Shown here: piece by piece, positions 1 to 64,000 of the stretch
Layout: each line of letters starts with the position of its first letter
How positions within the stretch are numbered: the stretch's first letter is position 1
Assembly: GCF_947568905.1 (NCBI RefSeq)
Contig: NC_079170.1
Location: 44,020,001-44,084,000 of the forward strand
From: Ostrea edulis
Taxonomy: Eukaryota
Reading direction: 5' to 3'
DNA: 64,000 nucleotides
Program-made: the position numbers and the translations under genes
Notes under the pieces: generated by a model
Seen by the model: only the letters and a program-made list of their open reading frames with translations
Databases searched by the model: none
What the model was told of the DNA's origin: nothing

Positions 1-71
1 ACTGAATTCTCACGTCTTGGAAGATAGATCCGCGAAATAAAGTTGTAAGAGGTAGGTAAATGTGGAGTCCG

Positions 72-124
72 CTCTGACTCTCCCCCGCACATGTCAAATA
101 TAAAAGCGGGGGTAAGAGTCAGAG
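72..124. repeat. Short hairpin (inverted repeat), probably part of a small MITE
   Basis: CTCTGACTC-T-CCCCCGC (72-88) pairs with GCGGGGG-TAA-GAGTCAGAG (106-124). Confidence 0.55.
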
Positions 125-528
125 GAATCTCGGATTACCAAGCTGTTAATTTACTCGGGTAAGGATTACTAGATGCACTATAATTCCAGCTAGATCACAA
201 CTATTGGACATGCTATTAATACAGGAAATGCAAACAAAAGTTCCGGAAGGCGCCAACGCTCTATTTAAAGGAGAAGAGAAGCATCTATTTAAAGGGTCCT
301 ACCTTAGGGTACGAATTAATCCTTCTCCATAGGATTAAATATTGCCCACGTGTGACAGGTAGCATGCAAATTACTTATGTCGACAAGCAGCTTTTTTGTT
401 GTTGTTAGAAATGCAACTTAATTAAGTTGACATGTATGCAAAATAGATCTTTATGTTGGCATCGTATCTGATTTATTGCAACTCGCCCGAAACATTGAAT
501 GTATGAACTGTTTAAAATTCCCAACGCA

Positions 529-538
529 ATCACGTGAT
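529..538. promoter_or_regulatory. CLEAR-like E-box palindrome ATCACGTGAT just upstream of the ATG7 start codon
   Basis: Contains TCACGTGA, the MiT/TFE (TFEB/MITF) core. A second E-box CACGTG lies at 347-352. Confidence 0.5.
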
Positions 539-545
539 GTACAAA

Positions 546-708
546 ATGTCGGCGCCCATGGAAGATAAAAAGGAACATAAACAACTCCAATTTGTGTCAT
601 TCAGTAGTTTTCTGGACTCTGGATTTTGGCATAAACTTTCGGAAAATAAACTTGATGTCTATGGCTTAGATGAGAGTGAGAAAGAGATCAAAGGATTTTA
701 CTACAATG
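546..708 (+). CDS. ATG7: ATG7 exon 1
   Basis: [42 protein letters not shown]...GFYYN; donor G|GTAAAG. Confidence 0.93.
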
Positions 709-3700
709 GTAAAGTTAGTATAGGGTGATAGATTCGGATGGTTGATATTCGTGACTTCGGACCATCTGTAACTATCCTAATAAAGAAATATATAGCATGT
801 AACCTAGGGTACAAAAGTATCATCTCAAAATGGAGTCCTACAGTTTAGCACTTGATAACGGTAGTAAAATAACGACAAAATATTTCTGTATGACGCTTTC
901 CTTTAAGAACCCGTATGTTGTGACATACTTCATGTCATATGGTGCGAAGTGCACAGAGGTACATTTATAACAGCACTGTGATTTTTCTCGGATAGCCATA
1001 ACTGAGCTGCGTTCCTTCTTTTCAGGAGATCCGGCGGGGATGCCTTGTAGAATGAATGTAGAATTTACAGCATTTGAAAAGTAAGACTTTAATATGCTCT
1101 ATAGTAAAGTCTGCAGAATCTAAGCTCAATGCCTGGTCAGTGTTGTATGATTTGAAAACAGACTTAATCCTTAGCTTCTGACAATCAATGCTCTCTGTTA
1201 CAATGCCTACATATACATAATTTGACAAGCTAAGGTCCATGGTGTGTCAAAGATTGAACATCATGAGGACTAAATATGATCTAAATAAAAAAATATATTG
1301 TCTGTTTCCCTTTTGTAACTCCTTTGCCAGTTTGATTTATGGGTAGGTAAGAAGGGAACATATCTATACCCTGTACATCATATGGTCAAGAGCAATGAGC
1401 ATAAATGCATTTCAGTTATATGTATATTACCAAAAATCAAATTTATTTCAGCCAAGCTTCACATGAAAAAAAATATTCTTTAAAATGTTTGGCCGTAGGC
1501 CTTATGATGACAATTGGTTTGAATGAGAGAATAAGCCTTAAAAGATCTTTTTGTTTTAAGCGGGGTATTTTTCGGTATCAGGAGAAGTCGCACACAGGAG
1601 AACTTGTACCCAGACATTTGGGTACAAGTTCTTAAGAAGTCGTACCCGGTAATGACTTCTCCAGGAAAACTTTTAGTAGTCAGGTACGAGTTCTCTAAGA
1701 GCTAGTAAGAGAAGACGTACCCTTCAATATCTGGGTTATGGGTATGAGTTCTCTTGGAGAAAAACTTTGACATTTTAACAAATAGAAATGTGGATATGAG
1801 TTCTCCTAGAGAAAAAACTTTGTCAATTGTATTATAAAAATTTGGGTACAAGTTCATCCGGAGAAAAGGTCATTTTTTTTTCTCCAGGAGAACTTGTATT
1901 CAGGTTTCTATATGATGAAATGACAGTTTTTTCTCCAGGAGAACTCATACCTAGATTTTTATGACAGAAATGACAAAAAAAAATTTCCAAGAGAACTCGT
2001 ACCAAAATATTGATGGGTATGACTTTTCTTGGAGAACTCGTGCCCAAGTACAAGTTCTCCTGAAGAAGTCGTACCCAGGTATGACTTCTCATGGAGAACT
2101 CGTATCCAATTTTTGGATACAAGTTCTCCAGAAGTCATTTTTTTCTTGGTTGGTAAAAAACGGACATAAAATTTGAATTCAAGCTAATGTTTTCAACATT
2201 TGCTTTAAATAAGGGGTCCCTTGGTATTTGTCATAATTTAATTCTCTTTATCTTGAATATGAAGTGATGCAATCATTCAGCTTGCATTAATTATCATTCA
2301 ATTTCAAACTTTTTATTGCAAATTTTTTTTTAAACATACATACAGTATATGTAAATACATACATTCTACAAAGAAACTTGTACAAAATGTTTATAACAAG
2401 CTACCAAAGGTATATGTATATATTGTTTTTTGTTTGTTTGTTTTTTTGAGAGAGAGAGATGCATACAGTCATTATCTAATATATTAAAGGTACATATATA
2501 TTGAAATTTATTTTCTTTTTTAAGAAAAAAAAACACTAAATTTTTGCAAAACTTACCACTTGTTCCTTTGTATGTGATAGACCTGATCCATACACATCCT
2601 AACCCACTCTAACTGGACAGTAGGGCTGGGACGATTCAGGTTCAGCTCAAATCGGTTCGGTTTCGATTCTGAACAGCATGGTTCGGTTATTTTCGATTCG
2701 GTCATGTTAGGTCCAATTTATCTAATGACAGCACAAAATTTAACAATTTTAATGAATAGCATTTTTGATTTGATTTGATTCAAGTTATATAACTATATGT
2801 CATCATTTGTAAACATCATATCTATTTATGATTGTATTTTATAACTTTGATAGAAAAAGGAAAACACTGACAGTCTATTAGAATTTGTTATATTAATGTG
2901 CTGCATAAGTTTTGGATTATTAACTGTCAAATCTGTGTCATTACCTACGATGTTGATTTCACTCCACCACTCGTCCACTGACAGAAATGCTATATGTCAT
3001 GTAAAGATAAACTGCAATGATCTTACGGACCATATTCTGTTGGTATCTGAGTGGTGAAAATGCTAACTCTCAACACAGTAGTGATTTAAATCTCTGTTGC
3101 ATAAAAAACCACATGTTCTGCACATCACTCGGACGCCATATTTGTTGTTTTGGTGTATGTAAAATCTTAACTGAACCAAACCGAAATCCGGAATTTGTAA
3201 TCGGTGGATTGAATCGAATGGTATGAATCGCGGTGCACTGAAATTTTCGGTGCACCGCACAGCCCTACTGGACAGCTATTTCTTTTTATTATATTTGGAA
3301 CTGTTCTGCACAGATCAAATGCACAAACATGATCTAATGCAATTACATTTGGTATAAAGTGTTTGAGAAAAATGCTACACTGACTTATAAAGGGGTTATC
3401 ATTGAAACATCAATGAATGTGAAGAAAATATCTGTCGTTTCAGAGATGCAAAGACACCACATAAATGCTTGCCAATGCCTGGGATGCTACACAATACCAA
3501 CACCATCGACAAATTCAAAGAATGTGATAAGAAAGATATGTTGAATCAGGCAGGGAAAGGGGTAAATTGTCTATCTTACTGTAAAAGCAGTGATTTTCAT
3601 CGAATGTCTAAATTTCCTTCAGGTTTCATTGATCAAATGATAAACCAAAGCCCAGTATAAATTGAAAGGTAGCTGTTCATGAAACTGTCATTAGGCAAGA

Positions 3701-6700
3701 AAAAAAAAATGAAATTCAATCCTCACAATTTAAATCATAATGAAAGTAGAGTGTCACACAAAGTAATTCTCTCTCCATACAATATATGAAAATGAGACTG
3801 CAGGGAAGATAACTCTTGATCGCTTGTCTCATTCATGATATCTACACCCGAACACCATGCTTGTAAAAATTATGAAATTTAACAGCCCAAAAATAGGACT
3901 TTTAGAATGTGTAACAAGATCAATTCACAATCAATAAATAGCTATCAGTAAAACTAGGATCTATGATTAATATTGTAGTAGTTGGGAATATTTGGACTGT
4001 GGATATCGGCCTGGATAGCTCAGTAGTTAGAACACATGACTAGTAATGAAGGGATCCCGGCTTTGATTCTGGGTCCAGCCCAAAATGTTGTCCTTTCTTG
4101 TACATGTATATTACAACATCATCAGGGTGCGTGTGACCAGAGATCTGTTCAGTTTTCTTCCAGAGAGCTACATCTTTGCAGCTGTGATATTACATGAGCA
4201 TGGGTATAGAAACAACACTGTCAAAGATTCACACAGATTCCCTTAAATCCTATGATCTGTTGTTTTTTCCAGATCTGGGATGCGATTGTCAGTGGAGAAG
4301 CATTGGAATCTCCTGAACTTCTCTCCAGATTCCTCCTCCTAACATTTGCTGTATGTTATATACAAATTTTCTTCTGTGTTACATATTTCATTGTATGTTT
4401 GATGGAAGTTTTGAATATTTCAGTGCTTATCTAATCATGTGATGACACACCTGAATCAATGAAACTACATGTTAAATTGTAGGATTTAAAAAAGTACCAT
4501 TATTACTACTGGTTTTGTTTTCCCTGCCTGTGTACCCCAACTGATGTTACCTTGAACTCAGGGCCAATCAAAATCAAGGACAAATTCACTGCAGACCAGG
4601 TGCGATGTTTCTTGTCTAAGTTTGTTCTGTTGGTATATCGGGGTTTTAGTGACCCCTTTTTCTGTTGTATATACATGTATGTACTGTATGGGGGGAATAA
4701 ATCGCGGTGGAAATTTTTGCTATATTCGCGGTCTAGACAAATCCACGGATTTAGGAAACCGTGAATATTTTTATTTTTATTATTCTGTAATACACAATGT
4801 GTATTATGGGGAGGGGGGGGGGGCTTATAGTGATTCAAATCCGTGAAATTATGAACCCACAAAGGTGTCTAAACTGAAAAAAAAAACGCAAAAATTATAA
4901 CCCGTGAAATTATTCTCCCATACAGTATTATATTAAATGTATTATGATGTACATGTAATGATCGGTGTACATGTATATGGTATGTGTATGTTTTACACAT
5001 TTTCTGTTGCACATGTAATGCTAAGTGTATGTGTTCTGTCATTGTAAACTGTGACTACACATTTTAACTTTATCATCTTTGAGATCTGGACATTCCTGTA
5101 GAAATTGATAGATTGTACATGTATAAGAATTTCGAGAAAAAAAGAAAAAAAACCACTCATACAAGGAGATCAGGGTATACTTATTCTTTGTGTTGTTAAT
5201 GGTTATATGTTTATTTTTGGAAGGTTGGGATGTTTCTGCAAGCCTATGATGAATTCCAAGGTCAGCAAGAAACCTATCAGGGATATTTCATCACAGTTTA
5301 TTCCCAGGGAGGATTTGTTATAGACAATGTAAAAAATATGATCCTATATAACAATACACACGAGGTACGTGTTTTTGTTAAACTCTTTTTTTTTGTTTTT
5401 TAATACATTGCATAGACATATGTAATTTACCATCTGTAATTTTATTACAAGTAATTTACCTCATGTAATTTACCACCTGTAATTTTATGCCATGCTATTT
5501 ACCACATGGAATTTATCAAGGCATATGTAATTTTATCACATGCATTAACCTACCACTTAATTTTATTGCACGTTGTTTACCAAATTCAGTATAGTGCAAC
5601 ATGACTATGTATGTGTATATACATGTAGATGTGTGTGTGTGTTATCCTGAATTATTTATGATACCTGAAGCATAGAATCCAGAAATTTTTTCATTGGGGT
5701 GTCAACTGCTGACTGTAATTTTATCGGGAGGGGGGTGGGTGGGGGGTCGGCCTATACTAAGGGATTTATGCTAGAACTGCATAATAATAGGCAAAATAAT
5801 GTATTTTGGTCCCATTACCCTGTGTAGCTTTGCTTGTGCTAGAAGTTGATTTTGTTTCATACATGATAGTAAGAATAGAATGGGTTTATTTTTCATTCAA
5901 TTCCCAACATACCGGTAGACAAAATAAGAAAAATATTAACACATGAGAACATAAAATATCAAGGTATATACATGTATTTGCATTGAGTTAATTGATATAG
6001 CTCTGTATAAAAGTAGAATTTCAAACACTTTTTTCTATTTTCATCTGGGCGAGTGGTACTGAATGGTGGTAAACATAAAATTTAACTCCCCTTCTACTGC
6101 TCAAAGTGAATCTCTTTACCCTGTTTAATATCATCTGTCTGTATCACTAAATGTGTCCCGTCAACAGCCTGCAGGCCATACATCCTTTCATGTTGCCTTG
6201 TAGTTGTTTACTTTCAAAATTCCGCATGCAACGTCACATGATCATAAATATTTTGAAATGGGGTGTTCACTATCCGATTTGGAGAATACATAATTATAAT
6301 GTAAATAGGAAATTAGCTTGGTTACTTTTTAATTTGATTGTGTTAAATTGCATCATTTGCACAAAGTGTATAACTTACATGTATATACACTGTAGCTTGA
6401 TATAAAACACACGTTTTTTTATTCTTTCGGTGATATACAAAGAATAAGGCATCTATAATAACTTTAAAAGGAGGCACATCATCGTAATGGCTGACTTCCA
6501 TTACAATATGAATATCAGCAATACTTGTATGTTCATTTTAATCTAAATGCCTAGCTGGGTAGCTCAATAGGTTTAAATGTCGATTGCTGATTTGTAGATC
6601 ATGGGTTCGAGTCTGGCATGGGTGTTAAATATTTTTAGGTTACTTTCTTTAAAAAAAAAATTATAAATAAGGTTAATTTCATAAGTTTTCAATTTCAAAA

Positions 6701-9700
6701 TATTTTTCTACATATGTATATGTGTCTTCCACTTTCCATTCAGATAAGACTGATCAGGAGTTATTCCTCCTTAATTGTTACTTACAGATATACTTTGGAG
6801 TGTGTGATCCCAGCACCATTGAAGATTATCCTGGTTGGCCACTCAGGAACTTTCTAGTTTTAATATCACATCACTGGTATGTTAGCGTTATGACATAATA
6901 TTTACATTTCCGATATATATATCTTTGCCAGTTGAAATGAAAGCCATTTCCTCATGAATGTGAACAATGTGAATATGGATCTTAATAAATACAGTTCTAC
7001 TATCTTAATGGCTGGGGATATTCCAACAGAAATGAAAAATAATGTAGTAGTTAAGGCTATATGGACCATGGATATTGGCTTGGGTAGCTCGGTGGTTAGA
7101 GCACCTGACTAGTACATATAATTCAGGGGGCCCAGATTCGATTCCAGGTTCAGCCATAAATTTTATCCTTTCCTGTATATTACATCTGGTGCCGTTTACC
7201 ACACCGGGACTTGCAGGTTGTCCTGCAAGGGGCAACAGAATCTGGGTTGTGTGTTTTCAAGGACAAAGATTGTTTAAGGAAGGAGGAAAATGTAGTAGGT
7301 AGGGCCATATGTATGGACCAGAGATATTGACTGGCATAACTCAGTGGTAAGAGCACCTGACTAGTAATGCAGGGGTCCAGGGTTTGATTCTCATTTCAGC
7401 CATAAATTTTTCCTTTCCTATTTTACAAATGTAAAATACAAATTTATAAAAATGGATTTCATATTTGAAAATCCACGAGGGTATGACCAGCAACACTTCA
7501 CGCCAGCGTACTTTTCGTGAAGTGCTAACACCCTCGATGAGGTCCTCTGGTGTAAAGCATCACAGTTCATGCACTCTTGTATTTTCAAAAAATGACTTTC
7601 ATTTCTGAAACAAATCAAATTGATAAAAGACATCCACCCGATATCACATCGCTGGTGTGTTAGAGAGTTGTGATACAGTAAATCAAATTGATAAAAAAAA
7701 CATCTTCCTAATATTAAATCACTTAAACTTAGGGAAAAATGATCTTTACCTAATACATGTGTTATTCCAGTCTTTGCTGCAATCATGTCGAAGTACAAGC
7801 CCATAAACAGTTTCCACCAGGCCAAAATAATATTCTACAGAGCAAGTTTACTAGCCTGACAAAAACTCTGGTACCCAGAGTCATTCGGCTAGTGGTACCA
7901 GTTTATCTCAATGACTGAACTTGCTGTCATAATGTCAAACTAATAAAAATATCTTGATGTAATATTTTTTAGTTGATGTGGATGTAGTGTTAACGAAGTA
8001 ATTTATAATTATTTGAAATTGCTATGTTATATGATATCACTGATATTATATTTGAATTTTTTTAATGAACAGATTTATTAATGCATCTGTAATAAACCTT
8101 TTAACTAAAAAAAAAAATGATATAATTTTCCTAATTAGAATATAAGTAAGGCTGTTCATATATTGTATGACTTACTTTTTTTGCAGGAAAGGTGACTTGA
8201 AAAATGTAAATATATTGTGTATGCGAGATAGAACTCGAGATGGATCCCGAGATATCTCGCACAGTCTCGTACTGTCCATCAGTATTCCGGAAATGAAAAG
8301 TTTAAATGGTAAGAAATCAAGGCATATGATGCATTGGCTGAAAGTGAAAGTAAAAAACATGTAGTACCGTATATCATATAGGAGCGCATCATAACATGTT
8401 GAAAAACCTGCACATATGTGAATATGTACCTTTCCAATGTTTTTGCTTTTGATATTTTTACAAACTGTAACGATAGCCATTTCCTCATGAATTTGCTGAA
8501 GTTGTGAACAATACCCATATCAATCTTAATAAGTAAAGTACATCTATCTTAACGACTGGAAATCTGACAGAAATGAAAATAGAATGTAAATGTAAAGCTA
8601 ATTTCATTTTTGAAAACACGTAGTACATTGTCTTTATCTGTTTTGTACAGAATGTCCAAAATGTGTAGGATGGGAGAAAAATGAAAAACAGAAACTAGCC
8701 CCAAGATTTGTGAACCTCAGTGCAACAATGGATCCCACTAGGTAAAACAATATTTGTTTATATCTATATATTGGAAAGAAGTACACACACACACACACAC
8801 ACAAACACATGGGATTCTCAGACAAAGGGGAGTAACTCATCCCTTTTCTGACAGGCTTGCTGCTTCAGCCGTCGACCTCAATCTGAAGTTGATGAGATGG
8901 AGACTACTACCGGAGCTGAATTTAGACCGAGTATCAGGGACCAGATGTCTACTGTTAGGAGCCGGCACTCTCGGATGCAATGTGGCAAGGTGTTTACTGG
9001 TATGCTTCAAACCAAGTTCTCACAACATGTGTTTTTTATAGACATTGCTGCTCTTCTAGGGTAAATAAATAAAACAACAACACACATAACATGAATACTG
9101 AACCCTTCGTTTCATCTCATTTACATGTATTTCCATACAAAATATGTGTATTATATTTGAAGGTGTAACAAGTTGTGCCTATTTTTCAGTAATCCATTAT
9201 TAGTTATTGTGTATTTACTGACTGTCTATGGAAATGTATCGGGTTGGAAGCCCATAGATGGCAAGGCAAAGCCAAATTTATTTCAATAGACAGTCAGTAC
9301 TACATTGTATTTCATTCTGTGGAAGACCATACCATGACAGACAATTGTGAGATATCTCATAGCTCTGTTGTAAATTTTCAACAGAGTCTGCCATATTACC
9401 TTCTTTATTTTTGCTACTCACTGGCTATAGAAGTATAGCTGACAATCATGTGACACATTTTATCCAATGACAGAGTGACATGCTAGTCTACATTAAAAAA
9501 GAAAAGGGTAAAAAAAAGAAGATTGATATCTTCGACTGTGAGTGAATAAAAGAAAAACATTTTTCTCAATGTAGGGTTGGGGAGTACGAAGCATAACTCT
9601 TGTTGACAATGGTAAGGTCTCATACTCCAACCCAGTACGCCAGACCTTATTTGTGTTTGAGGATTGTGTAAAGGGAGGTAAGCCAAAGGCGGAAGCAGCA

Positions 9701-12700
9701 GCTGAGGCACTGAAGAAAATATTTCCTGGGGTGGTGAGTTGTGAAGATTTTAAAATCTATAATGTAAGAGTAATAACCAGAAATATGAACATTGAGAAAA
9801 ATGACCCGAATTTTAGCTCACCTGGGCTGAAAACTTGGGTAAGTTTATTCTGATGTCTGTTTGTCAACTGTCTGTAAACTTTTTTAATATTTTAAACTTC
9901 CTCTCAAGAACCACATGACCAAGTGTGTTGATTGAAAAATATCTTCCCAGAACCACGAACCCAGAAAAGCTAACATTTGAACAAGAGCTTCCTTACACAT
10001 GTCTTAATAAACATGAAGATTCAGGTTTGTTCACAATGTGAAACCAGAGACAAAAGCACGGTCACAAAAGCAGCTTAAAAGTTTTACCTATTGTAGTAGT
10101 TAGAGCTATGGACCTGGGATATTGGCCTGGATAGCTCAGTGGTTAGAACACCAGACTAGTATTGCAGTAGTCTCCGGTTCAATTCTCGGTTCAGCCATAG
10201 ATGTTCTCCTCTCCTTTATACTACAGTCGGTGCCATTAATCACTCCTTCACTGTAGGTTGTTCTGCCGTGGGGCAAAAGGAATTGGGGTTGTGTGTCTTC
10301 AAGGGCCAAGACAAATTAAAACAGGGAGGAATGTAGTAGATAGGGCTATACTGACTGTGGATATCGACCTGGATAACTCAGTGGTTAGAGCACCTGTATA
10401 GTAATGGAGGTCTCAGGTCAATTTACGCTCCAGCCAAAGATTTTCTCTCCTATACTCACCTAGGAGTAAAAATTCTTTATAGATCTTCTTATAAACCACA
10501 ATGGTACAATATGTCAAATTGATGTGGATTTTTTCTCAATTATGTTCACAACATGACCCCTGAAATATGGATGGGACAACAAATAGGGTTTATATTTTTA
10601 CCTGGAAATACATGGAACAGTTACAAGTGTATATTTAGAATCTTCTCAAAAGTCTGTGATTAAAATAAATATGTACGTTAAGCACTCTATGTAGTGTAGA
10701 TTAATTCAAGTGTCAATTTTAATTTGCTCACACTGTGTCCTCCGGGGGCAGCCAGGGTCAGGGCCATAACTGTGATATGTCATACATGGGGAAATACAAT
10801 TACTCAGGTGAGCGATGTGGCCCTTGAGCCTCTTATTTGATATTTTCCTGAGCCATAAGATGAAAAATTAATACAAACATGCAAACTTCTCGCCTGAGCT
10901 CAATAAAACATTTTGAATGGCTTCTTACATCATTGCTGCGTTTTAACCATATCAGTAAACTTTGTATTTACTCCTGTGAAGAATTTGTCATCTAATAACT
11001 CCTATTTGTTTGATTGTGATAAAACACTCAAAATATCAAACATGTATTTTTGTAAAGTATGTTCATGGAAATGCAGAATGTCCTAATTTTCAGGATGCCA
11101 AAGGAATAAGTCTGTCCATTCCAATGCCTGGCCATGCAGTTCCAGGTACTTACATTACAATGGTACTTGTAGTTAGTACAATGGTACTTGTTGTTAGTAC
11201 ATGTAGTTAGTACTAGTGACTTATAATCTATCTTCCATGGCTGTTTTCTATTGATTATGCATGTTGTGCATGGTACAGTTCACATTCTAATCGAAACGAC
11301 TCCTGGGCAAATTACTAACAAAATTAAAATATAAGTGAAAATGACTGGAACACTGGAAGTTTTCCTGTGATATATTTAAATTTTTTAAATAAAATAAACA
11401 TTTGTATGTGTTTTATATAGATAGTGCTATAGAAATTGTACAGAAGGATGTAAAAACACTCCAGGATTTGGTGAATTCCCATGATGCAATATTCTTACTA
11501 CTGGACACAAGAGAAAGTCGATGGCTTCCTACACTAATGGCAGCTGAAAAGAAAAAGGTGAGCAGATATATGTACTTATCTTTTAAAATACTGTATACAG
11601 GGAATATTCCACTCCGTTTTATTTTCGTCCCTTTTGCCCGCATTGTCAGTGGGCAAATTTTAGATTGGGTGAACTTATCTCCCTTTTAATCAGCTGTGTC
11701 TGGGCAAATTCAAAATGGAGTGAAACTGTCAGCAAGTGTAGTAAGGCGAAAATAACACGGGGCAAAAATAACCCTGTATACAAGATGTTCGAAATAATAC
11801 TTTTCCTTGTGTTATTTTGTCATTCATCCATATATGCTTGTATCACAAGTTCACTGTGATATGTTTTATGTTTGTGTTACAGATTGTGATATGTTCTGCC
11901 TTAGGGTTTGACACATACCTAGTCATGCGTCATGGAGTGAAGTCAGACGTTGAGGAGAGAGAACCAGCACCTCTTTCCTCCTACACCTCAATACCAGGGG
12001 ACCAGCTAGGCTGTTATTTCTGTAATGATGTTGTGGCCCCGGGAAATGTGAGATTTGTCTTTTGTGTTTAACATGTGGTTATTGTAAAATCACTGATCAG
12101 GTACACCCAATACATGTATTCATTTTAGTTTTTCATTATATTCAATCCATTTGTGTGATTCTATCACTGATTGGATAACCTATAGCTTTATCCGACACAA
12201 TCATTTCCTCTGATTTAATGTATGTATGTTCAGGACAGTTTACTTACACTTAACAGTGTCTGGACTTTGTATTGTAGTCTGTAAGGAACCGGACTCTGGA
12301 TGTAAACATCATATAATATAACAATGTCAGGACTTTGTATTGTAGTCTGTAAGGAACCGGACTCTGGATGTAAACATAATATAACAGTGTCTGGACTTTG
12401 TATTGTAGTTGGTAAGAGACCGGACTCTGGATGTAAACATGATATAACAGTGTCTGGACTTTGTATTGTAGTCGGTAAGAGACCGGACTCTGGATGTAAA
12501 CATAATATAACAGTGTCTGGACTTTGTATTGTAGTCGGTAAGAGCCCGGACTCTGGATGTAAACATCATATAACAGTGTCTGGACTTTGTATTGTAGTCG
12601 TTAAGGGACCGGACTCTGGACCAGCAGTGTACCGTTTCCCGGCCGGGGATTTCTTACATGGCTGCTGCTCTAGCTGTAGAACTTCTGGTGTCCATACTGC

Positions 12701-15700
12701 AACATCCACAACTGTAAGTCATACCGAGTTCTCATCCTTCGAGTTACGCAAGTTATACTGAGTTCTGAGATTGTGTAAGTCATACCGAGTTCTGATTCCT
12801 CGAGTTACGCAAATTGTACAGAGTTCTGAGATTGTGTAAGTCATACCAAGTTCTGATTCCTTGAGTTACGCAAGTTGTACAGATTTCTGAGATTGTGTAA
12901 GTCATACCGAGTTCTGATTCCTCGAGTTACGCAAGTTGTACCGAGTTCTGAGATTGTGTAAGTCATATCAAGTTCTGATTCCTCAAGTTACGCAAGTTGT
13001 ACAGAGTTCTGAGATTGTGTAAGTCATATTAAGATTTATACATGTTCTGATTTCTGAGATCAGGGAAGTCATACTAAATTCTGAGATTGGCAAGTTATTT
13101 TGAGATATCAGACAAGTTATACTGAGTTTTGAGATCGGAAAAGTCATACCGAGTTCTTAGGTCAGACAAGTCATACTGAGGATGTCGGAAAAGTCATTCT
13201 GAGGGCTTTCTTTACCCACTACAGTTAGTTCCTTAACCTTCTATGTATTCTATACACAGATGTGGATAAGTCCTCAATGTATTCTATACATGGGTGTGGA
13301 TAAGCTCTCAATGTATTATATACACAGATGTGGATAAGTCCTCAATGTATTCTATACATGGGTGTGGATAAGCCCTCTATGTATTCTATATATGGATGTG
13401 GATAAGTCCTCAATGTATTCTATACATGGTTGGGAATAAGTCCTCAATGTATTCTATACATGGATGTGGATAAGCCCTCAATGTATTCTATACATGGATG
13501 TGGATAAGCCCTTTATGTATTCTATACATGGGTGTGGATAAGTCCCCAATGCATTCTATACATAGATGTGGATAAGTCCTCAATGTATTCTATACATGGT
13601 TGTGGATAAGTCCTCAATTTTTTTCTATACATGGATGTGGATAAGCACTCTATGTATTCTATACATGGATGTGGATATCCCTCAATGTATTCTATACATG
13701 GATGTGGATAAGCCCTAAATGTATTCTATACATGGATGTGGATAAACCCTCTATGTATTTTATACATGGATGTGGATAAGCACTCTATGTATTCTATACA
13801 TGGATATGGATAAGCCCTCTGTATTCTATACATGGGTTTGGATAAGTCCTCAATGTATTCTATACATGGATGTGGATAAGTCATCTATGTATTCTATACA
13901 TGGATGTGGATAAGCCCTTTATGTATTCTATACATGGGTGTGGATAAGTCCTCAATGTATTCTATACATGGATGTGGATAAGTATTCAATGTATTCTATA
14001 CATGGATGTGGATAAGCCCTCTATGTATTCTATACATTGGTGTGGATGAGTCCTCAATGTATTCTATACATGGATGTGGATAAGCCTTCAATGTATTCTA
14101 TTCATGAATGTGGATAAGCCCTCTATGTATTTTATACATGGATGTGGATAAGCCCTCTATGTATTCTATCCATTAATGTGGATAAGCACAGTTGTAAGGG
14201 GAGGTTTCACTTTGTATGCTGCTGTTAGTTTTAGCTTTACATGTATTTTCTCTTTTTTATTTAAACATTTAACATTTTGATTAAACAGAGGAGAAGCCCC
14301 AGCAGACTCCAGCGCTAATGATGAGCACCTGAACAAGGAATTTGGCTGTTCACTCGGTCTAATTCCACACCAGGTAATATAAAATAAACACCATGCATGT
14401 TTGTCAGAAGATTGAATTGGTAAATATTGTCTTTTGAAGTAGATAAAGAAAAGTGTGAACCAACTTTACTTTCTTTTGATGTATATGTAATATCTGCTGA
14501 TTTGTGCAATGTAACAACCCAATTTTAAAAAAAAACATGCAGGCTTTGAAAGAAGAAAAAACCCAATTCAAAGTACATTGAAAAATGTAAAAACATGTCA
14601 TAATTTCTATTAAAGTACATTGTAAAGCAAAACTCCAAATCTGCATTATTTTCAAACTTCATATGTTAAAGTGAAAGACATAACTTTATTTCAGATTCGT
14701 TGCTTTATGTCCCGTTTTCAACAAATCCTTCCTGCCTGTAGAGCATTTGATAAATGTACTGCCTGTTCTAAAACTGTGAGTATAAGGCAGGAGCACATTG
14801 TGTTTAAACCCCTCAAATTTAACGTATGCATTTCTTCACCTCAAGTTTGATAATTTCATTTCTACACCTCAAGATTGATCATTACATTTATGCACCTCAA
14901 ATTTGATGAATGCATTTCTACACCTCAAGATTGATCATTACATTTATACACCTCAGAGTTAAAAGGGCATTAGCTGCCATTTTGTTGCCTAATATTGAAT
15001 TCAATGAAAATTCCTCTTTATCATATATTTCAGTAATAAGACCAGTATTTAATTATTGCAAACACTTTTTAACTTCAAAACAAGCAAATGTTAAACTTAT
15101 CAATTTCAGATTATTATTGTACACATATCCTCTATTTTTTTTATCCATATCAAATTTCTCTGGTGTGTTATTCATCCTAAGTTATCATGGCTGGGGTTAT
15201 ACACCTCAAGTTTTATAATTTCATTTATATACATGTACATCTAATTTAATTGCATTCATACACCTCACATTTAGTATTTTATTAAATGTACCAATGCTAG
15301 GCTCACCAGTTACACAGTTTTATTAATGAATTTACTAATACATGTATCTCCATGACATTTGATAGTGTCTATGAAAGAAAACTTATGATTAAAGAAATAG
15401 TATAGCATAGTTTGGTGATTTTTTTCTCATCTCAAATCATATTCCTTTCTATTATTTTAAAAAGATAAATGAATGACATTTATCAACTTTAAAATGATTG
15501 GATGTTTGTAAAAAGTTACACTAGGAGCCAACTTATACATGTATAGCAGGTTGAATTTTTGTCCAGGAAACAAATTCAGGGGACATAATTTAAAGATTAT
15601 AATTATTTTAAACTTGGAAATAAATACAGATGCATAAAACTGTTATTATTTACAGGTAGTGACTTGTATGAGTAATTTGGACTCTCTTTAATTCTTTACA

Positions 15701-16749
15701 AAAACTTGAAACAAAATGACCTTTACTATCCCTCTAAAGTATTTGAGAGTTATTGATGACATATATGAATAAATATCCATTATCATTCTCTTGGCATTCA
15801 CAATTTAAATGTAGGTGATACAGCAATATAGGGAAGATGGCTTTACTTTTCTACGGAGAGCGTTTAACGAACCTTCCTATTTAGAGGATTTGACTGGACT
15901 GACTCAGATGCATCAGGAGACTCTAGATGCTGAGGTAAACACCAAAAAAATGAGGGATTAATTTTAAAAAAACCCAGAAAAATAAGGCAAAAAATTATAA
16001 TTGATAGTTTCTCAGGCAAATTTTTTATTTTTTAAATTTTGATGAGGCAGCTCAGGTTTTTTTTTTTACTTGGCTGTAGCATGAGTTATCTTTCCTTTTT
16101 ATGTGGACTGTAGCACAAGTTACTTTTTTATTTCTCATGGATATGTTTATATAGAGTAAGCATTGAAATTTTAATTTTATTTTTATATTCAAAAGAAAAT
16201 ATAGCTTCACATGACTTACTATTTATAAAGTGTATACTATTATTCTTAAACACTTGCACTTAAATGAGTATCCATTCAATAATTATTTCATCAAAAATAT
16301 ACTTACAATTTGATCAAAACCTTCTGAAAGTTCTACATAAATATCTGTAACACAAGAGTTACCTCATTTACATAAACGTTTAAAGAAAAAACAAATGTGG
16401 CGGTGCCTGAGAAACTATTGATTAATTTTTATTGGCCTAAAGGAGACATAAACGTTTAAATAAAAAACAAATGTGGCGGTGCCTGAGAAACTATTGATTA
16501 ATTTTTATTGGCCTAAAGGAGAATTTGTCTCTCAGCTATTAATGAAACAGACAAACTTAACACATTCAAATTTCAATTGGTGGATTGATTTTCCAATGAG
16601 ATATTTACGATATAGTAAAAATTATCAATCCTAGGTATGCCTGTAATCATCAAATTGTATTTTGTATTGCTGAATTTTCTTGTTTTTATACCTTGAAGGT
16701 TTGGGGATTCAGTGATGATGAGGAATGTAACATCATGGAGCTTTCTTGA
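546..16749 (+). CDS. ATG7: Ubiquitin-like modifier-activating enzyme ATG7, complete 19-exon gene (2085 nt CDS, 694 aa)
   Basis: Exons joined by hand: 546-708, 1026-1080, 3444-3561, 4273-4350, 4483-4599, 5224-5364, 6788-6876, 8187-8308, 8651-8741, 8855-8999, 9575-9733, 11094-11145, 11421-11557, 11883-12047, 12598-12713, 14289-14373, 14695-14775, 15815-15934, 16699-16749. All introns are GT-AG with compatible phases and no internal stop. ATG7 hallmarks: [53 protein letters not shown] (GxGxxG), [34 protein letters not shown] (active site), FDKCTACS. Confidence 0.97.
1026..1080 (+). CDS. ATG7: ATG7 exon 2
   Basis: ttttcag|; [18 protein letters not shown]; |gtaag. Confidence 0.9.
1581..2135. repeat. 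Array of GGAGAACTCGTACC / GGTACAAGTTCTCC modules in both orientations (subterminal-repeat-type non-autonomous element)
   Basis: The ~14-bp motif recurs many times in direct and inverted orientation within ATG7 intron 2; termini not resolved. Confidence 0.6.
2621..3267. mobile_element. Non-autonomous hAT-superfamily MITE
   Basis: TIR TAGGGCTG...CAGCCCTA; perfect 8-bp TSD CTGGACAG (2613-2620 and 3268-3275); subterminal CGGTT/AACCG repeats. Confidence 0.88.
3444..3561 (+). CDS. ATG7: ATG7 exon 3
   Basis: [40 protein letters not shown]. Confidence 0.92.
3974..4115 (+). mobile_element. Solo LTR of the tRNA-containing TRIM family
   Basis: Begins TGTAGTAG, ends TTACA, and carries the same tRNA-like core as the LTRs at 7043 and 10092; no TSD recognised. 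Confidence 0.7.
4273..4350 (+). CDS. ATG7: ATG7 exon 4
   Basis: [26 protein letters not shown]. Confidence 0.95.
4483..4599 (+). CDS. ATG7: ATG7 exon 5
   Basis: [39 protein letters not shown]. Confidence 0.93.
4684..4925. mobile_element. Tc1/mariner-type MITE
   Basis: TIR CTGTATGGG...CCCATACAG flanked by TA on both sides. Confidence 0.75.
5224..5364 (+). CDS. ATG7: ATG7 exon 6
   Basis: [47 protein letters not shown]; phase 0/0, fits between exons 5 and 7; weakly conserved region. Confidence 0.8.
6548..6625 (+). mobile_element. tRNA-derived SINE head fragment
   Basis: A-box TAGCTCAATAGG and B-box GGTTCGAGTC with degenerate stems. Confidence 0.5.
6788..6876 (+). CDS. ATG7: ATG7 exon 7
   Basis: [29 protein letters not shown]. 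Confidence 0.95.
7043..7427 (+). mobile_element. TRIM (miniature LTR retroelement) with tRNA-Thr-like sequence in both LTRs, copy 1
   Basis: LTR1 7043-7184 (TGT...ACA); 106-bp interior starting with PBS TGGTGCCGT and ending in PPT AAGGAAGGAGGAAAA; LTR2 7291-7427 (TGT...ACA). Confidence 0.82.
8187..8308 (+). CDS. ATG7: ATG7 exon 8
   Basis: [41 protein letters not shown]. Confidence 0.93.
8651..8741 (+). CDS. ATG7: ATG7 exon 9
   Basis: [30 protein letters not shown]. Confidence 0.95.
8855..8999 (+). CDS. ATG7: ATG7 exon 10
   Basis: [49 protein letters not shown]. Confidence 0.97.
9575..9733 (+). CDS. ATG7: ATG7 exon 11
   Basis: [53 protein letters not shown]. Confidence 0.97.
9811..10834 (+). 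mobile_element. HINE/Helentron-type non-autonomous element interrupted by TRIM copy 2
   Basis: 5' TTTTAGCTCACCTG; subterminal inverted CAGGTGAGCG followed by the 3' stem-loop GTGGCCCTTGAGCCTC; homologous to 22003-22477. Confidence 0.7.
10092..10458 (+). mobile_element. TRIM with tRNA-Thr-like LTRs, copy 2, nested in a HINE
   Basis: LTR1 10092-10225; 106-bp interior (degenerate PBS CGGTGCCAT, PPT AGGGAGGAA); LTR2 10332-10458; flanks CCTAT/CCTAG. Confidence 0.8.
11094..11145 (+). CDS. ATG7: ATG7 exon 12
   Basis: [17 protein letters not shown]. Confidence 0.93.
11421..11557 (+). CDS. ATG7: ATG7 exon 13
   Basis: [46 protein letters not shown]. Confidence 0.96.
11591..11783. mobile_element. Tc1/mariner-type MITE
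   Basis: TA|CTGTATACAGGG ... CCCTGTATACAAG imperfect TIR. Confidence 0.6.
11883..12047 (+). CDS. ATG7: ATG7 exon 14
   Basis: [21 protein letters not shown]...[19 protein letters not shown]. Confidence 0.96.
12251..12620 (+). repeat. 63-bp tandem array (6 units) made of the exon-15 acceptor plus the first ~23 exon nt
   Basis: TGTATTGTAG ends at 12277, 12345, 12408, 12471, 12534 and 12597; the last one is the true acceptor. Confidence 0.92.
12598..12713 (+). CDS. ATG7: ATG7 exon 15 (active-site cysteine exon)
   Basis: [38 protein letters not shown]; the DQQC cysteine corresponds to the ATG7 catalytic Cys (human C572). Confidence 0.95.
12714..13200 (+). repeat. 61-bp tandem array starting exactly at the exon-15 donor
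   Basis: GTAAGTCAT at 12714, 12775, 12836, 12897, 12958 and 13019, then degenerate sub-units to ~13200. Confidence 0.92.
13243..14188. repeat. 34-bp minisatellite, about 28 copies
   Basis: Consensus ATGTATTCTATACATGGATGTGGATAAGYCCTCW. Confidence 0.95.
14289..14373 (+). CDS. ATG7: ATG7 exon 16
   Basis: [29 protein letters not shown]. Confidence 0.92.
14695..14775 (+). CDS. ATG7: ATG7 exon 17
   Basis: [27 protein letters not shown]. Confidence 0.95.
14815..14957. repeat. ~30-bp degenerate tandem repeat (ACACCTCAA units)
   Basis: CACCTCAA recurs at ~27-30 bp spacing and resumes at 15200-15270 after an inserted TTAA-type MITE end. Confidence 0.6.
15815..15934 (+). CDS. ATG7: ATG7 exon 18
   Basis: [40 protein letters not shown]. 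Confidence 0.95.
16370..16521. repeat. Near-perfect 76-bp tandem duplication in the last ATG7 intron
   Basis: ACATAAACGTTTAAA...GGCCTAAAGGAG starts at 16370 and 16446. Confidence 0.9.
16699..16749 (+). CDS. ATG7: ATG7 exon 19 (terminal coding exon)
   Basis: [16 protein letters not shown]-stop (TGA 16747-16749); resembles the ATG7 C-terminal IWDxSDDE motif. Confidence 0.88.
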   Translation, partial: VWGFSDDEECNIMELS

Positions 16750-17079
16750 TGGTGGATAATGAACTGTTCTTTATGTTTTATTTAACATGTGTAGCCAATG
16801 TACAATTTGTCACTTATTTATTGCAAATTATTCTTTTATCCATATTTATGAATGAGAAAAATATACAGTGGTATAATAATAACTGTGTACTTGTGTTGCT
16901 TAGAAATTGAAAATGACATTTTATATTTATTATAGAAATGATCCAATGCTTCAATAGTGTTTTATTTCCCCATATTACAGACTGGACAGACATCTATTTC
17001 TGATACTTATATTGATTAATGATATAGATTTTAAGTTATTATATCAAGTTTAAAGTTCAAAGGTATTATCGAGAATTAA

Positions 17080-17556
17080 GGTAGCTCCACTCTCATATAC
17101 ATGTAGCATCATAGGTCTGCAAAATCTTCATTTCATTGAAGTATGTGCGTGATCAAAATATATCTTTTTGAGAAATTTTATACATTATGTGCTGGATATG
17201 ATAAAACAAAATTGGTACACTATTTGAAGCTGAAAAATTTGTGTTTTTTAATAAAGAATCAATTTAATAACTTCATGCATTACAATTTAGAAAATGTTTT
17301 CAAGGGCAATAACTCCTATGCTGGGATGATATATGTATATTTTATAAATTAGCTGTTATTTGAAATATATATATATATATATATATACATACACACACAC
17401 ATCTGTGAATGTGTGTCTGACATCTTTATAAAGGTGGCAACATATACATTTTCTTTGGTTATCAATTCAATTAAAGTATATAAAATGGAAATTATTATAT
17501 AGTTTTTTTTACTTTGAACCATTAATATTGATAAGTCACATGAGGATGGAGCTACC
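17080..17556. mobile_element. TTAA-flanked MITE (Kolobok/piggyBac-type target) in or just after the ATG7 3' UTR
   Basis: TTAA|GGTAGCTCCA ... TGGAGCTACC|TTAA. Confidence 0.82.
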
Positions 17557-18800
17557 TTAAAGCTGTATGGGTCATGAAAAAAATGTGGAAATTGGTACGA
17601 TTTTAACAGTTCCTTAAATTACTGACTTATTATTGGTGAATGTGAAAGTTTTGGATAACTTAAAAATATATAAAATGACAAATTAGTACTACATTGTAAT
17701 ATGTATGCTACAATATTGATTTAATTAGCTTTCTTTATCAATTGTCACACAGATGATGACATTCAGTTAATATTTTGTGTAAGGTACAGAAATTTTATCC
17801 TGCTTGCATACAGTATTTGATAGTTTTAATGGTCCCCTATACCCCAGAGTTATTTCCATCTGTAAGAGTTTTCGCATCTGAGATTTGGAGTACTGTCAAT
17901 TTTTGGGGGATTCGAAGAGTATTTTTGATTTCTACATTGAAGGAGAATTAAGAAATAAATTATTGACAAAAAGACTGAATTTCTATGCAAAATTTCGAGT
18001 AAATTAATGTAGATTTTTTTTAAGAATTGGTATCTGTTTGGAAAAATATTAATAAATTACAACATTTGAAGTAGTTCCAAGTCCCGACTACTTGTATCAT
18101 AGATTATAAAACTGAAATACATGTATAGGAGTATAAAAATAGAAGATATATTGGACAAAACAGAAACTTTGATATCATGCAGATTTAGAACTTTTTGATT
18201 AATCAATCCTTCCACCACAAAATTTAGTCCCTACCAAACAAACCCTTTCAAATTAAATTGGCACAAAATTTTTCACTTGGATAGGGTTCAGCAATAGATG
18301 TGTAATATATCTGCACCAATGGGATCAGTATTGAACCAGTGAATACTTCGTTGTAGCATCCTGCGCAGTTGTGCCGAAAAGCGCAGGAGCTAACTTCCTT
18401 AAGTGGTATGATTCATTGTTTTAAAAAAAAAATATGTCTGCATAAAAGGGTGGGGGAAGGGAACCCTTTTGTCCTATTTAGATCATTGACTGCTTGCCTC
18501 TAAGGCACTCCTCTCTTGCTTTAACATCTTGCGACTACCTGGTAGTACATACACATCCCCAAACTAAGAAAAGAGAAGGGGAATGTTAGCCCCACACGTC
18601 TTCTACAATTGTACTTTTTTCTGATGTCATTTTATCTTGATGATTTTCTTCAAAGATTTATGCTGGACTGTCTCCCTCTTTAAATTTCTGTATTCACTAT
18701 GGTAATTATGCATGTAATAAGATCAGATTAGCTAAACTGCTCATTAGAGTTGTCTTCCCTTGGTGGTATTGAATGACCTGTAGAGTTTCTCTAACCTGGC

Positions 18801-18955
18801 CAAGTGGTCACTGGTCCCTCCCTATCAAGTGGTCACTGGTCCCTCCCTATCATGTGGTAACTTTTACCTCCTTATCAAGGCAGAGTGATAATTATACGAA
18901 CTCTTGGTAACTTTTACCTCCTTATCAAGGCAGAGTGATAATTATACGAACTCTA
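18801..18955. repeat. Adjacent 25-bp and 51-bp tandem duplications
   Basis: CAAGTGGTCACTGGTCCCTCCCTAT at 18801 and 18826; TGGTAACTTTTACCTCC...GAACTCT twice at 51-bp spacing. Confidence 0.85.
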
Positions 18956-21900
18956 AATCTGCCCCTACCCTCATGGGCAATGGTGGAATACCTACACAAC
19001 CCCAGTTTGAGGGTTTCAAATCTTAGTCTGGGAGCTCTATCTCACCCCAGGGCCCCTTTCATTTGATCTACAAAGATTAGGGAAAGGTCATCAGGATCCA
19101 TTTTAAAATCCTACAATGTCTATGTGATAAGAAAAATAGCAAAGTACCATGAACTTAGACTACTCACTGTCATCACAGACCTCCTACCTAAATGGGAGGG
19201 GATATCCCCTACCCCAAACAAGTGGCCCCTCGGTTTCCCCTCCCATGACAGAGTAGAGATGTGTTTTGACACCTTGGAGCCACCAGGTGATACCCCCGAA
19301 ACCCCTAATCTTACAATATATCATGAATGTTAAACCTCTGTATAAGCTAAGGTGCTCTGATAAGTGTGATTCATTGAATAATTTGTTTCAAATCAAATAT
19401 TGTTCAAAGTGTACCCAAACTTTTGATGGTTTTCCTTAGTAGCTTCTATTGGCTTATTGACTGATGGTGAGTGGCTGACCACTGGTTAGTGACTGCTAGC
19501 TTATTGACCGCTGGTTGTTGTTTTTTGTTTTGTTTTTTAATGATGCATGTTCATTTGATTAATAGGTCACTCGACAAGTGTCTTTGAAATTAGCTAGAAA
19601 AGAAATATATTTTTCATATTTTTTTTTTAGATATGGTGCCAAGGTTGGGGTCCCAGGATACTCAAATTATATATACCGATCCTTAAGTACATTAATGTAA
19701 TAAGTACATTGTGAAATAAAAAGTCTATGTTCATTCCACAACTTTAAGAAAACGAAAGTACATGCAGTGTATGTACATCATCTCATGTCAGGAAAAAAAA
19801 GTTTGACTTTTTGTTGTTGTTTATTTTTATTTTATCTTTTTAGTTTGAAAAATCATAGGGAGTTCCCCGCTTTTTCTTGCTTGAACAAAGTTAATTCTAT
19901 CCGCTATGGTATAAAGAAATCTGCTTTAGAATCGCATAATGTGCATGCTTCGTTGGAGGCACTTTAAACTTAATAAACTGTAAATGTGGGTGATTTAAAA
20001 TTCAAATTGTAGGTGACATTGAGTCAACGGAGTTCTGCAGATTTTTAGACAGGATATGTGTGTCTCTTTATTTTCCCCCACACAGTGATGGAGTCAAAGT
20101 GATGCAACACCCCCCCCCCCCCCCTGGGTTAAACAGCGTTTTTTAAAATGTCTTTCTTGGCTCTTCAACCCTCCTTTTATGGAAGAAAAGGTAGACACTT
20201 CGGTCACTACCCCCTTTGACAATTTTTTGGATCCGCTCCTGCCGGATCCTCTAACAAAAAGATATTAGGAAAGATATATACAGTATATACCTGCCAGGGG
20301 CGGGGCTCTGACTAAGCCTCCTCTACGTATACATACTGACGCTCGTATTCTCTACAACACAGGGATATGAATATTATATTATTGTAAATATTCATAAAAT
20401 AACAATGTACCTCATGAATTGCCATTTAAGGAGAGGGCTTAAATAGACTATGCCTGCTGCCCGATCCCATTCACTTTGTGAATAAAATATAGTTTGAATT
20501 AAATAAATTGCCAGTTGTCCCCTCATACAGTGATATGCATATATGTGCATTGAATATGTTTTAATACATAATTGGAAAACGTCAAGACATCCCTGTATGC
20601 TTCACATACTAGTAAATAAAATAAAACTGATAATATTATATACATTACACAGTAACACTTACTCTACAGTAAAACTCTAAGGGGTAACGCACCGCCAATC
20701 TAAAGTCTATAAATCGTGACCTATAGACACGTTCACCTATTACTTTACGTTCCTCAAATAGTGAGTATATTTTATTAGTGTTTGAAACTCGCTGTAAAAT
20801 TAGCTAGATCTGCAGGGATGACTGCTTGTAAAAATTGAAAGCCCTGTCAAAGACCTACTAGCCCTGAGAAAATAATTGCCATTTTTGAAATTACTTTCGT
20901 CAATCACTATATCTTTTAATTAAAGCTATTAGGTGACTACATGACTCGGGTTTCCATAACTAAAAGCTCCTGTCAGATTATATATGATTTTATAATCCCC
21001 CATGTAATGGTTGGTGGTATTGATTGTATATTAGCCCCCCCCCCCCCTCCCCCCCCATCCCCCATCCCCCCGGAAAAATGGCTATACATGTATATACATA
21101 GTACATGTAGATCTTCCCCCACGGCAATGTAACTACATGTATATCGTATAGGTTTTTCCCCACAGCAATGTAACTATATCGTAGGTTTTCCCCCTTTTAT
21201 AGCCAGATACCCCCCTCCCCCGGGAATCCTACTATATAGTAGATTTTCCCCTCGTATATCCTTCCAGTTACTTTTACGGCGGACAATTCCCATACATATT
21301 CTTTCCATTCTGAAATGAAATTAATCCGTCTCTGGCTATTCATTTTTTTATATTCTAAATGAAGACTCTGAGTTAATATCCAAATTCCCTTGATTGGGAT
21401 TTTTGGAAATATTCATTTTTCAACAAATATAATTTCATTCAGTCGAATGTTATGTAAAACAATCATATACATGCATATCTAAAAATTTAAATGTAAAATC
21501 AGAATATTTCCTACTTGTAAAACAACACCTATTTAGGCAACTCAGAATTTTTAAAGTTAAACAGATACATGTAAGTATTTATCGTGCGAGGAATCAAAAT
21601 TGTCTCTCTCCATTTGATTAATACAGAAACTTTTCTTACAGATAGTGGAGTAAAACTCTGTTGATTGCCTACCCCCTGATTCCACATTGCCGCTACCAAG
21701 GAATCAATTTTCTATAAAATTAGAGGTTTTTGAGAGGAGACTCCCTCCAACTGTTCTCGGGTCATTGGTTGATTAATAGATGTGAACATGTTATCGATAT
21801 AATCGTAGATATTCCAGACGGAGCAACTCCCGGCTGTACTGTCAGTACTTTGATTCATACATGCATGTATTCGTTTAAACAATTTCTCAACAGCTGATTT

Positions 21901-22002
21901 ATTTTTGAATCTGACAGATGGACAACGTCATATATCTTATTCCCATATACGAAGAATATTCTGGAAAAGTTTTGATTTTTAACATGTACTCCTATAACTT
22001 TT

Positions 22003-22013
22003 TTTTAGCTTCC

Positions 22014-22046
<33 letters not shown>

Positions 22047-22090
22047 ACTTGTCCGTCGTCTGTCCGTCTGTAACCTTTCCACATTTTCGA

Positions 22091-22131
<41 letters not shown>

Positions 22132-22477
22132 GAAGACAACCTTGGGTACAGGGCATTTATGTTCGTTCAAATGAAGGACCAAGCCCCTCGACAAGTAGAG
22201 ATAATAGAGAAAATACATGATGGACGACTTTTAAAAATATTCTTCTCCATATTCAAACAAAATGGAATTTGTTTAAATAAAGGGCCATATGACCTGTACA
22301 AGGGAAGATGATAATTACATCACATAACGAAGTTTTAGTTTTTACCTTTAATTTTTTTTTCCTGAATCAAAGTACTAGTAAAATGATACAATAAAAAAAG
22401 TCATGTACATTTGCTCAAGTTTGTTTAATTGCTAGGAACTACTGCTCAGGTGAGCTATGTGGTCCATGGGCCTCTTG
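22003..22477 (+). mobile_element. HINE/Helentron-type non-autonomous element
   Basis: TTTTAGCTTCCCTGAGCTGAAAG start, GTCCGTCGTCTGTCCG microsatellite, CAGGTGAGCTA plus 3' hairpin GGTCCATGGGCCTC. Confidence 0.75.
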
Positions 22478-23018
22478 ATATTTTTAATTTTCATATAAAC
22501 ATTTTCAGAAATTGTGTGATAGAATCATTCAAATGTTAAACATGCAGTCCTGTAATTGCATCCATGTGGATTTCTCTCTGATTTGTGGATTCTATTTTGA
22601 TAACATTCTTTTACAAAAATGAAAAAGCGACTATTCTTCAATGTTTCGAACTCATTTCTAGAACGCAACTGGAAATCCCAAGAATATTCATCGGAAGGTG
22701 AATATAAGAGATTCACCAACTTTCTGTCTAATCTTTCCCTTGTAAAATGTCAGTGCCTTGTTACTTGAGGAGCTGTGTTCGGAACATGAATTAAGTAACT
22801 GTTCTCCGATACGGTTTAAAGTATTAAATCCAAAATATTCTCATCCTTTGGTTAAAGTATTATAGTTATACAGCAAGGTGTACAGATAAAAAAAATCGAG
22901 TGTGCGTTTTGCAATATCATTTTTAAAGCTATTCTATGAAACACAAAACTTTCTTTCTTATAAAAATGGTGATACTGAATAATGTGATGCCCTTTGGAAC
23001 AGATGGAACCAATTTTTT

Positions 23019-23021
<3 letters not shown>

Positions 23022-23060
<39 letters not shown>
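23022..23060. repeat. (TC)n microsatellite
   Basis: Direct reading. Confidence 0.95.
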
Positions 23061-23063
<3 letters not shown>

Positions 23064-23184
23064 AGAAATAAACACCGTATATTATGAAGATACATGTATA
23101 CCATGAACTATTTACAAAATGTTTGTTGAAAAATAATAATAATAATGATGATTTGAAACAAATAAAAATAGATAAACATATTGC

Positions 23185-23520
23185 TATTAGTCTGTGTCCA
23201 TCGTCTGTCGTGCGTAACAACTTCTTCTCAAAAACTACTGGACCAATCTTTACCAAATTTGATATGTAGCATCTGTAAGAGAAGAGGACCAAAAATAAAA
23301 AATAAAAATCACAAACCCCACCCCCCATCCCAAGGGGCCTTAATGTTGAGGTAAAAACTGTAAAACTGATGCATTTTAAAAAAAAAAAAAACCCATCTCT
23401 ACTCCTAGCCAAATACTAGACAAATTCAGTATATAGTAAATATGGGTAAGGAAGCCTCTTCCAAAATTGTAAATTTTATGATACTTGGGGCAGGACTGAA
23501 GTAATGCCTAGTTGCGGGAG
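23185..23520 (+). mobile_element. Truncated HINE-family fragment
   Basis: TTCTCAAAAACTACTGGACCAATCTTTACCAAATTTG is homologous to the interior of 22003-22477. Confidence 0.5.
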
Positions 23521-24901
23521 GGGGTTGTAACATGCTTTTATTGTTAAAATACTTTTAGTATTTACAAATTCAAAATCTTGCTTTATTCTGAATGAAATTA
23601 AAAACATACATAGAAAGACCATAATTTATCTAACATATATGGGGGGGGGGGGGGGGGGGGCTGCTATACCACACTGGTATGATAAGTATATTTGATATTA
23701 CTAAATATTGTTTTAATACGTCCAGTTGGGAATCTCTACAAAGTAATGTGTTCGCCCGCGACTAGATTTATGCTTCTCGGGCACAGGCAATTGTATCGCT
23801 TGGGGTCGAATAAATTACGGTGTGCTACTGAATCGACCCAAATTGATTCAATTACCAGTGGTCTCGGGTGGTTGAGCGCACGGTTATCTCAAACACTGAT
23901 TTTATTTTAGAATTTTACAGAATTGTGTGAAATTACTTGTTAAATTGTTTATGGACCACATTCGAAAAAAAAATTGAAATTGAATATTCATGATACATGT
24001 ACATGTAAATACAAAATAAGTAATAAAATGTATTTTAGCTACGCTACATGCATGTGTAGTACTTACTAAAACGCGATGGAAAGTGAAAATCCATTCAGAA
24101 TGCTACATATGTATGCAAAATCTTGGCCACAAACTTGAAAATAATAATAAGAAAAATCATATAGAAATTGCATTACATAAGGTTGACATTTTTAACTGGA
24201 ATTACAATGTTTTCAACTTGATCATCAATACTCTTGTTGTATGCACTACATGTACAGTGTGTACATTGACATTCCGAAATAAGAAAAACACTACTCAGGT
24301 TATAAATTTATATACCATTTTTTTTAATTTGCATAATACATTTTTAAACCCTTTGCTCAAATTATATACTGCATAAATGCTGGTTAAAAAAAGAGAATGC
24401 CACAATACTGTTTATGTTGGTAAGTAATGACTTAATACTCTCATTTTTCATATTCCAACTGAAAGCATTTAACCACAAACCAAGAAAGTTCATTTTCAAA
24501 AGGTTCCACCATACATCTCATTCACTGCGCACAAAGTTCTACACGTACATGCACGTGCTAAGTTACTGTTGACGAAGCTGAGGGTGATCCTGTTGGTCAG
24601 CTTGGGAATTTCTGTACACTTCACGCTGGTAAAACTACATGCAACCTTGTGTCCGTTAGGGGACAGTTACTGATCGCAAGGGATTCTTCAAGTACAAATG
24701 TCCACCAAGTTATATTCGCGCTGGTTTCCTCTTGCTTAAATCCATATCCAATGCTAACAATTTTAAAATCATTGTTACGGATTTATAAATTGTCATACAA
24801 TCAAAATGTCATGAAGTTATAATGTAAGATCTTCGGTTCACCTTTCCAAGTTCCTAGAATATTGAGGAATATCATTGCACACCATTGGACCTCTTTTTTC
24901 T

Positions 24902-26036
24902 TCAGCGTTTACCTTGCAGCGCCCGCATGCTTTGAAGCTTTGCTGAGAAGCTCTTTGAAAAATGCTCTCTCGGTCGCCCGATGACGTTCGGCTGCCGGGT
25001 GGCTTGGTTGTAAGAAGGTGGATAGCCAGCCTGGGAACTCCTGGAACCGTTTATGCCATTCGTGAAATTTGGGGGCTGAAAACAGAATATTTCATTATAT
25101 AATATCTCCAATTAATATACCCAAAGTCATTACCGTTGAGTATTTTGAAAATGTTACGAAATGTTTCATCAGACAATACGCGATATTAGAATGCACTAAA
25201 CACTGATATGACAGGCACCCTCGGATCTATGTAAGACACTCCTGGTTGATCTGGCATGACAATCACTCGGTGGTGGTTCTTCCGCTTGCAGATTCTAATG
25301 TATACAAAGACCCCTATGAGTAGAAGAATGAAAAATCCCAACGAAGCCCCAACAACAATCCCACCTATCACAGAGCTGTAAAACAAATTCACAAAAAATA
25401 TCAATTACAAATATATAAACTCCAAATCAGGAGTCAATTACAAATAAATAAACTCCAAATCAGGAGTCAATTCTGAGGCTTTTAAGAGATAAAACCCCGG
25501 ATATTCCACTTGAAATGTGTTTATGATTTTGTGTATTTCTATTTTTATGAGACAAAAATTCAAGTACAGGCTATAGGATAATGAGAAAATTCAATTTCGG
25601 CATTGACATCCATTACTAAACAGCTGATTATCTCTGTAAATGAAAGGAAAACAATCTTACCTGCCACCGCTGCTGGAATTGGAGGAACTACTATATCGGT
25701 AATATGAGGACCTGTAGGAATAATAGTACCTATACCTCACACAGTGGACAGGGACACCACCTAAAAAGTATACGGATAACATTTAGTCAATAACATTACA
25801 CATCGTAAAATCCAGAATATTGAAATGAGTGTATGTAAAACTTATACGGTACCAATTTTGATGCACCAGATGCGCATTTCGACAAATAATGTCTCTTATA
25901 AATATGTGTTTATTTCTATATACAACCAAATAAACAGTCTTTGTTGAGAGAGATAATACTTACATCCTATTATAAATAATATCAAAGTAGAAAACCATAC
26001 AATTGTCTGTGTCTCGGAGCCCATTTTTATTGACAT
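24902..26036 (-). CDS. Paralogue A: CYYR1/Shisa-like small single-pass membrane protein with PPxY tail (~167 aa)
   Basis: Exons (-): 26036-25964 MSIKMGSETQTIVWFSTLILFIIG; 25760-25661 CGVPVHCVRYRYYYSYRSSYYRYSSSSNSSSGG; 25375-25219 SSVIGGIVVGASLGFFILLLIGVFVYIRICKRKNHHRVIVMPDQPGVSYIDPR; 25075-24902 PPNFTNGINGSRSSQAGYPPSYNQATRQ...QGKR-stop. Introns 1 and 2 have the same phases (1, 2) as in B-D. The exon-3 donor (AGG|GTGCCT) is weak and the 3' end is uncertain. Confidence 0.75.
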
Positions 26037-26147
26037 GAACTTCCAAAATGTACCTTAAAACCAAAACATCGATAGATATACTGGTAAATCGTATTTAAAA
26101 AATTGACACGGCATTTTAAATCCCTATTTCGCAACAGTTTTGCTGGA

Positions 26148-26159
26148 ATGAATATTCAT
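26148..26159. promoter_or_regulatory. ATGAATATTCAT palindrome (POU MORE-type site) upstream of gene A
   Basis: Exact copies also at 26993-27004, 33026-33037 (B), 51289-51300 (C) and 63164-63175 (D). Confidence 0.45.
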
Positions 26160-27379
26160 CCACTAATTCTATATTTAGGATAAGAACCTGAAACTTTTCC
26201 AATGCTTCTTTAAAAAATCCCCTTAATTCACATGTCTTTTATTATGCTGTTTATTGATCTGAGAAATTGCGTGATAATTGGAAGTGATTTGATTCAACAC
26301 ATGTAAAATGTAAACTATCATTTTGAAATGAATAGTCAGAAATCTGAAAAAAATGACTACATTATATTGCATTTAATGAAAACAATATTAGCGGGCATTT
26401 TGTTGTAAAATTGTGATTTACTATTGAAATGACAGATGAAATTGACGTTGATAAACTTTTGTTATTTATTAGAAAACCTATCCAGGGGTCTTAAGTGAAG
26501 CAAAATTAGATTATTGTTTTACTGAAGAAAAATTGATCTCTATATACTAGTAATGCTGTATATTCAATAGAACCAAAATCTTTATTTTGATAAAATCCTA
26601 AAGTTAGTTTTATTTTCATCAATGCCTTTGGTTAAGGTTACATACAAAACAACCATAATAGTATATTTTACAACATTGTTTTTCTCGATCGGATCTAGAG
26701 TTAAAATTGCATTAAATTTCAATGTTTTTGGTATTTCCCCCACATTTTTCATTTCGCCACAAAACGTTATGCAGATAGAGAATGTAAGCTCACAACTTTT
26801 TAATTAAATATTTTGATGAATAATTGCACAAATGTCATTTGATATTTTACTTTCTGGGGAAATGTAGATTTAGACTTCTGGAACTACCGCGACGATAAAA
26901 AGAAAATATAATATTATATGCGCATCGTGAATCAAGTACAATTTCAGTATCACATCACAGAAGCCACAACTGACTCCATTCTTTCATGCATGATGAATAT
27001 TCATTAGTTACACAAATAACTTTCCATTGTTGAATTCTATCTAGAGGGGTTACGGGGGTCGCCCCTTCTTTGAATATTGATGGGGATTTCCCTTCACATT
27101 TTACAAATGTATATACTACAATGTTTGAGCATATGAACATGAACTCATGATACAATTTAAGGTATTTAATGGATCGTTTAAACACCTCTTATGAAGTATG
27201 ATTTTACCCCCGAAAGAGTGATACAAGCTTTCAAGCATTTCATATGATTTTTTTTGTGATTGATCCCGGAATGATAAAAAAGGGTACTTTGTTTGCAAAT
27301 ACGGTTCTCTAGAGTCTAAATTTTCCTTTTGATTTGATGCTTATATGAATATTTGCCTAAGCGACTCAGATAGACGTTC

Positions 27380-27870
27380 TAATTTTGTAATTAAAAAAAT
27401 GAAAATTTAAAATGTTATTTGCTCATATTTTTTTAAAATATATGGATCATTTTTTTTAAAAAGATGTCAATTAGAAAAGAAGGTATGTCAGAGAAACATA
27501 TGTTTAAACTAGAAATTGAACTGAAATGGTCAAAATTCTGAAATATTAGGATTATTCAAATTGATAAAGGAAAATAATTTCTTGATGAACAGTACATACA
27601 GTTAGCAACAATATGAATATTTTCGTAATTTCTGTCAATTTTGATCGGGATCGGTACTTTTTTTTCTCGTTTGGATACAGTGGTTATATCTGAAATTTGA
27701 TCATTTCGTTTCAATTTCTTTATATGATATATTTCTTCGATATATCTCTTTTCTAACTGACATGAGTTTAGAAGATTTCATCGAGAGATTAAAAAATATT
27801 AAGAAATGTTTTCAATATTCATAAATATTTTTTCTAAAAAAAAAATTAAAACGTTTATATTTGTTAATAA
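27380..27870. repeat. Old degenerate fold-back (inverted repeat centred near 27620)
   Basis: AATTGAACTGAAATGGTCAAAATTCTGAAATA and GATGTCAATTAGAAAAG on the left have reverse-complement counterparts at 27685-27765. Confidence 0.5.
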
Positions 27871-28508
27871 CGAGACGAGTGTTGATTATGTACAGTGGTA
27901 TAAGTAGCAGGACTTTATAGAGCAGTATAGATTCGGCCAGGGAACCATTGCTAGTAAACACTGTGCGATATCTAAGGCTAGGACGTGCTGATGTGCGGAT
28001 GGAAAAAAAAAATCATTAAAACATGTAGTGGAAATCCCATTCAACACTCTTAGTCAGCTATTGGAAATATTCCATGGATATTATGACTGTAGGAGGCGCG
28101 CTTCGCAATATTCGGTTCTGTATTCTTGATACAAGCGCCATTTCAAGCTAAGACGTACGGTACGTGTTCCGTCACGAAAAGACAGATGTAACGAAGAATT
28201 TTGACTGAGATCGAAAACTTACCCGGGCATTAGACTTGAAGTGAAAGTCGCAATTCTTTTAGATATGACCTTGAAAATGGAGGCCACGTATTGCAATAAA
28301 GAGCCCTCATAAATGGTTGGCACGCTACCTATAGCTACATATATATGTACATGTAGATGGCGTGTTTTTAAAAGTCAGATATTTAGAAATAAATTTCATT
28401 TTTAAGTGAACTTCGACACTCGACACTTCAGGTTGGCATGCACATTGTTGTGGCCTTATATTGTTGTATTCTTGCATCACCGTCTCTAAAAACGAATAGA
28501 TAATAATA

Positions 28509-28511
<3 letters not shown>

Positions 28512-28550
<39 letters not shown>
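28512..28550. repeat. Poly(A) tract (39 nt)
   Basis: Direct reading. Confidence 0.95.
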
Positions 28551-28551
<1 letters not shown>

Positions 28552-31500
28552 ATCCTGGTGTATAAATTTTCTCTATAAATTTGTCCAAACATACTTCCAA
28601 ACATTCATGAAAGCACTATGCGAAACAAAAATTCACAGCTTGATTTAAACGATTTTGCGTGTTGACCTAGCTATGTTAGTTAGCCAGTGCAGTTGCGAAA
28701 CATATTGGGAATTTCTCTGGTCAGTCTCAGTATTTTCTCAGGATGTTACAGATCTACAGCTCTGGTCGCTCCCAATATTTTACCAAAGAAATCCGAGTCT
28801 GCAGCTTCTGAATGTATTGAACTTCATGTAAATTTATAAATAGATCACTGGTTCCGTCTATCATGTGTTTTAATATAGATATTTTCTCTGAGTATAAACT
28901 CTGATTTCATAATTGAAAATTATTCATTTAATTAATTTCTATAACTACTGTCTTCCCCGTGATGTTTTGAATTGATGCTCTACTATGAACGTTGTGTGAA
29001 GTGTGTAATTATATGTTTGGTCAAACTGTATATGGCCTCTGATATGATGGGTACATTTCCCCGAGAAGTTAGTTGAAGATTTGCGAAAAAATTCAATTAA
29101 ATTCTTCATGACCTTTGAACGTTAAGCGAATTATTTATTACGAACACATACGGTGTACTAGACAATAACTCGAGCATGCATGGGTGGATAAAATATAAGT
29201 ATTGCGAATTTGGAAGTAAACATCAGACACTAAAGTTTTGAAGTCTTAACTAGTTAAATATGGGAAGTACATGCATTGTTATTAATTACATGGGTATTTG
29301 TTATGATTTGTTTATGAAAATGGAAGTTGTATACTGAATAATGCATATAATTTTGTGATGTCTCCATTTAAGTGAAATGGTTTTGAAATCATATGCAGCT
29401 ATCCTTTCATATTAAGACATCTCTTCAAATCATTGAACATATTCCTAAGCGCGTTGAAGATACATGTAGGCTAAATTCAATAATTAAATATAGATTAATT
29501 CAATTCAGAAATAATTTATGTTTTGTAATATTTGAACTTATTTTTGATTTGTTGGACCCAACTTCAAATTATTGAACACAAGTATAAGTAATCAAAGATA
29601 AATTTTGTTCAATAACATATTCATTGTATATAGCTTCAATTATACACATGTAATCGCAAGTTGATTCAATTACATGTAAGTAATATCAAGTGAATTATAG
29701 TTATGTCCGATTCAATTTCAGATGAGTTCAAATAGTGAAAAATTAAAGATGGTTTTATTTAATTCATAAGTAGATGCACTTTTGTGGATAGGTTATAAAC
29801 TATAAACATCTAGTTTTAATTCAATCCCACTTACATGTATCTTTAATTCAATCAAAGGTAGGTGAAATCATTAGACCCGAAACACAGCAGGGGTTTGTAC
29901 CAGCATTCCCAAAAACGTTGCAAAAGGAAAGAGTAGCAGATTCACAATGCCAATTCAGACATTTCTCGATCCTCAGAAGTGTCTTAAATGTACATTTCAA
30001 TTAATATATCGACTTGTGTTAGGAAATTACCCTAAAGATGAAGTATAAATATATATATTGGATACTCCATGGCTTGTGGTTGGATATGATTTTTATCCAA
30101 CGAGTTGTATTTTCTATCCCCGAACCTTGCTGTTCAACTTGCATTGAAGAATGATCTTTCCGTAAAATTTAACGGTGAACTAATAACTGATATTCAACAA
30201 AAATCACAACAAAGAGGAGTAACATGTATGTATATACATGTTGGTAAATGAGGAATCGCCGCGGAGTTGATAAATTCCTCGCGCTGATAGTGAATCGGGA
30301 GATTTTCTCATTCCATTGCATATGCCACTTTATATTTAAATTTTAGTAATGAAATAGAAACGTGTATATATCAATGAAATATTGGAAATGACCCAACACT
30401 AATTTGAATGTTTTTGTGATTTCTCCTTCCTTATAAATTGATAACAAATAATTTAACGAAAATGATGTATATGTGTTCTTTTAAATTACATGAAAAACGG
30501 AAAAAATAATCAATTTTGACAACTATTAAGTATATAACCATATGTCATAGATAGCCTTGCTTCAAAGGAGGATAAATCATAATTCACAGAATACATTTTT
30601 ATTCTTAAAACTACGTAATTTAAAAATACAATCAACTTGTGATAGTAGTTTCAACATGATTTAATCAGTAAATAAATAATATCATTTTTCAACCACATGT
30701 GACTGGACCTTGTTAGCGAGTTCATTTGGTTACATAAGAAATGAATTCGTTATCCAGGCCCCAACAGGGATGTACCCCGAGTTGTATTCCACGGGTGTAT
30801 TATATGTATATCACGTTTATTGAAACGATGGATCAGTCTCATTTAGATAAAACAATATCAAATTCAGTGCATTTGGAGAAGATGCGACACATTAGCAGAA
30901 AAAAGGCAAGCAGAGGCGTGTAGAATTTGTTTCAAATGGCAAACATTAAAATGAAATAATGCATGTCCCACCTAATTAATAGCAATTACATCAGCATAAA
31001 CACAATCACATTCAACATTGTGATTACAGATTGCTTGTAATGTAAACCTACCATACATACAATTTTGAAACTGTAAGTATATCATAAATTGTATATCATC
31101 GAAACTAAGTGACCATGCAAAATGATACACTGTAGATGAATTAATTGTTTTCACCATAAACCATTGTTCCTTTGAAATGTCAAAATATTGCACATATACA
31201 TTCCACTCTTCAACGGTACTGGATGTCATTCATATTTTCCCCTCCCTTTTCTAAACACTCTTACAAGATTGTTTCACGATTGCATGTAGTTAATCCGGAT
31301 CCGCCAGGGTGCATTTCGCACCTCTTGTTCGATTGTCTGGGAGATAGAGTGCAGCTGAGGACTATCCTTTATGGTGAGGTAAGGTTTATCCTTAGTTTGG
31401 AGGTATTGGTTGTCTTTGATTATTAAATGAGATTTGTCCTCTGTTGGAAAATGTTTGTTGTTATTAACGGTGGTGAGAGGTCTGGTCTTAGTTGGAAAGT

Positions 31501-31727
31501 GTTGGTTGTCCTTGATTTTGAGATGAGATATCTCCTTGACTCGGATATGTGGTCTCTCCATGGCTTGTAAATGTGGGTTGTCCTTGATTTTGAGATGAAA
31601 TCTGTCCATCACTGGAAAGTGTTGGTTGTCCTTGATTTTGAGATGACATTTGTCCTTGACTGGGAGATGAGATATCTCCTAGATTTTGAGATGAGAATTG
31701 TCCTTGGTGTACAGGTGTGGGCTGTCC

Positions 31728-32857
31728 TTAGTAGACATGATGCAACTCTTCTTCACCACGAATCGCGGGTTGTACCTGGATTGAAGGTGTGGAATGCAGT
31801 CGGGTTGAATTCGGGTCATGTTGACCAACAGTTAGACGTTGTGCTAAAAGAAAAATGTCGCTCACATTTATTGCTACGAATCCTTGTAAAAGAAATTAAT
31901 TGAAACTCATTTACTTTGATTAATTTGTAGATGTTGTATACTCTTTGATCAAATTTGTAGAGGTTGGATTTATAGCAACGAATGAAAAGCGCATTTATTA
32001 AATACCTGCATCGATGTAGGAGACAGGTGGTTGAGCTGGCTGGATAACCATTCGTCCGTGGTTTGTTTTCTTGCAGACTTTAACTATTATTATCGTCACT
32101 GAGCACATTAAGATAGCAAATCCAGCAATCCCGCCGACTATACCACCAGCCATTTTCCCTATTAATTTAACACTGCAAGAAAGGATTTCGAAAACGTCAT
32201 AAATCGTCCCCTGAACTCCAATGCACATATAAATCTTGATAAATATAGTACCGTTTTCCCGACAGAAATTAAGGCAACATATGAATATAGTAAACACATT
32301 TCAATTTGGAAAAACTTTTCATGAAACGCGAACATTCAAATGAAATTTAGTTCTTAACTGAATGATGGAAGGGTTTGACTAACAGGAAAAAGTTCAACAT
32401 TCCCTGCAATACATGTACATCAATGAAAATGTAAAAGCACAACTACATACCTATCATAATACTGGGTATTTCCGTAGTAAGAGCAGTAGTAGGAACGAGA
32501 ATAAGAGCAGTAACTACCACATCGAACCGGTACAAAACCTAAAAATTCAAATCACACAACAGAAATTAAATAGAAAAATAAGAATTAAAATCACACAACA
32601 GAATTTAAATGGAGAAAATTATCCCGCAAATATTTTTAAAATTTCTTTTTCAAAATAATTTTCACTAATTTAAAAATTCGAAGTATTTACTGAATGAACA
32701 ACATAATAACAAATTATAGTTATCACCATTGCTATGAATGAGGATGATGATGATGATGATGATGATGAAGATGAGGAGGAGGAGGATGCTTACAGCTAAT
32801 CACAGCCAACAATGTTATAGCGGAGATCCATCGTACATATACATTCTTGTTCTCCAT
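31728..32857 (-). CDS. Paralogue B: CYYR1/Shisa-like membrane protein truncated by an early TAA (144 aa; 224 aa if read through)
   Basis: Exons (-): 32857-32794 MENKNVYVRWISAITLLAVIS; 32538-32451 CFVPVRCGSYCSYSRSYYCSYYGNTQYYD; 32172-32006 SVKLIGKMAGGIVGGIAGFAILMCSVTIIIVKVCKKTNHGRMVIQPAQPPVSYIDA; 31843-31728 AQRLTVGQHDPNSTRLHSTPSIQVQPAIRGEEELHHVY-TAA. All GT-AG. The frame stays open for 79 more codons to the stop at 31488-31490. Could be a pseudogene or null allele. Confidence 0.78.
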
Positions 32858-35699
32858 AGCAATTCTTTTCAAAAGAACTTTTTAAAATGTCGCTTATTTC
32901 TATGACTGACGATCTAATTCGTCTTTCCAAAGTCATGTGGTAAAGTTACACGAGGATAAGTTTTATACCCGTATATGTAACCACCGTGTGCTGATTTAAA
33001 CTCTCCATTGGTGTAAATGTAGGTAATGAATATTCATATTGCCAATATTGTGTTCGTGTAGATAAACTCTATAGAGTTAAAATATTCCAGAAGAAATTCC
33101 ACGGAATCAGAATTGTCGGTGCTCTCAATGTCATTGCATATTGATCATGTCTATTTTCAGAATTCGATAATAAATTAACCAAGATTCTGTAATGATTATA
33201 AACACTATTGTGAAATGGAAGAGATAATGATTAAAACAATGCCTGTAAAGAAAAGTTCAGTTTACTCTGTTTACAATGTACAATATTTCATCATGTTTCC
33301 TAAGTGTGTACACTGTACGGTAATCAAAGTAATATAAATGTACAGTTAAGTATGTTCAATTCATCAATGCTGAAGCCACCACAGTTTTACTGTAGCAACG
33401 AAAAGGAACTGGGGATTTCTTTTTCTTCTTCCATAGCTTTCTGTGATCTTTTTCACGATGTCTGATGCCAAAAGTAATGACGCTTAATTCAAAATAATTT
33501 GCAATGTATCCTTATTAATGATTGAAGTTTAAACACACACATACACACACACACAAAAGAAAGAAAGAAAGAAAGGAAGCAATGTCTCAAAAAGTGCTAA
33601 CTAGTATTCAATATACATATTTTACATCAGCCACAATGTTTTTAACATATACGCGCACACAAATTAAAAAATAACCTACTAAAGTCTCAAGGCTAAAATT
33701 GCGAACAATTCCTAAGTTTATGTGAATTATATTAATCGCTGTTTGGGGCATATTTACATTCTATTTAGAAACGCAATAAATGGCTGACAAACTGTACACT
33801 TTTATTTGAGTGTGTTAAAAGTTAAAATTCACTACATAATCAAAAAGAAAATATACACCTAGAGTGAAATGTATCTAATAAACATGGCGTGTACGACGCC
33901 TAATGACACAGAAACCAACCCGGAAGTTATTTCTCGTATCGATCAGTGTTCCGCTCTAAAAATTTATTTACACGATGTACTCTATTCAAACTGAATCAAT
34001 TCAAACAATCCCACTCCGAATGTGAAGCTAGTTTATTTTCAATGGAACGTTTCTTTGATTATAGAATACATCGATGCATATTTGTTTATAAAAGGAAAGC
34101 TACGCTGCACATCGGTATTTAGAAACCGTCTGAATTTGTTTTTGCCAGAAGAATATAAAATAGGTCAAGCATATCGGCAAAACGGTGGTTCTAAAGTAGT
34201 TTCTTTAGACAATGTTTGTAAACAGGGTACTATGCTCATGCGCAGATGGAAAATTCCAAGCGGGGAAACCCCGATCTAAAACTGTACCCAATCGATTTCA
34301 GTGATTCACAATCGACATAATTATGTACACTTGAAAAGTGCAAAATTATTTACATTTTTGAAATAACTGCATGGAACTCTAATCTTCAAATAATATATAT
34401 CACTAACAAATTAAAAATGATAAAAGAAGAATGTTGCGGTATTAATATTTTTTTTGGTTTATTATCAATTATATATATACATATACATTATATGTATACA
34501 TATATACCTGTTATCAACGTCGGAAAATTGCAATTTTCCTTAAACAGCAGTATCAAATTTTCGCGGAAACTAATTAAAACGATATAATATTAATCATAAC
34601 ATTTTCATAAAACTGTTTCTTTAAAATAAAATATACAAATTGTTCGTGAAAAGTAAGGAAATCTATCACTGAAAACAGAGTTTGGATTCAATATTTTGAA
34701 ACATATAATTGATTATTCATAAATAACTAAGACGTTTGAGATATACTATGGTTGAAAAGATTTATCACATTATCTATTGAAAAACATGACATTCTTCCGG
34801 TGAAGATATGATTATTTTCCAACCTATCTAAGTAAGCACAATTTCATGTGTTCGTATCATTATTCAAACTTAAAACCAACAGTAAAGTAACACTACACGT
34901 TCTTAAACCTTTCTGTGTATGTAGACAGTATCCAGGAAAAAGTAATCGCCAAAGCTTTGACCAGTGATCTGTACGGCGTACTTAGTGAAAATAGCACTTA
35001 ACATTTATACGGGGAGTTATGCTTTGCCTGAAAAAAAAAAACATGAACCAACTGAAACATTACTGATCACCTATCGATCCCTAGGATCCAGAGAAGTCAG
35101 CTCCGAGTATACTGAAAATATGTTTGTTTGTTTGTTTGTTTTTTGTTTTTTTTTGTCGCTTCTATTAAAAACTATTGTGCAATATATCAAAAGGAAAATG
35201 CGAAACTTAAGTATGAACGTCTACTTCACAAATTGAATCCTGTCGAAGAACAGTTGACCCAAGATACGTCAGTGCGTGAAATGAATCAAACCTCAAAGCA
35301 AATCCTATAATACCAACAAAATAACAAAAGAAAATAAATCAGCGACTTGGTGCTTAAAACTAATTTGTTACAGAATTGGTACTGCTTATGTCAGTAAGAA
35401 GGCAACGTTGGAAGACCTTCAATTTTTAATGCTCAACGGAAGAAAAAGAGATTGTTCCCCAGCAGACATATTGACATTGTAATGACATTTATATATGGTT
35501 TATCATTTATGTTGATAATATTCAAGAAATATGTAGTGACCATAACTATATTTTTAATTCATGACTAAAATCCAAATGACAATGTGTCTAAATTGGGAAG
35601 AATTCTCCTGTTTGGTGTAAATAATTTTATAATTTATATTTTCTATTCTGTTTAGCAATTTTCCAATTTCTACCGTCTCTCAATATTTACAGTGTGGGG

Positions 35700-36330
35700 T
35701 AGAAATAATCGACATAATGGTATCAAAATTGACCAGTTTTGTGTTTGCGTTTAAGTGTAAGCCCTTGCCATTACATTATACTTTTCCCGACAGCGTACGG
35801 TAAGCGGATTTTTATGACCCCTCCAAGATGAATTCAACAATATACCCGTCTTGTGGGGATATCTCGTTGAGTAACTCTCCCAGGTAATTACTATTGGGGA
35901 TATAACTTGTTAACAAATCATCCGACTTGCATTAGTCTAATAGATTAACGTCTGTATCGACGTACAACCCATTCTCTTATTATTTGTCGAGAAAGCTGTA
36001 CGTTTTAAACCAAGCCCACGTAGTGGTAAAAGAATCTTAGAATATATTGGTTCATTGTCGAATGAAGTGAATAACGAGTTATTACTCCATTCTAAACAAA
36101 ATACGTCACGTGAAACGACGTGGAAATTGCCAGGTACTATTGTGCGATCAAAGAGCATTTGAAAAAAAAAATCGGCTTCAGATTCGTGAAGGAACTTTGT
36201 CTTACACTGTTGCACGTCCAACCTTTGACAAACACTTTCCAAAATGCTGTTTAACAGAGTTTTGTTAAACATCGCAAACCTGGATTTTTTTTTCAATTTC
36301 ATAATAACTAAAGTTACCTCCATACGAGTT
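35700..36330 (-). pseudogene. Polinton/Maverick protein-primed DNA polymerase B fossil, C-terminal palm (motifs B and C)
   Basis: Frameshifted translation KKNPGLRCLTKLC / LNS...QRL...FLHESEADFFFQ...NFHVVS..LEW; YVDTD at 35950-35964; NYLGELLNEISPQDGYIVEF..KSAYRTLSG..VNFD. Confidence 0.85.
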
Positions 36331-37419
36331 AACTTCCGTTATGGAGATTAACAATTCACCTGGGCTTACTATGTGCAACGAAAGATAACTCGTGTATAGC
36401 GCGAAATTTGTGAGATGTTTAATATCTAGCCACCCCTACAGTGTCAACAAATCGTATCTGTGAGCCTTATAACTTGATCAGGTAAACGGACAATGATAGG
36501 CAATTTAGAATAAGGTTATCAAATAATCCAAACAATACCTGGGATTCCGTTGATGCAGAGCTGTGTCTGCTGTTCATACCCTTACCAAAATATAAGCCCT
36601 CTGGCACACAGTTGCTGCAAATTTGCAGCGCATTTGCGGCAAGTTTGCCGCAACTAGTTGCGGCACATTTGCCGCAAGTATACTTTTCGTATGCAAATTT
36701 TTCCTCTGGCACACAGTTTGTGGCATAGTTGCAGCACACACTTCCTGCACACTTCTGGCACAGTGTGCGGCATATTTGCCGCAAGTATACTTTTCGTATG
36801 CAAATTTTTCCTCTGGCACACAGTTTGCAGCAAACTTGCGGCACACACTTGCTGCACACTTTTGGCACACAGTGTGCGGCATATTTGCCGCAAGTATACT
36901 TTTCGTATGCAAATTTTTCCTCTGGCACACAGTTTGCGGCACGCTCTTGCTGCACACTTCTGGCACACAGTTTGCGGCAAACTTGCGACACGCTCTTGCT
37001 GCACACTTCTGGCACACAGTTTGCGGCAAACTTGCGGCACACTTTTGGCACTATCTGCTCGAAATTAAGGGATCCTATATAAACTGTCATATTACAAAAC
37101 AAAAACACAATAATAATTCAATTAATATAATTTCAAGAACAATGACATATCAAGTAATTAACATATTCAAAAATACTAATTAAAAAAAAGAGAGATTCAA
37201 AAACAGAAATGACCAGGTTCTTGTAAAATATGTTATCTATCATAGGAACAACAGTAGAAACATACTGGAAAAATGACAAATTAAAGGTAGAATTTTTCAA
37301 CAAAAAAAGAAAAAAAAAAAGAGAGAAACATTTTTAAAATGTTAGATGTAAATCTTCAATGTTTTTATAACATCTATAATGTACAGGGTTTGGAAAATGG
37401 TAAGTAAAAGCTGAGTTGG

Positions 37420-38330
37420 TTTACATAAAGTACCATGCTTAAAAAATGACTAAGTTCAACTTCACCATGCACATGTAAATTTTTCAAAGAATGCCTGATC
37501 ACTTCCGAAAAGACACATGCACATTTACAATGCTTCCATAACAGCTGTTCAAGGTCTGAAGAATGTCAAATAAATGCTGTAAGAGGAGTTGATTACAAAA
37601 AATAGGTACCAACTATTCAGGAAATGCTTTAAAAAAATGACAAAGTTCAACTAAATGTAATTTTTTGAAAAAAGTCTGATCACTTTCAAAAAGACACATG
37701 CACATCTTCAATGTGTCCATAACTACTGTACAAAGTTTGAGGAATATCAATTTAGATGTGCACGAGTTGATCACACAAAATAGGTACCATCTATTCACGA
37801 AATGCATAAAAAATAACAAGTTCAACTACACGTAATTAAAAAAAAAAAAAAGTCTAATCATTTTCAAAAAGACACATGCACATCTTCAATGTGTTCATAA
37901 CAACTGTACAAAGTTTAAGGAATGTCAAGTTAGAGGTGCATGAGGATTTGATTACACAAAATAGTTACCATCTATTCAAGAAATGCTTTAAAATGACTTA
38001 AGTTCAACTACATGTACATTTTTTTTTTAAATGTCTGATCACTTTCAAAAACACATATGCACATCTTCAATGTATTCATAACAACTGTACACAGTTTGAG
38101 GAATGTCAAATTAGAGGTATACGAGGAGTTGATTACACAAAATAGATACTGTCGATTAAAGAAATGCTTTAAAAATGAGGAAGTTTAACTACATGTAAAT
38201 TTTTCAAAAAATGTCTGATCACTTTCAAAACGGTACACGCACATCTTCGATGTATCCCTAACAACTGTACAAAGTTTGAGGAACATCAAGTGAGAGGTGT
38301 GAAAGGAGTTGATTACACAAAGTAGGTACT
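37420..38330. repeat. ~180-bp satellite, about 5 monomers, probably a Helitron/HINE-borne array nested in the 5.3-kb element
   Basis: GAGTTGATTACAC-type anchor at ~37586, 37764, 37945, 38126 and 38306. Confidence 0.88.
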
Positions 38331-40768
38331 ACTAAAGGGACGCTATTGTCGCTTGCCCACCAGTCATTCAGCATTTTATAAACTGTTTGCACATTGTGCA
38401 ACCCGACCAAAAATATAAAATATAATTATAACAAGATGTGAGAGAAAACTTAAAGAAACTGCAACAGCTTCTAATCCACAAATATTACATTGTGCAATGT
38501 TAAAAAGTTCTCGGTGAAGTCCTACCCTGGCCATGAGAGTACATTTTATTTGGAAACTGCTGCATAAAGAATTTCTTTCAAGATCGAAGAAAAAATATCA
38601 ACCCACTGTGGCACTTTTCTGGCTTAAGGTCAGGTTGTGATTTAAATAGATTTGTGAATTTTGGCCGTTTTAGATCAATCATGTCAAATGAAAGTTTTTA
38701 AAAAATAAAATCCTTATTAAACTAGCAAGTGCTATACAAATGATGCTATAAATGCTAGAATTGTATATACAATTAAGACAAAGGAGTTGACATGATCTTA
38801 AGGACATGTAATTAAAAAGGAGGTCTATCATTTGCATAACATGACTATGTGCATCAATAACAGGTTTCAGCAACATTTGCAGACAAGAATGAAATATATT
38901 CAAAATTCACACATGTGAACTATGCACTTTTCCTCAGAAAAATCTGGAGACAATCTACATGAATTTTAAAGTCAGTACTTCTGAGTACTGTGAAGGACTT
39001 TATATTCTGATAAATTAATACAGACTTGTGGGCCCTTGTTAGGGAGAACACTGTAAACATTTACACAAGTTTCTCCATCATAGATGAATGGGAGAATAAT
39101 ATGACTATCTCCATGCTGTCTGCGCCTTAGAATCAAAAACATGATTGAATTCTGGACCTTCTTCTAATCTTCCACTTGTTCAGTACTTGGTCATCACAAT
39201 CACATATTGTCCGCAACAACTCTACTGTCCCATCCATTTGTTGTGATAAACTGTAAATAGTTTTTCGGTTAAGACAGAGTGCCTTTACTCACAAATACAT
39301 GTAGCAGTGTCATCAGATTCACTTGGCAAGTGTGTATAAATTGAAATGTCATTCTTTTTTTTAAAACTAAATAACACTAAGTAACTTCATTAGTGATTTA
39401 TACACATTAATCCAGGCCTGCATGTTGGAACTCTCAGATATGGCAAGTTGAAGACAGCCTATCAACACACCATCACAACTTCTGTATCTTCACGACTATC
39501 ATGAAATATATTCTGAAAAAGATATAAAATTGTAAATAATTACGAGACACCATTGGCCATCCTATATACAAGTTTGCAAGGCGTCTAACATAGGAGGAAT
39601 CATTCAGGGGTGTGTACATGTAATTACCGTCGCCCGACACCTGGGGCCACCGATTTTCAAAGCCGAGAAATAATCAATGTTGCTTTATAGCCCATTGGGC
39701 TAATAAATGCAATATTTAATGTACAACTGTTAATATCATGCTGACCAGACTTTACGTACAAATTAACTTTATTGCCAAGACAAGATCTTCAATCCATTTT
39801 AATAACGTATATGCATTGATGGAGTGACAAAATTGAGATTCTGGAGGTCACATCCCTGATCATAATGCAGTTTAACTTTTCTAACTGGACATCTGGGTTC
39901 AAATCATAAGCATTTGAATAAAAAAAATAATCAACCATTCATTAAAAAACACCATTTACTGAATAAACTATTCAGTTTTGCAAATATAACCCGAGTAGAA
40001 AGTAAACAAAAAATAGCATAATTATTACGGAAATAGGCCTAATTATTTGTTTGTTTTTCGGCCTTTTCCCCTCTCTCCATTTTTTTTAAGTGCCTATATG
40101 GTCCTGTCCAAATGTATAAGAAAAAAAAATCCGCGATGGCTACGATAATGCAACTAGAAGGAGTATAATCTATTCTCATACAAAGGAAATTAAAAAAAAA
40201 AAATAAATTCCACATAATTTCAAAGAATTGAATGAAGAATGTAAATTTATAAACGTAAACACTGACTTAAGATTTGACGCAACAACATACAATGAGCGAT
40301 GGTCAGTTTCGTTTTGAACAATATATTACAGAGTTTATAACTATAAGATAGACAGTAAATCACTTACTCAATGATTGGAAGATTCTCCTCAGAATATCTG
40401 CATCAACTCCTGTTCTCGATTCATGTTCAAGATGTTTACCGGTATAACATCATGGCGTCTGTTGATATCAACTTTCGCGCTCAGCATATAATATTGAGTG
40501 AATCCCACACCCGACGCATTGAACCCGATCTCTATTTGCGATGCATAGAACCGTAAAGCTCCATGAAGACCTACTTTGGTATACAGCTTAGATTATTCTA
40601 ACTTAGTATCAATTAGCATTCCACACACCAGAATAACGTACCTGGATAAATTATACGATATAAAGGTGAATTTTTACCACTCTCATTTGATTAATTTCAA
40701 CTCACAAATCCAGTATCTGAATTGTAATCAGTGTTCAGATATACATGTAAATAAAGAAAAGAAAAGAA

Positions 40769-40771
<3 letters not shown>

Positions 40772-40831
<60 letters not shown>
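40772..40831. repeat. (TC)n microsatellite
   Basis: Direct reading. Confidence 0.95.
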
Positions 40832-40833
<2 letters not shown>

Positions 40834-40917
40834 ATTGATTTAGATATAGATATTTTTTCTTCACTTTTTTTTTAAATTAGATTAAAATTCAGATAACTGT
40901 GCACTTACTTATTTTAA

Positions 40918-41376
40918 AGGGGCATTAGCTGTGAAAGTGATGACAACCATTTTCTTTTTTTCAAAATCTCTCGATGATATTGAAATACATATTGATGACT
41001 AGTAAGAACATTTATTTTTTATTATGTACAAAAACAAGAGAATTAACCCTAATAAAACTACGTTAGATAACCGCTTTTAATGTAAAGAAATATATACGAA
41101 AGATGTATTCACTGCACCCAAATCAAATCATTTCTCAAATAAAAACAAAAACAGCATTTACATTTTGCTGACAGAATGCAAAGGTAACTAAAGAATAATT
41201 ATACTGTCTTGCAAGACAATAATATTCAATCACCAAAATCACATATTCATTTAGAGGTTAAAAGGTGTTTGAAATAATTAAATACAAGTGTAATTATTAC
41301 TTTAATATATATTAACTATTATAGGGCAACTTTCATTGAATTCAATATTTGGTGACAAAATGACCGCTAATTCCCA
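40918..41376. mobile_element. TTAA-flanked MITE nested in the 5.3-kb element
   Basis: TTAA|AGGGGCATTAGC ... GCTAATTCCCA|TTAA; the reverse complement of its right end matches 14960-15080. Confidence 0.65.
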
Positions 41377-42089
41377 TTAAGACAAGAAGATGGAAGGGGT
41401 ACGCAAGAAATGTTGCATATATGTTCTATTATAGAAAATGTTGTGATGGATATATTGAAATGGCTCTTTTATTCTAAATATTCAAGAAAAGTCGTGAACT
41501 TTGGTGCCCTTGCTGTTTCAGTTCTAAAATTTTAAGGAAAAAGTTGTGAACTTCCGGCACACGATTCTGAATACCAAAGAAAAAGTTGTGGTGCACTTCT
41601 GGCACACAGTTTTGATTCTGAATACTAAAGAAAAAGTTGTGGTGCACTTCTGGCACACAGTTTTGATTCTGAATACCAAAGAAAAAGTTGTGGTGCACTT
41701 CTGGCACACTGTTTCATTTAGGAAAAGTTGTGGCGCACTTCTGGCACACTGTGCCACTAGTGGCACACTGTGTGCTGCTAGTGGCACACTGTATGCCGCT
41801 AGCGGCATTAGCTGCACACTTCTGGCAAACAGCTCTGGCACACTGATTTGTTTGCCGCAAACTTGCGGCAAATTTGCAGCAAACTTTACATTTTGGTAAG
41901 GGTATCCAATGAAAGTCAAAACTCCTCACACAATCCAACCTAATTATAGACCACCAGCACATGTGCAAGTATTGCAACAAATGTCACCTAAGAAGTCATT
42001 GTTGGGTAAAGCTAAGTACTACTTCTCCTATAGCCTCTAGTCAAAACCTTAAGTATACACTCAACATTCAACCTATACAAACATTAAGT

Positions 42090-42580
42090 CAGGAATTGAT
42101 TGATTGTTTTTAATTGCTTAACGTCCTTCTCGAGAATTGTTCACTCATAGGAAGACGTCATCATTGCCGATGAAGGACTGAAAACTTTAGACCAATGTTC
42201 GGGGCTTACGACCTTGGGCAGGTAGGGATCTTTGTCGTGCCGCACCTCCTGTGACATGGGTTCTCGGTTTTAGTTGTATAATACGAAAGACCGCCCCATT
42301 AAATCACCACTTACGACAAACAAAGGGTACCGTATAGCGGGTTTATTCCGTGGGTCTAAAATTTGGCGATTTGCTGGCTGAAAGGTATGCTAATAATTTT
42401 AGCGGAATAAATTTTGGCAGACAGGGAAATTTTCGCGCTTTTAAATACTGAAGCCACAATTAAGTGTATATTTAACGATAGGAATTTTGGCGGAAAGCTA
42501 TTTAATCGCTAATAAAACCAAAATTATAACCCCGCAGAAAAGCCGTTATACGGTACTAAATCAGATCTCCACGGGAGGAA
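42090..42580 (-). mobile_element. SINE-like interspersed repeat split by a MITE
   Basis: (ATTG)n tail; short pieces of the same tail recur at ~44050-44090 and ~53390-53425. Confidence 0.5.
42330..42553. mobile_element. Tc1/mariner-type MITE
   Basis: TA|CCGTATAGCGG ... CCGTTATACGG|TA. Confidence 0.78.
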
Positions 42581-42629
42581 CAGCAATTGATCAACGTTAA
42601 TGAGTCCTTTAATTCTACCAATCAATATC

Positions 42630-42880
42630 TTGTTTGAACTCGAAACGGTTGACAGGGGATGGTTACTCCTCTTGGGCACCCGATCCCACATCCAGTGTGT
42701 CAAGGGGTCCGTGTTTGCATAGCTATCTATTTTGTGTTGCTCGTGGGAGTTGTCAGATTGATAAATGTTCGTCACCTTTCATAAAATACACCACAGAGTT
42801 CTCAACATCTGTTTCGTATTTAGATATTTCATTTCATACCCAGATCAGGAGTCATGTCCCTCGTCATGTTTAGAGATGGA
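42630..42880 (+). mobile_element. Penelope-like retroelement fragment (tail repeat plus RT piece)
   Basis: IKYTTEFSTSVSYLDIS RT remnant; tail GGCACCCGATCCCACATCCAGTG...GGGGTCCGTGTTTGC, also at 54790-54905 and inverted at 46850-46950. Confidence 0.6.
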
Positions 42881-43439
42881 GTTCACCAAACTGATATTGC
42901 CCACGTTTTTTTGAATGCCTTGCAAGGGGGTCTTTACACTATTTTTAGACAAAGCGCAGAACACTTTTCATAACGAACATTTAATTAAGATCAACTGATT
43001 ACTTAATTGGAAATTTGTCAAGATATTGGACTTTGCAGCATGCGGCGGATGCCTTCTTACATATTTCTCTACAGCAGGTACTTGTTGACGAATGGTCGAA
43101 GTTTGATATCTGAAGTTCGCCCTAAACTTATGCTGATTTTCAGTATCTTAGTATCAGGGGCCTATAATGAGTCTTCTGTCATTTGATCACTTTATATGAA
43201 CTTGCTACACCATCCACTTCTGAGAATATCGATGTTGATCATCGGCATTGTACGAGCAACCATTTGATTCAGACTCATCAAAATGCAAAAATCACAATGT
43301 CAAATATTTTTTCCACTTCATAGTGTATACACTCGCTTATTCTAACTATTGATATCATTGTTCAGTGAATCATTTGATTAATATGTAACGCCATGACAAA
43401 ACTGCCAAACAGGCTTAGCGATTTATGGTGTCAGCATCA

Positions 43440-44040
43440 TTGGATTGGTTTTTCTCTTTTTCTTTGTATTTGTTATCGTATTTCCATTTGGCTTCGTCCA
43501 TAACGCATTCGAGCGGAAATCCTGAAGGCTGCTTCATTTTGAAGAACATGTAAACATACTGAATACCCCCCCCCCCCCCTCATACGACTCGACGTCGTAT
43601 TTCTCGATAAATTGATAGATTCCACAAACTTTTTAAAATGTTGTACACCATTGACGTTGCTATTTGAATTTTGGAAGCACACCTGATGACCTGTGGTTGA
43701 TCTATGTTTTACAGACCATGCAAACACACTTTGAATCTTATTGTTCACTCATGTTTTACACACTTACAAGAAGTTAATTTTTTCAATTTGAATAAGAAAT
43801 CAATGGGTGATAAAATTGTGTCAAGGGATTGATTTGAACTGTGTTGTCCATGATGATGGTGGGATGATCGCCTGGGTAGGGAAATACTTTCTCGTCCATG
43901 GATAGAGACTGTTAAAGTCGTGATACTCTATGGTTTCGTCTTCTACGGCTTTGTATTGTAATTTGATGGCATTAGTTAAACCACTGGAAAAACTTTGATT
44001 TTTTTTCAAATGAGAAGTAAAGATGGTATGAATTTTCAAC
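43440..44040 (-). pseudogene. Polinton/Maverick DNA polymerase B fossil, motif A region, copy 1
   Basis: TNAIKLQYKAVEDETIEYHDFNSLYPW (DFNSLYP at 43899-43919); downstream frame QYVYMFFKMKQPSGFPLECVMDEAKWKYDNKYKEKE. Confidence 0.88.
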
Positions 44041-44347
44041 CAAATAAATATCAGTGAAAAAGCCTCTAGCGGGACGTTAAACAATAAAAATACAACCAAC
44101 CATCAACTCCAATTCATGAAATGACGAGCAAAAAGGAATAGGCTCCATCATAAGACAAAGAAAATAGTTTGGGCGAACTTGAAATAGTTATCATTGTAAT
44201 GAGGAATTCTAGACATGATCGCAGAATCAAATTAATTATCCAACTGATTGATAAATTTGTATCCCCTTGTAAATCATGACATATTGCTAAATGTATTTCA
44301 AAAGAAAGAAACAAAAGGGCGGAAATCTCACATGCCGAATACACCAG

Positions 44348-44555
44348 GGGCCCGTTTTACAAAACACCTTACGAAAAAAGTCGCAAATCTCGAAATGTAT
44401 TACATAGGTATTAGTTTAAATGAATGAATTAAAAGGTTCCTGTTACTGAATTTTCAGAGTTATTTTTTCACTACTTTACATTGGAGTAAATGATCTGACA
44501 ATAAACAAGAAAATTCTAGTATGTAAAGTCGTAAGTTCTTTTGTAAAACGAACCC
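44348..44555. mobile_element. MITE with ~27-bp TIRs
   Basis: GGGCCCGTTTTACAAAACACCTTACGA ... TCGTAAGTTCTTTTGTAAAACGAACCC; decayed duplicate at ~56638-56842. Confidence 0.75.
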
Positions 44556-44619
44556 ATGACTTGCGAGACCATGTACCTTGGCCCCCTAGATCAATGACTT
44601 GAAGCATTCATTATCAACA

Positions 44620-45800
44620 AGGAAAAGGTCCGTGATCAGTCAAGTGTATTAGACTCATACAAAACACCTGGTGTTGATGATATAAGTCCTTGGATTCTAA
44701 AAGCAGCACTCCCATTTCTTTACAAACCATCAAAACTAATCAACTCATCTTTTAAAACATAACCGTCTTCCACATATTTGAAAACAAAGCACGTATGAAC
44801 TGAATCTCCTTTTTTTGAAAATAAAGAGTCCCCTAATCATAACAAGCCATTATCATTGACATCAGGTGTCTATAGATATTCTAAAATATTTATTCAATTT
44901 TGTTGTTGATAACAATTTATTGTCTGAATTTCAATAAGAGTTTTAACCAATGGAGTCAACAGTTAATTAACATACGGAGTTTTATGACAAAATGATATCA
45001 AATCTTGACAAACACAATGATTTGTGACATATTCAGAGCATTTGATAGGATATGGCATAAAGGTCTGATACATAAACGTAAAATATATTGTATATTAGGC
45101 AATATATTAGACTGGATTGAAAATTATTTAACTTATGGACAACAAAGAGTTCATATTGAGGGATTCTCATCTACCTTTAAAACTATTGATGCAAGGGTCA
45201 GTTATATATAACAGAGCAACAAAATAGTCATGCAAACCTAGCACTCCAATTTCATTCTAATGGCACCTGGTGTAATCAAAATACACCTATACAAGGCAGA
45301 GACTCACTGATTGAATAATATTCTTTTATTTTTTAACCTGTTTTAGAATATGGTGTTATTGTATGGGACAGATGCACATAGGAATATACAGACTTATTGG
45401 AAAAACTTCAACAAGAAGCAGTCCGTATAACTACGTGTCAAAGGGTGAATTCTTCTCTAACAGCTTTGTATAATGAATTGAAATGAGAAGCATTATCTTC
45501 CAGATCTGCTAAATATTAACAATCTCAATATACAAAATCATAAATGGCTTGGTACTGAATGAGTGAAAGAAATGTTACATCCCTTTTCTCTAGTTCAGTA
45601 ATCTACATTTTTAAGGTAGTCCCTTCCATCTACTGTGCACAATAAAGCCATACTATGATAGCTTCATCCCATCGACAGTATAATATTATGAAGTTTACTC
45701 AGTGCAGATATAAAACATTTATCATCTTTCGCAATTCATAAATAAAACCTAAAACATTGCAATGTAAGAAAATGCCAAAAATATTTTAAGTAATGTAGTA
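44620..45800 (+). mobile_element. Decayed CR1/L2-type LINE reverse transcriptase, copy 1
   Basis: LDSYKTPGVDDISPWILK; CDIFRAFDRIWHKGL...NILDWIENYL..GQQRV; PVLEYGVIVWD...LEKLQQEAVRI. Confidence 0.82.
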
Positions 45801-46019
45801 GGATAACAAATAGCCACGGTAAGCTACATCACTTAACGAGCAGGAAGCTCTCATAGGACTAAGACGCACCCTAAGTATGTCTTTGGAGACGTCTTAATCT
45901 TAAATCAGTTTCTTGAAGCTTTCCTAAACCAAGGTCTTGCCATAAGTTCGTCCTAACTTTTGGACAGCCTTACCATTGTCCTAATATCACCATAAGTTTG
46001 TATAAACATGGATGTAGTC

Positions 46020-46990
46020 TATATGTTGATGCAAAGAGCTCATAGATATCATACCATGAAATAATGTTTATCTAATGTGTTTCATACCCATTGCCAGACC
46101 GTTTCTGCACACTGATTTTGACTGCGGATAACTTCGTTATAGTATAAGACATTGACAACTTGCTACAGTCCTTGAATTTCTCCAGTTGAAGAATTCTGGT
46201 TCCTCTTCCTACTCATGATAATACACCAATGAGCACATTGACAAATCAAATTCAGATTGGGTTAACTTGTGTTGGACAGTGGCATTGCGTTTCTAATTGG
46301 TTTTGCATTGTATTCATTGTAAAAAAGAATATTATATAATAGCATTTGAAACACACTTGCATGGGTTCAAGTATCAGAATATTCGTTCACTTTTTAAAAT
46401 TCATCCTAAGAAAAGTGAAAATGACGAGCCGTGATGAATCTCATAACTCCTATAAGCAGTACAAAATAGAGAGTTTGGCAAACACAAACCCCAGGATAAA
46501 CCAGAGGTGGGGTCAGATAGCTAGAAGGAGTAAGCATATTTGTCGACCGGTCACACCCACCGTGAGCCCTTTATCTTGATGAGGTAAACCGACTTATCTG
46601 TAGTCAAAATCAGTGTACCAAGAACGGCCTACATGTAACAATTGATATGAAACACGTCAGATAGCGTTTGGTCCATTGATAGGTTGCATTGACAAACTAG
46701 ATCGTTATGACGGCCATGAAATTTGCGAAATGCTGATTTTAAACGAGAGTGTTGAAACACTTGACTCTTTGTAATTAACCACTTGATGAAAGGTGAAGAT
46801 AATGAACAGTGATAAATCTGATAACTCCTACAAGCAAAACAAAATAGATAGTTGCGCAAACACGGACCCCTGGACACACCAGAGGTGGGATCAGGTGCAT
46901 AGGAAGAGTAAGCATCCCCTGTCGACCGGTCACACCCGCCGTGAACCCTATATCCTGTTCAGATACAACACGTAGAATACTCCACAGAAT
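46020..46990 (-). mobile_element. Penelope-like retroelement 3' fragments, copy 1
   Basis: LITKSQVFQHSRLKSAFRKFHGRHNDLVCQCNLS (C-terminus of mollusc Penelope-like RT) plus repeated tails. Confidence 0.7.
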
Positions 46991-47515
46991 GTCATACCGG
47001 TATTTTTTTTACAAGTTGAATGATACCAACTCAAAAGTTAGGGAATATGGATCAGAACCACCCACACCCCACTCTCTAAGATGAAAATACACTTTCAGTA
47101 GACATAATCTATCCATATTGCGTGAAGTTAGAAACCAAAATAAAGAAAAATAAAATGAAATTGAATAAAAAGGAAATCCCGCTAAGTTGATAGGCAACAA
47201 AACAAACAAAATATCAAACAAATACGTATAGATATTTTATTTACTGACATTAGAATTGAAGTTAGTTTATTTTCAAAATTGAATCCATCCACGAACCAAA
47301 CGTAAATTATTAGATTTTATTAATACAGAATGAAGGTATTGTTTCTATAATATCTATTAATTCGTAATATATTTATTTTTAGGAATGTGATTACACAAAG
47401 AAATCGATTAAAGTTGTCATTGCTAAAATATCTTCGAAAATCTAGCGGCGTATTGATACCTGGTGTCATTTATGTATATCATGAGAATCTCAAAATAGTG
47501 CAATAACATATATTT

Positions 47516-48149
47516 ATTATACCTCAGTATGAGAATTCTATGCAACGCGTAATCTGATTGGTCTAGACGGTCACATGCCAGGGATGACAAAACTTCATAT
47601 CTCCCTCTCAAACATCATATTTCCCTATAATATTTACCCCCTGGGCAGCCTCGTGTATTTTCCATAAATTTAACGTCAAGGTAGACGAAGGGTATTGTGA
47701 CGTCACAATAAGTCCGAGTCATTCTATTTTCATAGTTCGTAAGGCACAAAATATGCGGGTCTCTGATACACAGTTGAATGCATGGTTTTAGTTGATACAA
47801 AAACAAGCAAGTAAATCGGCATTCAAGGAGAATGGAAATACAAAAACTGGTTATCACTTCACTGTATTTCGTTGTTTGTACCTTCTACCGTAATACGTTG
47901 ATGGCACGGTGCTACCGTTAGAACGATCTCAGCTATATAGATGAGCGGACTCCAATTTCAAATGCACTTTTGAGTCTTGCTTTGTTTCGGTATAATAAAC
48001 AATTTATTGCATGAATGTTCGGGAGATATGAAGATTTATTCACCCAAGAAAAATCATATTCCCCTCAGGCGTTGCCCTCGGGGAATATGATTTTTCTTGG
48101 GTGAATAAATCTTCATATCTCCCTCACTATCATGCAATAAATGTATAAT
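47516..48149. mobile_element. Fold-back non-autonomous DNA element present in one duplication unit only
   Basis: Termini ATTATAC...GTATAAT; perfect 44-bp stem 48021-48064/48080-48123; absent at the homologous site near 59555. Confidence 0.75.
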
Positions 48150-49585
48150 GTAAAAGAGGAAACCCAAGAGTTGACAGAATTTCACGCCCCGATACTTGCT
48201 CATTCGTTATGTTGCCAATGGGAATATTTTTTGCGATTTCTCCTTTCTTATAAAGTGATAGTATATATTTTCAAGACAAGGATGTGTTCTTGATTGCATG
48301 GAAAATGAATGCTCGATATAGACAACGTTTAATTACACAATCATGTCATGAATGATCTGAAATTATAATTCCAAGAATTCATTTTCATTCTGAAAACTGC
48401 GTAATTTATTAATACAAGCTACTCAAAACAGTAGTTTAATTAGTAATTGTTGATCACACATGGGACCTAGATAATTAATTCATATGGTTATATATTGAAT
48501 AAATGCAGTACTCATACCCGATCAGGGATTTTCAAGGATTTACCCCGAGTTGTAGTTCATCAGTGTAATACATTTATATCACGTTTTTAAAACGATGAAC
48601 TAGTCTCATGTACATAAAACATCAAATTCAATGAATTTAGACAAGATGCGACAGATTAGCAGAAAGGAAATTCCAGCATTTGAGTGTTTGTCTGGAATTT
48701 GTTTCAAATGGAAAAATGTAGAATTGAAATAATGCATATTATACCTAATCAAAAGCAAATTCATCGACATAAACACAATAAGATTCAACATCGTGTTTAC
48801 ACAGTGGTGGTATAGGAGAAGTAAAATACATCCAATTCTGAAACTGTATGTGTATACAATCGAAACACGCTCTCGAAACCTGCAAAATGGTAAATAAACT
48901 GATCGTTTTCATTATAAATCATTGTTGTTTGAAATATCGAAATATTGGAAATATTGGAACTATACACCCTACTCTACAATGGTTCCTGGTTCTATTTTAA
49001 TTCTTTCGCCCCTCCTCTTATAGAAACGTTTTAAAAGGTTTGTTTAAAATTGCATGCAATTAATTCGGGAATCTAGAATGCACCTCACATCTTTTCAATT
49101 CAATATCTAGAAACTAGTCGAATGACAACTACTCGGGTCTTCTCAGCAAGCTCAGGGAAGGTGTTGTGACTGTATCACGTTCACCGCAAGCATATTATAT
49201 AGAACGTTTGTGCAAAATGGATACTTCCAGTCACATTGTAATAAGATTTTCTTAAACTGAAAATGGGGATATCTCATCGTTTCTAGCATACATTTATTGT
49301 AAAAAAAAAGGACCGTAAATATTTCCATAGTGGTAGTTTGATTTGATATAAAAATGGAAACTAACATAATTTATTCGAAGTTGTTTTCCGCTTGCCGGAA
49401 AGACCCAAGAATATGCGAGTGGGAACTTCTCTTGTCTGAAAGATGGAGTTGAGCTAATGGCCATCTTTTAACATCATTTTAGATATGTATTACTCCGGAG
49501 ATTTTTTCCTTGATTTTTCAGATTACATTTAGATGTGTCCCTTGGGGAGTGTTGGTTGCCATTAACTGTGGTGTGAGGTCAGTTC

Positions 49586-51113
49586 TTAGTTGGAAAGTAT
49601 TAATTGTCCTGGGGTTTGAAGTGAGATCTCTCCGTGACTGGGAGATGTGGTCTGTCCATGGTTTGTAAATATGGCTTGTCCTTGATTTTGAGGAGAAATC
49701 TCCTCTTGAGTGGGAGATGTAATCTGTCCTTGTTGGGCAGGTGAGGGCTGTCCTTGGTAGAAATGATGCAACTCTTCTTGACCATGAAGCACTGGTTGTA
49801 CCTGGATTGAAGGTGTGTGATTTAGTCGGGTTGAATTTGGGTAATGTTGACCAGCGGCCAAACGTTGTCCTTCAGATTCACTAGATGTGTTTTGTGCTGA
49901 AAGAAAAATGTTCTTCACATTTATTGCTATGAATTTGTAAAAAAAAAATTACCTTGAGAATCATTTTCTTTGATCAAATTTGTAAATGTTGTATATTCTT
50001 CAAATAAACAATTCATTTTTTATAGATGGTGTGTTCATAGCAAGGAATCATAAGCGCATTGAATACCTGTGTTGATGTGAAAGACAGGCGGTTGAGCTGG
50101 GTGGACAATCGTTCGTTCGTGGTTTGTTTTCTTGCAGACTTTAACTATCATTATTGTCATTGAGCACATGAAGATAGCAAGTCCAGCAACCCCGCCGACT
50201 ACACCACCAACTATTTTTCCTATGAATTCAACACTGCAAGAAAGTGTTTTGAAAAGCGGTCATGAACCGTTCTCTAAACTCGACCCAGAATGAAAATTAA
50301 TTACGGGTTACGTTCTGCATTACCAGATTTAAGTAAATGATACCTGAATGTGAGTTGAATGTATAATCTAGTACACAATATCTATATTTCCAATGCTTTT
50401 ACCTTCGATATCATTATCAATTAAAGTGACAGCCGTTTTCATATGTGTGCGTATGGATCTTGATACATATACTATGAGATTTTAACGGTTGAGAATTCCA
50501 ACAGAAATTAAAGCAAACTGTACATGAAAAAAAGAATTCTGACAATACTTGAGAGTATGAACAGCAATGCTTCACCAGCATACGTTTTATGAAGCGCTAA
50601 TCCGTAAATGACATTTATTTCTTAAACGAATGAAATTATGACTAACACGAAAACAAATCCCAGCATTCCCTGCAATACATGTACATGCATACTAGTAAAG
50701 GTGTAAAACAACAACTACTTACTGATCATAATAATGATGGGTATCGGCGTAGTAAAAGCAATAGTAGTAACCAGAAGAATAATAACAGTAACTACCACAT
50801 CGAACTGGAACAAGACCTAAAAATTTAAATCATCAACAGAAATTAATGTAAAAAATATCACACAATTCTTTATTTTTTTTTTTTTGAAAGATAATTTTAA
50901 TTTAGAAATTCAAAGTATTGTCCGAATGAACCCCATAATAACAAAATACTGTTATCATCATTGTTATTCATGATGAGGATGATGATTATGATAATGATGA
51001 AAATGATGAGGATAAAGATTATATTGATGATGATGATGCTTACAGCCGATCACAATAAAGAATGTCATAGCGGAGATCCATCGTACATATAAATCCTTGT
51101 TCTCCGTCGCCAT
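49586..51113 (-). CDS. Paralogue C: CYYR1/Shisa-like single-pass membrane protein with octapeptide-repeat tail (213 aa)
   Basis: Exons (-): 51113-51044 MATENKDLYVRWISAMTFFIVIG; 50816-50723 CLVPVRCGSYCYYSSGYYYCFYYADTHHYYD; 50233-50067 HVEFIGKIVGGVVGGVAGLAIFMCSMTIMIVKVCKKTNHERTIVHPAQPPVFHINT; 49896-49586 AQNTSSESEGQRLAAGQHY...PGQLILSN-stop. GT-AG introns, phases 1/2/1, intact ORF. Confidence 0.85.
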
Positions 51114-52819
51114 TCTTATCAAAAGAACAAATTTAAAAAATGTCCCTTAGTTTCTTATGACCGAGAATCTTCGTCTTTGTACAGACATGTGGTAAAGCTA
51201 CAGGAGAAGACGTTTTATGCACGTACATTTAGCTACCGTATTTTGATTGATATTGAGATAAATATCCCCATTGGTGTAAATGTAGGTAATGAATATTCAT
51301 ATTACCTATATTATTGTCTTCGCAAAAATAAACTCTGAAAGGTTTTAAAGCATCCCAGACTTAGAATTGTCGGTCTGCTGAATTTCATCACATATTGCTT
51401 GTGTCCATTTTCAGAATTGGATGATGCATTAAGCAAGATTTAATTAAAGGTTGACTTTGATTCTGGGGGCATATTATACAAGCTTAACCTTGTTTGAGTC
51501 AGCTTACGCATTATAAAAACGCGTAAACTGGCCCAAACCATGTTTTACTCGTACAATATGCCCTGAATTAAAGTAAGTCATTATAATTTATTACAAAAGA
51601 CAAAAGCAATAATCTTCTTTTATTAAAATGTACATGAAGTTTGAAAAACACAAGTCACTTGAGCCGCACAATGACTCACGTCCATGTAGCAACCACGACG
51701 AAACGTCTAGCTGTAATGACAATCATCTTAGTTCTACCGACCCTATTTATCAAAATTGTAAGCGAGTTGTGAATTTATCATGCCAGAGAGTATGTGTAGA
51801 CTATGTATGCAATGCGTATTTTGTTATCCTTTAAAGATTGACTTTTTAGTCGCTCATCTCCGACAGATTGAGAAATTATGGAAAATTGTATTCTTTAAGT
51901 TTACCGAAAATAAGTCTTCACATATAAGAAAACACAATGATTTTCGGCTTTCAATTCTATGAAAATATCTAAATGAAAACTTACTATTGCATGCAACATT
52001 GTCGCTAATAGTAAATACGACACAAGAAAATATCTATAACCAAGTGGAAAATCGCCATGTATATGACATCATATGATACAATGTGACACTTGATTTTTTG
52101 GCGGATCAAGCAATAAACAAATTCTCCCAGTTTCCTTAGTGAGAAATGTTTTTCAAAATGTTACGGGCAATGGTTGCATGGTGGATAATTAATTCGAATA
52201 TACTATCTTTGATTTAATTATTTATTCCACCATCATACAGAGAAAGATGTTTTAAAACTGTGAATTGCGTACAAGTAGATTATATACATCTTGCTTGACA
52301 ACGGGAAAACAATCTGTGTAACAGACCTAAGTATATTTTTGTACACCTTGACTTTCTATTCCATAGAAGACTGAGAACGGTGCTGTGATGTCAATATTGA
52401 TAAAAAATTCCAATAATTACAAAGATATGTTATGTTTACTATGTTCAAAATTTATAATATTCCATCATCTTTCATGTCACGACTGCATGTTTATCAAAGT
52501 CATGCAAATATACAGTTAATCATTTTCAATACATTAACACTGTGTCAAAGGCAAAACAGTTTTACTATAGCGACGGATAATAATTGGAAATTTCTCTTTC
52601 ATTTTTTCATATTTTCGTCTTATTGATGATGTCTGATGACAAAAATAATAACCTTTTTATTCAACATAATTTTCAAAATATTATTACTAATAATTGGAAT
52701 TTAAACAAAATAATCTAAATTCTCAAATGTGTCGTAAGTTACATGTACGTGCTAGTTAGTATGCAACCCTGTTTCAATGGAAATACAGATTGTGCATATC
52801 CTGCAATGTTTCAAAAACC

Positions 52820-53380
52820 AGACACACTCCATAACACATTCGCCCGGAAATCCCGAAACCTTCTTGATTTTCAAGATATTCCAAGAACCTCACACGATTC
52901 AACGTCGTATTTTGACTCCTCGGTAAATTGATAGACTCCCTAAAGTTTAAAGTGTTATACCCCATGGACGTTGCTATTTGAATTTTGGAAGTACCCCTGA
53001 TGACCTGGCGTTGCTCTCTGTTCTACAGAACATGCAAATACACTTTGATTTTGATTGTCCACTCATGTTTTACAAAATAAAAACTTTATTTTTCCATTTG
53101 AATGATAAGAAAGCAATGGGTGATGACATTGTCTAAAGAGAATGGTTTGAACTGTGACATGTCCACAATGTTGTGACAAGTCCTGAAAGTGTTCCGTGGG
53201 TTCCCCCGGATTGGGAAAATACTTGTTTGTCGATGTATACAGATTGGTAAAGTCGTAATACTCTATGGTTTCGTCTTCTGAGTCTTTGTACTGTAATTTA
53301 ATAGTATTAGTTAGATCACTGGAAAAACCTGGAAAGGCGTTTTTAATTGAGAAGAAAACATCGTATGAATTTTTTCGCAA
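52820..53380 (-). pseudogene. Polinton/Maverick DNA polymerase B fossil, motif A region, copy 2 (segmental duplicate)
   Basis: TNTIKLQYKDSEDETIEYYDFTNLY...HPLLSYHSNGKIKF; KIKKVSGFPGECV. Confidence 0.88.
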
Positions 53381-54423
53381 CAAAATATGAGTGAAAAACC
53401 CTCTAGCGGTACGTTAAACAATATACAACAAAGCATCAACTCCAATTTGTAACCATCAACACCAATTCATAAAAATGACGAGGAAAAAAGGAATAGGCTC
53501 CATCATAAGACAAAGGAAATAATTCATATCACTGGGAATAGTTTGGGCGAATATAAAATAGTTATCATTGTTGTGAGAAAATCTAGAAATGATCGCAGAG
53601 TCAAATCAATTACCCAAATGATTGACAAAGAACTAGAGCCACTAAGTACCAAAATTGACTCTTTTGCCAAAATAAGTGAGACTTTCGCAGTTGATGCTTT
53701 AAGTGTGATAGGTTATATAACAGTTTATTTTATAACAATATCTTTTCTAGTTTTCGTTTTACAGTCGTTTAAACTTTGTTGTATTTCAGCGTGAAAACTA
53801 TATAACGTCATGATGCTAACGTTATGAGAATTAATGCATACAAATGGGCGCATAGATTAAAGATACTTTTGGATTTATTCTTGTTGTAAATTACAACTGT
53901 TAAATTCTTAAAATATTAGGAAGTTCTATATTTTCTATGATGCTCATATTTGAGATAGATTTGCTCTTTCCTACATAACACTAAACAAAGTTTGCCCACT
54001 GTATTAATTGCATCATTTTAGAACAAAAGGTAGTGTAATTAAGAATATTTAATTATATGACACTTAAATTAGAATTATCAATCATTGCATAATGCATTCA
54101 ACTTTGCATTATACAAAATTTGCATGATCAAGAGAGAGACTTTACCACATCACTAGAAAAGTTAGCTCACTAGCGAGGCAGTAAAAGTTCCCCATTTACT
54201 ATCTGCTGCCCAAATTTTTAAATATGTGGATGAAAAATGCATTCAGTCCTTTATTCATTTTACTTTTATAGACATAAAAAGTAGTCTTCATTTTCATCAT
54301 TCATTTAAACAAAGTTTATAGTAAGTGGCCTCAAATGAACCAAAACCAAAACGTATCTTTCAAATTCTCAAAAATTCTCAACAATTAAGCAATTTTATGA
54401 TGTGCCAAAGTTAATTAATAAGC

Positions 54424-54574
54424 AAGGTATCATTTTAAAATATTTATCGGAATATAAATACGGATTGGTCACTGATCAAATTCCATAAAGCCTGAAGGGC
54501 TATATGGAAAATTTGATCACGTACCAATCCGTATTTACATGTATATTCCTATAAATGTTTTAAAATTATACCTT
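54424..54574. repeat. ~70-bp-arm imperfect hairpin (fold-back MITE end)
   Basis: AAGGTAT-CATTTTAAAA...TACGGATTGG...GATCAAATTCCATA-AAGCC pairs with GGGC-TATATGGAAAATTTGATC...CCAATCCGTA...TTTTAAAAT-TATACCTT. Confidence 0.75.
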
Positions 54575-56899
54575 ATTACTTATATTTTTGATCGGTAACA
54601 TTGCTGAATTGTGTTAACAACATGTTTCCATAAATTTCACATTGTTGACCTGCACAACGAAGCATCATGTATGTTCAAAATGACGAAAACACAAAACAAA
54701 GTTTCATGAAATGAAGAACTGTTTTAATTATTAAGACGTTAAAAAGCAAGTATATCAACATATACATTAACTAAGGAGTATGAAACGCGAAGACTTCCTA
54801 GGCACCCGATTCCATCCCTGGTGTGTCCAGGGGTCCGTGTTTGCCCAACTATCTACTTTGTATTTCTTATAGGATTTATGAGATTGATAACTGTTCGTTA
54901 TATTCATGGCTAATTTTAGGGGGGAGGGGTATGATTTAAACGGGGGTACGCAAGGTTACACTTACAGTTTTGATGCGCTTTCACTTTTGAAAAGTGAAGA
55001 TGTTGAAGACCGACTTAGTAAGATATTATGTGGATATTACAAAGTTAACAGGAGACTGAGGTGGAGGAACATGAAGAACAGGGTGACCGTCGTCAGGTGT
55101 AGGCAAATCTTTTATAGACAGGACAAAAGAACGCAGCTCTGATGAATCTCCAGAAAGAACTGTACATCGCAGAAAATGTGGAAGTGCACCAAGGTTAGGG
55201 ACGGTTTGGTTTTTTTTCAATATATAATTGTAGACAAACATGAACTCACTGAACGCTTCTTTTGACTCGATAACTTTTTGTAAAAGATTTTTAACGACGC
55301 CTCGCTTCAATGTCCCGACATAAACTTGGAAACCGACTTCAATAATTTTATGGCTGCTGTGGCTCGGAGGCAGCGCGGTGTGTAGGTCGTAATGGACTTT
55401 GAAGACTTATCGGCCATACATCCTGTGATTGAACGTTTTGCTAAAGCCTTATGTCATCGTCTAGCAGAAGCTACAATTCCGCATCAACGATGACCAGGGT
55501 GAAGTTGTAGCAGACATCATTTTAGACATACATTAGTAACTAAAGACATTGTTTACAGAAATGCTTTTATGAATTATTGATGAAAGTCCACTGCTTGGAA
55601 TACAATTAAAACCATAAATACATTTTGTGATTTTGATTCATCTATTGATAGACTTCTGTAGTAAGTTAGAGCGATTGCTAGATGTGTATTGCCTTAGTAA
55701 AAGTAATACTTGTTACCTACTGTTAACAAATGTTCATACGCACTGCCATGACCTCTGTTGACCGCGTAGTGGATTTATGTAGTGCTTAATACGTATTGCT
55801 CGTATTAGTGTTATATAGGAGAATACAGTTGAAAATGATGATAATAATTATGATGTAATGGTGTTCTATAATAGATTTTACTTGATATTGAATTGATTCC
55901 TTCCAAACATACTTTAACTAAATATTATCATAAAATTACAAGTATTCATTTAATATGTACGTTTGAATAAATGAAATAAGTATATTATTCCCCCCTCCCC
56001 CCAAAGCATTGTTGTAAGTAATAATAAAGCTTGAAAAGGTATTTCCTTAATAATATTTCTAAAAGAAGTATGTTGTACATATTTCTTTTTGTCACAGAAT
56101 AGAAAACCAAATGCCAGTTTAAATAAACACGACAGTGACTTAGATCTCTAACATTTTCGTTTAACTTAAAATGAAAAATAGAAATAGTGCTCACAGCTCG
56201 CCCTAAAATATTTTTGCAAATATGGGCAAATTAAAAGGTGTACATTATAAAAATACTTTGAATATTTAGGGCGAGATGAAACTAGTATGGCAAAAACTTT
56301 GAAAAATAACTAGTTTATGGTGAAAACAAATGACGAAAATACAGTACCATATCCGGTTCTAGTATGTATACAGCTTTAATTGTGCCCATAATTTCAATAT
56401 CTAACATGTATTTGTAAACTCCGGATTCTGATACGTATTTATGACACCTATACTCTTATTCAACATTTACTTTTATTTCTATATATTTTAAGGGCCATAT
56501 GTTGGGGTTAAGTTCCTTGTTTCGCCTTCTAAATTATGACATATTGCTAAATGGTTTTCAAAAATAAAGAAACAAAACTCTCCTTCCCATTCTTAAAATC
56601 TTAGTATGACAAACTTCTCATATACCGAATAAAGCATGGACCAGTTTAAAAAAAACTTAGGAAAAAGGGATGCTTCTTAAACTGTTGGTTTAAATGAATG
56701 AATAAAGACGTTTTTGTTACTTAATTATCCGCATTATTTTTTCACTATTTTACATTGGAGTGAATTACCTTACAATCAACGAAAAAATTCCAATATGTAA
56801 AGGTGGTTGTAAGTGGTAAGTTCTTTTGTAAAACGAACCCACGACTTACGAGAACATGTACCTTGTCCTTCAGATCAAATACTTGAAGCATTCATTATC

Positions 56900-58050
56900 A
56901 TTGAGAAAAAAGTCCTATATCAATCAAGTATATTGAACGCATATAAAACGCCTGGTGCTGATGGTACAAGTCCTTGAATTTTACAAGCAACATGCCCATC
57001 TGTTTACAAACCAACAAAACTAATCATTACACCCTTTAAAAGACAACCGTCTTCACATATTTGGAAACAAAGCACATATAAACTAAATCTCCTATTTTTG
57101 AAAATAAAGAGCCCCCTAATCATAACAAGCCATTATCCTTGACACCAGATGTTTATAAATATTCTAAAGATATCTATTTAATTTTGTTATTGATAACAAT
57201 TTGTCTGAATTTTAATCAGTGTTTTTTTATATATTAATACAAAATAATATCAAATCTTGACAAACGCAAGGATTTGTGGCATATCCAAATCATTTGATAT
57301 AATGTGGCGTAAAGGTCAAATACATAAACGTAAAAAAAAAATGGTATATTGGGCAATATGTTAGACTGCATTGAAAATTATTTAAATGATAAACAACAGA
57401 AACTTTATATTGAGGGATTCTCAAATACCTTTAAAAGTATTGATGCGAGGGTCAGTTATGTATAAAAGAGCATGCAAACCCAGCACTCCAAATTCATTCT
57501 GACAGCAACTGGTCTAATCCTAATACACCTATACAAGGCAAAAACCCACTGATTGTATTTTATATTGATTTTGTTCAACTTGTTTTAGAGTATGGTGTTA
57601 TTGTACCGGGCAGATGCACATAGGAATATACATAATTATTAGAAAAAACTTCCAGTATAACCATTGGTCTAAGGGTGAATTCTTCTATAACAGCTTTTTA
57701 TAATAAATTGGATTGAGAAACATTATCTTCCAGATGGGCTAAATATTAATTATCTCATTATACAAAATCATAAATGGCTTGGTACTGAATGAGTGAATTT
57801 TTTTTAGATCCCTTTTCTCTAGTTCAAAATTCCTACAATTGTTTGAAAGGTAATCCCCTTCATCCATTGCGCACAACAAGGCCATACTATAATAGCTTCA
57901 TCCCATCGACAGTATCAAATTATGAAGTTCACAGTGCAGATATGAAACATTTATCATCTTTCTCAATATCTAAATCAAAACTAAAGCTTGCAATACCAAC
58001 ATGCCAACAATATTCCACGCAATGTCGTAGGATAGAAAGCATCCACTGTC
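56900..58050 (+). mobile_element. Decayed CR1/L2-type LINE reverse transcriptase, copy 2 (segmental duplicate)
   Basis: Collinear with 44620-45800; ICGISKSFDIMWRKG and VLEYGVIV remnants. Confidence 0.8.
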
Positions 58051-58219
58051 AGCTAAATCTTTAAACCAACAGGAAGCTATGGTAGGACTAAGACGAGCCC
58101 TAAGCATGTTTTTGGAGACGTCTTAGTCTTAAATCAGTTTCCTGAAGCTATTCTAAACTAGGGTCTCGCCATAAATTCGTCCTTTGGAGCAATTTAACTA
58201 TTGTCCTGATATCACCATA

Positions 58220-58980
58220 CGTTTTTAAGATCATGGCGGTAGTCTTTATGTTGATGCAAAGAGCTCACATATACCATGAAATAATATTTATCTGACATGT
58301 TTCATACCGATTGTTCGACAGTTTTTGCACACTTATTTTGACGACGGATAACTCCGTTATAATATAATTCATTTAGAGACATTGACAACTTTCTACATTA
58401 CTTAAGTTTATCCAGTTGAAAATTTGGTTCCTCTTCTTACTCACGATGATGCACTAATAAGCATATTCACAAATCAAATTCATATTGTTTTGACTTGTGT
58501 TGGATATGATATTGATATTGCGTTTGTAAGTGGTTTTCCATTGTATTCATTGTAAAAAGAACATTATATAATAGCATATGAAACACACTTGCATGAGTTC
58601 GAGTATAACAATATTCGTTAATTATTTAACATTTATCTTACGAAAGATGAAGATAACGATAGTGATCAATTTCATAACTGCTATAAGCAATACAAATTAC
58701 AGAGTTTGGCAAACACAGACCCCAGGATCAACCAGAGGTGGGGTCAAACCGCTAGAAGGAATAAGCATATCTGTCGAACGGTCACATCCACCGTGAGCCC
58801 TTTTTTTTTTGATCAGATAAACCGAGTTATCTGTAGTCAAAATCAGTGAGCCAAAACGGCCTACATGTAACAATCAATATGAAAACGTCAGATAGCAGTT
58901 GACCCATTGATAGGTTATATTGGCAAACTAGATTGCGAAATGCTGAGTTTAAACGAGACTGTTGTCGCGATTGACTCTCT
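58220..58980 (-). mobile_element. Penelope-like retroelement fragments, copy 2 (segmental duplicate)
   Basis: Collinear with 46020-46760. Confidence 0.68.
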
Positions 58981-60854
58981 ATTATTAACTACATGTACTT
59001 GGTACAACACGAAGAATACTTCTCACAATGTCATACCGGTATTTTATCACAAGTTAAATGATTCCAACTCAAACGTTAACGAATATGGATCGGAACCACT
59101 CCCACCCCCTCTCTAAGATGAAAATACACTTTCAGTAGACATAATCTATCCATTATCTAGTGTTAGAAACGAAAATAAAAAAAAAAATGAAATAAGATTG
59201 AATAAAAAGAAAATTCCGCTAATTTGACACACATCAAAACAAACAAAATATCAAACAAATACATATAGATATTTTATTTATTGACATTATAATTGAAGTT
59301 AGTTTATTTTCAAAATGGAATCCATCCATGAACCAAACTTGATTTATTAAATTGTATTAATACAGGATGAAGGTAAATGCATTGTTTATATAATATCTAT
59401 TACTTCGTATTATATTTGTCATTGGGAATGTGATTACACATATAAATCGATTAAAGTTGGCATTTCTAACGTATCTTTGAAAATCTAGTGGCGTATTGAT
59501 AACTGGTGTCATTTATGTATATCATGAAAATCACAAAATAGTGCAATAACATATATATGTAAAAGAGGAAACACCAGAGTGGACAGGAGTTTACGCCCCG
59601 ATAGTTGTTCATTCGATATGATACCAATGGGAATATTTTTTTGGGATTTTTCTTTATCAAATGATAGTAAATATTTTCCAGACAAGGATGTTTTCTTGAT
59701 TGCATGGGAAATAAATAATGAATTTAAACAACTGTTATTTACACAACTAGGTCATGAATAGTCTGAAATCAGGATTCTAAGAATTCATTTTCATCTTTAA
59801 AACTGTGCATAATTTATGAATACAATCAACTCAAAACAGCAGTTTAATTAGTAATCGTCGATCACACATGGAACTTTGATAACTAATTCCTAAGGTTATA
59901 TAATGTATATTGAATAAATGCGTTATCCAGGCTCGTTCAGGGATTTACAAAGATTTACTCCGAGTTTTATGTCATCGGTGTTTTACGTATATATCATGTT
60001 ATAAAATGATGAACCAGTGTCATTTAGATAAAACATTATCAAATACAATGAATTTAGAAAAGATGCAATACATAAGCAGAAAGCAAATTCCAGCATGTGC
60101 GTATTTGTCTGCTATTAGTTTCAAATGGGAACTATTGAAATGAAATTATGTCTGTCATATCTTATCAAAAGCAAACCCATCAACATAATTTGTTTACACA
60201 GTGCTGGTAATGTAAAAGTACAATGCATGCAATTCTGAAATTGTATGTGTATACCTTCGAAACACGCTCTCGAAAACTGCAGAATGGTAAATGAATTTAT
60301 CGTTTTCAATCTAAATCATTTGCACTTTTGAAATATCGAAATATAGGAACTATACATCCTACACTGCAATGGTTGCTGGTTACATTTCAATTCTTTTACT
60401 CCTTTCCATGTCAACATGTTTTAAAAGGTGTGTTTAAAATTGCAAGCAATTAATTCTGGAACCTAAAATGCACCTCACAATTTTTTAATTCAATATCTAA
60501 GAACTACTCCAACGGTAACTCCTCGGCTCCTTCCAGCAAGCTCAGGAAGGATGTTTTGACTGTATTATGCTCACCGCAAGTACATTGTGTAGAACATTTG
60601 TACAAAATGGATGCTTCCAGTCACATTGTAATAAGATTTTCTTTAACTGAAAATGGGGATATCCCATCGTTTCTAGTATACATTTATCGTAAAAAAAAAA
60701 CCGATATTAAACATTTTCATAGTCTTATGTTGATTTGATATAAAAATGGAAACAATCATAATTTATTCGAGGTTGTTTTCTGAGAGTGTGGGATGGGAAC
60801 TGGTCTTGTCTGAAAGATGGAGTGAAGGTAAGGACCATCTGTTAACATCATAAC

Positions 60855-61385
60855 TACATACTCGCAGTTTTATCTGATACAAGTTTAAAATGTGTATTTA
60901 TTTCCATTCATTAGAGTTAAACTAATAAATTATCAAAAGACAGACATAGGTCATCACAATTTTTAAAATGTGATACTTACTTAAACAGAATCATGTATCA
61001 CCGTCAGAAATTTGCACTTTTCCTTAAACAGCGTAATAAAAATTCCATACAAACTGGTTATGACGATATAATAGCATTCATAAAAATCTCATAAAACTAT
61101 ATTTTCATAAAAATATACAAAATGTCTATAAAAAATAAAGGAAATTTATTGTATTATATACTTGATAAAGAAATCAATAAAAACAAAGTTATTGCCCTTG
61201 TATTCAATATTTTGAAACGTATCATTGATTATTCATCTATAACTTAGACTTTTGAAATATTTTATGTTTAACAAGATTTTTTTTACAATAACTATAGGAA
61301 GAGACTCCAAAAAAAATTATATTCCTATCATGCATAAATCTAGATAAATCATTGATTTTGCAAAATCATGACATCACAGGAGAGT
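60855..61385. mobile_element. Insertion downstream of the gene D stop codon, absent from the gene C unit
   Basis: Flanks are collinear with 49470-49500; the interior is homologous to 34500-34750. Confidence 0.55.
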
Positions 61386-61485
61386 GGAATTACTTTAAGA
61401 GGTTTTCCTTGATGTTTTAAAATCACATTTAGATATGTCCCTTGGAAAGGTTTGGTTGTCATTAACTGTGGTGTGAGGTCTGTTC

Positions 61486-62343
61486 TTAGTTGGCAAGTAT
61501 TAATTCTCTTTGATTTTGAAGTAAGGTCTCTCCGTGATTGGGAGATGTGGTATGTCCATGGTTTGTAAATGTGAGTTGTCCTTGATCTTGAGGTGAGATA
61601 TCCCCTTGACTGGGAAATGTGGTCTGTACTTGGTTGACAGGTGAGGGCTGTCCTTGGCAGAAATGATGCAACTCTTCCTGGCCATGAATCACGGGTTGTA
61701 CCTGGATTGAAGGTGTGTGATGTAGTCGGGTTGAATTCGGGTCATGTTGACAAGCAGCCAAACGTTGTCCTTCAGATTCACCAGATGTATTTTGTGCTGA
61801 AAGAAAAATGTCCCAAACATTTATTGCTAGGAACTTGTATAAAATACATTGAGAATCATTTTCTTTGATCCAATTTGTTGATGCTGTATATTCTTCAAAT
61901 AATCAAATTGTAGATATTGTACTTATAGCAACGAATCATAAGCGCATTATACCTGTGTTGATGTGGAAGACAGGCGGTTGAGCCGGGTGGACAATCGTTC
62001 GTTCGTGGTTTGTTTTCTTGCAGACTTTAACTATCATTATCGTCATTGAGCACATGAAGATAGCAAGTCCAGCCACCCCACCGACTACACCACCAACTAT
62101 TCTTCCTATGAATTCAACACTGTAAGAAAATGTTTTGATAAGATTTCATGAATCGTCCTCAAAACTCGACCCAGAATGATATGTTTCGCGTTACTATATT
62201 TAAGTTAAAGATACCTAAATGTGAGTTGAATGTAGAATATGTTATAAAATATTCAAATTTCCAATTCTTTTCCCTTTTATATCTTTATCAATGGTGAACT
62301 GATAGCCGTTTTCATATGAACGTGAACAATGGGTGTATGGATC

Positions 62344-62388
<45 letters not shown>

Positions 62389-62979
62389 TGACATTTTAGC
62401 AATATTTTAGTTTCTGACAATACATCAGAGTACGACCAGCAATGCTCCGCGCCAGGATAATTTTCATGAAAATAAAGTCTATTTCTTAAATGTATGAATA
62501 AAATGTTTTGTGTCTAATACGAAAACAAATCCCAGCATTCCCTGCAATATATATACATGTATATCAATAAAGATGTAAAACAACAACTACTTACTGATTG
62601 TAATAATACTGGGTATCGGCGTAGTAATAGCAATAGTAGTAACTAGAATACGAAACACAGTTACTACCACATCGGACTGGAACAAAACCTAAATCATAAA
62701 CAGACATTAAATGGAGAAAACATCCCACAATTTTTAAAATGATTTTTCAGGCTAATTTTTATTTTAAAATTCGGAGTATTTACCAAATTAACAACATTAT
62801 AACAAAATGTAGTTTTCACTATTGCAATTAATGATGATGAAGATGATGGTTATTATGATTATGAAATGGTGAGGATGAGGATTATATTGATGATGGTGAT
62901 GGTGATCATGCTTACAGTTGATCACAACAAACAATGTTATAACGGAGATCCATCGTGCAGATAAATCCTTGTTCTCCAT
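61486..62979 (-). CDS. Paralogue D: CYYR1/Shisa-like single-pass membrane protein with octapeptide-repeat tail (211 aa)
   Basis: Exons (-): 62979-62916 MENKDLSARWISVITLFVVIN; 62688-62595 CFVPVRCGSNCVSYSSYYYCYYYADTQYYYN; 62119-61953 HVEFIGRIVGGVVGGVAGLAIFMCSMTIMIVKVCKKTNHERTIVHPAQPPVFHINT; 61796-61486 AQNTSGESEGQRLAACQHD...QRELILAN-stop. GT-AG introns, phases 1/2/1, intact ORF. Confidence 0.85.
62347..62385. repeat. (AT)n microsatellite in gene D intron 2
   Basis: Direct reading. Confidence 0.95.
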
Positions 62980-64000
62980 CGCCAGTGTTTTCAAAACAAC
63001 AACTCTAAAAATGACGCTTATTTTCGTATGAACGACGACCTTCGTCTTTCTACACAGATGTGGTATTGTTACACGAGGATACGTTTTATACCCTTATATG
63101 CTCGGAACCACCTTGTGTTGATAGATATTAGAATAAAAATTATCATTGATGTAAATGTAGGTAATGAATATTCATATCAGAGATATTGTTTTGGCGAAAA
63201 TAAACTCTGAAGGGGTTTTAAACATTCCAGAATTAGAATTGTCGGTCTTCTGAATTTCATTTCATAATCATCATGTCTGTTTCCAGAATACGATCATACA
63301 TTAACCATGAAGGAATGGCTTTAATTCTGGGGTAAAGTATACGAGTATAATCAGGTTTCGGGTCCGTTTACACATTATAAAAAGCGTAAACAGACACCCC
63401 CAAAACCTCCAGATTATACTCGTATGATATGCACCAGAAGGATAGCTATTCTTTATGATTTATTGAAAAAGACAAAAATACTTATCTTCGTTTATCAAAC
63501 TGTACATAAACTCTGAAAAATACAAGTCAATTGTGCCGTGCAATGATTCACCTATCAACCACAACGAAACGTCTAGCTTTGAAGGCAGTCATTTTAGTTC
63601 TATGATGCCTATTTATCAAAATTGTAGATGTAGTTATTGAAGATGAATGCGCAAGTAATGCGTATTTTGCTTTTCTTTAAAGATCGACTTTGGAGTCGCT
63701 CAGTTCTGACAGACTGAGATATTACGGGAAATTGTATTGTTTAGGCCTACTCCAAAATAGTCTTGAAATATCAGAAAACATCAGAATAATTTGCAGTTCT
63801 TAATTTATGAAAATATCTACCTGAAAACGTACCTCTGCATGCAACATTGTTGCTAATAATACATCCAACATAAGAAAATATTTATAAGCAAGTGGCAAAT
63901 CGCAATCTATAGGACGAGATATAATAAAATATGACACATGGAAGGTGGGAGATAACGAACAGTGATCAATCTCATGATTTGTTGGCTTTGTTAAGAAGCA

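What the first reader, a model, noticed from the sequence alone, without database searches (positions are those of the whole stretch)
24902..62979. Unannotated tandem family of micro-receptors with hypervariable Cys/Tyr/Ser ectodomains on a conserved TM scaffold
Seen: four paralogues share a signal / ectodomain / TM / tail exon layout. The mature ectodomain is only ~30 aa: A CGVPVHCVRYRYYYSYRSSYYRYSSSS; B CFVPVRCGSYCSYSRSYYCSYYGNTQYYD; C CLVPVRCGSYCYYSSGYYYCFYYADTHHYYD; D CFVPVRCGSNCVSYSSYYYCYYYADTQYYYN. Counted by hand, C versus D differ by 14/94 nt in the ectodomain exon (10 aa changes, 2 clearly synonymous) but by 6/167 nt in the TM exon (1 aa change, 5 synonymous). The four Cys are fixed in B-D. 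The TM carries GxxxGxxxG and a juxtamembrane CKK/CKR. Known: this architecture matches CYYR1/Shisa-like proteins; Tyr/Ser/Gly-rich loops dominate antibody paratopes; GxxxG drives TM oligomerisation. Inference: a lineage-specific, diversifying family of small disulfide-knotted recognition or adaptor proteins, possibly in innate immunity or allorecognition. Relaxed constraint cannot be excluded, because non-coding divergence between the units looks similar in size.
Basis: partly seen in the sequence, partly recalled or inferred. Interest (0 to 1): 0.82.

Follow-up and report, generated by a model that had tools for sequence, protein, structure and literature searches.

The report
Oyster CYYR1-like membrane adaptor gene cluster
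Four neighbouring flat-oyster genes encode small single-pass membrane proteins that are divergent, lineage-specific copies of the known CYYR1/Shisa-like adaptor family, and their variable outer stub drifts at the neutral rate with no sign of selection for diversity.

Summary
The sequence observation holds. Four minus-strand, four-exon genes (A-D) have canonical splice sites, and the peptides and hand counts are exactly as reported (14/94 and 6/167 nt).

The window is Ostrea edulis OX387710.1, about 44.02-44.08 Mb. My models of A, B and D equal RefSeq "uncharacterized LOC" proteins residue for residue, so only C appears unannotated. One spliced contig in a public run joins D's exons 1-3 at the predicted GT..AG sites.

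The proteins are divergent members of a bivalve CYYR1-like / "shisa-5-like" family:
- A profile of the TM exon alone finds oyster relatives.
- Some of those relatives reach Pfam CYYR1 (PF10873).
- hhalign of the window proteins against PF10873-positive bivalve proteins gives 97.9% probability, E 3.8e-13.
- B, C and D form an Ostrea-only clade.

"Hypervariable" is not supported. C-D ectodomain divergence (14.9%) is no higher than intron divergence (13.5-21%). Ectodomain dN/dS is 0.83, 0.43 and 0.28 in the three pairs. No ecto-exon variant was listed in three DNA runs.

Only the TM/juxtamembrane exon is constrained (dN/dS 0.06). The first two "ectodomain" Cys probably lie in the signal peptide. 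Only A keeps a PPxY motif, and B's tail is cut by a nonsense codon.

Verdict: new members of a known kind, of modest interest.

The parts
24902..26036 (-). Gene A (RefSeq LOC125655863, 167 aa; 163 aa from the ATG at 26024). Exons: 25964-26024/26036, 25661-25760 (R/Y/S-rich ecto, no Cys after VPVHC), 25219-25375 (TM + CKR), 24902-25075 (tail with PPSY, stop included).
   Evidence: equals P0002 apart from the MSIK extension; gene range
31728..32857 (-). Gene B (RefSeq LOC125653689, 144 aa). Exons: 32794-32857, 32451-32538 (88 nt ecto), 32006-32172 (TM), 31728-31843 (short tail ended by TAA where C and D have CAA).
   Evidence: equals P0001
31490..31727 (-). Former tail coding sequence of B behind its nonsense codon. 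It is still an open QGQ-rich repeat frame homologous to the C and D tails.
   Evidence: tblastn of C and D aligns down to 31491
49586..51113 (-). Gene C (213 aa, intact ORF, canonical splice sites; not found in the protein collection). Exons: 51044-51113, 50723-50816, 50067-50233, 49586-49896.
   Evidence: absent
61486..62979 (-). Gene D (RefSeq LOC125653685, 211 aa). Exons: 62916-62979, 62595-62688, 61953-62119, 61486-61796.
   Evidence: A spliced contig in run X1 joins 63078-62914 | 62686-62595 | 62119-62014
61369..63078 (-). Extent of D-like transcript contigs in run X1: 5' UTR up to 63078, tail exon and 3' UTR down to 61369.
   Evidence: table 8, records 5 and 6
43578..63937 (.). Two tandem duplication units of about 10 kb (about 43.6-52.7 kb and 52.9-63.9 kb) that carry C and D. 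Identity of the aligned blocks, exons included, is 76-87%.

Best explanation
A-D are tandem, lineage-specific paralogues of the bivalve CYYR1-like family. [quoted passage not shown] The family belongs to the STMC6/Shisa-like group of small type I membrane adaptors.

Each protein has these parts:
- An N-terminal signal peptide that probably runs through C-x-VPV-x-C.
- A 22-28 aa Tyr/Ser-rich, low-complexity extracellular or lumenal stub.
- A glycine-zipper TM helix.
- A conserved juxtamembrane block, C-K-[KR]-x-N-H-x-R..V.P.QP.V..I.
- A disordered tail.

By analogy with human CYYR1, the ancestral mode of action is recruitment of NEDD4-family HECT E3 ligases through cytoplasmic PPxY motifs on endosomal membranes. 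Gene A keeps one PPSY and may still work this way. The B/C/D clade has lost all PPxY motifs and carries Q/S/T/P-rich repeat tails.

In the recent C/D pair, selection acts only on the TM plus juxtamembrane exon and on keeping the reading frame open. Whatever B-D do is therefore most likely done through TM-helix association, with each other, with PY-bearing paralogues or with partner membrane proteins. Ectodomain recognition is unlikely to be the mechanism. The ectodomain differences are drift within a Tyr-codon-neighbour composition (Y, C, S, F, H, N and D are one base apart).

Shown: gene structure, homology, splicing, the constraint pattern. Inferred: signal cleavage site, E3 recruitment, TM oligomerisation.
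For: Gene models are identical to RefSeq proteins, and a spliced contig has exact GT..AG joints.

Homology:
- A TM-exon profile built only from window sequence hits oyster proteins P0003 (5e-15), P0011 (1e-9) and P0018 (3e-7) in 1.8 billion representatives.
- Relatives score on Pfam PF10873 CYYR1: P0046 35.4 bits and P0037 31.3 bits (cut-off 31), P0034 28.1, P0011 26.8.
- hhalign of the window proteins against PF10873-positive bivalve proteins gives probability 97.9%, E 3.8e-13 over 105 columns.
- The nearest Atlas clusters are mollusc CYYR1-like, shisa-5-like and chordate CYYR1.
- The 55-codon TM exon is also a separate exon in the PPPY-bearing paralogue P0018.

Constraint (C versus D):
- TM exon dN/dS 0.06 (p=0.003 against neutral). 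Ecto 0.83 and tail 0.81, neither different from neutral.
- No indel in exons 2-4 (572 nt) against 19 gap blocks in 811 aligned intron nt. By my own Poisson estimate about 13 would be expected.

Structure: helices at residues 4-23 and 53-89, everything else at low confidence.

PPxY occurs only in A. Human CYYR1 binds WWP1, WWP2 and ITCH through PPxY motifs at late endosomes (PMC11399591).
Against: The window proteins themselves give no Pfam CYYR1 hit. The link runs through intermediate bivalve sequences, and a Tyr-rich plus TM composition can inflate profile scores.

No vertebrate CYYR1 sequence was compared directly. B-D lack the PPxY motifs through which human CYYR1 binds WWP1 (PMC11399591), and the six-Cys pattern of STMC6 is absent.

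B versus C/D shows TM-exon dN/dS of about 1.2, so constraint on that exon is not uniform. RNA evidence is one pair of contigs from a run whose RNA status is a guess. Those contigs are only 91-96% identical to D, so they come from another allele, copy or species. Logan holds no full-length 90%-identical protein for A, B or D.
Confidence: 0.75

Rival explanations
1. One reading: a diversifying family of disulfide-knotted micro-receptors whose Tyr/Ser/Cys ectodomain is a recognition surface under positive selection, acting in innate immunity or allorecognition.
For: Ten of about 31 ectodomain residues differ between C and D, against one of 55 in the TM exon. The Fisher contrast of N/S, ecto (11,3) against TM (1,5), gives p=0.018. 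The signal exon shows 8N:0S. The expansion is tandem and lineage-specific.
Against: Ectodomain dN/dS is 0.83, 0.43 and 0.28, never above 1. Ecto divergence is no higher than intron divergence. The contrast with the TM exon comes from constraint on the TM exon; the ectodomain is not accelerated.

No ecto-exon variant is listed for three DNA runs. The ectodomain is low-complexity and has no confident fold. Two of the four Cys likely belong to the signal peptide, and A has none. No expression or immune data exist.
Confidence: 0.07
2. B, C and D are young duplicates under relaxed constraint and are on the way to pseudogenisation. Only shared ancestry and recent duplication make them look like a family with a conserved scaffold.
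For: dN/dS is about 0.8 in the ecto and tail exons. B's tail is cut by a CAA-to-TAA change. All PPxY motifs are lost. C is not annotated. Logan contigs encode no full-length 90%-identical protein for A, B or D.
Against: The C/D TM exon has dN/dS 0.06 with normal dS (0.14), which indicates purifying selection and argues against gene conversion. Exons 2-4 have no frame-breaking indel, while introns carry 19 gap blocks. All 24 splice sites are canonical. A spliced D-like transcript exists.
Confidence: 0.15
3. The Tyr-rich stubs are substrates for cross-linking or modification (DOPA, sulfation), or are shed peptides used in adhesion or shell-matrix chemistry. On this view the proteins are not signalling adaptors.
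For: The only support is extreme Tyr content (8-10 Tyr in about 30 residues), together with general knowledge that bivalve adhesive and periostracal proteins are Tyr/DOPA-rich.
Against: Membrane anchoring and the conserved cytoplasmic juxtamembrane block and PPxY motifs across the family point to a membrane adaptor. No repeat architecture typical of matrix proteins is present. No tissue data exist.
Confidence: 0.03

Closest known systems
[quoted passage not shown]
   Same: Signal peptide, very short Cys/Tyr-rich ectodomain, single glycine-rich TM helix, basic juxtamembrane Cys block and disordered tail. Homology to PF10873-positive bivalve proteins is supported by hhalign (97.9%). The signal/ecto/TM/tail exon layout is shared with a PPPY-bearing O. 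edulis paralogue.
   Different: The window proteins do not reach PF10873 themselves. B-D have no PPxY motif and A has one, whereas human CYYR1 has three (PMC11399591). The tails of B-D are Q/S/T-rich repeats. The ectodomain has 0-2 Cys after the likely cleavage site.
STMC6 / Shisa-like transmembrane adaptors (Shisa, WBP1, WBP1L, VOPP1, TMEM92; Pei and Grishin 2012, as cited in PMC6125347 and PMC11399591)
   Same: Small type I single-pass proteins with a Cys-containing N-terminal stub and, in most family members, a Pro-rich, PY-bearing tail. NCBI names several oyster relatives 'shisa-5-like'. Atlas neighbours include WBP-1, VOPP1 and Shisa5 clusters.
   Different: The six conserved cysteines that define STMC6 are absent. 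No hit to Shisa_N or WBP-1 Pfam models appears in any scan.
Other PPxY membrane adaptors of NEDD4-family ligases (NDFIP1/2, ARRDCs)
   Same: A functional analogy only, and only for A and for PY-bearing family members: PPxY-mediated recruitment of HECT E3s to endosomal membranes (PMC11399591 discussion).
   Different: No sequence relationship was tested or expected. NDFIPs are multi-pass proteins.

Membership tests
CYYR1 (PF10873) | Score at or above the Pfam gathering threshold (31 bits) | tested here: not met
   P0001 (B), P0002 (A) and P0030 (D) give no CYYR1 hit at E up to 1-10, and single exons give none. Bivalve relatives do: P0046 35.4 and P0037 31.3 bits, with others at 25-28 bits.
CYYR1 (PF10873) | Profile-level homology to family members | tested here: met
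   hhalign A4 (A, B, D) against A5 (PF10873-positive bivalve proteins): probability 97.9%, E 3.8e-13, 105 columns covering signal, ecto, TM and juxtamembrane. The TM-exon profile hits P0011 and P0013, which carry sub-threshold PF10873 matches. No vertebrate CYYR1 was available for a direct test.
CYYR1 (PF10873) | Architecture: signal peptide, short Cys/Tyr-rich ectodomain, one TM helix | tested here: met
   Two hydrophobic peaks. AlphaFold helices at 4-23 and 53-89. 8-10 Tyr in the stub.
CYYR1 (PF10873) | Multiple cytoplasmic PPxY motifs that bind WW domains (three in human CYYR1, PMC11399591) | tested here: not met
   A motif scan finds PPSY only in A and none in B, C or D. In the family alignment B-D have VQP[VA]I at the conserved PPxY column. 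Binding itself cannot be tested here.
STMC6 / Shisa-like superfamily | Six conserved cysteines in the N-terminal domain | tested here: not met
   B-D have four Cys before the TM helix, two of which are probably in the signal peptide. A has two, both in the putative signal peptide.
Shisa (PF13908 Shisa_N) and WBP-1 (PF11669) | Match to the family HMM | tested here: not met
   Neither model appears in any hmmscan of window proteins or relatives.
Diversifying immune or allorecognition receptor families (generic) | Ectodomain dN/dS above 1, or ectodomain divergence above the neutral (intron) level | tested here: not met
   dN/dS is 0.83, 0.43 and 0.28. Ecto divergence is 14.9% against 13.5-21% in introns. 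The sample is small: three paralogues.

The most novel reading that the evidence does not exclude
The Ostrea-specific B/C/D clade is a neo-functionalised, PY-less branch of the CYYR1-like family. Only the glycine-zipper TM helix and the CKKTNH juxtamembrane block are under selection. These proteins would act as TM-level modulators, for example as dominant-negative or sorting partners of PY-bearing CYYR1-like adaptors or of another membrane receptor. The freely evolving Tyr-rich stub and Q-rich repeat tail would tune partner choice. A weaker version is that ectodomain diversification is real but undetectable with three sequences.
Probability: 0.15. Interest if true: 0.5.

Novelty: new member of a known kind. 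Interest (0 to 1): 0.25.

Why it matters
CYYR1 had no assigned function until 2024, when it was shown to regulate the E3 ligase WWP1 (PMC11399591). Nothing was found in the literature searched on its invertebrate relatives.

This locus shows three things about oysters:
- They carry a tandemly expanding CYYR1-like cluster.
- One young clade has shed the PPxY motifs while keeping the TM/juxtamembrane module.
- The striking Tyr/Cys/Ser variability of the ectodomain is what neutral drift in a low-complexity stub looks like.

The third point is a useful caution for scans that flag 'hypervariable' small receptors. The locus gives a natural series (one PY in A, none in B-D, a truncated tail in B) for asking which part of a CYYR1-type adaptor is essential. 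It is not a new kind of system.

Tried and rejected
Shorter motifs found all four.
- Pfam on single exons gave nothing meaningful.
- tblastn with A's tail found no PPSY-type tail in B-D. Their tails are a different, Q-rich exon found by tblastx.
- Two RNA-run searches found no run on record as RNA that holds the loci. Only one 'RNA?' run with a 5% word share proved useful once reads were laid.
- Two word-indexed profile searches did not reach vertebrate CYYR1, so no direct comparison was possible.
- Gene conversion as the cause of TM-exon similarity was rejected: dS there (0.14) equals dS elsewhere.
- Assigning the X1 transcript to C was rejected: it matches C at only 13 of the 35 listed differences from D.
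- AlphaFold gave a low-confidence model (mean pLDDT 56), so no fold search was run.
- The look-up of encoding contigs found no record for isoform P0018. Isoform P0024 placed that gene at 8.3 Mb.
- A literature search for CYYR1 in oysters returned nothing.
- An earlier scan note on a different Cys-rich receptor cluster 28 Mb away was not used.
Full report
**1. What is in the sequence**

The four ectodomain peptides are on the minus strand.

The TM exons carry G-xxx-G-xxx-G-xxx-G and CKK (B-D) or CKR (A). All exon boundaries are canonical AG/GT.

The tail exon of B-D was found by tblastx. It starts at cag|CACAA and is in phase with the TM exon. It encodes a Q/S/T/P-rich repeat tail of about 103 residues in C and D. 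In B a CAA-to-TAA change ends the protein after 38 tail residues, although the repeat frame stays open behind it.

A has a different tail exon, with one PPSY.

| Gene | Protein length | Window coordinates |
|---|---|---|
| A | 163 aa (167 in RefSeq) | 24902-26036 |
| B | 144 aa | 31728-32857 |
| C | 213 aa | 49586-51113 |
| D | 211 aa | 61486-62979 |

No further copy lies in the window. C and D sit on two tandem units of about 10 kb whose aligned blocks are 76-87% identical.

**2. Where it comes from and whether it is annotated**

A profile of the four TM exons, built from window sequence only (A1), was searched against 1.84 billion representatives. It returned 22 proteins.

The top two are B and A themselves: RefSeq XP_056000500.1 (LOC125653689) and XP_056000499.1 (LOC125655863) of Ostrea edulis. 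D is the product of LOC125653685. My hand models equal these proteins residue for residue.

The locus coordinates place the window at about 44,020,001-44,084,000 of OX387710.1. C did not appear in either word-indexed search, although it shares a 98%-identical TM exon with D. It therefore seems to be unannotated in that collection.

Two more relatives lie on the same strand at 43.896 Mb and 43.846 Mb. A PPPY-rich relative lies at 8.34 Mb on the same chromosome.

**3. Transcription**

No run on record as RNA holds the loci. When reads were laid on D, run X1 (kind 'RNA?', a different organism code) gave a 363-nt contig. It joins three pieces:
- 63078-62914
- 62686-62595
- 62119-62014

The skipped parts end in CT..AC on the plus strand, which is GT..AG on the gene's strand. 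These are exactly introns 1 and 2 of the model. None of the three DNA runs shows these joints.

A second X1 contig covers the tail exon and 3' UTR (61369-61707). The contigs are 91-96% identical to D and are not C. They come from another allele, copy or closely related species. This is spliced-transcript evidence for the gene structure, but it is thin.

In another oyster data set a relative is encoded as an uninterrupted ORF on a 957-nt Logan contig, that is, an mRNA.

**4. Family**

The window proteins hit no Pfam family. Their oyster and mussel relatives do score on PF10873 (CYYR1), whose cut-off is 31 bits:

| Protein | Score (bits) |
|---|---|
| P0046 (Mytilus 'CYYR1-like') | 35.4 |
| P0037 | 31.3 |
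| P0034 | 28.1 |
| P0011 | 26.8 |
| P0048 | 26.0 |
| P0031 | 24.9 |

hhalign of A/B/D against four PF10873-positive bivalve proteins gives probability 97.9%, E 3.8e-13 over 105 columns, running from the signal peptide to the juxtamembrane block. The nearest language-model clusters are mollusc CYYR1-like (0.88), shisa-5-like, chordate CYYR1 (0.84), WBP-1, VOPP1 and Shisa5. These are leads only.

The family alignment shows four features:
- A conserved P-V-x-C followed by A/G/S.
- Two 'YC' positions in a Tyr run.
- The glycine zipper, with the block K-x-C-K-K-x-N-H-G-x-V-x-V-x-P-x-x-P-x-V.
- A PPxY column in most members. A keeps it, while B-D have VQP[VA]I there.

A tree of 28 proteins puts B, C and D in a 100/99-supported clade on a long stem, with no orthologue from other oysters. 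A is a long branch near Saccostrea cluster genes. The 55-codon TM exon is also a separate exon in the PPPY-bearing paralogue.

**5. Is the ectodomain hypervariable?**

No. For C versus D the mismatch rates are as follows:

| Region | Mismatch |
|---|---|
| upstream 500 nt | 21.8% |
| intron 1 | 21.0% |
| ecto exon | 14.9% |
| intron 2 | 19.0% |
| TM exon | 3.6% |
| intron 3 | 13.5% |
| tail CDS | 12.2% |

Nei-Gojobori dN/dS for C versus D:

| Exon | dN/dS | Counts |
|---|---|---|
| ecto | 0.83 | 11N, 3S |
| TM | 0.06 | 1N, 5S |
| tail | 0.81 | 28N, 10S |
| signal | undefined | 8N, 0S |

Ecto dN/dS is 0.43 for B versus C and 0.28 for B versus D.

Against neutral expectation only the TM exon deviates (p=0.003). 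The ecto exon gives p=0.74. TM-exon dS (0.14) equals dS elsewhere, so the TM exon's similarity reflects purifying selection and is not due to gene conversion.

The genes as a whole are not decaying. Exons 2-4 have no indel over 572 nt, while introns have 19 gap blocks in 811 aligned nt. By my own Poisson estimate about 13 indels would be expected in the exons.

The DNA contigs of three runs list no variant in D's ecto exon. The X1 transcript differs at 3/92 ecto positions and 3/106 TM positions.

The variable residues (Y, C, S, F, H, N, D) are all one base from a Tyr codon. This fits drift under a compositional constraint.

**6. Topology**

The N-terminal hydrophobic peak runs through C-F-V-P-V, and AlphaFold puts a helix at residues 4-23. 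The family-wide P-V-x-C followed by A/G/S fits the (-3,-1) rule for signal peptidase, which is established knowledge.

I therefore infer, with about 70% confidence, that cleavage falls after VPVxC. The mature stub would then have two Cys in B-D and none in A.

AlphaFold gives no confident fold for residues 27-52 (pLDDT below 50). It gives a confident TM helix at 53-89 and a disordered tail. 'Disulfide-knotted' is not supported.

**7. Mechanism**

Human CYYR1 has a signal peptide, a Cys-rich stub, a TM helix and three PPxY motifs. It sits on Rab7 late endosomes, binds the WW domains of WWP1, WWP2 and ITCH through the PPxY motifs, and drives WWP1 autoubiquitination and lysosomal degradation (PMC11399591). 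It is grouped with WBP1, WBP1L, VOPP1 and TMEM92 as STMC6 proteins, which are defined by a single TM helix, six conserved Cys and a Pro-rich tail (PMC6125347).

A, with one PPSY, may still recruit such ligases (inference). B-D cannot do so through canonical PY motifs. What selection preserves in C and D is the glycine-zipper helix and the juxtamembrane block. The most likely activity is therefore association within the membrane, possibly with PY-bearing paralogues (inference).

**8. Verdict**

The defining PY and six-Cys features are not met by these copies. The 'diversifying micro-receptor' reading is not supported. These are new, divergent members of a known but little-studied family, and three of the four are already in RefSeq.

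**Limits**
- No SignalP run and no codeml analysis.
- No population sample.
- No direct comparison with vertebrate CYYR1.
- RNA evidence comes from a single run.

Noticed in passing
window 31490-31730: B's tail is ended by a single CAA-to-TAA change. Behind it about 80 codons of QGQ-rich repeat, with a 48-nt periodicity (self-hit 31553-31658 against 31601-31706), remain open. This suggests a recent truncation that could be polymorphic.
   Followed up: partly
window 61302-61400: A high-copy repeat lies directly downstream of D's 3' UTR. Summed contig depth in the DNA runs is in the thousands to hundreds of thousands, against 7-75 nearby, with many loose ends. It is probably a MITE or other transposable-element fragment.
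   Followed up: no
window 62520-62864: Run X2 has a 384-nt contig that matches 62520-62648 with 13 differences and then jumps to 62864. A divergent extra copy or a structural haplotype of the D region may exist in that individual.
   Followed up: no
OX387710.1 43,845,367-43,847,431 and 43,895,984-43,896,815 (L006, L003): Two further CYYR1-like genes (LOC125655619, LOC125656234) lie on the same strand about 175 and 124 kb before the window. The cluster is therefore larger than the finding. Saccostrea echinata has adjacent LOC133194526 and LOC133194528 on one contig.
   Followed up: partly
window 12251-14187: Three tandem arrays (12251-12620, 12713-13033, 13234-14187; 87-93% identical copies) appear in the self-BLAST. 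The first two overlap arrays that other first-reader notes (s1-292164, s1-292238) place beside an ATG7 exon.
   Followed up: no
window 36467-38330: Two more tandem arrays (36598-37039 and 37435-38330) lie between B and C. ORFs are open in several frames on both strands, as is typical of satellite-like repeats.
   Followed up: no
L005 (OX387710.1 8.33-8.36 Mb): The PPPY-rich paralogue LOC125653711 spans about 10.6 kb and sits next to a PAN/fibrinogen-C gene. It keeps the same 55-codon TM exon as A-D.
   Followed up: partly
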